This document shows, one piece after another, positions 1 through 64,000 of a stretch of 64,000 nucleotides of DNA. The translations under genes and the position numbers were made by a program. The stretch covers positions 4,216,001 through 4,280,000 of the forward strand of contig OX337229.1 in NCBI GenBank assembly GCA_946965045.2, read 5' to 3'. Every line of letters begins with the position of its first letter. Position 1 is the first letter of the stretch. Source of the DNA: Epithemia pelagica (taxonomy: Eukaryota; Protista; Bacillariophyta). A model generated the notes under the pieces. It was not told the origin of the DNA, made no database searches, and worked only from the letters and a program-made list of their open reading frames with translations.

Positions 1-1214
1 ATCCAAGACTGTCATGATATATTGCATCATAGGATGTCCTTGCTCTTTGTTGAATACCATGTCGCGATATTGTGGTAGAGGAATCCATTCGGCACATTCA
101 ATTTCACTAATTTCGGGAATGGGATCAGGAATGATCACATTGCCATCGGTGTCTCGAGTCTCGACTGGATCCAAACGACATACAAAAAACAAATCCGATC
201 GTCCGTGAGTCAAACCGTGAGTTTGTCGAAAACCAAGGACACTATGAAACTTTGCCGCCACACCAGTTTCTTCCAATACCTGGAAGCAAGCAAGTATTAT
301 CCACACAAGATAATGGCAACGAGTATGCGACGACCGCCATGGCAAAACAAAACAAAGTGATTATGGGAAAATATTTCATGAGTGATTGAAAACCACACGA
401 AAGAACTGCAGATGTAGTAAGGATCACGCCATGACAAACATACCTCTCGTTCGACAGCTTGGTCAATATGTTCACCCAATTCGGTGAGACCAGTGGGCGT
501 TTTCCATGGCATATAGTTCCTTCGTTGTTCACGGACACAGAGAATTTCGTCACGGCTGTTAATTACGACGGCTCCCACACCGACATTGTGCGTGGCAAAG
601 TCAGGTATTTTGGATTCACCTTGCGTCAACCACAAATTCAACACAGCCGTCTCATCAAAGGCATGATGAAAGCGTAAACCACAGGCATGGAAATCTTCCA
701 GAAGACCGGCGCGGTTCATGGGTACATAGGCCCAAATGCTGGTTTTGCCAAGCTCTCGACAAGTTTGAATCGATGCCTCCAAGCGAGCTCGAAAGTGACT
801 TTTGTCAAAGGGATCCTCTAAAGCATCATTGCCATCTGCATCTTTCGTTTCACTGAAAGTCGACTCTGGTACCATTATTTTCGAAGAGTTATGGGAGCCT
901 TTCTCCATTGGCAAGAGATCTCTCCATCCATCTCCGTCTCCATCGGCGAGCACCGCTCCAGAGTCTGTCCGATTCATCACAAATGAATTGTCGTTAGTCG
1001 TTGAGCTAAGCCATCTCGCGGTCCTTGATACTAGGCCACAATGTTCGGTACTCCAATGAGGATTAGCGTTTCTTCCAATACTAGAGAGATGTCGTTGTTG
1101 AGATGTCGACGACAGCAGGAGTGCCGCAGGCAAGGAGGAAAGACGAAACGAGAAACCAGTTGAAAATGTCCAAGAGAGGGCAGCGGCTGCCAATCGAGTA
1201 GGAGTAGAATACAT
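1..1214 (-). CDS. Nudix hydrolase (NUDT6/plant Nudix-8-like), two exons (444..1214 and 1..279), 3' end runs off the window
   Basis: Exon 1 ends ...WKTPTGLTELGEHIDQAVERE. A GT..AG intron at 280..443 (GTATGT...TTCCAG) splices to VLEETGVAAKFHSVLGFRQTHG, restoring a complete Nudix box GLTELGEHIDQAVEREVLEETG. The N-terminus (MYSTPTRLAAAALSWTFSTGF) looks like an organelle presequence. Confidence 0.9.
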
Positions 1215-1901
1215 GGATATTCTTTGATTTCCTCTAGATATTGTGGAACAAAGCGAGCTTCTGTGACCTAGAGAAAGCAAACACATGAGGATATGGAAGA
1301 GAACTTGTTGCGTTTATCGCATTTTTGTTTGTCTAAACTGTCAACACTGAACACATCATCGCGACTCAAGACACGTCATTGTTCCGAATAGTGACGAGGA
1401 ATGGGTAGCGCTTTTCCTTGTACTCCTAGCACTACTACCTAGCTATCGAAAAACAACATGGGCCATCCGTATCCATAGTCTTTGTTGGCCTCAAACATTA
1501 CGATGGATCAACAGCTATTACGGAGATGCTGTGCATATAGAAGCAAAGCGAAAGTGTCTGGACCTCTGTGCAATGGAAAAACGGAACAATCGACCATCAA
1601 GAAGACAAAAAACCTCACATCACTCAAAGTCACCGTCTAAAATTGATAGCCCTAATGATCACATGATCAATAGCATTAGTTCGCAATCTCTTTCCTCCCG
1701 GCCACTGGAAATTAATGGAGATATAATTGATCCTTTAGACTTAGCGGCTGATGAGCATTTAAACCGAAATGTCTCAACTCTCGACAGTGTAATGTGCAAT
1801 GTCAGGGTGAATTTAGGTCCTGTAAGCATCGTTCATGCACCAGCTGTTGGTCAGGAACTTTTCCATATCACCAACATGGTTCCAGTCCTGTTAGACAAGA
1901 G

Positions 1902-2760
1902 CTACCATTTTCGAAAGGTCTTTTGGTGGAGATGGTAGTCCTTGTAAATCAATTCGGGAGGCACTCCGAACCGACTAAAAATCTTGACCGAGAACTGACG
2001 AAAGTAAACATGTCGGCCGAATACCGTCCCTACCGCAACCAACAACGTTGCATAGATGGGACTCATGACAACTATGGACGAGATGCGATAGGTCCAAGGT
2101 CCATCACGGAAACTTCCATCAATCCCCAGTATATCCTTCACTGCTGGTCGAACCTTTGCAAACAAGCACACAAAAAGAAGAAACACATCCCAATTGAGAG
2201 AAAACCAGCGCATCAATCAGGACAAGGAAGGAAGATTGTCAGCTGCACCATTTTTCGCGCCAGACAAAACGAAGTCCCCTCAATTTGCTCGTTCTCACCA
2301 CTAGCATGGTCGATGACCCAGTGATTCCAAAAACAGTGCAGATCAACAACATTTCTCGGTACCAGGCAAACGTATACCGTTCAGGCATTTCTTTTGGACC
2401 CAAAAACCGTTCCCAGAAGGAAGAACTTCTTGACGAAGCACCACCCGATGCGCCGTCCTGTTTCCCCGAAACTCGCACTATCTTTTCGGTATCCCTAACC
2501 ACATTCGTACTTTTCATTGATTTATTGGCAGAAGTCGACGACGACGTAGAGGAAGATCCATGACGAATCGGCCGTACATGTTGTTGATTATAAAAAAGCC
2601 ATGCTGGTTGTTGTTGTTGTTTCTGGGGTGTTCGATGAGTCAGGTATCCTCTGTATCCTCTATCGTGAATCAATTGACCACGGGCAAGACGTCTATAGGC
2701 AGCCTTGTATAAGGAACAACCTACAACTTTTCCTGAGGAGCTAAAGGCAATAGACAACAT
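1902..2760 (-). CDS. Small membrane protein, DUF6787-like, two exons (2299..2760, 1902..2153)
   Basis: An intron at 2154..2298 (GTGAGA...GCAAAG) joins ICTVFGITGSSTMLV to VRPAVKDILGIDGSFRDGPWTYRISSIVVMSPIYATLLVAVGTVFGRHVYF. There are two hydrophobic segments and an Arg/Ser-rich N-terminal presequence. Family assignment is from motif recall. Confidence 0.7.
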
Positions 2761-2897
2761 ATTCGAGGATGGTTTTCATCCCCTGGAGCCTGGATCATTG
2801 CACTCCCTTCTTTCTTGCTTCTTGCGCCTGTACGTCTTCCATTCACTACCCATATTTAGAAGGAGGGTAGCGACGATAGCTACCTAGAGAAACATTA

Positions 2898-3678
2898 GGC
2901 TATCTCCACCCGAGCGCCGCTATGCTGACGTATTGGGGGCCTCGCTATCCTTAGCGGAGCCAAAGGGAAATAAACTCCACGATCTCCGTTAAAAGAACGC
3001 CGCTATCTCGCGTTGCGCGTACGCATTGCGCATATGCCCTCTCTTGTTTCGGTTAAAAAGGGGTGCGGCCGCAGAAGTTGCGGAATTCAAACAAGACAAT
3101 CAACGAGAGACGAGAGCACAAAGCATAAACCAAAGATGGAGGACTCGTTGTTCTCCCTCTTCATTGTTGACTGTCATGGTGAATCATGTTGTTGTTCATG
3201 GCCAATGTAGATGTAGGTTGTAGGTTGCAGTCCAATCGTCCTATTGTATTCCCTGTCCGATTTCCGATTGATTGTCTGATAATCGAACACATCAAAAGTT
3301 TGATGCTTTGAATGATGCATTTGTTTGATTGTTGCATTCCTTCCGATCCGTGATCCTCAAATCATCTTGCTGTGCATGGTTCTTGTCCCATTGTAGGAAG
3401 TACGGAACACAACAATGGAAAAAGAGATGGTAAGCGATCGTCACAAATCAATACGTGCCATTGTCATGTTTTCGACACTAGAGAAACTGTTGGCAGCAGA
3501 CGTTAATTTATTTATGCCGACGGTTATATTTTGCTCCGCTATCCGCTATTTTCCCCGCTATTCGGGGCCCCAAATAGCGGCAAAAATAGCGGATAGCGAA
3601 GCTGTTTAGCGGTTAGAGGAGATGGTGGAGTTCGATAGCGGTTTTTGGACCTTTAGCGGCCCCGGAATGGAGATAGCC
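2898..3678. mobile_element. Non-autonomous PIF/Harbinger (Tourist-like) MITE, 781 bp
   Basis: Terminal inverted repeats GGCTATCTCCA...TGGAGATAGCC extend imperfectly to about 25 bp. TTA is duplicated on both sides (2895-2897, 3679-3681). Subterminal CGCTAT/ATAGCG motifs recur, and there is no coding capacity. Confidence 0.85.
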
Positions 3679-3684
3679 TTAGTA

Positions 3685-4155
3685 CAGGGTGACCGGAGTC
3701 TAATTATACCTTCACTTCCGGTCTAAAAGGGTATAATTATTTTAGACAGAGGTCGAGTCTAAAATAAAATTTATTTTTAGACTCTTAACCTTAACCCTTC
3801 AGTAGCGCCGCCACCACTGCGTGAGTACGAGACCGTTCTGCCTCATTCATCTCAATGACATCTCAATGAACAAAGTAAGGTCTCAGTTATCCTCTCTCAT
3901 GCTTAGAGAGTGCAAGAACAATGTCATCCATACCACCCAATAACTTCGATGATGAAGCTATGAGGTCCTCTGGATGTGTTGTCATAGACAATGCTCGCTC
4001 CTAGTAGCTGGCTGTCTAGGGTTAGGGTTATTGCATCGTCGTACAAAACCACGGTGAGATTTTAGACCCTGTTTTAGACATTTTATACAGTCTAATAGTA
4101 CTTTTAAATTTATTTTAGACCTGAAATATTCTAGACTGTCTACGCGGTCACCCTG
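3685..4155. mobile_element. Non-autonomous TIR element (MITE), 471 bp, 7-bp TSD
   Basis: 11-bp TIR CAGGGTGACCG...CGGTCACCCTG. CTTAGTA is duplicated at 3678-3684 and 4156-4162. Many subterminal GTCTAAAA/TTTTAGAC motifs. Confidence 0.85.
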
Positions 4156-4904
4156 CTTAGTACACTTACCTCTCTAGCCTCACGTTTCTCGTTGCTCGGG
4201 CGGTCTTGATCGTGCTTCGTAAATGAGATGGGCGATCACAAGTAAGGCCATGCCTCCGAAATATCTTCGCAAGACATGGATGCTTGTCGGTCGAGGTTGC
4301 CACACCCAAACCTTCAAACGTAGAGAGAGGATCCCCAATCTTCACCAGGCAAGCAGACAATCAACAAGCGACCTGGACTATTTCCCCGAAGGGTATAGTC
4401 AAGTCATCTCCGGGCGGGCGGGCGGGCGAAAGAAAAATATGTACGGAACCAATAGGTGATCAGATCCTTGATGACCCGTTCACTTCTTCTTTCCGACGAT
4501 TACTGAATCGTCAAAGTTCTGTTGGGACCGGTCATAGAATGACCGGCCCAACCGACGTTGTCTTGCATTGGGAGACTCTTGGGTGCAATGACCTTTCCTT
4601 GTTCGTCTGTCGGTCCCTTCTTGACCGGGGGCGGTACGATGCGAGATTAGACATAATATTATATTGGAGAGAGTGTGGTGATTGACAACATAAATAATCC
4701 TATAATTTAGAGCAACACAACATGCTAGACTTTGTCCCACTATGTTCATTAGAGTAATGCGATGGTGAGAGAGATTCTAGCGAGAATCACAGAAGCACAA
4801 AAATGATAACTGGGACTGGACAATGGTCATAAGTCATAAGGAATTACTCCTATAGACTAGAGGGATCGTGTGTCTTTCGTCTTTCCTCGTTTCCTATTCC
4901 ATAA

Positions 4905-6284
4905 CCCTCGGTATCAGTGTCCACTGCTTAGCTGTTTTTTGTCTGTGCGACCTTCATAGGTTCCCAAGTGGACACAGACAGAAAATTTCACTTTTCGTCT
5001 GTCCTTTTCACCAATATGATTCCTCGTGCTGGTGGAAATGCTGGCGTGCAAGTAGCCGTTGGCGGTTGGCACCTTCCTGTGACCGTGACCACGATTCAAA
5101 TTTGGAATCCTTTCATACTCGTCACAAAAATTTTCACGCGGTGTCAAAAACATCGACATTGACCATGAAGCGAGCTCTTTACGAATCCTTGTGACCTGAA
5201 GCAGTATTTTGGTTGGTTTTCTCTCTTGTTACTTGTTGTTTGTCTCTTAGCTTCTTTCATGCCCTGCATAGTTTTCTCACACGTTATCTCATTTATCTTT
5301 GTCCATGTTAAAGTTGATGGTTTGTTGTCCTTTGATTTCGTCGCAATGAAACAGAGGACAAGTCATTGTAGGCCATTTGCCACAACTTTTCCTTTGCTTT
5401 ATTCGAAGTGCTGTTTGATTGTTGGTTGGTTGTCTTCATATCTTTGTAGCATGTTTTTTTACACTCATCATTGTGTTTCGCCCATCCATCATCCGTGTCG
5501 ACCACAGAACCTTTCGTTGAGTGGTAGATCTAGATGACGACAACTGCAGCATCTTGTTGTCACTAGTCCTACTATAACTAGAGGAGTAGTCGTCATGGAT
5601 CATAGAGTCTATCGGATATGCTGGAAGATGGCTTCTTACCTGCTTCAGAGAGTCATGGTTGTTGAAAACAAGGAAATAACACGCTGCAACGATCTTACAA
5701 AACCTATGAAAGATGAGAACTAAACTACAGATAAAAACTCCTCCAAAATTCAAAGAAAAGAAGCTTTATGTTGTGGTTTCCAATTTTAAGCCGAGGCTCG
5801 AATGGAGAATAGGCATTCCATAGGCACAAAACTTTCGCTCTCAAAGAAGTGGAGAGAGACAGTTGGCGAATGGAGAATATCAGAAGAGAAAAACGAATAC
5901 AAGAGTGAGGGAGAAGTTAGAATGACAGTACAAGAGCTGTTGTCATGGAAACATTTTGTGCGTTCAAACTTACCTCAATTGCATGAAAGGCGACAATTCA
6001 TGCCATGCCATTGTGAACTGTGACGGCCTCTGTGTGATTTTATGGCGGATTTGGATGGCGCATTCTGCGAAGACCAACCAACCGTCATCCACGCAGGGCT
6101 GCTTGCTGGGCTTGCGTCTGTTTCATGAACTGTGAAAACTCCAGCTGGGTATGCGCGCCAATTTGCTTTTTAGCCATTTCCATTTGAGTCAAAAAGGAAA
6201 TTTTCTGTCTGTGTCCACTTGGGAACCTATGAAGGTGGCACAGACAAAAAGCAGCTAAGCAGTGGACACTACTGATACCGAGGG
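4905..6284. mobile_element. Non-autonomous TIR element, 'CCCTCGG' family, copy 1 (divergent)
   Basis: ~85-bp inverted repeats beginning CCCTCGGTATCAGTGTCCACTGCTTAGCTG. The same termini recur at 37274, 38587, 38679 and 57554. The internal sequence is recognisably related to, but diverged from, copies 2 and 3. Confidence 0.85.
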
Positions 6285-6569
6285 TTCTCGATTCAGGTAA
6301 CAAGCAACAACCAGAACTTTTGCTCCGTCAAAAAAGTCGGGCCTACCAATTACTAATGCCTCTTGCCTCTCAACACGCTATGTCCATCTCCATAATATTG
6401 TATCTTATCGACCCAATCAAAATGAAACGAAAAGTCTCAGGACACTACCAAGTTTTACAGCCTGAGCAAAGTAACGCATTGACACTTGACACCCTTAGTT
6501 TTTGGTCATATTTTCGGGTTGGATCTTCTTTCGTTGCTTCATTTGTCATACCAAAGAGCCAACGACAGG

Positions 6570-8591
6570 ATGATCAAAGCCATCCAGCGCCGTATTCAGA
6601 GGTCTCCGGATAAATCATTTTCGAAAGGTAATCTTCCAGGTTCCCGGTCTCGTCTCCACAAGAAACAAGCTAACGATAGGAAGGCAGAAAAGAACGCCAT
6701 TGTGAGGAAAAAAGATGATAGGCCCCACAAGAATCCGTCTGTTTCCGACTTTCAAGATCCCAAGAGCCTAAGAGCAGCGTTGGAAGGTCGCCTTTCTCTC
6801 AAGAAAAGCCATGGAGCTGGCTCATCCACGAAGACCAGTCGCAGCAGCAGTGATGATTCTTTTTCACTGAACCAGTCTGGTGCAGGGCTCTCCAATTCAA
6901 CCGATCATAGCATTAGCGACCTCAGTACAAGTACACCGGTCGAATGGACGTTGCCTTTGGTCGACAAGGAAACGAGTGAGCCTCAAACAATGGAACAAGA
7001 GTTTCAACGATTGCAAGTTTTGCAGAGTTACTTTGTTTTGGATACTCAAGGCGAAGTGGAATTTGACCGCATTACTCGGCATGCTTCCAAACTCTTTCAT
7101 GTTCCCATTTGTTTGGTATCTCTGGTTGATCTTGGACGACAATGGTTTCTGAGTCGGGTGGGGTTGGACGACAACGTGACCGAAACACCGCGAAAATATG
7201 CGTTTTGCGCCCATGCAATTTTGAGCAAACACAAGCAACTCATCGTGCCAGATGCCACCAAGGACATCCGATTCAAGGACAATCCGTTGGTTACAGGGGG
7301 CATCAAGATTCGCTTCTACGCTGGTGCAGCCTTGATCAGCCCCGAAGGATACAAGTTGGGGACTCTGTGTATCATCTCTCCAGAGGTCCGTCCCCAAGGA
7401 CTGACCGAATCGGAACAAGACACCTTACATGATCTGGCCGCCATGGTAGTGAGTTCCATGGTGGCGCGACGCAACCGATTGATGAACCAAGAGTACGAGT
7501 TCAGGCTTTGTCAACTGGCCCAGACATTTGTCGATACACAGGCAAGTCTGACAAGCGCCCAGACATCGATTGACAATGTTGTACAGAGGCACTCGGTGGG
7601 GATGGATACCAATGATACCCATGCCTTGACTGCCACGGCCAAGAGCCTCGCATTGCAATCACAGATATGTGCCGCTGCCACCCGGGGTCTTCTTCAAGAT
7701 CTACCGAGTCTTGGAGAAAGATCAAGCAACGTCGAGACAAATTTTTCCATCGAGGCATCAAAAACCGGCATTGGTAACAACGAAAGCGAGGGAAATCACA
7801 CATTTTCCCATCTGTTGGACAACATGTTGGAATACGATAAGATTGTGAATCCCAGGACGGATATTCAGAAGCTCTATGACAACCTCAACATTCTTTGTGC
7901 TCAATTTCCCCATCAAAATACTGTCACAGTGCAACTTGATTCGTCGGTTCCTCCTATTCTCATTGCCGAGGATTTGTTATTGTTTCGTTGCGCCATGAAT
8001 TTAATGACACATTGCATGGGTGCATCCAAAATCCATGATTGTGGAATGCGCATTCGCAACAAGAAAACTGCCTCTGGACATTCGTGCACGGATCTTGTGA
8101 TCGAATGTTACCAGGGTGGGCCACCAGTTTCACCCGAAAAGGCAAAGGAGCTTTTCCGAAACAAAGAGTCTCTGTTGGCACCCGTCGCAACCATGGTGCA
8201 AACACTCGGAGGTCGCTTTGGTATGTATGATGGAAATTGGACCCGTGATGACACGAAGAAGCACAATAGTCGGAGGCAGTCTTCCGACGGAACAGCCAAG
8301 GACTCGCCTGTAGCATCGTCCGTCCATTCCATTTACTGGATTGAAATTCCGTACGATCTACCCGAAAGTGACCCTATGGATGATGGATTTCCTGAAACAC
8401 AGTGTGAAATTCATCGTCCTCTTGCCGTCGGTGATTCCAGTGGAGATCAACGCAAGCTTAGCCAAATGGATCTGAAAACCGACCCTTTCCTTCAAGCCTC
8501 ACTTGTCGATATGGGTTGCGGAAACCATGGAACCACCCGAGTCGCTGCCGTCACAGCCAATCAGCTCAACACCAATGTTAGACCGCAGTGA
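6570..8591 (+). CDS. GAF-domain sensor protein with degenerate histidine-kinase-like C-terminus
   Basis: Canonical GAF domain: RLQVLQSYFVLDT...FDRITRHASKLFHVPICLVSLVD...FCAHAIL...VPDATKDIRFKDNPLV...IRFYAGAAL...GTLCII. The C-terminal region follows HATPase_c spacing with altered boxes. The likely start is Met at 6570. Confidence 0.85.
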   Translation: MIKAIQRRIQRSPDKSFSKGNLPGSRSRLHKKQANDRKAEKNAIVRKKDDRPHKNPSVSDFQDPKSLRAALEGRLSLKKSHGAGSSTKTSRSSSDDSFSLNQSGAGLSNSTDHSISDLSTSTPVEWTLPLVDKETSEPQTMEQEFQRLQVLQSYFVLDTQGEVEFDRITRHASKLFHVPICLVSLVDLGRQWFLSRVGLDDNVTETPRKYAFCAHAILSKHKQLIVPDATKDIRFKDNPLVTGGIKIRFYAGAALISPEGYKLGTLCIISPEVRPQGLTESEQDTLHDLAAMVVSSMVARRNRLMNQEYEFRLCQLAQTFVDTQASLTSAQTSIDNVVQRHSVGMDTNDTHALTATAKSLALQSQICAAATRGLLQDLPSLGERSSNVETNFSIEASKTGIGNNESEGNHTFSHLLDNMLEYDKIVNPRTDIQKLYDNLNILCAQFPHQNTVTVQLDSSVPPILIAEDLLLFRCAMNLMTHCMGASKIHDCGMRIRNKKTASGHSCTDLVIECYQGGPPVSPEKAKELFRNKESLLAPVATMVQTLGGRFGMYDGNWTRDDTKKHNSRRQSSDGTAKDSPVASSVHSIYWIEIPYDLPESDPMDDGFPETQCEIHRPLAVGDSSGDQRKLSQMDLKTDPFLQASLVDMGCGNHGTTRVAAVTANQLNTNVRPQ

Positions 8592-9731
8592 TCGAGTTCC
8601 ACTTGTTCAATACCATACATGGTTCCACAACTTTCATAGTATTATCGACCACGTGCCTTCTCGTGAAAATTAAAGGAAATGTATGCTTCTCTCTCCACTT
8701 CAACTTTAGTCTTGTCTGCTGGCTCATTGCTTCAAACTTCGATGTGGTCCAATCTCATAGAGAAACAAAGACGCACTAGTGTTTGTACTTGTCCATTGGG
8801 AGCAAGTTTGACACCGCTCGTTATTCATTGCGACCACGGATACCCTTTTGGTGTCACCAACGTGTGGCTGCTATTGGGCTCACATCATGGCCTTGTGTTT
8901 TCAGTGACCTCCACCCATGTCCAGGAATGAGGTCATCGCAACATCATCAACATCAACCAGGAAACAAACATCAAGACCTTCCCGAAAAATCTTCCAATTG
9001 TGATATCCTCTTAGCTACGGCTGCTAGGCAGACTCTACGCGCACAAGAATGCGTACGTGGCACATGGGGTGTCGGTAGACATGCAAAAATGAGGGATTAC
9101 CCCCCTAGCGGGGGTGGCTTATGGGGTGTAATTTCTCTGAGCCACCCCCATACCTATTTGCCAAAAATAACCTGTTTCCAGTCGGCCGGCATATCTCATT
9201 TCCTCCACCACGATAACAACACGGGTCATGGTGTTGCACAGGTTGTTGTGCACCTATTTGGACTTGTGAAACCTGTCTTCCTAGTCATAGACCTCAAACC
9301 AATAGTGCAGAATGCATCGGCATCACCAAAATTTAAAGGTTAAGGCTATTATGCATCAGACTCATAGGCGCCATGCCTCGTGGCACAGGTACGGAAGCGA
9401 CGTCTTGCCATTTCGAACGAAGCAACTCAAATGGACTATATGGCTCTTATCTTGCATTGTTTGGACACCTATTGGTACACAATACACATCACAGTAGTAG
9501 TTACACAGTGTATTGATAGCAAAACAGCAACTCTAATGTATGTTCACGCCATCATGGTCTCCTATTGTGCCGTATTACAGCGTCACTGTATTGGTCATTT
9601 CCTAGAATGGCCCGCATGCACTGTGCCCCTCACAATGCACTGCCATGGTACCGATATGAAGCATGTGATGGTCGGATCATGATGGGGTGGCCGTAGGAGG
9701 TCACCAGCAACGACAAAGTTTGATTGTCGTG

Positions 9732-10030
9732 TGTTGGAAATAATGAGCAAGAAAGAAAACACTGCAACGCGGGAACGCCTGACGAAACAAGACCAAAGAC
9801 AATGCGAGCAAGACCAAAGACAATGAAGAATATTATGGAGAATAAAGCGAGCAGGACGAGCCCCGCACGCGTGACATACGCTGACGTAGTCAGAAGAGGA
9901 AAGGCGAACAAATCGCCAACAAATGAGTCTAGAGCTCATTCTTTGGAAACAATCAAGCCAGTAAATTAGGATCATTTTCGACTTTACAGTATAGTGGGCA
10001 AAGCTGACGGCTACGACACTCTACTCAACA
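9732..10030 (+). repeat. Copia-1 5' LTR
   Basis: Direct repeat of 15723..16021; starts TGTTGG and ends CTCAACA. Confidence 0.95.
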
Positions 10031-10077
10031 TTGTTTCCAAAGAAAATCATTTTTCCTTTTTGTTGCACCTCTACTCC

Positions 10078-10764
10078 ATGAACACTGACCCTACAGTGAG
10101 ACACCTACAAGAAATCGACGAACTCATCCAAGAACTTGCCGAACTGAGTGTTCGCCAGCAAGAGATTGTCCGAAGGCTCAAGGACCTACGAGATCCATCA
10201 TCGGCGCCCGTGGCTACCGTGCCCGTGGCAAGAGCACAGCCCAGCGGATACGAAACGGGAGACAGTGAAGACGGAGAGGAAGCGTCTGAAGAACACACCG
10301 GAACTTTCAAGACGAGTCGGGAGTCGGTCTCAAGTGCAAGCATTGCCAGTTCCACAGTTGAAGTTGTCGGCACTTTTTCCCCCAGACCAAACAATCAGGT
10401 GATCTACACTCCCGCTGAGAGAGCAGCTTTGCAATCCGGCTGCAGTCTGTGGACGTCCGACGTCACAGGGAAGCGATATATTATACACCCCAGACGACGC
10501 AAATTTTGCGTGGGTGATATCGTCAAGGTCCTGAACCCAGCCTCACGTTTTTCCACCCGTGCACCGACGATCCGCGACGGAACAGGAGTTGTGGCCAAGG
10601 TGTGCGAGAAACAAGTGGTCATCCATACCGACAGCGGTCACGATCTAAGACGAGGACAAGGCAACGTCCGTTACCTATCGGCTCAGCGGGATGAGCAATA
10701 CGCAAGGGTCCAACCCGTCAAGCCCAGGCGGCGCCCCAACTACGCCCGGTACCACGCCGCCTAA
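10078..10764 (+). CDS. Copia-1 accessory ORF0: N-terminal coiled coil + C-terminal KOW/SH3-like beta domain (228 aa)
   Basis: Open frame from ATG 10078, upstream of gag and overlapping it by 74 nt. Motifs ELAELSVRQQEIVRRLKDL and FCVGDIVKVLNP...TGVVAKV...TDSG are matched by ORF 26508..27086. Confidence 0.75.
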   Translation: MNTDPTVRHLQEIDELIQELAELSVRQQEIVRRLKDLRDPSSAPVATVPVARAQPSGYETGDSEDGEEASEEHTGTFKTSRESVSSASIASSTVEVVGTFSPRPNNQVIYTPAERAALQSGCSLWTSDVTGKRYIIHPRRRKFCVGDIVKVLNPASRFSTRAPTIRDGTGVVAKVCEKQVVIHTDSGHDLRRGQGNVRYLSAQRDEQYARVQPVKPRRRPNYARYHAA

Positions 10765-13700
10765 TGACGGCGGAACCCCAAGTTCGAGTCAAGGTAACCA
10801 AGGACGAGGACGAAGGGGACGAGGGCGCGGTCGAGGTGGACGAGGAGGACGTGGTGGTCGCGGTGGTTACGCTACCGACCCCAGTACGTTCAAAGGAAAC
10901 ACTGACAACATGAACGGTCATGTTTTTCAAGTTTTTTATGAGTGTAATGACAAGCGACAGTTTACACGAACAATTGAGGCACTAGAAGAATACTTCGCAA
11001 AGAATTTGAAGCATGCAGGAGATATGACTACTCTAACAAGAGAGCTGAAGAACCCGACAATTGAAGAACCACCGGATTTGCCCGAAGAAGAAACCAGTCG
11101 CCTCAAGGTAGCGATTTTCGAGAAGAAGGTTGCCGCATACGTGACGCGTTGCGACATCCTTGAGAGTAACCTGCAAGCGGCATATGCGGTCATATGGGGT
11201 CAGTGTAGTGAAGCCATGAAGGCCAAGCTCCAAGGCCTCGAAAAGTATAACACTGCTCGCGATACGTGCGACTGTGGTTGGTTGATGACTCAAATCAAGG
11301 CAATTCGACACAAGTTTGAAGAAAAACGCTACGGGTACTCATCACTCAACGACGCATACACGAACTTTTACATGCATCGACAGCAAGCAGAAGAAAGTCT
11401 CGCCGATTACCTCCACCAATTCAAAGAAAACATCGACGTCTTGGAACATTATGGTGGGTCGGTCGGAATTGATAAAGGCTCCCAAGAATTAGTGGAGAAG
11501 TACTTGGACCCCGACGAGTCCACTTCCTCCGATGAGAAGAAACGGATCAGTCGTGAGCGCGCCCTTGCCATCCAATTTTTAAAGGGTGCTGATCGAAAGA
11601 GATTTGGTAACTTGTTGATTGAATTGGAAAATCAGTTCACCCGGGGAACCGACCAATACCCTCCAGACCTAACATCCGCCTACGGGATGCTGGTCAGTTA
11701 CCGTGGTCCGAAGCAGGCTCCCACCGCTTCCCAATCCTCTGGGACACCAGCTTTGATCCCTGCCGGTGGTGGTGGTGGCTTACAATTTGCTCAAACCACA
11801 TCCCCTGTCCCTGGTCTCGACGGCATCCTCCATGAGAACATTACGTGTTTTCATTGTCAGGGGCCTGGTCATTACGCCAGTCAGTGCCCTCTGCGCAGCG
11901 ATGATAATGGTACTACCAGTGGGACCCGTGGTAATTCGGGCGTCACCATGCTCCAACAACATGACTCCTCCCCCTCTTCGTACAATTTCACCTTCGCCCT
12001 TGTTGATTGTTGTTTTTCACAACCACCACGATGTTCCATCCCCGACACCTGGGTTTTACTTGATAGTCAGTCGACTATTTCGGTCTTTCGGAATGCCTCC
12101 CTTCTTTCCAACATTCGGCCCTCGACCCATCCGTTGACCGTCTACACCAATGGTGGTCACCAGGTGTCCCGACTCCTCGGCGACATTCCCAACTTTGGCG
12201 AGGTCTGGTACAACCCCCAGTCCTTGGCCAACATCCTCTCCCTCGCCGCCGTTCGGCAAAGATGCCGCATCACTATGGACACTGCCGGTGATCCTTCCAT
12301 CTCAGTCCATCGTCGTGATGGCTCGGTAATGATTTTTCGTGAAAGTGCGATGGGACTTTACTATTTTGATGTTGCAGACCCGTCTAACTTTATTAACTCT
12401 ACCTCTACTCCCTATCTGTTCCTTAACTCGGTCCCTCGTAATGCGACTGGTTTTTCGCCCCGGGAGGTCGAAGGAGCGGATCGTGCCCGTACTCTGTACA
12501 GACAACTCGGTCGCCCCTCCCAACGCGATTTCCTCGACGCCCTCACCAACAACGTCATCCGAAACTGTCCCGTCACCCCCGAAGATGCACGACGCGCCCT
12601 CCAAATTTACGGACCGGACCCCGCCACCCTCAAAGGAAAGACAGTGAAACGACCAACGGCCGCCGTGCCTCAACAGACGATAACGGACATTCGCGACCAC
12701 ATCAAACAAGAACACAAGCGCGTGACAATCTGCGCGGACAATTTTTACGTCCAAGGGCTCATTTTTTGCCACACTTTTTCGAGACACATCAATTTCCGCA
12801 CCGTTGCGGCCATAGCAAACAGGCGAAAGACAACGTTGGAGCAAGAACTAAGGGATGTATTTCACCTTTACAAGTCCCGCGGCTTCGAAGTGGTAGACCT
12901 CCACGCGGACAACGAGTTTGCGCCCCTCCAAAACAGCATTCGACCAGTCATAGCCAACATCGTCGCCGCCGATGACCATGTGGGCCAAGTCGAACGATCC
13001 ATTCGCACGATTAAGGAGCGAGTGCGATCAACGGTCCATGGCCTCCCTTTCCGACGGTATCCAGTCCTCATGGTACGCGAGCTCGTATCCCATGCGGTCC
13101 GGACCTTGAACCAGCTCCCCAACCGAAAAGGAATCTCACCCACCATGAGTCCACGAAAAATCATCACTGGACTACCGGATCCTGACTACAATAGCATGAG
13201 GATAGAATTTGGGCAATATGCCCAGGTTTTTGAGGAGCGACGCAGAACAAGCACAACAGAACCGCGTACCATCGGCGCCATCGCCCTCAACCCCACTGGA
13301 AACGCACAAGGGAGCTACTACTTCATGTCCCTCGCGACCGGAGCGCGAATCTCCCGACACCAGTGGACGGAAGTACCAATCACCCAAGACGTCATCAACC
13401 GGGTGGAAGAGTTGGCAGCCGAACAAGAACAACCCATCATTAACGGCGAGCTCGTTTTTGAATGGGCACCCAATGTCCCGATCGAAGACCCTGAAAACAT
13501 TGACGATGCAGCGGACGATGACGATGAAGAAAACGACGGAAATAATGATCTCCACAACGATGAAGATGAAGGAGCGATTTCCGATGAGGACAATGAAGAC
13601 GACCCCGATGTGGACGAAGGAGCGAACGAAAATAGCTCCGACAGCGACGAACCATCGGAGCCTCCCATGGTATCAACCACGGACGAGGACAGCACAACAG

Positions 13701-14248
13701 AAGATGAATCTGATGTTGGTGCCGTCGATGAAACGGCCGAAGATGAAGGAGCGTACGACCACGACGACGATGTCGACGAGGAAGAAGTGGAAGATGAAGG
13801 AGCGCAAATTGAGGAGCGCGAGGAGTTCCCAGACGTATCTGAAGAATACGAGGATGACCATGACATGGACGAACCAACCGACAACGCCGAGACCAGACAC
13901 GAATATAACCTTCGAGGCAACCGGGAGCGATCGTACGCCCATCGGCTCGATCATCAGATGGACATGACGGATGGTGCAACCTCCTATTTACACGCGCAAT
14001 TCCTGCAACAGGCCATCAAACACGCCACAACCAACGTGAATGATCGGACACCCATCCACTCTTTGATGGCAAACTTCATTTTTACTCAGATGTCCGCGAA
14101 GGCAGGCATTAAGAAACATGGACAACGTGCTATCGATGCACTCTTGAAAGAGTTCACTCAGTTGGACAACCAAGATACTTTCGACCCACAGGATGCATCC
14201 AAATTAACCCCCCAACAAAAAAGGCTGCCCTACGATCAGTCAACGTAA
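10691..14248 (+). CDS. gag-pol: Copia-1 Gag-protease-integrase polyprotein (frame breaks at start of RT)
   Basis: RGG-rich N-terminus; zinc knuckle CFHCQGPGHYASQC; protease WVLLDSQST; integrase ICADNF/LHADNEF/QVERSIRTIKER; long acidic linker; RT N-terminus TQMSAKAGIKKHG. Confidence 0.92.
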   Translation: MSNTQGSNPSSPGGAPTTPGTTPPNDGGTPSSSQGNQGRGRRGRGRGRGGRGGRGGRGGYATDPSTFKGNTDNMNGHVFQVFYECNDKRQFTRTIEALEEYFAKNLKHAGDMTTLTRELKNPTIEEPPDLPEEETSRLKVAIFEKKVAAYVTRCDILESNLQAAYAVIWGQCSEAMKAKLQGLEKYNTARDTCDCGWLMTQIKAIRHKFEEKRYGYSSLNDAYTNFYMHRQQAEESLADYLHQFKENIDVLEHYGGSVGIDKGSQELVEKYLDPDESTSSDEKKRISRERALAIQFLKGADRKRFGNLLIELENQFTRGTDQYPPDLTSAYGMLVSYRGPKQAPTASQSSGTPALIPAGGGGGLQFAQTTSPVPGLDGILHENITCFHCQGPGHYASQCPLRSDDNGTTSGTRGNSGVTMLQQHDSSPSSYNFTFALVDCCFSQPPRCSIPDTWVLLDSQSTISVFRNASLLSNIRPSTHPLTVYTNGGHQVSRLLGDIPNFGEVWYNPQSLANILSLAAVRQRCRITMDTAGDPSISVHRRDGSVMIFRESAMGLYYFDVADPSNFINSTSTPYLFLNSVPRNATGFSPREVEGADRARTLYRQLGRPSQRDFLDALTNNVIRNCPVTPEDARRALQIYGPDPATLKGKTVKRPTAAVPQQTITDIRDHIKQEHKRVTICADNFYVQGLIFCHTFSRHINFRTVAAIANRRKTTLEQELRDVFHLYKSRGFEVVDLHADNEFAPLQNSIRPVIANIVAADDHVGQVERSIRTIKERVRSTVHGLPFRRYPVLMVRELVSHAVRTLNQLPNRKGISPTMSPRKIITGLPDPDYNSMRIEFGQYAQVFEERRRTSTTEPRTIGAIALNPTGNAQGSYYFMSLATGARISRHQWTEVPITQDVINRVEELAAEQEQPIINGELVFEWAPNVPIEDPENIDDAADDDDEENDGNNDLHNDEDEGAISDEDNEDDPDVDEGANENSSDSDEPSEPPMVSTTDEDSTTEDESDVGAVDETAEDEGAYDHDDDVDEEEVEDEGAQIEEREEFPDVSEEYEDDHDMDEPTDNAETRHEYNLRGNRERSYAHRLDHQMDMTDGATSYLHAQFLQQAIKHATTNVNDRTPIHSLMANFIFTQMSAKAGIKKHGQRAIDALLKEFTQLDNQDTFDPQDASKLTPQQKRLPYDQST

Positions 14249-14271
14249 TCAAGGAGAAACGTTGTGGAAAG

Positions 14272-15960
14272 TTGAAGGGACGTTCATGTGCGGACGGTCG
14301 ACCACAACGGACCCTGTACGACAAAAGTGAAACCGCATCACCAGCGCTTTCGGTGGATGCCCTCATCATGTCCCTCGTCATCGACGCACAAGAACGACGA
14401 AAGGTTATCACGGCCGACATTGCCGGTGCCTATCTCAACGCCTATATGAAAGACTTCGTTCTAATGCGACTGACAGGAGAGGTCGTTGACATTTTTTGCA
14501 AACTGGACAAGAAATACGAGAAGTACGTCGTCATAGAGGATGGCGTGAAAGTACTATATGTACGCCTCAACAAGGCGCTATACGGATGTGTACAATCCGC
14601 ATTGCTTTGGTATGAATTGTTTGCGTCGACTCTGAAAGAAATGGGTTTTGAGCTAAACCCTTATGATCCGTGTGTCGCGAACAAGATCATTAACGGCAAA
14701 CAGTGCACTATCACTTGGTATGTGGACGATCTCAAGGCGTCCCACGTGGAAGAAGAAGTCGTCGAACAAATTATCGACACGATCGAGGCAAAATTCGGGA
14801 AGATGACAGTATGCAGAGGAAACAAACACACGTATCTAGGAATGAACATCACAATCAACGAAAACGGCACGGTCAGCATCCTAATGCCGCAATACATAAA
14901 GGAAGCAATCGAAATGTTCGGTGAAGACGTGTCCCAAGGAGCATCCTCACCTGCAAAGAAGGGCCTTTTCAACATCAAAAGTGCGCCCGATTTGGATCCG
15001 AAACGGAAGGAGAAATTCCACAGCATCGTCGCCAAACTGCTCTATTTGTCACAAAGGTCAAGAATTGACATTCAAACGGCAATCGCTTTCCTCTGTACAC
15101 GCGTTTCAAAGGCCACCACTGAGGATTGGGACAAACTCAGACGAGTGCTTCAGTACTTACATGCTACCGAAGAGATGGAGTACATCGTGGGAGCGGATGA
15201 CGTCCCAAACCTTCTCAACTGGGTGGACGCATCATTTGCGGTGCACGAAGACATGAAAAGCCACACAGGAGGCGCGATGTCACTGGGACGAGGTGCCATC
15301 ATGGCAAAATCAAGGAAGCAAAAACTTAACACGAAAAGTTCTACGGAAGCGGAGGTTGTTGGGGCCAGTGATTACCTCCCGAATACCCTATGGGCTAAAC
15401 GGTTTCTCGAGGCCCAAGGGTACGATATTAAGAGCACACGCTTTGCACAAGACAACCAAAGCGCTATACGACTCGAGAAAAATGGAAGGGCATCGGCAGG
15501 AAAACAATCAAGGCATGTGGACATCCGATATTTCTTCATTAAGGATCAAGTCCAACAAGAAAAGATCGACATCCACTACTGCCCCACCGAGGAGATGCTA
15601 GCGGATTTCTACACAAAACCACCACAAGGAGCACTTTTCAACAAATTCCGAGACGTACTGTTGGGACACAAACCCATCAGCACTCTACAAACACGCGACG
15701 TCCCCACGTCTTGTGAGGAGCGTGTTGGAAATAATGAGCAAGAAAGAAAACACTGCGACGCGGGAACGCCTGACGAAACAAGACCAAAGACAATGCGAGC
15801 AAGACCAAAGACAATGAAGAATATTATGGAGAATAAAGCGAGCAGGACGAGCCCCGCACGCGTGACATACGCTGACGTAGTCAGAAGAGGAAAGGCGAAC
15901 AAATCGCCAACAAATGAGTCTAGAGCTCATTCTTTGGAAACAATCAAGCCAGTAAATTAG
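14272..15960 (+). CDS. pol: Copia-1 reverse transcriptase-RNase H (continuation of pol in the -1 frame)
   Basis: KGRSCADG, ADIAGAYLNA, KALYGCVQSALLWY, WYVDDL; RNase H VDASF/TEAE/QDNQSA/LADFYTKP. The frame reads on through most of the 3' LTR. Confidence 0.93.
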   Translation: MKGRSCADGRPQRTLYDKSETASPALSVDALIMSLVIDAQERRKVITADIAGAYLNAYMKDFVLMRLTGEVVDIFCKLDKKYEKYVVIEDGVKVLYVRLNKALYGCVQSALLWYELFASTLKEMGFELNPYDPCVANKIINGKQCTITWYVDDLKASHVEEEVVEQIIDTIEAKFGKMTVCRGNKHTYLGMNITINENGTVSILMPQYIKEAIEMFGEDVSQGASSPAKKGLFNIKSAPDLDPKRKEKFHSIVAKLLYLSQRSRIDIQTAIAFLCTRVSKATTEDWDKLRRVLQYLHATEEMEYIVGADDVPNLLNWVDASFAVHEDMKSHTGGAMSLGRGAIMAKSRKQKLNTKSSTEAEVVGASDYLPNTLWAKRFLEAQGYDIKSTRFAQDNQSAIRLEKNGRASAGKQSRHVDIRYFFIKDQVQQEKIDIHYCPTEEMLADFYTKPPQGALFNKFRDVLLGHKPISTLQTRDVPTSCEERVGNNEQERKHCDAGTPDETRPKTMRARPKTMKNIMENKASRTSPARVTYADVVRRGKANKSPTNESRAHSLETIKPVN

Positions 15961-16021
15961 GATCATTTTCGACTTTACAGTATAGTGGGCAAAGCTGACG
16001 GCTACGACACTCTACTCAACA
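15723..16021 (+). repeat. Copia-1 3' LTR
   Basis: Direct repeat of 9732..10030, followed by the TSD TCGTG. Confidence 0.95.
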
Positions 16022-16445
16022 TCGTGTTGTTATCGCGGTGGAAGGAATGAGATATGCCGGCCGACTGGAACCAGGAAAAAGGTATGGGGGTGGTTCACAG
16101 AAACTACAACCTCAAAACCACCCCCGCTAGGGGGTAGAGGGATGAGGGCTGACGGATTTGACACCTTGGTGTCAAGACCATGGGGGAGATCCAACGGAAC
16201 TGCGTAGGCATCCATTCTGATCTCCCCGCTCGGGATTGTGGATCACCCAACGCGAACATCTGCTTTGCTTTCAAGTCCATCTGTCACGCGATAGATATAG
16301 CCATCGTCTTGTTGTGTAAGCGTTGACTTCGCTCACTCAACTCCACCGCTGAGCCATTCGATTTACGTGTTGTCAAAAACACCAAGCTCCATCATATTGA
16401 AAACATTCGCGGACGTGTACGAACCTATATCTACCGAATCCAACC

Positions 16446-16994
16446 ATGTCCTCGTTATCATCATTCCTCTTGGTGATCCTGGCTGCTTCCCCGGCAACGA
16501 TACAGGCATGGGGGCGACCACTTTTCTTTGAACCCATGCGTAGCAGCAAGGGTGGGGGCTTTGGAAGGGCCACCACTTTTATTCAAGCCTCCCAACGGCA
16601 TTCCCACACTCATGAACAACATCAGGACGATGAGGAATTGGAGCACGTTACGGTTGCGGACAGCAGTAACCGAGCAGTCGTGAAACAGAAAAAGAGCACT
16701 ACCCTCTTCAACGACTTTTTGGATAGTCCAGGTGGAGGCGGATTGATTGGAGAATTATTTTACCCTGAACCGCTTCTTTGGCAACCCATTACGAACGAGG
16801 ATGATGAGGAGGACGAAGATTATTCTTTGGAGAACGATGAAGATTTCTACGTGGATGACATGGTAGATTGTTATATTTCCGAGGAATTCAAGGTGGATGA
16901 GAAAGTGGCGGCCGAAGCCTTTGAATATCTTGGAATCAAACGAGTGGAGCCAATTCCACTACCGTCCTATGAAACGGTTGGGGAATTCGAGTAA
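16446..16994 (+). CDS. Hypothetical 182-aa acidic protein with signal peptide, possibly plastid-targeted
   Basis: Hydrophobic N-terminus MSSLSSFLLVILAASPATIQA-W followed by a basic/Ser-Thr stretch, then an acidic C-terminal part. Clean ATG-to-TAA ORF. Confidence 0.6.
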   Translation: MSSLSSFLLVILAASPATIQAWGRPLFFEPMRSSKGGGFGRATTFIQASQRHSHTHEQHQDDEELEHVTVADSSNRAVVKQKKSTTLFNDFLDSPGGGGLIGELFYPEPLLWQPITNEDDEEDEDYSLENDEDFYVDDMVDCYISEEFKVDEKVAAEAFEYLGIKRVEPIPLPSYETVGEFE

Positions 16995-17774
16995 AGCCGC
17001 ACGAAAGAAGGTGACGCTGAAGATGAAACCAAAGTGTCTCGCACGATGTGATGCGCAGTAAATTACATAATGGATTGCCGAGATCCTCGTACCGCTCCAT
17101 GAACCCCGTTTTATTTCCAAAACTCTTGGTTGATGAATGAGCCAGCAATCGCTGATACCATGTGCTTTTCCCCCTTGCATGGCAATGCTTTCATTATGGT
17201 GAAGAGACCACGAGACGTGCAACGAATGTTCGGCAGCAAGCCCTCTTGACAGTATCATAACTTCTTACAAATATGAAGAAACATGGGTCAAACTCGATAT
17301 CGCTGATGAATCATACCCAAGAGTACGTTCCTCTCAAGGATTGTCCCATGTATTAATACACTTTATAAACTTACATTAGACCTTAGCTTCATTGCTGTCT
17401 CACCTCGGTAGATTCACAATCGTAGCGCAGATTTTTTAGTCTTTTGACAAGAACTATATATCACGCCGCGACAGGGGTGAAACATGTGACTTTGTTTTCG
17501 ATTTGGATCGATCACCACGTTCTGTGGTTTTCCGATTGTCGAAAGATAGTTCATCCTCAATCACCAAATAATTGAAGTGATCCGAATCCAATCAAAAGTG
17601 AACGATACGTCCATGTGGAAATGCAATCTATTTGTGCAGTAAGCAACGAATGGTCAAACTGAAAGGAAGGCCTCAACTCTCAAATTGATGTCAACATGCA
17701 AACGATTCAAAAGTGTTACAGATCAAGTATACTTTGGAACCGAACCCGATATCGCTTCTTTCGTGATGACATTT

Positions 17775-19196
17775 CTACATGTCACGATCCGGTTCTGCGG
17801 CATTCTGACTGTTGGTAGTGGTAGGAGGTGACAGCTTGGTTGTGCCTGTCGTGGTGGTGCTGTTGCTGGACGCTGTCGTAGAATTTGCAACAGAAGTCTC
17901 AGAAGATGTTTCTTTCAGTCCCCAATCTTGCGCAACGTTAAAGAGCAAAGTGGGATTGCGAAGAGGACCTCCAAGAAAGGTCATAATTTCGTGACATTGG
18001 GCCCATTCTTCGATTTGTACGACGCTTCCACCATAACATCTTCGGACCAGCCATTCAATCGCATCAAAGGGTGCAACCTTGTCGGCCAAACAGGCATGAA
18101 TCTTGATGGGAATGATAGGAGAGGACGACGGTTCTTGTGTATTTTGGTTGTCGCCATTTTCCACAACAAGTCCGCAGCCACTTTGTTGCGCAAAGACATC
18201 ACAGACACGAGATTGCCAGACAGGGCTCGTACCTAACCGTGCATCGATTGGCATAGCAAGTCGAGTCCAACCAGCCTCTTCCATTTCCATGGCGACTCGA
18301 CACATTTCTTGATAATCGTCAGGGTCCTTCCAATCTCCCTTTTCCTTTTCGGAATCGGAAAACAGCGACTCCAAGGTGGACGGTTTCAGAAAGAGGGGCA
18401 TGAGAGTGGATTTGAGACTGGCGGCTAAACCGGTGGAAGCCCGCAACATCCAACTCCCTACGGCATGTCCCAATCGGGCAATTCTCCACGAATCCGGACA
18501 CAGTGTACTCGCAAACGGAGCAACCATGGTTAGACCGCATAATTCTATATCACCACCATTTCCACCAACAGTTCCGTCCTCCTGTTTGGACGGCAATAGG
18601 CGAAGCGCTACCTGGACCGCAAAAGGATGTCCCAAGCAAATGGGCAACAAGTACACCTTGGTTTTGCGGCTCCCCTTGTTCTCGTTGCTATGATGATGTT
18701 GCAACACATCTAGCACATCTTGTGCATGGCATTGGATACGTTGCAAGTATCGTTCTCCGGGGGAAAGATGTCGTCTTCGGGGTACGTCTCCGCCAGTGAC
18801 ATTTTCATCGCTGTCGTTGGTATGGAACGGAACATCTGACGTGACACCAGCCAATGGGCGATCCACCACCAACACATTGGCCTGCAACGAGTCTAAGGCA
18901 CCGGCGCGATACAAGGATTGTACGATCATACTGCAACCGCTCATGGCAGGAAACATAACGATAGTCTTGTCTCGGTGAATGGGATCCGACGGCAAGGACA
19001 GGGCATAACCAATCCGTCTCTTGACCTCCTCATTTTTGTTGTCTGGACTTGTGTTTGTGGTTTCCAGAGTGTGAAAAATAGAAGGATCGCTGTCCATGAT
19101 GGACTCAACCTTATTGGACGGCATGGTACTATCGGATTGACAGGAGAGGCAAGAATCGGATGAATTCGCTGCTATTTTGGAGAAAAGAGATGTCAT
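17775..19196 (-). CDS. Alpha/beta-hydrolase-fold protein
   Basis: Strand/loop pattern TIVMFPAMSG, LVVDRPLAGVT, HAQDVLDVL, VYLLPICLG (nucleophile-elbow position), LTMVAPF, IHACLADKVAP, CHE. Confidence 0.75.
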   Translation of the reverse strand: MTSLFSKIAANSSDSCLSCQSDSTMPSNKVESIMDSDPSIFHTLETTNTSPDNKNEEVKRRIGYALSLPSDPIHRDKTIVMFPAMSGCSMIVQSLYRAGALDSLQANVLVVDRPLAGVTSDVPFHTNDSDENVTGGDVPRRRHLSPGERYLQRIQCHAQDVLDVLQHHHSNENKGSRKTKVYLLPICLGHPFAVQVALRLLPSKQEDGTVGGNGGDIELCGLTMVAPFASTLCPDSWRIARLGHAVGSWMLRASTGLAASLKSTLMPLFLKPSTLESLFSDSEKEKGDWKDPDDYQEMCRVAMEMEEAGWTRLAMPIDARLGTSPVWQSRVCDVFAQQSGCGLVVENGDNQNTQEPSSSPIIPIKIHACLADKVAPFDAIEWLVRRCYGGSVVQIEEWAQCHEIMTFLGGPLRNPTLLFNVAQDWGLKETSSETSVANSTTASSNSTTTTGTTKLSPPTTTNSQNAAEPDRDM

Positions 19197-19494
19197 GACA
19201 AGGATGTACCGTTACAAAAAAGATTTTTCCATGATCAAATTGCAAAAGGGCGGGTTAGCTACTTTCGTAGCTACGGCTAGCTGCTAGGAGTAGCTATGAG
19301 CAGGTACTCCTCTAGGTCCTCGTGACAACCGATGTAGAGCATCCGGCGAAAGACTCATCTCCTACCTACCTAATTGCAATCTTGACAGAATCTCGTCAAC
19401 GCTTTATAGAGACATTTCCTCTAGAGCAGAGTTGAGGAGTACACATGGGCCTGGAACAAACAATAATTTAGATAATATTTCAGGATTATATCGT

Positions 19495-21663
19495 TTACCA
19501 CCCAAGTGCCAATTCAAGAATAACGCGTCGAAAAAAGGGAATCGACACAGTAACCGTGGCAGCAGATGCGGTCAATGCCATGGCAATGGCCGCAAAGGGA
19601 AAGGCATCGGGTTCATCGGCAATGGCGGCTGTACCCAAACCATGAGCGGCAGCTCCCATACCCATGCCACGAGCGACGGGGTTGCGAATGCCCAGAGCAT
19701 TGAAAATGGCGGCTCCAAAATTAGCCCCAATCAAGCCGGTGACCACAACCATGGACACGGCCATACTCACATTGGCGCCCAAGATGCGGGCAATCGCCAT
19801 GGCCAGAGGGGAGGTAATGTTTCGAGATAACAATGCCAATCGTAAAGTTGGGTCACCAATTTCCAACCATCGAACCAAGGCCGCAGTGCCAAATACACCA
19901 CCCACGGTCGAAGTTGCAATGGCAGCCCCTACTTCGCCAATATTGTCGCGCATCAACTTACGTCGTTCATACATGGAAACGGCCAAAGACACCACAGCCG
20001 GTCCCAAACAATACAAGAGTACCTGTCCCGCTCCAACAGCAAACGGCAGAGGAGAGAGTGTTGAGGTCGATCCAGATCGGTACAATCTCAAGACAGACTG
20101 AAAGGAGGACATGCCTGTCAAGAGACAAAAGGTTGCCAAAGTCGTCCATGTGATGGCCGTACAGGTCAAGAGGGGATGGATCCATTTGGTAATTTGTTTA
20201 GGCAATCGAGTTCCATAAACAAAGGAACTCAGCGTGGTACACAAGAAGAAGAGTGTTGTAGTTGCGGGTGTCACGAAGGACCATTGTAACCAGGAGGACA
20301 GCGTGGCTGTGGATCCAAAAATGGTACTCAGGGATACCAGGATATAAAACACTTGGTTCGAAAAAGGACCCCTTTGGGTTACCAGAGAGGTTGTCGCGTT
20401 GGTTGTAGTAGTGACAATCGCCGATGATTCGGCTGCCGTCGCGTTGACTGTTGATGGTTGGGTTGCATCAGCATCAGATTCTACCTCTGCAGTTGCCTCG
20501 AGCAATTCCGTCTCTGTTTCGTTATCATCCGCGACTTTGTTGGTCGCATCGTCTGGTGGCAACGTTTCGTCGAGGTCGGTTTTCGTTTCGTTGTCATTGC
20601 CTTCTTCTTCTTCTTCTTCCCCCTCCTCCTTAGCTTCTTCAATTTCGGCGTCAATCACAGAGGGGGTTGTTGATGAGGAGGAAACCGATTCTACGACCGT
20701 CGCATTCGCACTATCGCTTTTGCGGCCAGATGAATCCAACAGTGTCCCAACTTGTCGGACACAGACCACTGAGAGTGCCGTCGACAGTAGGGTAAAGAAA
20801 AATCCACCCACAACAACTGTCCCCACCTTGATCCATTCCAACAGCGACCCTCCTCCACCCCCTCCGCCAGAAGCCAACGGCAGGGTGACCAAGGAGGGGA
20901 CGAAAAAGACTGGCAACCATTTGGCCAACAGGGCCGCACCGGGTTGCAATGAGGCAAAAACTTGGCTAGCCGTTTCTGGTTGCACTAGCAACAAGTACAG
21001 AAACAAGGCTCCACATCCTGCTAAACTGCTGGGAAAGGTGAATTGTAAAATGGTAAACAATCGCTTAAAGACATAATCCAAAGCAAACAAGAGCAAAGCT
21101 GAAACGATTGGAAATTTCGTTACTCGATGTAGTAACGACGAGGAGGATGACGACGATGATGAAACCAACGACGAAGAGGATAGCTGAAGCACTGAAGTTG
21201 ATTGAGATTTCGTTCTCGATGCCAAGACACGGGATCCGGCCGCCGACGACCGCAACCATGGCCGCATGGCCAAAAGTCGACTGGGAATCATCCTTGTAGC
21301 AATCGTATTCGCGACATGGCATGATGATGGCGGTGCGAGTCGTCTTTGATCTTGCCTTCGCCCTTGTTCAATGTATGGTTGTTTTGCGTTTCTGGAAAAC
21401 AAGGAAGTGCGCCCTATTTCATCATCGGATGGTACTTTTGGTTGTACTCGTTTCTGGCCTTGTTGCAAAGGCTGTTGGTGGTACGGGTGTCGTTGCGAAT
21501 GAATTGTTGTCCTGGTAGGAGCAAAGGCCATCGAGACGCATGATGGCGAAGAAGAGGATGATATCAGGGCGGTGATTGTCACCACCACTAGGCACACTAG
21601 AAACAAACCCTCGACTCTCTTCCCATACAAACAACCATGCTCCCTCTTACTGCTCTGGACCAT
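19495..21663 (-). CDS. PLGG1: Plastid LrgA/LrgB-fusion transporter (PLGG1-like glycolate/glycerate translocator)
   Basis: Signal peptide ending ...CVSMAFAP (diatom ASAFAP-type), then a transit peptide. LrgA-like FPSSLAGCGALF...LAKWLPVFFVPSLV and LrgB-like GPAVVSLAVSMY...LSRNITSPLAMAIA...ARGMGMGAAAHGLGTAA segments are separated by an acidic linker. Confidence 0.9.
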   Translation of the reverse strand: MVQSSKREHGCLYGKRVEGLFLVCLVVVTITALISSSSSPSCVSMAFAPTRTTIHSQRHPYHQQPLQQGQKRVQPKVPSDDEIGRTSLFSRNAKQPYIEQGRRQDQRRLAPPSSCHVANTIATRMIPSRLLAMRPWLRSSAAGSRVLASRTKSQSTSVLQLSSSSLVSSSSSSSSSLLHRVTKFPIVSALLLFALDYVFKRLFTILQFTFPSSLAGCGALFLYLLLVQPETASQVFASLQPGAALLAKWLPVFFVPSLVTLPLASGGGGGGGSLLEWIKVGTVVVGGFFFTLLSTALSVVCVRQVGTLLDSSGRKSDSANATVVESVSSSSTTPSVIDAEIEEAKEEGEEEEEEGNDNETKTDLDETLPPDDATNKVADDNETETELLEATAEVESDADATQPSTVNATAAESSAIVTTTTNATTSLVTQRGPFSNQVFYILVSLSTIFGSTATLSSWLQWSFVTPATTTLFFLCTTLSSFVYGTRLPKQITKWIHPLLTCTAITWTTLATFCLLTGMSSFQSVLRLYRSGSTSTLSPLPFAVGAGQVLLYCLGPAVVSLAVSMYERRKLMRDNIGEVGAAIATSTVGGVFGTAALVRWLEIGDPTLRLALLSRNITSPLAMAIARILGANVSMAVSMVVVTGLIGANFGAAIFNALGIRNPVARGMGMGAAAHGLGTAAIADEPDAFPFAAIAMALTASAATVTVSIPFFRRVILELALGW

Positions 21664-22180
21664 CCTTCTTGTCTAGCAGGTGATTGATCGCTCCGTGGTC
21701 GGGAAGTGTTCGATCACACTTGGCTATAATATTTTCGCTTCTTCCTCGCTGCTGATGGACCGTAACACTTGCAATGTGTTGGGCCATGGAAAAGAGGTTG
21801 ATGTCAAGAGACGTGCGTTGATCAAAAAGATAGGCACCCCGAAAATTCTCTAAGGGGAAAGGAAAAGGGGCGTACTTCCGGATTCCATATCTTCCCCCTG
21901 CCCCCGAATGCGAGATAAGGATGCAGATTGCCACGAAGTTCTGTACGTATTCTCCATATCAGTGTACAGACTTTTATTCGGGCTTTTCTTGGAGCATCCA
22001 AACGCGAATCCGGAACAACGATCCAGCTTCCGGATCACCTGTTTCCGAGATGCGCACCCCCAACTCCCACCCCCTTCTAATGTCGACGATTGACGATGGA
22101 GAGGCACTATCCAGTGTCATAATTCGAGTCAGTGAGATCTCTCGGTCTCGGCCCTGCATAAGTTCAAACCCTAAATCACC

Positions 22181-23098
22181 ATGGCGAAACACGGTGGAAA
22201 CTTTTGGAAGATATTGTTGTGCGCCTTTGGCGTTAGCGCTATGGTTGTCATGTACAATTCTTGGGCCCATTCGAAGCGACGAGATGCCATGGAAAAGGCG
22301 GAGGCATACCATTTCTTTTCCGAAATGAACAAAGGACACGAGTCCGCAGCTGTTGCCCCCGCGGACTCCAAGTTGGAGGGTTGGGAAGCTCTGGTTGGTT
22401 TCTGGCAGGGGACACTGGCAGATGAACTTCGCCTCATTTATCGCGTAACTTCGAAGCCCGGTCAAGTCTACTTGTATAGCTTGGACCAGCTGGGCTACAT
22501 GGTGGGAGCCTCTTCAACCTTTTATGATTCCCAACAGGGAGATCTTGCTTTCTGGTTCTCCTCTATTGACGGGGTCCACCGTGCCAAGCTCGATTCTAGC
22601 GGCAACCGCATTGAAGGAGTTTTTATGCAAGACAACAGCAAGTTACCCCTCGAAATGGTTCGGTTCGTGCCTACCAAAGAGCACACGGTTCCTCGAGAAT
22701 ATGAATTTGTTCTGAACAAAATCATGAGTGGCGATGTTGAAAAGCTTGTCAGCATGGAGGGTTACTGGCACGGTTACCTTGATGATAGTTTTGATGAGGA
22801 TGAGGAGGAACCGCCTGAGCTTGTGATCATGGAAATGGAAAAGATCACTGAAACCCTCGTGGAACCCAAACTTTTCTTGCCCGATGAGACCCCCTTGCCC
22901 ATTTGTCTTCGCAGCGTTGTGGTAGAAGGAGCCGCTGTCAAAATTGTCTTGGATGACAACCACAACAATGCCATTTTTAAGGGCCTTCTCGACGAAGAAC
23001 AAACCCACATTTCAGGTACTGTCCAATACGATGATGTGGATTTCACCCCTGCGTTGACGTTGGTCAAGTCCAAGAATCGCCCCTACAAGAACCAGTAA
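22181..23098 (+). CDS. Membrane-anchored hypothetical protein with two tandem beta-rich repeats
   Basis: N-terminal hydrophobic anchor (ILLCAFGVSAMVVMY). Two internally similar ~100-aa units begin GFWQGTL and GYWHGYL. Confidence 0.75.
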   Translation: MAKHGGNFWKILLCAFGVSAMVVMYNSWAHSKRRDAMEKAEAYHFFSEMNKGHESAAVAPADSKLEGWEALVGFWQGTLADELRLIYRVTSKPGQVYLYSLDQLGYMVGASSTFYDSQQGDLAFWFSSIDGVHRAKLDSSGNRIEGVFMQDNSKLPLEMVRFVPTKEHTVPREYEFVLNKIMSGDVEKLVSMEGYWHGYLDDSFDEDEEEPPELVIMEMEKITETLVEPKLFLPDETPLPICLRSVVVEGAAVKIVLDDNHNNAIFKGLLDEEQTHISGTVQYDDVDFTPALTLVKSKNRPYKNQ

Positions 23099-23566
23099 GC
23101 AAGTAAAATATTCTCTTAGTAGTATTGCAATTGTTGTTACGTTTTGGAATGTACGAGGAGAGAGAAACTTCGTTTAGGCACGCGCTACAGAACAGAAGAT
23201 ATCATTTGCTACTCAAGTATTGTGATTGCCTAGTCATGACAGGATGTTGATTGATGGTTTCATTGTTTAACAGGATTCTCATGACTTGATACCCAGGATT
23301 TGCGCAAGGCAACAACAACTATGGTATAGGAGTGTAACTATTATCTATGGCGGTGAGATGTAGGAGTAAGTAGGAGTAGAGCAGATAGCGCGAAATGACG
23401 ACCTAAACGCGAACAAGGGAGCACGTTGAAAATTGATTTGTGCTGCCAATGGCGACGGCGACAATGGCCTGAACTGTTGCGGTTGAGAAACAATGTGTTG
23501 AACGGTTCATAAGACAAGTTGTTCGAGGTGGCTGTCGACACTATCGTCCGACATACATCCCGCCTC

Positions 23567-24631
23567 ATGAATTCGAGCACATTACAAGGACGACAGAAAC
23601 AGGCTATTGTCGATCCACGAACAACAACATCGTCGTCGACTTTGTCCTTGGACGCATCTGTGGCCATTGTGGGAGCTGGATTTGCAGGTTTGGCCTTAGC
23701 CAATGTACTGAAACGAGAAGGTAACTCCTGTACTTTATTTGAATCCAAGACCGATCCGGTTCCTCGAACGGTGGGTCAAATCCAGTTACCCTTTGCACGA
23801 CAGTTGCTTGAACACTTGAATCTTTGTCATGGAGACACTAGGACCATTCCATTGCGCTCCCTAGACCAGTGCAACGAGAAGGGCTCATTCAATCAAGACG
23901 TCTACGAACAACACCTGTTTTTGCAACTCCTGCGAAACCAAGTTTCCATTGAGTATGGCTTTAGCGTGACGGACTTTGACGTGGTGATGGTGAATGAGAA
24001 TGGCCAGGCTCTGGCAAAGAATGGTGCAGCGGGTGTTAAACAGTCGGATCTGAGTTTACGCTCTTGGTTTTGCTTGCGAAACCGTGAAACTGGTCAGGAA
24101 TGGGGTCCCTTTCATACGTTAGTGGTTGCCGATGGATTATTGGGATCCTTTTCCACCGAACTCATTCGAGCTTGGACTCAACGCTTGAAGAACAATCTCA
24201 ATCTCAACACTATGAACCCATGGTTGCAGATTCAAACTGCGCTTATTGGTGATGCTCGATGGGCTCACCAACATGTTGGGTTTTGGGACTTCGGGCAACG
24301 GCGTCGACGTTTTGGAGGCAATGTAGCCTTGAGAGATGCCATGGAAGTGGCTACACTCCTTGCACAAGGCGCGTCTACAACAACGGGTGCTGTCACATGC
24401 TCTTCACAGCCGAGTGGAAGCACGTATGGCCAACAGCAGGAAAAGAAGCTCACTAGTCGTATTGGGTCGTTGTCGTTAGAAAAGTGGAACCATGTGATGG
24501 GCAAGTTTCATCCTCAATTCGTGGCGACTCAAATCCTCCAACGACGCCATCGACAACGACAATGGACCATCGGCCTAGTGTTGATCGTATTGGCTGTGTT
24601 GCTAGGAGGAAAAGCTCGCTCTCATTTTTAG
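23567..24631 (+). CDS. FAD-dependent oxidoreductase/monooxygenase-like protein with C-terminal TM anchor
   Basis: VAIVGAGFAGLALA...LFE dinucleotide fold, LVVADG and LIGDA motifs, FGGNVALRDA, and a hydrophobic C-terminus WTIGLVLIVLAVLL. Confidence 0.8.
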   Translation: MNSSTLQGRQKQAIVDPRTTTSSSTLSLDASVAIVGAGFAGLALANVLKREGNSCTLFESKTDPVPRTVGQIQLPFARQLLEHLNLCHGDTRTIPLRSLDQCNEKGSFNQDVYEQHLFLQLLRNQVSIEYGFSVTDFDVVMVNENGQALAKNGAAGVKQSDLSLRSWFCLRNRETGQEWGPFHTLVVADGLLGSFSTELIRAWTQRLKNNLNLNTMNPWLQIQTALIGDARWAHQHVGFWDFGQRRRRFGGNVALRDAMEVATLLAQGASTTTGAVTCSSQPSGSTYGQQQEKKLTSRIGSLSLEKWNHVMGKFHPQFVATQILQRRHRQRQWTIGLVLIVLAVLLGGKARSHF

Positions 24632-24885
24632 CTTTGTACAACTTTTTGTCTGCGTTCATGACCACAAGCGGTTGCTGGTTCCTTCAGTTTCTGTACAGGA
24701 TGGCTTTGTGGTGGTCTGTACTAAGGTCATTTCCTGGTGGCACTTTTGTTCGTACATTCTCATCATGATCAAGCCCTCTAGCTCTCGAGGCAACCGATAC
24801 CGATAGCTTACCTATTGCTATGATTGCTATGTATGGGGACAGGATTCTGGAGAACTTTGTGTCACTACCGAGCGGCCCAATATTT

Positions 24886-25389
24886 CAATCCGCCTGCCCT
24901 CGGCGAATTGCTTGCTAACGCTGCAGTCCTTTGGTAGCTTTAGGGAAAGACTCCGCTGGTTGGTTGTGGCTTCTGATGACTAGGAGTCATCGGGAGCCTG
25001 CCAACAGCGGAAACGCTGAGGAGTAGATCATCGGGATCTAACCCTCTAGCGTCTGCACCGGGAGGGAGTGGTGGGACCAACAGCAAACTTGATAGAGATT
25101 GCGTTGCTCCAAAAACTCTGAGCTCCATGGCTGCTGTTGGCAGACTCCTAGACATAGCTAGTGTGATCTAGCTAGACTACGTGTAGCTACCTGAGTGTCC
25201 TGTCGCTGACGCACACAATCCGCCTGCCCTCGGCGAATTGCTTGCTAACGCTGCAGTCCTTTGGTAGCTTTAGGGAAAGACTCCGCTGGTTGGTTGTGGC
25301 TTCTGATGACTAGGAGTCATCGGGAGCCTGCCAACAGCGGAAACGCTGAGGAGTAGATCATCGGGATCTAACCCTCTAGCGTCTGCACC
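24886..25389 (-). repeat. 3' terminal B1-A2-B2 repeat block of the YR retrotransposon
   Basis: 24886..25059 equals 25216..25389; 25076..25215 equals 33945..34084. Confidence 0.95.
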
Positions 25390-25506
25390 ACATGTCTTTG
25401 CCTTGACTAGCCACCACAGCTGACTGCGGAGTGTGAGGGAGTAGCCGATAGGACAATTGGAGGGCGTAGGACATGGGCACAAAGATACGGTTGCGGAAGA
25501 GGTGAG

Positions 25507-26511
25507 ATGAGTTCTGCAGCTCGGAGAACAGAAGAAAGCGAAACGACGGCTGAACAACTGGATCGTTTAAAAACAGTTGTCGAGGCACAACGCAAAGAAT
25601 TGCACGGCGCTTTAGGAGGAGTGGATATCGCGCAAACAGAGCTGGATAAGACTCGCGTGTTGCACGCCCAAGAGCGTCAACATTTGGAAGACGTGCATGG
25701 CGGAATACTTGCATCCAAAGAGGCGTCGGTGATTCAGACGCAGAAAAACGTGCGAGAGTTGGTGGGCGACCATCAAGCGGAGATCGATCGACTAGTGACC
25801 CGTGTGTGTGAGACTTTTGCGGAGGAGGGAGGAGACGGGGAAGACTTCGTGGAAATGGTGTTTCGACGAGCATCTCCAAGCAACAAGAAGGTCGTGGTGG
25901 CTCTGGAGCTGTTGTTTCCGCACCCGGAAGACCAAGAAGTCGTTTTCCACCAGATTTGTGGATTGGCCTTGGCTGGCGGACGGGAAAGGCCTTCTGCAGA
26001 GGAGGTTGTGGAACAAAAAGTGGCCGTTGTTCGTGAGTTGTTCGCGCAGAACTCTGCCCGCCGTGGATTGCCTGTGCCAGTTCCCGGAGGGAGAGCCGCG
26101 ACGGCTGCCGCAGCAGCCGACCGAAAAGATAAGAAACGCGAGGCGGGTAAAAAGAGGTCCGAAGGGAAAGGAGCTGGTGAAGCGTTTTCGAAGCGCGAGA
26201 AGCGTTCTTTGGAAGAGTGGTTGGGCCAACCGGGTTTCAGTACCCTACCCAAGAAGCAGCGCAAGGGCAGTACCCCTGTGAAGAGGGGCGCGAGTGTGTC
26301 GCCCAAGGAGAAAGGCCTGGGGTCGATCAAGGAAACTCTCACAAGGGAGAAATCGATTAAGGAAACTCCTACGAGGGAGAATACGGCGACTAGGGAAAAC
26401 ACGGCGACCGAGGACGAGCCGTTGTCGTGGAAGAAACATTTACCGGAAGTGGTTGTCCTGTCTGGCGATTCGTCGGGACGCGCGTCGAAGTTGGAATCAG
26501 ACAGTGAATGA
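25507..26511 (+). CDS. YR-element antisense accessory ORF A (334 aa, coiled coil + basic low-complexity tail)
   Basis: Long open frame with heptad-like N-terminus and a short tandem repeat (SIKET.TRE, NTATRE). Its stop overlaps the next ATG (ATGA at 26508-26511). Confidence 0.6.
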   Translation: MSSAARRTEESETTAEQLDRLKTVVEAQRKELHGALGGVDIAQTELDKTRVLHAQERQHLEDVHGGILASKEASVIQTQKNVRELVGDHQAEIDRLVTRVCETFAEEGGDGEDFVEMVFRRASPSNKKVVVALELLFPHPEDQEVVFHQICGLALAGGRERPSAEEVVEQKVAVVRELFAQNSARRGLPVPVPGGRAATAAAAADRKDKKREAGKKRSEGKGAGEAFSKREKRSLEEWLGQPGFSTLPKKQRKGSTPVKRGASVSPKEKGLGSIKETLTREKSIKETPTRENTATRENTATEDEPLSWKKHLPEVVVLSGDSSGRASKLESDSE

Positions 26512-27086
26512 AGATGGAGGAGATGGCCGAGTTGATTGACGAGCTGGATCAGATGGCGGATAGGCAGGCTCAAATGGCCGAGATCATGGGAGAGTTGGGA
26601 CGGATGGCCGAGAGGCAAGTGGAGATCTCTAGACGATTGCTTGAATTGAAGGAATTGGCGGAGAGGAGAGTGCAGCAGGCGATTAATATGGTGGCGGCAG
26701 CGAACGCAGCTGTGGCAGACGGAGGAGGAGGGGGGGAATGGGAGCCCGATGGAGTAGGAATGCGAGAGGGCACACCACGGGGCCGAGAGGAAGGGTCGAC
26801 GGCCCGTGGAGGAAGATGGGGATGGCGAGTGGCAAGCAAAGGGGTGGGTGGACCGAGTCCCCGTGGACGTACGAGTCCACGAGCACAAGGTGGATTTCGG
26901 GGTCGGCGGGCGAGCCGCGGATCGGAGGAGCGTTTCAAAGTTGGGGAGCGGGTTCGGATTCGAAACCCAAACGATCCCGCTGACCCAACTGGGCGGGTGG
27001 TGAAGGTAACAGACGCACGTATCCACGTGGAGACCGACAATGGCGTGCGTTATTCTCGAGCGGACAAGAACATAGCGAGGATTTAA
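26508..27086 (+). CDS. YR-element antisense accessory ORF B: coiled coil + RG-rich linker + KOW/SH3-like domain (192 aa)
   Basis: ELGRMAERQVEISRRLLEL and FKVGERVRIRNP...TGRVVKV...TDNG match Copia-1 ORF0. Confidence 0.75.
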   Translation: MKMEEMAELIDELDQMADRQAQMAEIMGELGRMAERQVEISRRLLELKELAERRVQQAINMVAAANAAVADGGGGGEWEPDGVGMREGTPRGREEGSTARGGRWGWRVASKGVGGPSPRGRTSPRAQGGFRGRRASRGSEERFKVGERVRIRNPNDPADPTGRVVKVTDARIHVETDNGVRYSRADKNIARI

Positions 27087-27154
27087 GGTTGGAGCGGACG
27101 AAATAGTGATACCATAACAGAATAGTGAGATACATTTGATGTGAATAGTGGTAG

Positions 27155-28567
27155 TTAAATATTTAGGACGCCCGCAATGGCCGCTTGACTATGAGGACCA
27201 ATTGCTTTCGAGCAGTCACGGAGGTAGTGTTTGATCGAGTCTTCTTGCCACCGGAGTCGGAAGGCAATTTGGGGGAGGGGAACTTGAACGTTCCACAACG
27301 CTACAGCGGCTGTGACGCGTGTAGAATGGGCGACAAGCAAGTGGGCGTGACGCCGGTGGTAATTATGAGGGTTTGGGTACGCCTCCAGGCAAGCTTGACG
27401 GAGGGCTTTGATGATATCGGCCGACCGAAGGTAGGCTATTTTCCCCGGTTTGACCTGATAGGAGGCGAGGGGCAGGTGGGCTCCGACTTGGAGGGAGAGG
27501 GAGCGGCGGGCAATTGAACAGGATGCGAGCACGGGACAGAGATATGAGTGGCCGGAACGACGGAAGATGCGTTTCGTGAAATTATGAGCGCTTTTGTCAT
27601 GCCGAAAGCGGATCTGGACTGCCGAGACGGTGTGTTCGTGTTTGGGGAGGGAAGCAAGTGGAAGCATGTCGTTTGCTTGAGTCAAGAAGACGAAGTCACT
27701 GGAGACAAAGGCAATAGGTTGATCGTTCCAGGATGGATCATTGGGACAATTGGGAACGGCCGCGAAGACAAACTTTGAGCCAGAGGTTTGGGCAAATTCA
27801 CTGGCACGGGAGCCGGTGAAGAGGCCAAGCCGGACCCAGTCGAAGAGAGTTGCGTCAAGTGACGAAGGAGGGGCCCCGACTGCACGGTAATAGAGCACGC
27901 TAAGGATGGCATCGGTGATGGGTTCCTTACGATCGCGTGGACGTTGCCAGCGACGATGAAATTGTAATGAGTCGGATAGCAGTGGGTGTAGCAGGGTTGA
28001 GTTGGTTGGGTTGGAGATGTTAACAGGGCGGTTGAGGGCAACCTGAAGGGCGGAATGGGCAGCAGTTACGTAAGATTGAATGGTATCTGCCGCTAGGTCG
28101 GACCTCCTGTAGTAGTTCTCGCCGTTTGTGACGTGATGTAGGTAAAGGTGGAGGATGTGTATGCATTCGTTATCGGTCAGGCGAGATAAAAGTTCGGGGG
28201 TGAGGTGATTGCGAGCGGACCATCGGGAAAAGTGAGCGCCTCGAGAGTCCAAAGTTCGATCATTCTTGTTCCTAGTTCGTCCTCGGTCCTGTTGAATTTG
28301 AAGCTTGTTAATATCACTGATAGCAACCTGGAGGGCACGCGGTAGGCGGTGGATGGGTCCAGCACTGGCTTGGACTGCTCGATAACGGAGGCCCAAGTGG
28401 GCGCAAGGGACGGGCGGGACAACAGGTCGGCATTGTGATTGAGCTCGCCCGCAATATGCGAGGCCTGTAATTGAACGGGAATAGGGGCAGATGTGAGCAT
28501 GGCTTGAAAAAGACGAGCAAGACGACGAATTGCGGGCCGCTTGGCACGGGCGGCATGGGAGAGCCAC
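27155..28567 (-). CDS. Tyrosine recombinase of the retrotransposon
   Basis: Catalytic set is present in order: GLFTGSRASE (R), RHDKS (K), AHSTR (HxxR), RLRW (W), IKHY (Y). Confidence 0.92.
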   Translation of the reverse strand: MALPCRPCQAARNSSSCSSFSSHAHICPYSRSITGLAYCGRAQSQCRPVVPPVPCAHLGLRYRAVQASAGPIHRLPRALQVAISDINKLQIQQDRGRTRNKNDRTLDSRGAHFSRWSARNHLTPELLSRLTDNECIHILHLYLHHVTNGENYYRRSDLAADTIQSYVTAAHSALQVALNRPVNISNPTNSTLLHPLLSDSLQFHRRWQRPRDRKEPITDAILSVLYYRAVGAPPSSLDATLFDWVRLGLFTGSRASEFAQTSGSKFVFAAVPNCPNDPSWNDQPIAFVSSDFVFLTQANDMLPLASLPKHEHTVSAVQIRFRHDKSAHNFTKRIFRRSGHSYLCPVLASCSIARRSLSLQVGAHLPLASYQVKPGKIAYLRSADIIKALRQACLEAYPNPHNYHRRHAHLLVAHSTRVTAAVALWNVQVPLPQIAFRLRWQEDSIKHYLRDCSKAIGPHSQAAIAGVLNI

Positions 28568-29863
28568 GAGAGCGCCGACGTGTTGTCGGTGCGCATGGAG
28601 ATGACAAGGGTCTGGGGTTGCGGTGTGGCGTGAGAAGCCACTCGCTGCAGGAACCAGAAGTTTATGAGAAGGACGACGAATTCAAGCAAGTTGATGTGCC
28701 ACAGGGCATCTGGCGTGTCTTGAGTTGGATCGGATAATTTGGTGGACTGCATATCTTTTGGCAGGAACTGGAATTTGGGCATTGGTGTTGCCGTCATCAG
28801 TGTCGGTGATTTTGGAGCTTGGATCGATGCACAAGCGGCCGGTGTCGCCGATGCGGTGGGGTTTGGGCGCTACCCAGTTAATGAGTGAAAGGAAAAGACC
28901 GGGGAGGAACCGCCAGATAATTCGGGGAAGGAAAAGATGATACTGTAGCTGTTCCTCTTTCTTGAACTTTTTGGTGATTTCCTCTAAGTTTTCTTGGACC
29001 CCGGGGTAGTTGTCAAGGAGGTTGCGTTGGGAAACGGCAACACGACTACAGGAATAGTGGCCTGCGAGAGGGGCGCCCAGGTGAAAAAGTTGCCAAGTGC
29101 GGGCATAGTCCAACCGTGGATAGTCCGGTGGGGGCTCAAAAGCTTTGACGCGGTCAATGATGTCGAAGGTGTCTGCCAGGCGTCTGTGATGATTGTTGTA
29201 GATTCCGCCAAGCCAGCGGTACATGTCCGCATATACAAAGTTTGCGCGACAAAGGGCAACGGCAAGCAGAAAAGCCTTACGGAATGGAAGGGGTTGGGAT
29301 TTGTCTTCGCAGGGGGGTATGCGACAGACAGCGAGAGAGGTGCCATGAGCAGCAGCAACGCGGAGACGATGATAGAAGTGGAAGCTTGGCGAGGAGGCGA
29401 CTAGGTTTTGTTGGTCCTGTGGGGACAAAAAATCCCATGCGTAGTGTCCGAGCAATTCAGGGGAAACAACATGGGGTGCGGTTGCCGCAAGGGGAGTGCC
29501 GTCAGGAGCAGCATGGGATGTGCCGACGTTGAGACGGTCAGGACCGAAACCAATTCGTTTGCGATGGTGTGTGAACGACCAGAGAGGGAACAGGGGAAGA
29601 ATTCCCCAGTTGGGCACCAAGGAGGAAGAGGCAAGGAGGAGTTGGGAGCGATCGGCGTCGGTCAAAAAGGGGTTGACGGTGGTTAACACCGTGTGCAACG
29701 TTGGCAACTCATAGGAGACCCGAGAGGGGGCAGCACGTGGGTGAGAAGGAAATACTGGTAGTTTGGGGACAGTAGGGACAGCCTCAGTAGTGGGAGCGGG
29801 AAGGGAGAGGAGAAGATCTGCCGTAGAGGTGGGATAAAATTTCTCTGGTGAAGTGGGAGGCAT
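28177..29863 (-). pseudogene. Deleted pol: RT N-terminal part joined to C-terminal RNase H
   Basis: 28682..29863 reaches the first RT motif (GRLCIDPS), and only about 50 codons later, in another frame, come the RNase H motifs HINLLE, TDNTSA and HIAGELNHNADLLSR. No YxDD and no first RNase H Asp were found. Confidence 0.8.
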
Positions 29864-29920
29864 TTCATCAGACCACGGCGAACGGGCGCAAGTCGAACCT
29901 GGGCGATGATGTGCCGGTAG

Positions 29921-32900
29921 TCACGACGAGGGCGGGGGTTGTTGAGGGGCGTTTGGACGGTTCGGACGGTCTGAAGCCATGTGGGCTGCAAATTCTGGTG
30001 TAGGTTGGAGAAGGTGTCGAACGCGATCATGGTGACAGAACTCCCAGAGCGGTTTAAGGGAGGATTGGGGCCAGTTGGAGATAGCCTGGGGAGAAAGGCA
30101 GACGTGGTGTCGATTGCATTGCAACGGTTGGCCTTCCGAGTTTGTGCGTGAACGATGGGGACCGGTGCACCCGACAACAGAGTTCTTGTCGATGTACATA
30201 AAGCAATATTGCTTTTGGTCGAAACGGGGAATGGTGAGGGAAGACGCGAGGTCGGCAAGGAGCTTACCTGAGTGGGTATAACGTTCCTTCCCTGCCGCGG
30301 TGAGGGTGACAAGCGGGACGAGAGCTTTTTGGCCAGGGCGACGCTGGGGTTGAGCGGAGTCAGAACGAGCACGCTTGGGCGGTGGTTGGTCGGCAGCACG
30401 GTCAGGAGGACGGTCCGAGGGAGAGCGACGCCGTTGGGCACGATCGTAGCGTTCAAGAGGAGAACGAGAGTCACCCCGGTGATCAGGACGAGATGGTAGG
30501 AGATAGTTGGGGTGGAGCGGCAAAACAAGGGTGACATGGAGTTGGTGTGTTGGTGGGAGAGTATGGTAGGAGCCGTAAATAATAGGGTAAAGGTGGATCT
30601 CCAATCCAAACAGTAGGTGAGATTTGAGTCGGTTGAGTGCGGGCTCACATCGTAGATGAGAGTGCACTGGGGAACAAAGCCTTCAGGGTCTGCGGTGGCA
30701 GGGCAAGCTATTTTGGTACGATTCTGGGCGCCCCAGCGGAGGAATTGTTGAAACAGGTCACAGGTGTGATGGAGAAGGGCCTGAGACAATTGTAGCGTGT
30801 GACTGGGTTGCGAGGAAGCCAATGTCGACCATGCATCTCGAGTTTGAGCTTGATCAAACTGATGAGCTGCCCAAAGCAATTGACCGGCAAGGGGACCGCG
30901 GAGAAGAAAGGGGCTAAAACCTGGAGGGAATTGGGGGAAGGAGTCGTCGTTGGTGAGTACTGTGTTTAAGAAAAACACAATATGATGGAAGAACAGCTTA
31001 AACTGGGTGCAGGAGAGACCTTGTTGCGGGAGGCGACCCTCTGGGGACAAGGGGATGGACCATAGGAAGTGCCAAGGAGTAAGGGATAGATATAATGACT
31101 TAGGGTCGTCGAGATGAAGAGTCTGACCTGCGTTGATTCGGAATGTTCTCAGTGCTTTACGCGGGGCTTCTGCGTGAAGGAAAGACTGAGAAAAATCGAC
31201 GCGGAACGGAGCCACCGGGTATTTGGAAGCTTCAATGGCGGCGGCGAGGAGGTCAATGGCCGCTACCTCGGCGGCAGAGCTGCGATGATCAGCGCCTGCG
31301 TAGGGCAGAACTTGGCGCAGCCAATCGTTGTTGAGATGGCTGGGGGTATGGAGAAGCTCGTGGGAATAGGAGGGACGTCTCGTGGTTGTGGGCAAGTTGG
31401 GGTCAACCAAACGTAGATCAGTAGGTAGAGCAACGATGCCCAGGAAGGCCCATTGGACTACATGAGGTGGGAGTTGGTCTGTGTCCTGGAAAATAAAGCG
31501 GTCAAAAGTAAATTGACCGCGCTCTTCCATGGTGCGTCGGATGAGGGGAAGATACGCGGAGGAAGCCAAGGTGGAATGCACATATTTGAGCCGTGTGCTC
31601 GTAAACCAAGTTGGGTTGTCAACCGGGAGATACCAGGGTGAGGTAGTGGTGGAAACCAGGGGTGCGTCCCAGGCCTGGCGTTGGTGCGCCAAGGGGTTGA
31701 AGGATTGGGAGTGGTAGGACTCCATGGCTGGAGAGGCTGGGTGATAATGAGTGGGTCGACGTGGTGGGTTGTGGGGTGCATGAGGAGAGGCGTTGGAGTA
31801 GGCATTGGCTGTAGAGGTGGAAGGAGACCGCTGGAGGCGGGGGGGAGGAAGGGGGGGGGGGGAGGAAATGCTCCTGTCGCGAGGGAGGACGAGGCGGAAG
31901 GTGCTGAATGGAGGTTTGGGTGGGAAACGGCGGTGGGTCCGGACCGACGAGGAGACGATTCTGATGGGGTTGAGGTGTCGGCTGCTGTGGTTCCAGCTGC
32001 TGAGGGGGTGGAGGAGCACGCTGTTGTGGTTCCATCTGCTGGGGTTGCAGAGGAGCACGAGAGACAGGGACTGGGGCAGGAAACCGTGGCGAGGGGTCCA
32101 GGGCTGCTGGTGAGGGAATGCGAGCCGTTGGAGGGTGAAAGGCTGTAGGACGACGAGAGAGGCTTTCTGCGGGAGGTTCCAGAGGGAATGGTCGAACTTC
32201 CGGTGTCTGGGGAGAGGAAGGAGGGTTTTTTTGCGAGGGTTTGTCCGGGGAATCGACATTCAAACGGGTAACCGTGTTGGGTTGGGGTGGGTTGAGGGAC
32301 GAAGATGGTGACCGCTCGTGTGGGGTGGATATGGCGCGTTGAGCGAGATGATCGTTTGGGAGGTGATTCAAAAAATCCGGAAGGTATTTTTGGACATCAA
32401 AGGAAGAAAAGGATTTGAAACCGTAGGAGGTGGACCACGACTGTGTTTGAGGGCGAAAGAGGAAAGGAACGTATGTGTGGGTGTTGTCCACGTGAGGGAT
32501 GTTTTGAGGGAGGAACAGGTCGACGTCTTGGGAGGATAGCATGTTTGCTTTCTCCCGAAAGAAAGTGAAGAATTTGGTTCGCATGGTATGGGACGGATTG
32601 TTTTGGAGGAGTGCATCTGAGAAAAGCTTGGTTGTAAGGGAGAAGAAAGGATGCACAAACAGGGCTTCATAAGGGTGGATACGAGCCGGATAAGAACGGG
32701 GAAGGTTGGTAGAGATGGGGACGTTCTTGAGGGTGGTGAGGTCGGATGCTATCTGCTTGGAAGTGTGCCAAACAGTAGCAAAGTCGTCGGCGCGTTGACT
32801 CACGGTGAGGAGCCAATCGTTGACAAAAGGGACGTCAAGCCAAGAGAGAGTTGTTGCCAAGTCTTTGAGATGGGAAGAACGAGTGGCTGGCATCGGGTTG

Positions 32901-33890
32901 TAGGTTTGATTCCAACCAAGAATAGCGTTAATTAAACTGGCGGAGTCAGGAATGGAGGCAGGATCGAAAAGGAGACCAATAGGAAGATGATGATGACGAG
33001 GAAGGGGAAGGGCGGAAAGAGCAATCCAGGAGCCCTCGATAGGAGAAGTGTTCGCAACGGGAATTGTGAGAATGGGTTCGTCGACGCGATGGAGGCGCGA
33101 GAAAATTTGATGGGCATGTGGGGGGGAGTCTTGGGAGGGGATCCAAAGAGAATGCCACGGGTCGTCAGGCGAGTGGAGGCGTGACGTAGACTGTTCAAGG
33201 ATAACAGTGGAAAATAGGGCTCGGTGAGCACGGAGGGAGGCCAGTATGGAACTGGGGTGGGAAGTAATCCACGAGTAAGGGTTAAGTTGTGAAATGGATT
33301 GGGGACGGATGCCCGATTGGAAAGCGAACGCGGGGGCAATTAACGTTGTAGGAAAACGAAACTGCGAGGAGCTGATTTTCTGGGGGGTATCGGAAAATAC
33401 ATGTGCTTGCAAGCCTTTTCCGTTGAAGGCAAACGCCGTGGGCCCGAGGACAACCAGGTAAGGGCCGGATGGGGGTGGGATTTTGGAGGAAAGCTTGCTG
33501 GGATCGGTGGTGGGAGCCGAGTCAAGCTGGACAACGGCTAGGAAGCCGGCAATAGTAGGTGAGTCTGCAGCCAGGGCATACTTGGCAGGGGAAGTAACTA
33601 CGGTAGCGTCGGGAGAGGAATTATTTGGCCCAAAATTCAAGGAAAGAAGATTGGCCAAAAATTCCTTCTGGATTTCCTTGGATTTTTCTTCAGGGGACAA
33701 GAAAATAAAGTCTTTAGAGTTTTGGAGATCGGTAGGGTGAAGAGGAGACATGCCGGAGAACTGATTTGGATAGGTTGTGGTGGATGCCACAGGCTTGAAC
33801 AAACCAGAGGGGGAAAACGAAAGGAACGACTGGGTCGTATCGGGAGAGATTAATCCGCGAAGGGTAGGATTAATAGCGAAAGATAACGAC
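29921..33890 (-). pseudogene. Gag-like ORF1 of the YR element, broken by about two frameshifts
   Basis: Three consecutive overlapping frames (31619..34024, 29683..32259, 29921..30667) appear to form one Pro-rich protein. One shift coincides with a G12 run (31851..31862). A C-terminal Cys/His cluster reads YCF...GCTG...QCNRHHVC. Confidence 0.6.
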
Positions 33891-34523
33891 ATGACAAAGG
33901 AAGCAAAGGCAAAGACAAGAAAGAAAGAAGAAAGGAAGAAAAACACCAACAGCAAACTTGATAGAGATTGCGTTGCTCCAAAAACTCTGAGCTCCATGGC
34001 TGCTGTTGGCAGACTCCTAGACATAGCTAGTGTGATCTAGCTAGACTACGTGTAGCTACCTGAGTGTCCTGTCGCTGACGCACAGCATACCCTCTATATT
34101 TTATAGGAGTAATTTTATGGAGAAGTCCCACTCCTAAAAAATATGAAGTGTATGCCTCTCTTCAAGACTGGGTGTCTACTGAATGTCTTAACTCCTAGCG
34201 CCTAAACAAAAATCATACTTAAACCAAAGCCCATAACCCAATAGACCGAACTCAAATTTATGATCGAAACCATTCAAGAGCAAATTTGTCCGGGGGTAGA
34301 CCCCTGCCCATGAACGTCGATCGTGATTCGGATCGTAAAACTTATACATACAAATATATATACATGTATATGATATATCGCCTGCTCTTCCCCCCAATCG
34401 AGCTACCTGACTCCAACCAACAGGTAGCTCTTTACCGCCTTTTCCAATTACTGGCCCTCTTGTTTCGTTTGTCCCCTGATTCCTGTTTCTCTTTGATCGA
34501 ATACCCTCTTCCATCATCACACC

Positions 34524-35840
34524 ATGTCCTCCTACGCAAGATCCCTCGAAGAAGTATTCAACAACGTGGAGAAGTCAATGGCAGACTCAGACGAGGAGCC
34601 TGACATCGAAGAGATAGAAACTCCAAAAGCTGTAACGCAGACAGCCACTTCAGTGACGTTGGATATGAACCAACCACAGCCAGTGACAAACAAAAGGCCT
34701 GCAGAGCCGGTGGCAAAGAGAGAATCTCCACGGCTCAAGATACAACGTCTATTGGACGAGGCAAAACGGGCAAGACTACAAAAGACCAAGAAAGGCCCTC
34801 CTACAGCACCTCCTTCTCGTGCTCCACCGGTGCCTGTCAGTGCTTCCGCGGCAACAACAAACAAGTTGACAAAAGCCAAACAGTCAAAAGGCAATGGCGG
34901 AAAAGGCCGAACAAGGGGCAGGAATTTTACAAGCGATGAGACTTGGTATTTGTTGAATCTCATTGCCACTGTTCGTCCGGGTGGTCAAAACGATTGGGAC
35001 CGCATTACCGAAGCCTACAACGAGAAGTTTGGTAACAGTGATGGAGAGTGGCTACGCGACAGAGAGTCCCTCAAGCGTCGCTTCAGTGCTCTCCACGGCA
35101 GGAAGATCCCTACTGGGGATCCTGACTGCCCCAAAGACGTTAAAGCTGCGAAGAGACTTGTTCGTTACATCGAATCGCGTTGCGATTCAGGCGAAGTTGG
35201 AGACGAGGAAAACTTCTTGGGTGAGGACCAGATTTTGTTGGACAACCAGGAAGAAACAGAAGATTATGCAGATGGAGACGTGGAAGACGATGCTTCTTTG
35301 GATGAAGAAGAAGCAGGAGCCCAAGAGGAACAAAAACAACCATCCAGCAAGAACCCACGAACTCCAAAAGAAACAAGCAAGCCTGTGGAGGGTTTGGCTC
35401 TGGATTTGGCTGAAAGACTGGAATCAAAACCGCTCCGGTCTGCCACCAAAGGCAGAAAGAAGGTAACAATCGAGGATCCCAAGAAGGACGACGGCGACAT
35501 AATGAAATACCTTATTGTGTCGCAGCAGAACCGACAAAATGCAGAGGACAAGGAACGCCGTGAACGCCGTGAAAAGGAAGACCGCGACCAAGAGGAGCGC
35601 CGTGAAAGAGATGAGCGTCGCAAGCGACAAGAAGAACTTCGACAACAGCAAGCCATGCAACAATCCATGGCTATGCAGCAGTCTATGATGCAAATGATGA
35701 TGATGGTGTTTGGACAGCGCCATCCGGTGCAGAACACCCAAACCGTTCAAAATACCCAGACTGTAACGGACGACAACATTCCCAAAGGCAATAGCGACAC
35801 CACTACAAAAGAAAACACTGACGAGAACACAAAGAACTAA
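34524..35840 (+). CDS. PIF/Harbinger accessory Myb/SANT-like DNA-binding protein
   Basis: RGRNFTSDETWYLLNLI...WDRITEAYN...RDRESLKRRFSAL trihelix-type motif, then an acidic region and charged coiled coil. It lies convergent with a DDE transposase. Confidence 0.85.
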   Translation: MSSYARSLEEVFNNVEKSMADSDEEPDIEEIETPKAVTQTATSVTLDMNQPQPVTNKRPAEPVAKRESPRLKIQRLLDEAKRARLQKTKKGPPTAPPSRAPPVPVSASAATTNKLTKAKQSKGNGGKGRTRGRNFTSDETWYLLNLIATVRPGGQNDWDRITEAYNEKFGNSDGEWLRDRESLKRRFSALHGRKIPTGDPDCPKDVKAAKRLVRYIESRCDSGEVGDEENFLGEDQILLDNQEETEDYADGDVEDDASLDEEEAGAQEEQKQPSSKNPRTPKETSKPVEGLALDLAERLESKPLRSATKGRKKVTIEDPKKDDGDIMKYLIVSQQNRQNAEDKERRERREKEDRDQEERRERDERRKRQEELRQQQAMQQSMAMQQSMMQMMMMVFGQRHPVQNTQTVQNTQTVTDDNIPKGNSDTTTKENTDENTKN

Positions 35841-35868
35841 GTAGAATCATTTAACTATAGTAAAGACT

Positions 35869-37047
35869 TCAATGCATGTAACCATATATTTCTGTGGCGG
35901 CCAAACCAGGGTAGAACGTAGAGGAGATTTGGTTAAAGCCGACTGTAGAAGCACGAAAATTGTAGAGCAAGACAATGAGAGAGACAATCACTTTTCTCTC
36001 ACCAAATTCCTTGTACCGAAGACGGTCTTTCAAACGGGGAAAGGAGGCTTGAAGGCCTCGCATCCCCCACTCGGAAAGCTGTCGGACGGATGTGGCAGCC
36101 TTGTGAATCTCACTATCTCTCCGAACTCTTCCCTGTCGGTCTGTGTTTCTCTGGTATGACTTTAGGAGACTCTCTCGTGCCTCAGAGCCAAAAGCAGAAT
36201 CAACCACAATTCTTGCTCCACCACAAGCTTGTTCTCGTGCGTTGATATGGTCTAGCTTCTCGTAGGTTTTCGAGTAGACGGCCATTGTGGAATCGTGCCA
36301 GGATCCGGGCGCATTGATATAGCTTGCCCAAATCCTGCCATCGGGCGAGAACACAAACAAGTTGGAAATGTAATGATCACATTTCCAACCGTTGTAGAAC
36401 ATGTTCTCGAGGTCCGGATTTGCCTCAATAAGCAGTTTTAGGCCGTCCATTGCTCCCCACACGTTGGTCAACACAGGGTACTTTTCGTTGATGACTCTTT
36501 TGAAAGTCGCCACTTCGTCACTTGTAGGCAACTTTACCATTGCGTCCGGATGATCTTTTAGCACAGTGACTAAGACCCTTCGTCCGAATCTTAGCCATAC
36601 AGAGACGGGGGTTGCAGTCATACCGAAGATGACCTGCAATGCTGTCGTCGCCCCCCTTGTCCGTGTCCAGGCTAGAACCAACGCTAGACAAATAGTTGCA
36701 TTGATCGGCCTTTTCCTGCCAGTCCTCCCCGAACGTGGGAGTCGCCTCATACGGTAGGTGTTGCTTGCAGTTTGCGGATAGGGCGTCCACTCGTTGAACA
36801 CAGGAGCAAATAGTTCAGGTAGTTTTTGGAAGGACGCATGATCAAAGCCGCATAATGCAATCAAGGACGAGTCGTCTTTGCTATTAAACAAGCGGATGAA
36901 TGCAGAACGTTTTGGATGCTGAAGTGCCAAACGGCCAATTCGTGCGGAGGGACGTCGTTTGAGTTGCTGCAACATGCGATGAAGTCGTCTCTGTTTCTTC
37001 CTGTGAAGGAGAAGCATAAGAAAGGCAGTTTCCTCATGTTCGTCCAT
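35869..37047 (-). CDS. PIF/Harbinger-type DDE transposase (DDE_Tnp_4-like)
   Basis: HTH-like N-terminal part (GFDHASFQKL...LALVLAW...IFG), then WGAMDG, PGSWHDS, IVVDSAF and RQLSEWGMRGL catalytic motifs. The ORF is intact. Confidence 0.9.
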   Translation of the reverse strand: MDEHEETAFLMLLLHRKKQRRLHRMLQQLKRRPSARIGRLALQHPKRSAFIRLFNSKDDSSLIALCGFDHASFQKLPELFAPVFNEWTPYPQTASNTYRMRRLPRSGRTGRKRPINATICLALVLAWTRTRGATTALQVIFGMTATPVSVWLRFGRRVLVTVLKDHPDAMVKLPTSDEVATFKRVINEKYPVLTNVWGAMDGLKLLIEANPDLENMFYNGWKCDHYISNLFVFSPDGRIWASYINAPGSWHDSTMAVYSKTYEKLDHINAREQACGGARIVVDSAFGSEARESLLKSYQRNTDRQGRVRRDSEIHKAATSVRQLSEWGMRGLQASFPRLKDRLRYKEFGERKVIVSLIVLLYNFRASTVGFNQISSTFYPGLAATEIYGYMH

Positions 37048-37273
37048 TGTTTTGCCTAATAACAATTCTATGATCCTAGGACTAAAGCAATCTACATGAG
37101 GACGATGGTGGATGATGGTGGATGGAGGTGGAGGATGGTGGACGATTGTTGGATGAATGTTGGATGTTGGATGGAGTTCATTGGGGGATAGATGGCATGA
37201 AAAAGGTGAAAACGGCGCGAAGCATGAATGTAGACCTTATGCCCTTAGTGTGCTGGCGTGCGCTTTGAGTCTT

Positions 37274-38587
37274 CCCTCGGTATCAGTGTCCACTGCTTAG
37301 CTGTTTTTTGTCTGTGCCACCTTCACAGGTTCCCAAGTGGACACAGACAGCATTTTTCGTTTTTCGTCTGTCTGTCTAACCATTAAAATTCCTCTGGGTT
37401 GAAGCAAGGCCAGCGTGCAAGTGACAGTTGACGGTTGGTGGTTGTCCTCGCCGGGTCACCACGATTCAAATTTGGGCATCCATCATCATCTCGACACCTG
37501 TCACAAAAACCCAAAACCGAGCCAAATGCTTGACCATGACGTGGGTGAGTACTTATCTTGTTGTCTCTTTTCCCTTTTTCTCACACATCACTGCTGCAGC
37601 TGTCTTTCCTATTGTTCTTGCATGATCCTTTACTTTTGTCTCATTTCGTACGAGTAGATGACAAGCCGCCAGATGTCAACTGGAATATCTTTTCCTTGCC
37701 GTAATTGTTTGTTGTTTGATTGTTTTTTGCCTACTGTCATATGCTCTATAGGATAGATTATTCTCTCTCGTCTCTCATCATAGCGTCATTCTCAATCATT
37801 TCTCAACGATGTTGTTTTTGCATCAAATAGATGGGAAGCCATCTTGCCACATCCTACTGACCAATTATCATATCCTACCTAGGTAGTCGACACAGAGTGC
37901 TCAAAGTGAGCGGTACAAGCATGTGAGAGCTGTTCTGTTGTGTTTTCATAGCGAAACTGAGGGTCATCGTCGTGCTCACAACAAAGAACAAAGCTGCAAC
38001 GAATTCACAAGGCTCAAAAGTCTCATCGATGACAAGCACTGGCGTTCTACTACTAGTAAATAAACAAAAGAATGTCTAGAGTGTAGAGTTTTTTTAATGC
38101 AATCAAAGTTATGGCGCTCAGCAAAAACCAGTCATTTCTGTTCGATAAGAATGAACAATGAGAGTAATGAGCTGCCCAGCGACTAAACAGATGAGTAGCG
38201 TCTCCCACAAGCAGAGCAAACAAAAGTGGCAATTGGTAGTGAGCATGAGTGATGTCATTGACAACATGGCAATTGGCAATGGATCAAGCTCACCTGGAAA
38301 GCCAGTAACATTCGTAAGCAGTAAGTACGATGTGCTTTGGCAAAAGAAAAGAGAATCGTGAGCTTGCCTCGAATTATGCAACAACCAACCGTCATCCACG
38401 CAGGGGACGCTTGCTGGGCTTGCGTCCGTTTCAAACGTCAAAAAGTTCAGCTGGGCATGCGTGCCAATTTGCAATTTGATAATTTCTATTTGCATCAAAA
38501 GCGAAAAATGCTGTCTGTGTCCACTTGGGAACCTGTGAAGGTGGCACAGACAAAAAACAGCTAAGCAGTGGACACTGATACCAAGGG
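37274..38587. mobile_element. 'CCCTCGG' family TIR element, copy 2 (uninterrupted; provides empty sites for both Copia insertions in copy 3)
   Basis: Same TIRs as 4905..6284, and near-identical to the pieces of copy 3. Confidence 0.9.
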
Positions 38588-39327
38588 TTAGGGCTATGAC
38601 TTTCAGTACCAGTACGTCTTTTAAACTTAACCCCTATTTGTCCTAAATATGGTTTGAGATTTACGTCAGATTTACGAACCCTCGGTATCAGTGTCCACTG
38701 CTTAGCTGTTTTTTGTCTGTGCCACCTTTACAGGTTCCCAAGTGGACACAGACAGCATTTTTCGTTTTTCGTCTGTCTGTCTAACCATTAAAATTCCTCA
38801 GGGTTGAAGCAAGGCCAGCGTGCAAGTGACAGTTGACGGTTGGTGGTTGTCCTCGCCGGGTCACCACGATTCAAATTTGGGCATCCTTGACACCTGTCAC
38901 AAAAACCCAAAACCGAGCCAAATGCTTGACCATGACGGGGGTGAGGTGAGAACAATGGATGGATCATGCTGGACTGAACCGTTTCTGTCTATTGCTGCTT
39001 ATTACTTATCTTGTTGTCTCTTTTCCCTTTTTCTCACGCATCACTGCTTCAGCTGTCTTTCCTATTGTTCTTGCATGATCCTTTACTTTTGTCTCATTTC
39101 GTACGAGTAGATGACAAGCCGCCAGATGTCAACTGGAATATCTTTTCCTTGTCGTAATCGTTTGTTGTTTGATTGTTTTTTGGCTACTGTCATATGCTCT
39201 ATAGGATAGATTATTCTCTCTCGTCTCTCATCATAGCGTCATTCTCAATCATTTCTCAACGCTGTTGTTTTTGAATCAAATAGATGGGAAGCCATCTTGC
39301 CACACCCTACTGACCAATTATCATATC

Positions 39328-42300
39328 AGTTACAACATAGCACATCTAGCACCATTAGATCTAGGTGTGACATAGCATGACATAGCTACGACATAGAGGA
39401 AAGCAGCTGTCCTGAAGTAAGACAGACGCTCGTGTTGCAGTTGAACGGACGAACAACAGATGGATTTAGCTGAATAGTAACTTCACCCAGCAGTCCAGGA
39501 AGATTCATGTACTAATTATTCATATACATGCACAATGCAAGTCGCGAGCCTACACATCCGTTCATACGAACGCAAGTTGGACGATACCTCTAGTCGTAAT
39601 ATCTTCTCTCTCAAATTGAGAATTACACAAAGATAACGATCGACCTTCAGATGATCTAGCAGGCCTGTTCCAAAGGTAAGTACCTTCTAGAAAGAACATT
39701 CATAAGGCCCAAACAATCAGGAGAGGTGAATACTCTCATCTAATCATGAAGAACAAAAAGAACAAGGAAGAACTATTCTCCAAGAGAGAAATGGAGCGGC
39801 TAAGTTCTCCTTGAGATCGGAGATCGATCAGACCTGAAAATCACTTTCATGTAGATGAATCTCACTCTTTTCTAAAACACAAAAGTTACAAGCAACTGTT
39901 GTCTACAAAAGGAGTCAACCTATATCGTAGACCGAAGGTGAGGGCCCCATCGTCGATCCAACGTGATAGGTTGACTAACATTGCTACCCAACTGAACTAA
40001 CCCCGATTATCAAGTCGTTATCACACCTAGCTAGCAGATATCCTAAGTGGTTGCTGAGCCCAAATCAAGGCTGATAAACCATACGCTATTCTCTCTATCG
40101 ATCGATTTATCAAGAAGTTAACTACCTTGGAGGACTACCACTGAGTCGTCCCTACCAAGCATCCAAAGCGCGCAAATACTACTGGAGCCAATCAAGGCCC
40201 CAACCAAGAATCCACAACGGCGGACGACATCTCCCCGACCTCAAGTGGACTTGGAAGCTTCGACTGGTTGAATTCGGACAGTGATACCAACTCCAATCCA
40301 GATCCCCAGCAAGAGACCGTCGACCCTCTAGAAGCACCGAACAGTGATCCAACTGCCGATCCAAACGCCCAACGCGAATCCCAGCAAGAGACCACTCGAC
40401 CATTGCAAATTGTTCCACCTGAGACCGACCCAACGCGAACTGCCACATCAGAAACAGATCGAACAAGACCGTTGATTGGTGTATCGAGATCCAGGAGGAG
40501 ACAGCAACGAATCATGGCAGCAAACGACGATCCACAAGAAAACACGGACGTTTTCATGCCAGACAAGCCCATCATGGGCGGACTGGTGCAGTCCCGACGT
40601 GACGAGTACGTCGTTTGGACTGGAGGAAAACCGAAACATGACTGGTCCAAGTTAGATGACTCAGCCAAGACGGAACCTCTCAGGAGTCTCCAGTTACGTA
40701 CCTTAACAGACAAGCGGTACATCGACCGCGTAACTGGACCTATTGACAAGTTTGACAAGAAGAAAGGCGATTTCTCGCGATTGCAGGATGAGCTCAATCA
40801 GCACTTTGTCAAACATGGGATGGACACGATTGTGTACTTACCTGACCCCAAGAACTCCACATCGATGATCAACATCATCACGGAGCATTCTCGTTTCACC
40901 AACGAGCGCGTCCAGGACCTGATGGCAGTGCAGATCCAAAAATACGATAAGTACGATCAGAACAATGACGCAGCGGCTCAGGACTACTTACTCGATTCTC
41001 TCGAGAAAACCTTTCGTCGCGAAGTAGAGGACCAATCCCGCTCTGCGAACTCGTTTCCCGTCCTCTTTATGGTAATCGTCCGCATCATTACGGACGACTC
41101 CATCGAACATTGGGAGTTGGTAAAGGGTGAGATGCGCAGTCTGGTACCACAACAGTACTCAGGACACGACATTACCGCACTTACCACTGATTTCGCGAAC
41201 AAGGCACGTCCTCTTTCGGCTGCTGGTCTTTATGACCACACCCTCACCGCGAATCTCCTCAAGAACATCCTCACCGCTGAATGGCCGGAAACTCCAAAAT
41301 TTGACCTCTTGATTCTCAACAAGAAAGTCAAAGACGCCGTAGAACACATCCGTTTTCTCGATCGTTCCGTCGCTGACTCCTACATGAGCACCAACAAGCT
41401 CCTGTACACGCACATCTCCGAGATCGCCAACAACCGGTACCTTGTTAGTGTCAAGCAAGGCGAATGGAGTGCCAAAAGCTCCCACAAGGACAGCAAGGCC
41501 TTACCTGTTTCTTATGGCGGGAACCTGACAGTGACAAACAATCGCCGTGGCAAGAACTGTATCGGCTACCAAGCCAATGCCCTCATCCCTCAGATGCAAA
41601 CGTATGGTAAGAGCAAGAACAGTTTTCGTGAGAAGGGGAAGAGCAAGAGCAACAACAAGTTCAAAGGCAAAACGGACAACCCTTCTTCCACACCCAAAAA
41701 CGATTCTACTCACCAATGGAAACGTGTTCCCCCTGCAGACGGCCAGCCGGATGAACGTACCAAAGACGGCCAAACATATTTCTGGTGCGGCACTTGCAAG
41801 ATCTGGAACACCACGCATCGTACTAGCGAGCATATTGTCGGATTCAAATCCATGGCCAAGAACAACAGGAACCAACAGAAACATAAAGCATCCGCTCATG
41901 TTCTTGAGTTTGACGCAACGGCCTGGAAAGCAGAACTCGACCTCCATTCTCGCTACTGGGACAGGGACATTGTCAGAGAAATGGACAAGGAAGAATATGA
42001 GTTCTGTGAAGACAACTCAGAGGACGACGATTACGACCACTGTGACGACTCACCTGATGAGGAATACAAACTTTGTGCCTTCATGGCCTCCTTTGAAGAA
42101 GACGAAGAAAGCAAAGAAGAAAGGTATGAAGAAACCAAGTCCAATGAAGATTCAAGCTCGCTCTTCTCCAACACCACTCACCAAGCTGTTACACCGGATC
42201 GTGTCACTTCAGCCAACATTAAAGAAAAACAGTTCAGTGAGAGTGATATGGAAGACTCATCAGGAACCAGTACCATTGGAACGTTTGAGCCTACCTTTCC

Positions 42301-45300
42301 AGTCGTCGAGCCATCCAAGAACAACGGACCAACATACTTCGATCAATGGAATGACATGGATCTCACGATGACAAACAACCATGATGACGATCCGCTCGAT
42401 CCATTGAATGACGCTGCAACCCAACGATTTCTCGAGGACATGTACGACAAAGAAATCACAGCAGCAGCAGCAGCAATCAATGAGAACTACGACGAAATGG
42501 AAAGTGAAGAGACAGATCTCACTTACAAAACTCCTGAAACAAGCACGGACACATCGACCGATGCAATCAAGCATCTCCAAGCTGGACAATTGGCGAGTCT
42601 GGAAAAGAAACTACCAGCCATCTCTCCAATCCATCAGGCACGACCTCTGCCACCACGGCCAAATGCTCCCTTGCCCTTTTCTCCGAACGATCCGACTCCG
42701 CCGCCTCCTCCTCCAAGACGACGGCTGAGCATCCCTGCATCGACAAAATATGCAATGCAGCATATCATTCTCGAAGCAGAGCAAGCAAAAAGAGATGGGA
42801 TGAGGTACGAGATAGCAGCCAAAACCGTGTTCGCAAACGCTTGGCGAGAGCCGAGACTTACCGTGGCTGAGGCATACCAACGTGTCAAAGAAGAGGAATG
42901 GGCAATGGGATACTTCGTTGATGGAATGCCCATTCCGAATCACCCTCGACCAGCATCTTGCTTTCCTGGAATGTTGCCCATTCCACCAGGCCCGATGGTT
43001 CCTTGTTTTCAACCGATGGACACCTCCAGCTCTGGATCAGCGATGCAGTTCACTCCTGCAACAAAACTCACAACATTCCGTGAGAACAAGAGCACGATGA
43101 CAGATGACTCAACAAGCAACTCATCCTCCTCTTTCGTTCCAACCAGCACGCTAGGCGAACGATATGTTCCCTCGGAACCCGAAAACAAGACGGATGATGA
43201 TGACGACTCGAACAAGACAGTGGCAGTCACCAAGTATTTTGCCCATCTCGCTTGTGTCGATTTCGACGATGATGAAGATGAGGCTTCACAACCTGCCACT
43301 TCTCAACAAAATGAAGGAGACACTAACCCCCAAGACACTTCGGACGGATCCAACTGTACTGTGGACGAGACAGTAGGAGGCTCAATGGTAGGAAAATGCG
43401 TAGAAGTCTACTATGCACCTTTCACCTTTGGACACGTGCGTACCCCACGACGACCGGCGCGCACGCCAGTCGAGGAGCTTTCAGACGAAACTTTCTCTCT
43501 TCAGCATCTTTTCTTGGTCGCCCTTCTACATTTTGTTGTCTTGTTACCGATCATCCTCTGGCTGATCCCAGCTCCAACCACTACCGAGGAATCTAAGGAC
43601 GCCTTTACAAATGGGCTAGGACACCTGTACAGTGCCGCGGTACATCTCTACTATGGTGTCTATGAAGCTTACTGCGGATTCAAGGAAATTTCTGTTTCCT
43701 TCTTGCTGCATCCTGGCTGCATGCCTGGTATCGTTACATGGATTTCTTGTTGGGTGGCCATCTTTCTCAGTTTCAGCCTCTCATCCAGTCCCAAATCCAA
43801 GAACTCTAACAAAGCCAAGGGACCAAATCGCCCCAATAACACCCAAAGGACCGCCGTCTCGGTCAATGCCTTTCTGCCCAGCTAAACAACCGCCGAACCC
43901 ACTTTGCCACCAACCACAACTCCCCTACAAGGTCCTTCTTCTTCTCCTTGTTCTCCACACCGATTCGGTTGATTGTTGTGTTTGGTTGTAGATTGTTGGA
44001 ATGGTTGGCATCGTTATGTCAGGCTGGCCTTACGAGCTTACGAACCATTATACCCGCGAAGCGAGGGAGAAAACGGCGGAACACTTCATTCAAGGTCAAC
44101 TCGAGTTCACCTCGAAGGCACAAGCGAAGCCGCGGGCCATTCGCTAACACACCTTCCGAGCATAATGACTCCACACTACCGACCAGCCGACGAATGCCGA
44201 CAAAGACAAGTTTGTTGCGTTCTCGCGCTCGTCGCTTCCAGCACCCCATCTCTGCTGGAAATCCCCATCAACATCTGGCGGGATACAACCGTCAGAGATC
44301 GAACACCGAAAACAGGAGCAACACTCCCTATTATTGCCAAAACGTACCATGCTCCACACGGCCTGTACCACGATTTCATCATCACCGAGCCTCCCTCAAT
44401 CCAAACAACATGATGGCAATGATGGCCTCCATCAACGATCTTGACCTTGACTCCATCACACACCACCCGTGGGAGAACATCACCCTACAGGCTCTTCGAG
44501 CAACACTCCAAGATCCAAAGGCTCTTCGTGAATCCATGCCAAAAGGAGCCTCGTACCCAATCATCTGGGACTCCGGAGCGAGTATCTCCATTACCAACGA
44601 CGCCAAGGACTTCATTGGAAAGATCAAGCCCTTCCCTGATCTGAAAGTAAAAGGTATTGCCAATAAAATGAAGGCTGTTGGACGAGGAACTGTCCTTTGG
44701 ACGGTTTTGGACACGAATGGCGCTCCACGAATGTTGAAACTTCCTGCATTCCATGTACCAAAAATTTCTGTGAGATTGTTGTCAACGCAAAATCTTCTTC
44801 AGCAGTACCATGGAGAGAAAATCATTCAGGACGGTTATACACTTACCTTGACTGGAATTCCAGGCGACCCTGATTGTCGAGAGGTAAATGTGATGGTAAA
44901 TCCGAAGAACAATCTTCCAATGTCCTACGGATACAATTCAGACCACTTACAAACAACATCACTCGCTTTCAACAGTACTGTGAATGAAGTCGCACACCAA
45001 AACGCAAACCTCTCACCAGCACAGAAGGAACTTCTCAAATGGCATTATCGACTCGGACACATGAATCTTCTCAAGGTACAGTTTCTCATGCGAACAGGCG
45101 TTTTGGCAACAACAGAGAAAACGCGTCGTTTACACACTCTCGCATCCACACTCACCGACTTACCCTTGTGCGCAGCATGTCAATTTGGGAAACAACGCAG
45201 ACGAACCGAACCCGGGACGAAAACGATCATCGTCAAAGACAAACAAGGGGTCACCAAAGACGGTAACCTGCATCCAGGTCAATGCATCTCAGTAGATCAT

Positions 45301-48300
45301 TTTGTGTGTTCTACAAAGGGGAGACGCTTTGACTCAAAGGGGAAATCAAAAATCAACGATCTTTATACAGGTGGAGCAATCTTTGTAGACCACGCTTCGG
45401 GATACACGTGGATAGGATTTCAATCCCACCTAAATACACATGAAACGCTGAGTGTTAAGGAATCCTTCGAGCTTTTCTGTAGAGAAATAGGGGTAGTACC
45501 GCTTCAATACCTAACGGACAATGGAGCAGCCTTCACCTCTAAGGATTACACCCAATCACTCCGAACATTCGCTCAAATTTCCAGATTTGCCGGAGTTGGG
45601 GCACATCACCATGCTGGCATTGCCGAACGGGCAATACAAACTATTATGTCTATTGCTCGTACAATGATGCTCCATGCTGCAATACACTGGCCAGAATTAG
45701 CTGACCCTATGCTATGGCCCATGGCAGTATCACATGCAGTGTACCTACATAATCATGTGCCCCGTACTGACACAGGGATTAGCCCCCACGACTTATTTAC
45801 ACGTGTCCGTTGGGAACAACGAAAGTTCCACGACCTACACGTGTGGGGCTGCCCAGTCTATGTCCTACAGAAATCCATTGCCGACGGGAAGAAACTACCT
45901 CGTTGGAAGCCTAGGTCTACACGTTGCCAACTCATGGGGTTAAGTAACCGCCATGCTAGTTCGGTCCCTCTGGTACTTAACCCTGACACCGGCTACATAA
46001 CACCACAATTCCATGTAGTTTTTGACGATTGGTTCAGTACAATTGCTATGACTTATGAACAATTGCCCGACTTCTTCACTGACACGTGGTATAAACTGTT
46101 CGGAGACTCCTCCTATCAATATATAGATCTCGACAACGACGATGCTCCAAATATTGAAGCGCCTTCTACTACAGATGAGGCCGCACAACAGTCCTATACA
46201 CAAAGAGAATCCGATGTCGCACATGCAATTGGGACTCATCGTCCTTTTGCCGTGCTTCCATCGCCTTCCCAACCCAGTTCCACTCCTGGCACGTTTCCTT
46301 TAACTAATCCCCGTGCTACTCCCATTGGCGCACCAGCACCCAGTTCGACACCAAGCAACAGACCCGTATCGATTTCAGCTCCCAATGAGGAACCGGTGTA
46401 TCAACCATCCCCTAAGCGGATGTCCTTTTCCAATACACCCCTTCCTCAGAGGGAGAAAACTGACCAGGTCGCTGAAACCTCGCCTTCGACAACCCCTCTT
46501 TTGCCTTCTCCTTCTCCCAACACTACTCCTTCCCCTGGCCCATCTCCTCAGAGGGAGATTCGGCCTCAGAGGGAGTCCCGTCCTCGCATATCCACTCAAC
46601 CCACTTCCGGTTCCACTCTCCCTCTCGCACCAACCATCACCACTCGTCGCTCCGGCGGACTGTTAAACGGCCCACTCGTCTTGTAGAAGAAATAAATGTG
46701 GCTACCGTTCATCCTACTGCTCCTCCATCTGTAGATCATAGCGACCTCCTGACCGTCATGAAAGCATCTCTCTCTGATCCAGATACGCTTTCTTATGACA
46801 AAGCCATGCGAGATGCTGACATTGAAAAATGGAAAGTTGCAGCACACAAAGAAATTATGGAACTCGAAGGTAAAGGAACATGGGAAGAGGTCCCAAAATC
46901 TCAGGCAAAAACGCGGATTCTACCAGGAACTTGGGTATTTAAACGAAAGAGAACTCCCGATGGTGAGATCCTCAAACACAAAGCCAGATATTGTGTGAGA
47001 GGAGACTTACAGGAAACGGAACAAGAAAACTACAGCCCAGTTGTTCACTGGAGCTCAATCCGTATTGTCCTCACTATCAGCTTAATCCTAGGATGGGAGC
47101 TTGCCTGCATTGATTTTAACAATGCATTTGTACAAGCTACGTTGGATGAACCTGTATGGATTCATTTACCTAGAGGATTTAGGTCTGGTAAACCTGGAGA
47201 GACCTGCCTGCGACTCATCAAGAGTCTATATGGCCTGTCTTCAGCTCCAAGGTTATGGTATACCCACCTACTAGAGGCTTTAAAGGAAGACGGATTCACC
47301 CTTAGTGCTCATGACGAGTGTTTGCTTTACAAAGACAACATCATCATTTTTCTGTGGGTAGACGACTGTGGTGTCTGTGCTCCTAAAATGGAACTAATAG
47401 ACGATCTAATCAAACGACTACAAGAAAAAGGGTTATCTCTCAAGAAAGAAGGAAATCTAACTGACTACCTCGGAATAAACTTTATCCGTCATGAGAATAA
47501 ATCTATTACCATGACCCAGAAAGGACTTATTGCGAAGATTATTAAAACTACAGGACTAGAAGATTGCAACCCTAATTGGACTCCTGCAACCTAGCTGGGA
47601 TTAGGCAGCGACCCAGACGGTGAACCTATGAAGGAAAGCTGGGAATATCGCTCCGTAGTAGGAATGCTCCTATACCTGGCTACCAACACTAGACCTGACA
47701 TAGCTTTCGCTGTTAGTCAGGTAGCTAGATTCAGTTCAGCACCAAAGAAATCACACGCTACCGCCATCAAGACAATTGTGCGCTACTTAGTTCACACAAG
47801 AGACAAAGGGACTATCTTCACCCCCACTACAGGTTTCAAACTAGATTGCTATGTAGATGCTGATTTTGCCGGTTTGCATGGACGCGAACCCCAAGACAAT
47901 CCCGTTAGTGCTAAGTCTCGTACTGGCTATATACTAACATTTTGTGGATGCCCACTAATATGGCGTTCGCAACTCCAATCATCGGTAGCTCTTAGTACAC
48001 TCCAGGCTGAGTACCATGCCCTCTCACAAGCCATGCGTAGTGTGATAGCTACCCGCCGAGTGATTGAAGAACTTTTAGGCAATCTCAAGCTGCCGTTCCC
48101 GAAGCCCACTATTTTCTCTGAAGTCTTTGAGGACAATAGTGGAGCCTTTTACCTTGCAACGAAGCAGCGCCGAACTCCAAGGACCAAGCATTTTAACACC
48201 TACCTCCACTTCTTTTGGGAGCATGTAGGCGACCACCCCGGAGGCGTGAAAGTTAGCATGGTCAGCACAGCTGACCAAAAGGCTGATTACTTTACTAAAT

Positions 48301-49127
48301 GCCAGAATCGAGAACTTTTTGAGCGCTGCCGTAAGCTCAATCAAGGATGGTAAACCATCATACCTTCCATGTCGCAATTCTAGCCCAATCACTCCATGAG
48401 AGGGAGAGTTACAACATAGCACATCTAGCACCATTAGATCTAGGTGTGACATAGCATGACATAGCTACGACATAGAGGAAAGCAGCTGTCCTGAAGTAAG
48501 ACAGACGCTCGTGTTGCAGTTGAACGGACGAACAACAGATGGATTTAGCTGAATAGTAACTTCACCCAGCAGTCCAGGAAGATTCATGTACTAATTATTC
48601 ATATACATGCACAATGCAAGTCGCGAGCCTACACATCCGTTCATACGAACGCAAGTTGGACGATACCTCTAGTCGTAATATCTTCTCTCTCAAATTGAGA
48701 ATTACACAAAGATAACGATCGACCTTCAGATGATCTAGCAGGCCTGTTCCAAAGGTAAGTACCTTCTAGAAAGAACATTCATAAGGCCCAAACAATCAGG
48801 AGAGGTGAATACTCTCATCTAATCATGGAGAACAAAAAGAACAAGGAAGAACTATTCTCCAAGAGAGAAATGGAGCGGCTAAGTTCTCCTTGAGATCGGA
48901 GATTGATCAGACCTGAAAATCACTTTCATGTAGATGAATCTCACTCTTTTCTAAAACACAAAAGTTACAAGCAACTGTTGTCTACAAAAGGAGTCAACCT
49001 ATATCGTAGACCGAAGGTGAGGGCCCCATCGTCGATCCAACGTGATAGGTTGACTAACATTGCTACCCAACTGAACTAACCCCGATTATCAAGTCGTTAT
49101 CACACCTAGCTAGCAGATATCCTAAGT
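39328..49127 (+). mobile_element. Ty1/Copia LTR retrotransposon (Copia-2), full length, inactivated
   Basis: 721-bp LTRs at 39328..40048 and 48407..49127, with at least 2 mismatches seen. TSD ATATC (39323-39327, 49128-49132). PBS GGTTGCTGAGCCC (40049..40061) and PPT GAGAGGGAG (48398..48406). Confidence 0.96.
40268..48353 (+). pseudogene. gag-pol: Copia-2 gag-pol, disrupted (frameshifts near 43.8-43.9 kb and ~46655; TAG at 47592-47594)
   Basis: Knuckle WCGTCKIWNTTH..SEH; protease IIWDSGAS; HHCC zinc domain WHYRLGH...CAAC; integrase SVDHF/LTDNG/IAERAIQT; RT LWVDD; RNase H YVDADFAG/FEDNSGA/ADYFTK. It is collinear with the single ORF of Copia-3. Confidence 0.92.
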
Positions 49128-49302
49128 ATATCCTACCTAGGTAGTCGACACAGAGTGCTCAAAGTGAGCGGTACAAGCTTGTGAGAGCTGTTCTGTTGTG
49201 TTTTCATAGCGAAACTGAGGGTCATCGTCGTGCTCACAACAAAGAACAAAGCTGCAACGAATTCACGAATTCACAAGGCTCAAAAGTCTCATGGATGACA
49301 AG

Positions 49303-52300
49303 AGTTATAGAATACCGCTCTCGACTCTCTAGACATTAGACTATTTCCTCTAGCTATATGCGTGACGTGCGGTCAGACGTGCCACATGCCGATCAGAAGC
49401 AGGCGTTGCACCTCAACGCACGTCAATTGAACCTCAACGCATCGAGCAGCTGCTTTAGAGTACTGATCGCGCTGCTCGCCAAAACTAAGGAACTTTACGT
49501 GACTTACGCCCTACTATATTATTTACATAAAAACTTGCCAGACCGCGAGCCCACTATACAGCCGTATATATTTGCATGTCGGGCGAGCCACCGGATACCG
49601 AATCTTCCTCTCAATATTGAGAAAACAAATGGATCTCAGGCAGGCCATCCGGCCACCTGAAGAGTGTCAAAGGTAAGTCCATCGAGTAAAGATCCAAAAC
49701 AAGATACAATAGGAGAGGTGAGATCTCCCACTAGTGCACAGAACAAAAAGAACTGCTCTATGGAACAAATAGAACAAGTTCCATACCTAGAGGATCGAGG
49801 AGATCAAACCTGCTCCAAAATCACTTTTCATCTTAGAATAAGCTCACTCTTTTTATAAACCAAAAGTTTGTAACCAAACTGTTTGTGAAAGAGAGTCGAC
49901 CTAGTTGCTGATTCGAAGGTGAGGGCCCCATCGTCGTTTCACCGCAGTAGGTTGGCTACCCGAGCTATATTGACTACCTCACCTATATCTAACACGTGTT
50001 TTTACCAACACCTAGATATCTGTTTACTTTAAGTGGTTATGAGCCCAAATAAGGCTGGTAAACCAGACGTTTCCTGATCGATCGACTATTATATTACCAA
50101 GAGGGAGAACTCTATAAGGTTCACCTCTTACTACGGCATCTATACGCGCGCAAGGAGTGGACATCCCTAGCAAGGCATCCACCCCGTAGCCACAACGGAG
50201 GAAGACCAAGACTCTCCTACCTCTAGTGGCGCTGGCAGTTTCGAACTCGTAACAGCAGAGAGTGTCGACGAGTCTGACACTACTCCTGACCTGAATCGGA
50301 CTGACCCCACTGAGCCTCCACTCAGTGTACCACCTGATCTTGCAAACACCCAGCAAGAACCCCAGCAACAGACCGCACCTCTCCCTGGCTCTGCCCAGCA
50401 AACCGACGCGTCTCGTTCTTCCCAAAAGCGGCTGATTGTTGCTTCCAACACCATGTCAGGTGAAGACTCTCCCCAACAAGACACTGATGTCTTTATGCCC
50501 GACCGTCCCAGAATGGGCGGCCTCGTTCAATCCAGCAAGGACACGTACGTCCCCTGGACTGGCGGTAAACCCAAACCAGATTGGAAAGGGTTAGACGACA
50601 AAGCCAAGGACCATCCAGTCCGCAGTCTCCAGCTACGTACCTTTACCGACAAGCGGTACCTTGATCGGGTGACTGGCCCTGTAGAAAAGTTCGATAAGAA
50701 GAAAGGCGATTTTTCAAGACTCCAAGATGAATTAGTCCGCCATTTCACGAAACACGGCATGGATACGATTATGTACTTACTCGATCCACTCAGTAAGTCC
50801 TCCATGCTCAACATCGTTACCGAACACCCACGGTTCACTCACACAAAGGTTCACGAAGCAATGAAACAACAGGTGAGCAAGTATGATAAGTATGACGCCA
50901 ACAACGATGCCGCGGCGCAAGACTACTTACTTGACTCATTGGATAAGACATTTCGACGGGAAGTGGAGGACCAATCCCGCGACGTTGCATCCTTTCCGGA
51001 GCTGTTCATGATCATCGTCCGGATCATTACGGACGACTCAATCGAACATTGGGAAATCGTAAAAAGTGAGATGCGTTCATTGGACCCGCACAACTACGCC
51101 GGCCATGACATCACTGCACTTACCACCGATTTCGCCGCAAAGGCCCGATCTCTTACCGCCGCTGGTCTTTACGACCACACCCTCACGGCGAGCCTGCTCA
51201 CAAACATTTTGAAAGCAGAATGGCCGCCGACTCCGAAGTTTTCTCTCCTGCTCCTGAACAAGTCTGTCCAGGACAGTGTCGATCACATTCGGTTTCTCGA
51301 CCGTGCAGCAGCGGATCAATACATGACCACAAACAAAATGCTCTATACGCACGTGATCGAAGAGGCAAACAGCAAATATTGGGTTAGTGTAAAGCGCGGG
51401 GAATGGAGCGCAAAGAGCACTCACCGGGATTCCAAGGCACCACCAACATCGTATGGTGCTAACAATGCCACAGTTTCCAAGAAAGGAAAACAGACCAAGT
51501 CCATTCAAGCCAACGCTCTTGTTCAGCAAATGAACACACCCGGGAACAAGAAGACATACGTTCGTGAGAAGGGGAAGAACAACAACAAAAACAAAAACAA
51601 CAACAACTTCACGAAACGTACCTCTTCCAGCGATAACAACTGGCGCCGCATCCCTCCCAAAGAAGGGGAACCAGAAATGCGAATGGTGGACGGAAAGCCC
51701 ATGTACTGGTGCGGAAAATGCACCAACTGGAATCCAACTCACAAAACCAGTGAGCATATTGTTGGTTTCAAATCCAACAAGTCGAGTTCCAAACAGCATC
51801 AAGCAAACAAGTTAGAAATGGAACCGGCAGCATGGGCAGCATACATCGAGAAAAACGGCTTTGATGATGCGAATACTTACGAAATGGTCAACAAAGAGCA
51901 CTCTTGGCTCTTCGACCACGACGATTTTGAAGCAAATTGTGTTTGTGCGAAGTGTCCTCCCAACATGGACGACGCTAAAACTGATGTGGATTGCTCCGAG
52001 ACGGACGACAAGTACGACCTTTGTGCGTACAATCTTGTGGTCAATTTGACCCAAACCGTTGACACCGAAGAAGAAATGGACGATGGGTCATCAACCTCCT
52101 CGTCCCTCTTCTCATCCAATACCTTGAACCTGGTAACGCCTGATCGCATTACCTCAGCAGCATTGGAACAAGAAGAACAAGACAGTGAGACAACCACAAG
52201 CGACATGCAAGACTCTTCTTCTTGCAACACAACAAGCACAATCAATACCACGGAACCTACCTCAACTCCCATTGAGCCTGACTTTGGAAACGAGCCAAAG

Positions 52301-55300
52301 TATTTCAACAAGTGGGAGGAACTGGGACCATCTCTGTCTGCCCTCGATTCTGAAGCTGTCAAATTCTCCGATTTGGAAACCCAACGTTTCCTCGAAGGTT
52401 TGTACGACAAAGAAATCCAGGCAGCAGCAGCAGTCAATGAGAGCTATGAAAGCATGGATCAAGACACAAAAGACACCAGCATGGCAAATAATGACACTTA
52501 CCGTACGCCAGAAGCCAGCATGGATTTGTCTGTCGATGATATGAATGCCCCTCTCAAAATGCTGCAGCAGGGACGACCACCTAGCCTTAAAAAGAAACTC
52601 CCTGCCATCTCACCAATTCTTCCACAGCCACCGCTTCCGCCACGGCCATCAGCACCCTTTGCGCTGGCACACCAAGCTCCGTCTCCTCCACCGCAACTGC
52701 CTCCGCGACGAAAACTCACCATGCAGCAGCCAATCGCTCGTTACTCGTCTGAACAATTCGTTCTCGAAGCAGAACAGGCAAAACGTGATGGAATGAGATA
52801 CGAACGTGCAGCAAAAACAGTCTTTGCTAATGCATGGCGTGAGCCAAAACTTACCGTTGCTGAAGCATATCAGCGTGTCAAGGAAGAAGAATGGGCAATG
52901 GGATACTACGTCGATGGGACTTTGATCCCAAATCACCCTCGACCGGAACACTCCTTTCCAGGCATGTCCCCCATTCCTCCTGGACCGATGACGCCTTGCT
53001 TCAATATTCAACCGATGGACACGTCGTCCATTAGCCATCGCTTTACACCTGCATCAACACAACTCCGAACACATCGTGAGAGTAGTGCGGACAGTTTGTC
53101 TTCTACTTCCTTTACACCCAACAACACTCTTGGGGAGAAGTACGTACCTACCGATGCAGACACAGCAAGCAGTGGTGGCGACTCAGCAAAAACTGTGCCG
53201 CTCACCAAATACTTTGCCAACATGGCATGGGTCGACGATTGTTCTAAAAATGAGACCCAAAATTTCTGGATCAAGAATAATGAATCGGAGGGAGGTGCCC
53301 AGGACCGACAAAACGTCCCAATTGACACTATGGAAGAAACAGTATCATCTGATGAGGATTCTCTGGTAGGGAAATGCGTAGAAGTCCACTACACCCCATT
53401 CAGGTTCGGACACGTGACCCCTTCGCCGGTCCGTCGCGATTTTGATGATCGGCTGGCGCGCGAGTCGGACGAGACACCTACGGTAGAAACTTCTGCGTGG
53501 CTGCACCTTTTCTTAGTTGCACTCGCCCACCTTGTCCTTGTCCTACCTGTGATCCAGTGGCTCTACCCTACCGCCTCACCCTCTACAGGAGCTGACACCT
53601 ATTACAATGAAGGAAAGACTACAATTTACATCGGTCTAAGTCGTTTTCTAACAGGAATCTACGACTTATATACAGGTCTATGGTTCTTACTGCTTTCATA
53701 CGTGACTCATCCATCCTTCATGCCTGCCATCATCACTTGGCTCTCATGTTGGATTGTTGTTTTGGTGGTCATTCGGCGCGTCTCCTCTCGCTATCCTGAC
53801 TCACCATGGTTCGGACACCACCCCAACTACCATGTCAACCGATTCAAGTACCGACTCGCTCGCATCCACGCCCGCAATCCAATCCACTCAAAGCCACGAT
53901 CTCTTCCACCTCCAAGTTTGATTGTTGGATTTTGTTTCTCCGCTTTGAGGTTGATTGTTGTGTTGGTTTGCAGATTGTTGGGATTGTCAGCATCCACCGA
54001 GACGGGTGGCCCTCTGGGTTTCCGAGGCCATGTCACTCCGCTGCGAAGGAGAAACAGGAACACGACGAACAACAGGCACGTTTACTCCGGAACAAGCCGG
54101 CACAACCGCAAGCGCCGCCGTGTACCCAACCGACCGCCGAGCGCCATGACCTCCACACCACCGACCAACCGCCGCAGGATGCCGACGAGTCACCGCTGCA
54201 AAAACCGGCGCAGCATCTCTTGCTTCCAGCCGTCGACCTCCGCCGAACCAACTATCAACCTGACAGGCAACACCCGTCAGAGATCGAATACTAGAAACAG
54301 CAGCAACTTTTGCTGCAATTTAAGCAACGTACCGTTTCCTCAAGTACCCAACTTCTACCCTGCATCGCCACTCAACCAGAACAAATTCATGGGAATGGCC
54401 ATGCTCTTGCAGGAACCACCACGTTGCCACCACTCAACCACCGAGTTGAACCATCATCCTTGGGAACATATCACCCAACAAGCCCTGAGAGCAGCACTCC
54501 AGGATCCATCGAAACTTCGCTCTTCTATGCCTTCACACGCCTCTTATCCAATTATCTGGGACTCTGGGGCCAGTGTCTGCATTACCAACGACGAGAAAGA
54601 TTTTGTGGGACCGATTCGCTCTTTACCAAGTCTTCAAGTAAAGGGCATCGCCAACCGGATGAAAGCTACTGCCCGTGGAACAGTTGTTTGGACGATCCTG
54701 GACACCAATGGTATGCCCCGATCGCTCAAACTCCCTGCGTTCTTAGTACCAAAAACATCGGTTAGACTTTTGTCGACGCAATCGTTACTTCAAACATACT
54801 TCGGCGAGAAAATAATTCAAGACGGTTACACACTTACCTTAACCGGTATTCCAGGAGATGAATCCCGCCGAGAAGTCACCGTCATGGTGAATCCCAGCAA
54901 CAATCTGCCCATGTCGTTTGGGTACGACAAGCAGAACATGATGACTGGCTCGGTAGCTCTCAACACAACAGTGAATGAAGTATCACAACACAATGAAAAT
55001 CTTACCGCTCCTCAAAAGGAATTACTCAAATGGCATTACAGACTTGGACATCTTAACTTTCGCAAGGTACAGTTCTTGATGCGCACTGGTATCCTTGCAA
55101 CAACAGAAAAGACTCGTCGCTTACACTCACAAGCTGCATCTCTTTTGCAAGACTTACCATTATGCGCAGCATGCCAATTTGGGAAACAACGTCGTCGCAC
55201 CGAACCCGGTTCGACAACAACCATTGTCAAGGATCGACGAGGAGTCACCAAAGATGGCAACCTCCATCCTGGACAATGTATCTCTGTAGATCATTTTGTG

Positions 55301-57310
55301 TGCTCCACAAAAGGACGAAGATTTGACTCTCGGGGGAAGTCAAAAGTTGACAACCTTTATGTGGGCGGCGCGATCTTTGTCGATCACGCCTCGGGGTATA
55401 CATGGATAGGATTTCAATCACACCTTAACACTCATGAAACGCTTAGTGTTAAAGGATCCTTTGAGCTATTTTGTAGAGAAGTGGGTGTAGTTCCTCTCAA
55501 ATACCTAACCGACAACGGAGCTGCTTTCACCTCAAAATCCTACTCCCAATCGCTTGAGAACTTTGCTCAAATTTCGCGGTTCGCAGGAGTCGGGGCACAT
55601 CATCATGCCGGAATAGCTGAAAGGGCAATACAAACAATTATGTCGATTGCACGCACCATGATGTTACACTCTGCCATACAGTGGCCAGAATTGGCCGATC
55701 CGGCGCTCTGGCCCATGGCCGTTTCACATGCCGTTTTCTTACACAACCATGTACCCAATACTGAGACTGGTATAAGCCCCCATGATGTTTTCACACGTGT
55801 CCGATGGGAACAACGAAAATTTCATGATCTCCACGTGTGGGGCTGTCCGGTCTATGTTCTGCACAAAACTATTGCAGACGGGAAGAAGCTACCCCGCTGG
55901 AAGCCAAAATCTATTCGCTGCCAACTTATGGGGTTAAGTACGCGACATGCCAGTACTGTTCCATTAGTCTTAAATCCTCAAACTGGCTATATTACGCCCC
56001 AGTTCCATGTAGTGTTCGACGATTGGTTCAGCACTATTGCCATGTCTGTCGACCAGCTTCCGGACTTTGCATCCGAACCTTGGTATCGCCTGTTTGGAGA
56101 TTCTGCATATCAATATATCACTGATGATTCATCCGAAACGGACGATCTAGACTCCCCTACTAGTATTGATGAAGCTACCCAAAATACGTATCTTCGACGT
56201 CAATCAGATGTCGCACAACGAATTGCTACTCGCCAACCATATCTTCCGTTGACGTCATCATCTACACCTAACACACGTCCACTCCCAGTGCCACTCTCCG
56301 CTTCTTTACCAACTCCCAGTGAGGATCCCACTCCACCTCCATTGACCACATCGTTGGAGTCACCTCCTCAGAGGGAGACAACTAACCAGACACCTCAAAG
56401 ACAGGTGTCCGTATCATCAGGAGTTGAATCTACAGCTCCGAGTACCCCTCGTTCGCCTTCTCCCCATCTGTCACCCCACAAGGTTACCATTTCTTCGAGG
56501 GAGTCGCCGTCTCAGAGGGAGTCCCCTCTTCACAACCCTTCTCCTTCTCCAGCTAGATTACCACCGCGACCGCCTCCACGTGCAGTCCAACCGACGATCC
56601 TTCCAACTAGGAGATCTGCTAGGACTATTAAACGACCTACCCGCTTAGTTGAAGAAGGCAATCTAGCAAACCTCCCTTCTCTAATGCCACCATCTCATGA
56701 GCCTAGTGACCTTTTAACAGTTCACAAAGCTTCTCTCTCTGATCCCGACACCCTCTCTTACGATGAGGCTATGCGAGATACAGACATAGAGAAATGGAAA
56801 GCGGCAGCTAGCAAGGAAATAACCGAACTAGAGGAGAAAGGAACTTGGGAAGAAGTCCCTCAATCCCAGGCTAATACACGAATTTTACCTGGGACATGGG
56901 TATTCAAACGCAAGCGATCTCCAGACGGAGATATTATCAAGCATAAGGCTCGATATTGTGTTAGAGGAGACCTACAAGAAACGGAACAAGAGAACTATAG
57001 TCCAGTGGTTCACTGGAGTACTATCCGTATTGTGCTCACCCTTAGTTTAATCTTGGGTTGGGAACTTGCGTGTATCGATTTCAACAACGCATTTGTACAG
57101 GCTACCTTAGATGAACCTGTATGGATTCATCTACCTAGAGGATTTCGATCTAGTAAGCCCGGAACGACCTGCCTAAGACTCATCAAAAGTCTATATGGCC
57201 TGTCTTCTGCACCTAGATTGTGGTATATCCATCTAGTACAAGCGCTTAAGGAAGACGGTTTCAAATCAAGTAAGCATGACGAATGTCTTCTTTATAAGTC
57301 CAACATCATC
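49303..57310 (+). mobile_element. Ty1/Copia LTR retrotransposon (Copia-3), 3'-truncated, relative of Copia-2
   Basis: The 5' LTR 49303..50034 (AGTTA...TAAGT) starts exactly where copy 3 leaves the copy-2 sequence. PBS GGTTATGAGCCC (50035..50046). RT is cut before the DD motif and fused to host TIR-element sequence at about 57311. Confidence 0.92.
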
Positions 57311-57328
57311 AAAGAAAAGAGAATGTGA
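50453..57328 (+). CDS. gag-pol: Copia-3 Gag-X-PR-IN-RT(partial) polyprotein, single 2291-aa ORF
   Basis: Uninterrupted frame with knuckle WCGKCTNWNPTH..SEH, IIWDSGAS, integrase DDE motifs and RT KARYCVRGD/DFNNAF/KSLYGL. It ends in foreign sequence (KEKRM*). Confidence 0.92.
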   Translation: MSGEDSPQQDTDVFMPDRPRMGGLVQSSKDTYVPWTGGKPKPDWKGLDDKAKDHPVRSLQLRTFTDKRYLDRVTGPVEKFDKKKGDFSRLQDELVRHFTKHGMDTIMYLLDPLSKSSMLNIVTEHPRFTHTKVHEAMKQQVSKYDKYDANNDAAAQDYLLDSLDKTFRREVEDQSRDVASFPELFMIIVRIITDDSIEHWEIVKSEMRSLDPHNYAGHDITALTTDFAAKARSLTAAGLYDHTLTASLLTNILKAEWPPTPKFSLLLLNKSVQDSVDHIRFLDRAAADQYMTTNKMLYTHVIEEANSKYWVSVKRGEWSAKSTHRDSKAPPTSYGANNATVSKKGKQTKSIQANALVQQMNTPGNKKTYVREKGKNNNKNKNNNNFTKRTSSSDNNWRRIPPKEGEPEMRMVDGKPMYWCGKCTNWNPTHKTSEHIVGFKSNKSSSKQHQANKLEMEPAAWAAYIEKNGFDDANTYEMVNKEHSWLFDHDDFEANCVCAKCPPNMDDAKTDVDCSETDDKYDLCAYNLVVNLTQTVDTEEEMDDGSSTSSSLFSSNTLNLVTPDRITSAALEQEEQDSETTTSDMQDSSSCNTTSTINTTEPTSTPIEPDFGNEPKYFNKWEELGPSLSALDSEAVKFSDLETQRFLEGLYDKEIQAAAAVNESYESMDQDTKDTSMANNDTYRTPEASMDLSVDDMNAPLKMLQQGRPPSLKKKLPAISPILPQPPLPPRPSAPFALAHQAPSPPPQLPPRRKLTMQQPIARYSSEQFVLEAEQAKRDGMRYERAAKTVFANAWREPKLTVAEAYQRVKEEEWAMGYYVDGTLIPNHPRPEHSFPGMSPIPPGPMTPCFNIQPMDTSSISHRFTPASTQLRTHRESSADSLSSTSFTPNNTLGEKYVPTDADTASSGGDSAKTVPLTKYFANMAWVDDCSKNETQNFWIKNNESEGGAQDRQNVPIDTMEETVSSDEDSLVGKCVEVHYTPFRFGHVTPSPVRRDFDDRLARESDETPTVETSAWLHLFLVALAHLVLVLPVIQWLYPTASPSTGADTYYNEGKTTIYIGLSRFLTGIYDLYTGLWFLLLSYVTHPSFMPAIITWLSCWIVVLVVIRRVSSRYPDSPWFGHHPNYHVNRFKYRLARIHARNPIHSKPRSLPPPSLIVGFCFSALRLIVVLVCRLLGLSASTETGGPLGFRGHVTPLRRRNRNTTNNRHVYSGTSRHNRKRRRVPNRPPSAMTSTPPTNRRRMPTSHRCKNRRSISCFQPSTSAEPTINLTGNTRQRSNTRNSSNFCCNLSNVPFPQVPNFYPASPLNQNKFMGMAMLLQEPPRCHHSTTELNHHPWEHITQQALRAALQDPSKLRSSMPSHASYPIIWDSGASVCITNDEKDFVGPIRSLPSLQVKGIANRMKATARGTVVWTILDTNGMPRSLKLPAFLVPKTSVRLLSTQSLLQTYFGEKIIQDGYTLTLTGIPGDESRREVTVMVNPSNNLPMSFGYDKQNMMTGSVALNTTVNEVSQHNENLTAPQKELLKWHYRLGHLNFRKVQFLMRTGILATTEKTRRLHSQAASLLQDLPLCAACQFGKQRRRTEPGSTTTIVKDRRGVTKDGNLHPGQCISVDHFVCSTKGRRFDSRGKSKVDNLYVGGAIFVDHASGYTWIGFQSHLNTHETLSVKGSFELFCREVGVVPLKYLTDNGAAFTSKSYSQSLENFAQISRFAGVGAHHHAGIAERAIQTIMSIARTMMLHSAIQWPELADPALWPMAVSHAVFLHNHVPNTETGISPHDVFTRVRWEQRKFHDLHVWGCPVYVLHKTIADGKKLPRWKPKSIRCQLMGLSTRHASTVPLVLNPQTGYITPQFHVVFDDWFSTIAMSVDQLPDFASEPWYRLFGDSAYQYITDDSSETDDLDSPTSIDEATQNTYLRRQSDVAQRIATRQPYLPLTSSSTPNTRPLPVPLSASLPTPSEDPTPPPLTTSLESPPQRETTNQTPQRQVSVSSGVESTAPSTPRSPSPHLSPHKVTISSRESPSQRESPLHNPSPSPARLPPRPPPRAVQPTILPTRRSARTIKRPTRLVEEGNLANLPSLMPPSHEPSDLLTVHKASLSDPDTLSYDEAMRDTDIEKWKAAASKEITELEEKGTWEEVPQSQANTRILPGTWVFKRKRSPDGDIIKHKARYCVRGDLQETEQENYSPVVHWSTIRIVLTLSLILGWELACIDFNNAFVQATLDEPVWIHLPRGFRSSKPGTTCLRLIKSLYGLSSAPRLWYIHLVQALKEDGFKSSKHDECLLYKSNIIKEKRM

Positions 57329-57643
57329 GCTTGCCCCGAATTATGCAACAACCAACCGTCATCCACGCAGGGGACGCTTGTAGGGCTTGCGTCTGTTTCA
57401 AACGTCGAAAAATTCAGCTGGGCATGCGTGCCAATTTGCAATTTGATAATTACTATTTGCATCAAAAGCGAAAAATGCTGTCTGTGTCCACTTGGGAACC
57501 TGTGAACGTGGCACAGACAAAAAACAGCTAAGCAGTGGACACTGATACCGAGGGTTCAGTAGACACCCACTACCTCCATAAATGATTATTGCAAACTCGT
57601 TGATCTGTCAACAAGTAATCTCTTCTACGAGTAAAACAACACC

Positions 57644-59593
57644 ATGCAGAGGGCCTCGACGGTAGGAAATGATGACGTGAAGAGCTGCTTTATGGCCAAC
57701 AATGGCTGTCTTATTGCGGTGCGTTCAGAAGGACCCTTGAAACAGTCGTCTCTGTCGCCAGCAGAAGTGGATATGTCGACGTGTGACCTCAAGTCTTCCA
57801 GCCACAATTCCCCTTCTTCGGGCGATAATTATCTCGCTGATAATGCATCCCTGGGGGATGTGAACAGCAGTGACGACGATGATAGAGTTCCTTGGTTTCT
57901 CCCTAAAGGAGCAGCACCCATTCTTCGTTTACTGGCGGCACAACAAATATTTGTGGAGCTGACGACCGAATGCTATCGCTGTCACCGTCGAGAACAACAA
58001 GAAGTATCTACAAACCATGAAAAGTTGGAATTATTTGATTCAAATATTTGCTCACAATCGAGAAACGGACGTGCTGAACGCAAACTCCAACTAATTTCCG
58101 AACTGGTCCATTTACTGGAAGAATTTCCTGGCATATGCCATGTGCAGTATCCATTTGACTTGGATGTGGGGGAGTCTCGGCAATTGTATCCCTTGGCGAT
58201 ACTATCATGTTTGGATCCCTCGGTACAACTCGTGACCTTGACCTACAAGGCCTTTCCAAAAGCTTTGTATCATGCCGAGTCGGTCAAGGGCAGTCGTCCT
58301 TTGCATTACGCCTGTTCCTTTCAAGCGTCCTTGGAGGTGATACAGTTTTTGCTCTCGCACGACCCCTCGAGTATTTCATGTCCTCGAACTTCTGACGGTA
58401 TGCTTCCCTTGCATTTGGCTTCCTATTTTCAAGCCCACGATGTCGTATCGCTTCATCTCTTGGCGCAATGGCCTGAGGCCGCTCAAGTTGTCGACGATGG
58501 TGGATGGTCGCCCCTCCATGCTGCTGCGGCTGCGACTCCCCTAATTCCAACAACGATTTCGTGCAATGGAGGTGACAACAACCACAACTCTACGTTTGAA
58601 GATTCTTCCACTCCATCCCTGTCCTTGATTCAAGGACTGTACAATGAGAATCCAGCCGCTCTGGAACAAGCCGATCAGTATGGTCGAACGCCGTTGCATT
58701 TGGCCTGTTGGCACAAGGGCAAAAAGGATGTTGTCGCCTTTTTGGTTCAACACGCACCGCATGTACTTCATCGCACAGATGGCAGATTCGAAACCTGCTT
58801 GTTTCGAGCCGCACGAAGTCAGAGTTTGTCCGTCCTTCAACTGCTGCTCCAGGCATCTGCAGACCTTGATCAAAATGAACTTGTTGACAATGGCAATGCA
58901 GAAAATGAAGATCACGATACCATCTCTGACAACCTAAATCGCCGAGTTGAACAAACTGACGACAGCGAAAACAGGGACCAAGAAAGACGTGCTGATCCTC
59001 CTCCTCTCCCCCCTGTTGACGAGTTGGGTGCGACCTTGTTGCATTTTGCCGTGTTGGACAATACGCCAGACGTGGTCCAATACTTGATGCAAGTTTACCC
59101 CTCCATGATAACGACGCGGACGGAGGATCGCGATCAGTACTTGCCACTTCATACGGCTTGCCATTTTAGAGCACCAGTAGCCAATGTTCAAGCCCTGGTC
59201 CAAGCCAGTCCTCCGCGAACCTTGGTATGGAAAACCGGACAAGGACAATTACCACAACAATTGGCCGTGTTGGCCGTAGCCGAAGCGGAAGCTGAGGCGC
59301 GCTCATCCTCTGAAAACAACGAGACAAACGACCCGACAATCTCCGTGACAACGGAACAAATAGGAGAGGCGAAGGCTTTGGTGGAGTACATAGACCGGGT
59401 GACAATGGACTATTTGAAACAAGAGCTCGCTCACAAAGCGCTGCGGTCGTCCGGCAAGAACAAAAAGACAAAGGAACCCCGACGAAAGCAGTTATGGCGT
59501 TTCGTACCACAGGAATACATGGTCCCAGCGTGGATGAACAATGAGAACGAGGAAGACTCAGACGCGGAGGATGCCGTCTACAATATTGATTAA
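57644..59593 (+). CDS. Ankyrin-repeat-like protein (649 aa)
   Basis: Repeated ankyrin-type motifs RPLHYAC, LPLHLAS, SPLHAAA, TPLHLAC, TLLHFAV and LPLHTAC. Confidence 0.85.
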   Translation: MQRASTVGNDDVKSCFMANNGCLIAVRSEGPLKQSSLSPAEVDMSTCDLKSSSHNSPSSGDNYLADNASLGDVNSSDDDDRVPWFLPKGAAPILRLLAAQQIFVELTTECYRCHRREQQEVSTNHEKLELFDSNICSQSRNGRAERKLQLISELVHLLEEFPGICHVQYPFDLDVGESRQLYPLAILSCLDPSVQLVTLTYKAFPKALYHAESVKGSRPLHYACSFQASLEVIQFLLSHDPSSISCPRTSDGMLPLHLASYFQAHDVVSLHLLAQWPEAAQVVDDGGWSPLHAAAAATPLIPTTISCNGGDNNHNSTFEDSSTPSLSLIQGLYNENPAALEQADQYGRTPLHLACWHKGKKDVVAFLVQHAPHVLHRTDGRFETCLFRAARSQSLSVLQLLLQASADLDQNELVDNGNAENEDHDTISDNLNRRVEQTDDSENRDQERRADPPPLPPVDELGATLLHFAVLDNTPDVVQYLMQVYPSMITTRTEDRDQYLPLHTACHFRAPVANVQALVQASPPRTLVWKTGQGQLPQQLAVLAVAEAEAEARSSSENNETNDPTISVTTEQIGEAKALVEYIDRVTMDYLKQELAHKALRSSGKNKKTKEPRRKQLWRFVPQEYMVPAWMNNENEEDSDAEDAVYNID

Positions 59594-60146
59594 TAGAATA
59601 GAAATGCAATGAATGACGACATCGATGAGTGGAGTCCTATTGAATCAAAGCTGAAGACCACTCTGTTCCGTTTTGAAAAGCCACTTGATGACGAATTGGA
59701 AAACTCTCGTCGTTGTCATGGCGTTGAACTAGTTTCTTGTATCCCATGTTGTGTATGGACTGTTCGTACCCATTGCGTAAAGTTGGAATCGCTAACAGGT
59801 GTTGCCTGATTTCCGTCCGATATTCGCTTAGTCTGGAGGAAGGCAGTACACGGCTAATGCGTAGTCTAAAGCTGACTGGGCTTTACGCATCTCGAAACAG
59901 GGACCAAACAAGTCGGAGACACAACCTACGTCGAACGAAAGAAATGGAATTTTTCGTTCTCACGAGTGGTTACAAGTGTTCAAAGCTCTTGGTGTTCCTG
60001 GTCTCTACCGATTGCATCCGACATCTGACGCTTGCAAAGCGGTAAGGATGCAGGCTCAAGACCTCGTTCAAGTAGTTCTTATCATTATATGGATTCTATT
60101 TCTTCGCCTTCGTTGTTCTTCACTTTGAGAGCCTCGAGACACTTAC

Positions 60147-61011
60147 TTACTTTTCGGTGGTGGCCTCCTCTTCGGCCAGGACCAGTGCCGTGGCTTGTTG
60201 TTCCTCCATCATCCGCTGGACCAACTCAACAAAGCCATCGGGATCCTCCAATCCTTGAATGATATGAGGCGTCGAGTCTGCGGCCGCAATGACATACACC
60301 GTACCTTTGCCGCAAGCACCACAACAAATGCGACGGACAAAGACTTTGGAAATTTCCTGATAGGGCATCTATCATCAGAAGACGTATTCAAGATAAGGTC
60401 GTGATAAATAGGCAGCGACAGATTCCGAAATTGAAGAGAGAAAACAAACACGATAAGAGATGTAAAGTTGGAACAAAACTTTGTAGCATACTTGTTTGAT
60501 CATCTACACGTACCACCGTGGAATTGAGAAAAAAGCTGGCAAAGGGAAAGTGATTGGAATCCTTGCGAATTCCTTTACGAGTTACGGCCACATGCAAGCC
60601 ATGAACATTTTTCTTTTGACGATTCACCACCCGAACAAAAAAGAAGATAATAGCTCCAAAGTAGACAACAAAAATTGGGGCGACATAGACACCGCTCTTG
60701 TCATCATCCATCAAGGGAGCAACCGAGAAGAAGACCATGTAACACGAAAACAAGACAACAAAGAAAGCCATGATCCGATTCAAATTTCGTTTCATGCTAT
60801 CGTAACCGACGTCAAAGACAGCCACCAAATCGGACGACTCGACCTTGTCGTCAAAATATGTATCGATCCAGGTTCGTTCGCTGGCCAACACGGACGTGCC
60901 TTGGGTCAACGGAACAGCCAAGGGGGCCGTCGCAGTGGAGCTTGCCTCATCCACAGCTACTGCCGCATAGGCACGGGCATCTTTTCGTGTGATTCCGCTG
61001 GTGTTTGTCAT
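60147..61011 (-). CDS. Two-TM membrane protein with C-terminal PH-like (bPH_2-like) domain; exons 60514..61011 and 60147..60368
   Basis: Intron 60369..60513 (GTACGT...TGATAG). Two hydrophobic helices, then HVAVTRKGI...MPYQEISKV...IQGLEDPDGFVELVQ. It has a paralog at 63130..63893. Confidence 0.75.
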
Positions 61012-61334
61012 GATTAGTTCTACTAATATATGGTCTTAGGGACACTTATTCTTGGGGTTGAAATAGCAACGCTGTGAACTGTGAACATCAAATCGACAAG
61101 TGTCGATTGGCAATCTTCTTCCGGAGCGTTGGAAAGTATGAATTGAACTATATATTCAATAGTACAAAAGAAGAAATACTTAGCGGCGACAGAATAGAAC
61201 AGAATGAAACGTGTCCGTGGTAGGGCTCTATTCGGAACAACACTAATTAACTTCGTTTGAATGGATACGATTCCGCCCTACCTATCCCGCGACCGGTTGC
61301 CTCGCCATCACAAGCCTTACATCTCATCTTCACC

Positions 61335-62666
61335 ATGAAGGGGCAAATCTTCACTCCGTCGCGAACTGTTGGTCACCTGAAGTTGTCATTATCATTACCC
61401 TTTTTGCTACTCTATGTTGGATGGGGGAACGGAATGTGGAGGGAGTTGCGCCACTTCTTGACCAGGGCACCAGAACCATCAGTTGATGGTTCTCTCGGTT
61501 TGCCAGTCTTGTGCGTTGATTCGTTTTCGCTGCATCCTCCTCCTCCCGGTCGGTCCACAACACTGAAGCATGGATACGAGCATTCATATAGACAACAAAG
61601 AAGGCTTTTTGTATCGTCGTTGGTATCGGAAACGACTTCAACATCCTTTGCCAATGCATCCACAATCCCCGCTGGCAGCAAATTGTATCTCGGTCCTTGG
61701 ATGGAACGTGTACTGGAGTTGCAACGCTATGCCAAGCACCATGGACATTGTCGGGTACCAAAACGATACAAGGAAAATCCAGCCTTGGGTAATTGGGTTA
61801 ACAAGCAGCGCGTGGAATATCGTAAATACCAACAAATCAGGGCACAACATCATGAACATGGTTCGTCCAACCAATCCACGATATCCTCTTCTTTGACTGA
61901 GGAACGCATTGCCTTGCTTAATCAGTTGGGGTTTTGTTGGAATGCCACAGCTATTGCAATAACCAAACATTCATCACAACAATCAACAACTACAGTGCGA
62001 ACACCAACAGCAACCCCACCCAAGGACCAAGTTCTACTCAATGACAAGGAAAACAACCATCACTTACCTGCACAATGGATGGCAGACTACGAAAACCTGC
62101 GCCAGTACATGATGGACAACAATCTCGATTCTGTTCATCAGTTGGTCCGTGATTCCCCTTGGGACAAGTGGGTCCAACAAACTCGACAGGAATGGCACCG
62201 CTTTGAGCAGAATTCAGCATCTCAAGAACAACTACGATCGTCTTCCCAACAACGTATGCCATACGTAGACTCTGTATGTCCTCCAAACTTGGATTACGTT
62301 AAAAACGAAACAACTGGGACACACATTGTGTCAGCCGCGGAGGCCATGTCCCAACTGGATCGTTATTGGAATTGGACATCTCGTCGAGCGGTACAATGGG
62401 AACGACAATGGCAAGCCTTGGTCGAGTTTCAAGCAATGTACGGCCATACCTGTGTACCCATTTCGTTTCCCGACAATCCGTCCTTGGCGCATTGGGTCAG
62501 TACGCAACGCAAACAGTACAATCAATGGCAACGCGGGAAAAAGACATGCTTGACCACGGAACGACGCTTGCGATTGCAGTCTCTCAACTTTGTTTGGAAT
62601 CGATGGGATTATGAATTCGAACAAAAACAACGACAGGAACAACAAAACGATCAGATCCGAAATTAG
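61335..62666 (+). CDS. Helicase-associated (HA) repeat protein with N-terminal targeting-like sequence
   Basis: Two clear HA repeats (W.ER..EL..Y...HGHCRVP..Y..NPALGNWV..QR...LT.ERI..L..LGF.W) and one degenerate middle repeat. Hydrophobic N-terminal stretch. Confidence 0.88.
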   Translation: MKGQIFTPSRTVGHLKLSLSLPFLLLYVGWGNGMWRELRHFLTRAPEPSVDGSLGLPVLCVDSFSLHPPPPGRSTTLKHGYEHSYRQQRRLFVSSLVSETTSTSFANASTIPAGSKLYLGPWMERVLELQRYAKHHGHCRVPKRYKENPALGNWVNKQRVEYRKYQQIRAQHHEHGSSNQSTISSSLTEERIALLNQLGFCWNATAIAITKHSSQQSTTTVRTPTATPPKDQVLLNDKENNHHLPAQWMADYENLRQYMMDNNLDSVHQLVRDSPWDKWVQQTRQEWHRFEQNSASQEQLRSSSQQRMPYVDSVCPPNLDYVKNETTGTHIVSAAEAMSQLDRYWNWTSRRAVQWERQWQALVEFQAMYGHTCVPISFPDNPSLAHWVSTQRKQYNQWQRGKKTCLTTERRLRLQSLNFVWNRWDYEFEQKQRQEQQNDQIRN

Positions 62667-63129
62667 TAAAAGGCATAGTGACCACCGAAGCAACGCAACT
62701 ACGTGCGTGTGTGGCAGGAGCAGATACAACGAAACCCTCCACTGCACCCTCTGCGCTCAAACGGATCCGTTCAACATTCGCCGCTTCTTGTTCAGCAGAT
62801 CTCACTTTGCCCTTTGTCTTTGGAATGAGACACATGTACCCTCGATAACAACTCACCTCCCATATCCTGAGGGGCCACACTTGGAGACAAACGACACCAA
62901 ACAGTTTTCAGAGTTCTAGATCTCCAGGACAATGTTACAATCATTGGAATTGGAACTTCTGAACGACACTCTGCTGGAAACCTAGGTACTCTAGCACAAC
63001 CAAAAACCAAATGACTTTAAGAATGGAATTGATTCACCACACAACTTGTAAAGTAGGTCACTATGATTCAGTATCAAGTCTTTACGACTTTTCTTGAGTG
63101 GTGCTGGCCTGAGTTATGGAGAGGACTTT

Positions 63130-63893
63130 TCACGTGGCTTGCCGGTCCTGCATCATTTGCTGGACCAACTCAACAAAGCCGTCGGGGTCATCCAAGTTAG
63201 GAATACAATGCGAGCTCAAGTCTGCGGCTGCAACGACAAAGACTGTACCCTTGGCACTGTCGAAACAAGTTTTCCGTATGACGACCTCGGAAATTTCATC
63301 GAAGGGCATCTATAACACAATGAACATGTATTGATGGATTAATTCAAAGAAGAAAAACACTTTGAAATTTTGCAGCGACGGCAAGTTAGGTCACAGGTAC
63401 TTACCACTTGGGACATTGGGAAACGGAGATTGAGATCCATGCAAATGCCTCGCTAAGTTACTGCGATATGCCTGCATCTGACAGTCTTCTCCTTACGATT
63501 TCCATTCCCAGTCCAATCAATTATGCAAGTGGCTGTGCAAAAGACAAACCAACAAGGGAGCACAAACGCGCCGATGCCCCTATCTTCGTAATCGGAAAAC
63601 GATTTTGTCATCAATGAAAACAAAATAAGCAACCACCAAAATGCAATAAAAGTGCGGCAAAAACAGCAAGCCACGCTTTTCGACAATTCGTCACTGGTAT
63701 CAAAGACGGCAACCAAATCCGACGAGTCAATCTTGTCCTCAAAATACGTATCGGTCCAGGTTCGTTCTCTGCGCAACACCAATGTACCTTTCTCGAGGGA
63801 ATCATCCGAAGTTTTAGTGGAGGCCTCTTCATCGTACGCTACTGCCGCATAGATACGGGCATCTTTTCGTTTCATTGTATTGGTACTTGACAT
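63130..63893 (-). pseudogene. Paralog of the 60147..61011 gene with an in-frame TAG (63453-63455)
   Basis: Same intron position (63310..63404, GTAAGT...TTATAG, followed by ATGCCC). HIAVT*RGI aligns with HVAVTRKGI, and the frame continues after the stop. Confidence 0.75.
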
Positions 63894-64000
63894 CAAAGGT
63901 TCCCCTCTATTAGACATGGATCGCGACAATTGAAGACTCTCCAACTCTGACGCAAAACTCTATCTACCACTGGCGTTGGCTTAAGAAGTATGATAATACC

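Follow-up and report, generated by a model that had tools for sequence, protein, structure and literature searches.

The window, i.e., the whole stretch of 64,000 nucleotides analysed here (contig OX337229.1 of the diatom Epithemia pelagica), contains two retroelements of different orders, each of which carries a small additional gene (Table 1). The first is a young Copia element, in which ORF0 lies between the 5′ LTR and gag. It presents two LTRs flanking a zinc-knuckle gag and a pol with a Copia-type reverse transcriptase (RVT_2). The integrase domain rve has no Pfam match in the first pol ORF at E ≤ 0.01; RVT_2 in the last ORF agrees with the Copia order. From the 5′ LTR to the start of ORF0 there are 48 nt, and the start of gag-pol overlaps the end of ORF0 by 74 nt, with gag-pol in the +1 frame in the window copy.

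The second element is Ngaro-like. Its split repeats, of 174 nt and 140 nt, follow the minus-strand order A1-[ORFs]-B1 A2 B2, and the element as a whole (24886–34084) recurs at at least nine other loci of the genome (97–99% identity). The recombinase ORF has no match in Pfam or among PDB sequences, and the atlas entries that resemble it, at 0.96, belong to eukaryotic Phage_integrase clusters. In the window copy, a 1162-bp deletion has removed the core of the reverse transcriptase (RT); the missing piece is present in the full-length copy L054, with RT-like motifs. In this full-length copy, the positions that are invariant among 21 homologues fit the RT motifs A, B, C, and E, as well as the RNase H set Asp/Glu/Asp/Asp. 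Pfam RVT matches none of these 21 homologues (the RT is known by motifs, not by profiles), and the only PDB match of the RNase H-like/RT region, the Ty3 RT/RNase H chain 4ol8, is weak (E = 1.2).

At the 3′ end of this element, two genes form an antisense cassette. ORF B is antisense to the tyrosine recombinase gene and tail-to-tail with it, and its start overlaps the stop of ORF334 by 4 nt (26508–26511). The ORF334 protein has no match in Pfam, PDB sequences, or the atlas; by BLASTP it is unrelated to the Copia gag, and no Copia counterpart was found for it.

Table 1. Features of the two retroelements in the window, and foreign loci with the same Copia arrangement.
Feature	Position	Strand	Basis
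Copia 5′ LTR, 300 nt	9731..10030	+	Direct repeat, 100% identical to 15722-16021
ORF0, 228 aa, first gene of the Copia element, helix-linker-barrel family member	10078..10764	+	ORF list
ORF0 N-terminal helix, residues 5-38	10090..10191	+	AlphaFold helix, pLDDT >90 in central blocks
ORF0 core barrel domain, residues 139-200	10492..10677	+	Beta strands in AlphaFold model
Copia gag-pol, first part	10691..14248	+	zf-CCHC match, E=1.6e-5; 39-55% identical to the gag-pol of foreign loci with a family member
Copia pol, second part (RT)	14272..15960	+	RVT_2, E=1.7e-17; frame break between pol parts
Copia 3′ LTR	15722..16021	+	100% identical to 9731-10030
Ngaro-like tyrosine-recombinase retroelement, 9.2 kb, internally deleted copy	24886..34084	-	Extent of shared repeat unit
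Split direct repeat B2, 3′ end of element	24886..25059	-	100% identical to 25216-25389
Split direct repeat A2	25076..25215	-	100% identical to 33945-34084
Split direct repeat B1	25216..25389	-	100% identical to 24886-25059
ORF334, protein of unknown nature, first gene of antisense cassette	25507..26511	+	ORF list
ORF B, 192 aa, second gene of antisense cassette, same family as ORF0	26508..27086	+	ORF list
ORF B barrel domain, residues 139-192	26922..27083	+	Foreign-only profile; AlphaFold pLDDT 90.4, five strands
Tyrosine recombinase ORF, tail-to-tail with ORF B across 68 nt	27155..28567	-	Arg, His-x-x-Arg, Tyr motifs read in sequence
RNase H-like remnant ORF	28177..28797	-	Asp/Glu/Asp/Asp positions invariant in 21 homologues
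1162-bp deletion junction, RT core lost	28762..28766	-	All other copies hold 1162 bp more there
Split direct repeat A1, 5′ end in element sense orientation	33945..34084	-	100% identical to 25076-25215
Foreign Copia contexts	L056, L057, L058, L059, L060, L062, L067, L069		gag-pol 34-55% identical to that of the window

A Predicted Family of Helix-Linker-Barrel Proteins

By their profile scores, the predicted products of ORF0 and ORF B are members of one large unnamed family of small proteins, which bears out the original prediction that a Copia element and a tyrosine-recombinase element carry the same accessory protein. At a cut-off of E ≤ 0.001, the family numbers 438 representatives of 50%-identity clusters, of which 33 remain at E ≤ 1e-10. 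Its proteins, of ~100–250 aa, are made of a helix, a linker, and a barrel, both in the sequences read and in the consensus of 152 of them. The N-terminal part is a conserved amphipathic helix of ~35 residues within the first ~45; the linker is variable and disordered; and the C-terminal part is a mildly basic five-strand barrel of the SH3/Tudor/KOW-like type. Family-specific residues are conserved in it: Gly-Asp-Arg-Val at the start, Thr-Asp-x-Gly at a turn, and Arg-Ala-Pro-x-Asn at the end. Many foreign members stop a few residues past the barrel. The copies of this genome, of both the Copia and the recombinase type, share a short tail after it (containing Arg-Asp, or Arg-Arg in L052), which is absent from ORF B and from most foreign members. 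The linkers of the two window proteins are unrelated, as had been noted: that of ORF0 is acidic and Ser-rich, that of ORF B Arg/Gly-rich. The acidic linker of ORF0 does not fit simple RNA binding. The first 45 residues of ORF0 were also modelled as a two-copy complex, i.e., for self-association, and the score obtained (0.07) gives no verdict either way.

The C-terminal domains of ORF0 and ORF B are homologous on the evidence of profile comparisons. Compared pairwise by BLASTP, the two proteins give only E = 5e-4 at 24% identity, and this modest value, together with the behaviour of the ORF B helix described below, is what could speak for a similarity due to chance or composition. Against this, a domain profile built from 125 foreign domains, and thus containing neither ORF0 nor ORF B, gives 65.9 bits to ORF0 (75 residues scored, 10492–10716) and 62.7 bits to ORF B, while 3000 shuffles of each do not exceed 14.5 bits. 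A profile built from Copia members only scores ORF B at 25–28.5 bits versus 10.4–13.8 for the best of 5000 shuffles, whole-sequence or segment-wise, and its C-terminal domain alone at 20.4–23.0 bits versus 8.1–9.5. Shuffling had been called for along with the original prediction, as a test of the pairwise alignment; with both profiles, ORF B stands well above the shuffles. Moreover, intermediate sequences within the same genome connect ORF0 to ORF B. The foreign-only scores refute chance similarity of the C-terminal domain, and we consider a chance origin of the resemblance as a whole practically negligible.

The N-terminal motif that was thought to be shared fared less well. Its 10 identities over 20 positions are present; however, the ORF B helix scores no better (12.1–14.6 bits) than composition-matched shuffles (11.6–15.0 bits), and its homology is not demonstrable by its own score. 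With a foreign-only helix profile, ORF0 reaches 35.0 bits (shuffles ≤ 11.1), a diverged recombinase-element copy (L055:1803-2333(-)) 28.7 bits, and ORF B −1.1 bits; the helix of ORF B is longer and diverged, and lies in the same place.

The C-terminal domain had been likened to SH3, KOW, and Tudor domains, and structure prediction agrees. The barrel of ORF B is modelled as five strands (pTM 0.72), with TM 0.73–0.84 and Z 8.0–8.5 over 49–54 residues to known Tudor, PWWP, and KOW barrels; among its structural neighbours are Tudor, PWWP, chromo-barrel, and Spt5 KOW domains. Since many unrelated small-barrel families match equally well, the fold gives no function. Among 134 family domains, no Pfam model reached its cut-off, and the sub-threshold matches are to Sm-like, ProQ-C, NHase-beta-C, SH3_15, and KOW families. 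SH3_15 (PF18346, Mind bomb REP) appears in 23 of the 134 (best E = 0.00022) and KOW (PF00467) in 11 (best E = 0.0016), both short of the gathering score; SH3_15 matches neither ORF0 nor ORF B, although the family profile also picks up a fish protein that consists of SH3_15 repeats. Membership in the Tudor/Royal family of methyl-lysine readers was considered and rejected: the fold matches, but the conserved aromatic cage of three or four residues is absent, the consensus having one conserved Phe before strand 1 and conserving an aromatic residue nowhere else. Word-seeded protein searches returned only unnamed proteins of ENA assemblies, both for ORF0 (46–97% identical) and for ORF B (two at 93%). 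We found no Pfam family, source name, or paper describing the helix-linker-barrel family, in line with the view that it is not a described one.

Genomic Contexts and Selection

One widespread Copia lineage regularly has the barrel gene as its first cistron. In this genome, where the contexts of Copia-type and recombinase-type copies were read over 1.5–8 kb, gag-pol lies directly 3′ of the barrel gene in all ~25 Copia-type copies. In the foreign sample (nine family contexts and three informative recombinase elements), the gene immediately precedes a related Copia gag-pol in eight of the nine contexts. The belief that neither element normally has such an ORF is not supported: in this Copia lineage it is the rule. 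The two genes either overlap, by 4 to 86 nt, or have a single stop between them, and the frame of one relative to the other is not constant: it is +1 in the window, L053, and L059, −1 in L069, where the overlap is 4 nt, and in-frame in L058, with one stop and one codon between. The ninth foreign context is beside a Mutator-like transposase (L064–L066: three short contigs whose source runs are neighbours by accession number, with no element ends seen); a member in this position is not explained by a trans-acting RNA function. A scan of metagenome loci with the family alignment gave two loci, L062, in a Copia context, and L063, which matches in the helix part only and has no Copia or recombinase-element protein beside it; the same scan with the single sequence P0019 gave no locus.

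In the recombinase element, the barrel gene is convergent with the recombinase in every copy of the ORF B element and in L052 and L055 (recombinases 47–49% identical). The gene is kept in at least three diverged sublineages. Homologues of ORF334, 41% identical, lie upstream of the barrel ORF in two diverged lineages. ORF B is intact in all nine full-length matches. Substitution patterns indicate purifying selection on both ORF0 and ORF B, as had been supposed: dN/dS is 0.11–0.19 for ORF0 (dS 0.13–1.2) and 0.13–0.61, mostly 0.13–0.35, for ORF B. The variable sites of ORF B are distributed over the three codon positions as 14/5/20, and those of ORF334 as 19/18/34.

The barrel gene is absent from three foreign relatives of the recombinase element (L072, L073, and L074, RT-RNase H ~40% identical); in a fourth, L071 (51% identical), the contig ends before the expected position of the gene. 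The family tree (146 rows, 118 columns) is largely unresolved, with all the members from this genome and eight foreign ones in one cluster (SH-aLRT only 85%); the direction of transfer is therefore read from where the gene occurs and not from the tree. Given its absence from the three foreign relatives, we think it likely that the recombinase element took the gene from a Copia of the same host lineage. The survey of contexts around profile hits, suggested along with the original prediction, returned, for the nine foreign ones, Copia and one Mutator-like neighbour. Of the module exchange that was envisaged, the presence of the gene in both elements stands, but not its symmetry, a one-way capture from Copia being simpler.

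Probable Capture by the Recombinase Element and Possible Functions

The explanation that we favour, and hold to be quite probable, is that of one unnamed family that serves regularly as the first cistron of Copia elements and of which a copy is kept in the Ngaro-like element. Alternatively, this copy could be the remains of a Copia that once inserted into the element, now without function and merely carried along; its place, a 3′ region and the opposite strand, where such an insertion would be tolerated, and the foreign relatives without the gene speak for this reading. Against it, the ORF is intact in all nine full-length copies; the protein is conserved across sublineages whose recombinases are only 47–49% identical; dN/dS mostly stays under 0.35, with the least variation at second codon positions; the gene has as its partner another conserved antisense ORF, which lacks a counterpart in Copia; and no LTR or gag remnant is visible beside ORF B. 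We judge such a relic very improbable. It is also improbable that ORF0 is an N-terminal extension of Gag, produced by programmed frameshift or read-through and yielding no separate protein. ORF0 does end in, or just before, the gag-pol frame in every Copia context, and in L058 the frames are the same; however, the relative frame differs between elements (+1, −1, or in-frame), no single recoding signal is conserved, many foreign members end soon after the barrel, and in the recombinase element the protein is alone, with its own stop and no gag after it.

Concerning its function, we tentatively propose a possible scheme, which follows the logic of other accessory proteins of retroelements. The barrel protein would act in trans; it would self-associate through its N-terminal helix; and its barrel would bind nucleic acid, most likely the transcripts of the element, which would aid their stability, export, or packaging. 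A rather doubtful alternative accepts the same family and the same capture and makes of the protein a host-directed adaptor, whose barrel would recognise a component of chromatin or transcription in place of the element's own RNA, so as to target integration or to counter silencing. The three layouts observed (in Copia, a 5′ cistron in sense; in the recombinase element, part of a 3′ cassette in antisense; and a place next to a Mutator-like DNA transposase) fit an element-agnostic function in trans, and the structural neighbours of the barrel include the Tudor, PWWP, chromo-barrel, and Spt5 KOW domains named above, but the aromatic methyl-lysine cage is not conserved as a set, the fold matches are generic (Z ~8, many families tied), and the Mutator link consists of the three short contigs. 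We find it unlikely that the gene is a roaming trans-acting module, passed repeatedly among at least three unrelated classes of transposons, Copia, Ngaro-like, and Mutator-like; if it were, it would solve a problem shared by elements in stramenopile nuclei, e.g., evasion of silencing or access to transcription and chromatin.

Retrotransposons have few accessory proteins besides Gag and Pol, most of them restricted to particular lineages. The present family is large, conserved, and wholly unannotated, marking the 5′ end of a Copia lineage common in environmental eukaryote sequence. Its probable co-option by an element of different integration chemistry, which keeps it on the opposite strand, amounts to a natural experiment: in this second setting the protein would have to work in trans, independently of the integrase, the LTRs, and the translation of genomic RNA. 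The family offers a handle on the persistence of mobile elements in diatoms, a profile for annotation, and a small, well-folding domain for biochemistry.

Comparison with Known Systems

The KOW domains of Spt5/NusG, the Tudor domains of PHF1, PHF19, and SMN, PWWP domains, and the Mind bomb REP domain (SH3_15) have the same five-strand barrel as that modelled for the family. The obligatory N-terminal helix and the conserved positions listed above are the family's own. In L1, whose RNA is bicistronic, the first cistron encodes ORF1p, which combines a coiled coil with nucleic-acid-binding domains; its folds are RRM and CTD instead of a small barrel, no homology is known, and the element class is another one. 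An ORF on the antisense strand of a retroelement has a precedent in the ORF0 of primate L1.

The Ngaro elements (DIRS order) of the stramenopile Cafeteria burkhardae have split direct repeats arranged as A1-[ORFs]-B1A2B2, and in them ORF1 is followed by RT-RNase H and then by the tyrosine recombinase (PMC8547959). The window element has the same split direct repeats and the same predicted gene order; it differs in that its RT is not recognised by Pfam and in that, whereas the described Ngaros have three sense ORFs, two further genes lie past the recombinase here, as an antisense cassette. Among accessory proteins, the work on CERV, from the C. elegans element Cer1, describes a protein that acts in the nuclear export of genomic RNA and co-localises with it (PMC10309623). 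Like the predicted protein studied here, CERV is element-encoded and distinct from Gag and Pol; it is made from a spliced mRNA of a Gypsy-type element, and no sequence relation is expected.

A parallel in distribution comes from bdelloid rotifers. As Rodriguez, Kenefick and Arkhipova 2017 (PMC5408684) report, additional ORFs are common there to LTR retrotransposons and to Penelope-like Athena elements, a distribution that they interpret as modular gene sharing. The principle that retroelement classes share ORFs is thus a known one, not new, and the likeness lies in the same type of accessory ORF occurring in retroelements of different classes. The rotifer ORFs are enzymes (GDSL esterase, DEDDy exonuclease) or env-like, and are placed as ORF3. 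The protein described here, whose host is a diatom, is small and non-enzymatic, made of a helix and a barrel, and is encoded 5′ of gag in Copia and in antisense in the recombinase element.

Homology between ORF0 and ORF B

ORF0, the first gene of the Copia element, and ORF B, the antisense second gene of a Ngaro-like tyrosine-recombinase element, are only weakly alike in a direct BLASTP comparison (E=5e-4), and six-frame genome searches at E≤0.01 with either one as query did not return the other. Scored against profiles built from the Copia copies, whole ORF B reached 25-28.5 bits (best of 5000 shuffles, 10.4-13.8) and its C-terminal domain 20.4-23.0 bits (best shuffle, 8.1-9.5). With a domain profile made exclusively of foreign sequences (i.e., from outside this genome), the domains of ORF0 and ORF B scored 65.9 and 62.7 bits, the best of 3000 shuffles giving 14.5 and 12.6, respectively. 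On these profile scores, the homology of the two C-terminal domains can be held to be beyond reasonable doubt.

The original prediction had proposed common motifs at both ends of the proteins. The C-terminal part withstood the shuffle test, but the N-terminal part did not hold for ORF B. Indeed, its N-terminus gave 12.1-14.6 bits against the Copia-copy profiles (best shuffle, 11.6-15.0) and −1.1 bits, not above shuffles, against a foreign-only helix profile, so that the helix of ORF B taken alone has no significant match in these comparisons. ORF0 scored 35.0 bits with the same helix profile (best shuffle, 11.1), and a copy within a diverged recombinase element (L055:1803-2333, minus strand) 28.7 bits (best shuffle, 10.3). 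Because this last copy keeps the family helix, the longer helix of ORF B is most plausibly a diverged form of it at the equivalent place.

The two elements and their integrity

The Copia element is 6.3 kb long. ORF0 begins 48 nt after the 5′ LTR and shares its final 74 nt with the beginning of gag-pol, which lies in the +1 frame. Pfam places a zinc knuckle in the gag-pol ORF and an RVT_2 domain in the last ORF. At 14248-14272, pol is divided into two ORFs in different frames, a short piece being absent compared with the related element in L053. From its LTRs and its split pol, this copy is very young but probably defective.

Coordinates of the features described (window positions unless a contig or handle is named)
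Feature	Position	Strand	Remarks
Copia LTRs	9731-10030 and 15722-16021		100% identical
ORF0	10078-10764	+	open reading frame, 228 aa from first ATG
Repeat unit containing ORF B	24886-34084		at least nine other genomic places at 97-99% identity (60.5-Mb genome)
Split direct repeat, pair 1	24886-25059 and 25216-25389		100% identical
Split direct repeat, pair 2	25076-25215 and 33945-34084		100% identical
ORF334	25507-26511	+ (antisense to element)	precedes barrel ORF; stop overlaps ORF B start by 4 nt
ORF B	26508-27086	+	open reading frame, 192 aa
Putative tyrosine recombinase ORF	27155-28567	-	470 aa; Arg, His-x-x-Arg, Tyr motifs
438-aa ORF of neighboring repeat	34524-35840	+	
398-aa ORF of neighboring repeat	35869-37065	-	by eye PIF/Harbinger-type DDE transposase-like
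Tandem array	G000:C6:1673288-1705270 (L042-L050)		at least four units, each with a frame-broken ORF B relative
Foreign contig L064	1-3287		family member P0052 directly after Mutator-like transposase gene

Read on the minus strand, the split repeats of the recombinase element follow the order A1-[ORFs]-B1A2B2, the same layout as in Ngaro (PMC8547959). Its recombinase found no match in Pfam or PDB sequence searches, and its atlas look-alikes (score 0.96) are eukaryotic Phage_integrase clusters. At 28762-28766, the window copy lacks 1162 bp that are present in all other copies found. Since this deletion takes the putative RT core, the copy is a non-autonomous derivative, in which the recombinase, ORF334 and ORF B are intact. 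When the frame is carried on through the 1162-bp piece, in a copy elsewhere in the genome (L054:81-2291), it gives a 737-aa protein; its positions that do not vary across 21 homologues are consistent with RT motifs A, B, C and E and with the Asp/Glu/Asp/Asp set of RNase H. This protein drew a blank in Pfam and its sole PDB match is the Ty3 RT/RNase H at E=1.2; as no profile recognises it, the label "retroelement" rests on the motifs and on the repeat layout. Around 50 homologues exist in public data, two of them named, the closest named relatives being from the diatom Mayamaea pseudoterrestris. No Pfam RT model is matched by any of these, nor by any of the 21 scanned homologues, which makes this RT-RNase H lineage invisible to standard RT-based annotation.

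The region 26000-34000 has a strong GC skew (+0.31 to +0.43), hence a C-rich coding (minus) strand, and the long overlapping Pro-rich minus-strand ORFs (for example 29683-32259, 31619-34024 and 25773-27026) may partly be artefacts of this skew. Another repeat family (34164-37065), with copies on contigs C3, C5, C10 and C18, directly follows the recombinase element.

Distribution of the family

A profile search located family matches at 53 places in the genome, and flanks were examined for most of them. About 25 are of Copia type, 37-100% identical to ORF0 depending on the sublineage, with gag-pol next on the same strand in each. About 11 represent the ORF B element, and in two diverged recombinase-element copies, at C7:3207295 (L052) and C6:884747 (L055), the ORF faces tail-to-tail a recombinase that has 47-49% identity with that of the window. 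Four further matches are ORF B-like units with broken frames (about 40% identical), in a tandem array of 10,510-bp period on contig C6, with no recombinase within 1.2 kb downstream. The remaining matches are short fragments, two of them near fragments of recombinase-element DNA. No free-standing host copy was seen among the places with examined flanks. ORF334 has 41% identical homologues in the same position in the L052 and L055 lineages; Pfam, PDB-sequence and atlas searches detected no relatives, and BLASTP no relationship to Copia gag.

Outside this genome, a nine-member profile searched against 1.84 billion cluster representatives retrieved 438 of them at E≤0.001 and 33 at E≤1e-10, i.e., a large family. 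Their build is near-uniform in the sequences inspected and in the alignment consensus: a conserved helix that begins within the first ~10 residues, then a variable linker and, last, a C-terminal domain that starts with Gly-Asp-Arg-Val, has a Thr-Asp-x-Gly turn and ends with Arg-Ala-Pro-x-Asn. The source names that we looked up read only "hypothetical protein". In eight of the nine foreign contexts with readable flanks (L056, L057, L058, L059, L060, L062, L067 and L069), the family gene lies directly 5′ of a gag-pol 34-55% identical to that of the window. Such an ORF had been thought foreign to both element types, but one Copia lineage carries it as a rule. The family ORF might be taken for a recoded extension of Copia Gag rather than a cistron of its own. 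The junction with gag-pol is tight throughout, and the frame relation differs between elements (+1; −1, the two overlapping by 4 nt; or the same frame beyond a single stop), which argues against an extension; together, these two features favor a separate, translationally coupled cistron.

The remaining foreign context is represented by three contigs (L064-L066), whose runs have adjacent accession numbers and which are too short to reach the element ends; here the family gene follows a Mutator-like transposase and precedes a PHD-like ORF. The evidence for the transposase consists of its atlas score (0.93) and a weak match to ZSWIM1-3 RNaseH-like in Pfam. A third transposon class may thus carry the gene; we consider this a lead, not a finding.

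A fish protein of 1319 aa (P0012; NCBI KAL6486449.1, Metynnis hypsauchen) was also matched by the profile, at 16 repeats. Pfam identifies them as Mind bomb SH3 repeats (SH3_15, E=7e-71), and we rejected this protein as a true member, the match being a cross-reaction with SH3_15 barrels. By eye, one foreign member (P0086, in L070) seems to have two tandem barrel domains after the usual N-terminal helix.

Structure and selection

The full-length ORF0 model comprises a helix at 5-38 (pLDDT above 90 in central blocks), a disordered segment (41-96) and a beta-rich domain predicted with moderate confidence. The ORF B domain, modeled from a 134-sequence alignment, has five strands (pLDDT 90.4, pTM 0.72). 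By Foldseek and VIA-align, this predicted model groups with small SH3-like barrels (TM 0.73-0.84, Z 8.0-8.5), namely PWWP, Spt5 and NusG KOW, PHF1/PHF19/TDRD3/SMN Tudor, NdhS and Mind bomb REP, in agreement with the SH3/KOW/Tudor-like pattern initially noticed; no single barrel family came ahead of the others. The Pfam matches of the 134 family domains, all sub-threshold, are spread over MS_channel_2nd (50/134), Phage_ProQ_C_like (34/134), NHase_beta_C (29/134), SH3_15 (23/134) and KOW (11/134). The family consensus has no aromatic cage, and the net charge of the ORF B domain is about +3 by our own count.

That the gene is kept under selection was borne out by dN/dS, i.e., 0.11-0.19 for ORF0 across dS 0.13-1.2, and 0.13-0.61 among ORF B copies, on few changes. 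Variable sites by codon position are 14/5/20 in ORF B and 19/18/34 in ORF334. The stronger argument for selection is that the protein stays conserved between sublineages with recombinases of no more than 47-49% identity.

Origin, novelty and possible role

L072, L073 and L074, foreign relatives of the recombinase element in which the 3′ region is complete, lack the family gene in every frame; the contig of a fourth relative (L071) stops inside the recombinase gene and is uninformative. Within recombinase elements, the gene was seen only in this genome and as one degenerate copy in a related assembly (L061). Moreover, a short tail C-terminal to the barrel is common to the Copia-type and recombinase-type proteins of this genome and absent from most foreign members. 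Because of this tail, of the restricted distribution and of the Copia rule, the simplest reading, which we consider probable, is that the recombinase element captured the gene from a resident Copia. In the tree, the members of this genome all group with eight foreign ones at 85% SH-aLRT only, and the direction is not confirmed by it.

For bdelloid rotifers, retroelements of different classes have been documented to share ORFs (PMC5408684), so the principle is already known. We found no description of the family in Pfam, source names or literature, as anticipated. The family itself, the fact that it supplies the hallmark first gene of one Copia lineage, and its having been kept in the antisense two-gene cassette of a Ngaro-like element all appear to be undescribed.

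The family gene occurs in three different genetic layouts and, in the recombinase element, the sense genomic RNA cannot serve for its translation; hence, the protein should act in trans. We tentatively propose, by analogy, that it could self-associate via its helix while the basic barrel would bind nucleic acid, most likely element transcripts, and might thereby help with RNA stability, export or packaging. The main rival, in which the protein would be a host-directed adaptor that serves targeting or anti-silencing, seems to us only slightly less likely; it would better fit the Mutator lead. For the transcript-binding model, L1 ORF1p is a functional analogue. CERV (PMC10309623) is another.
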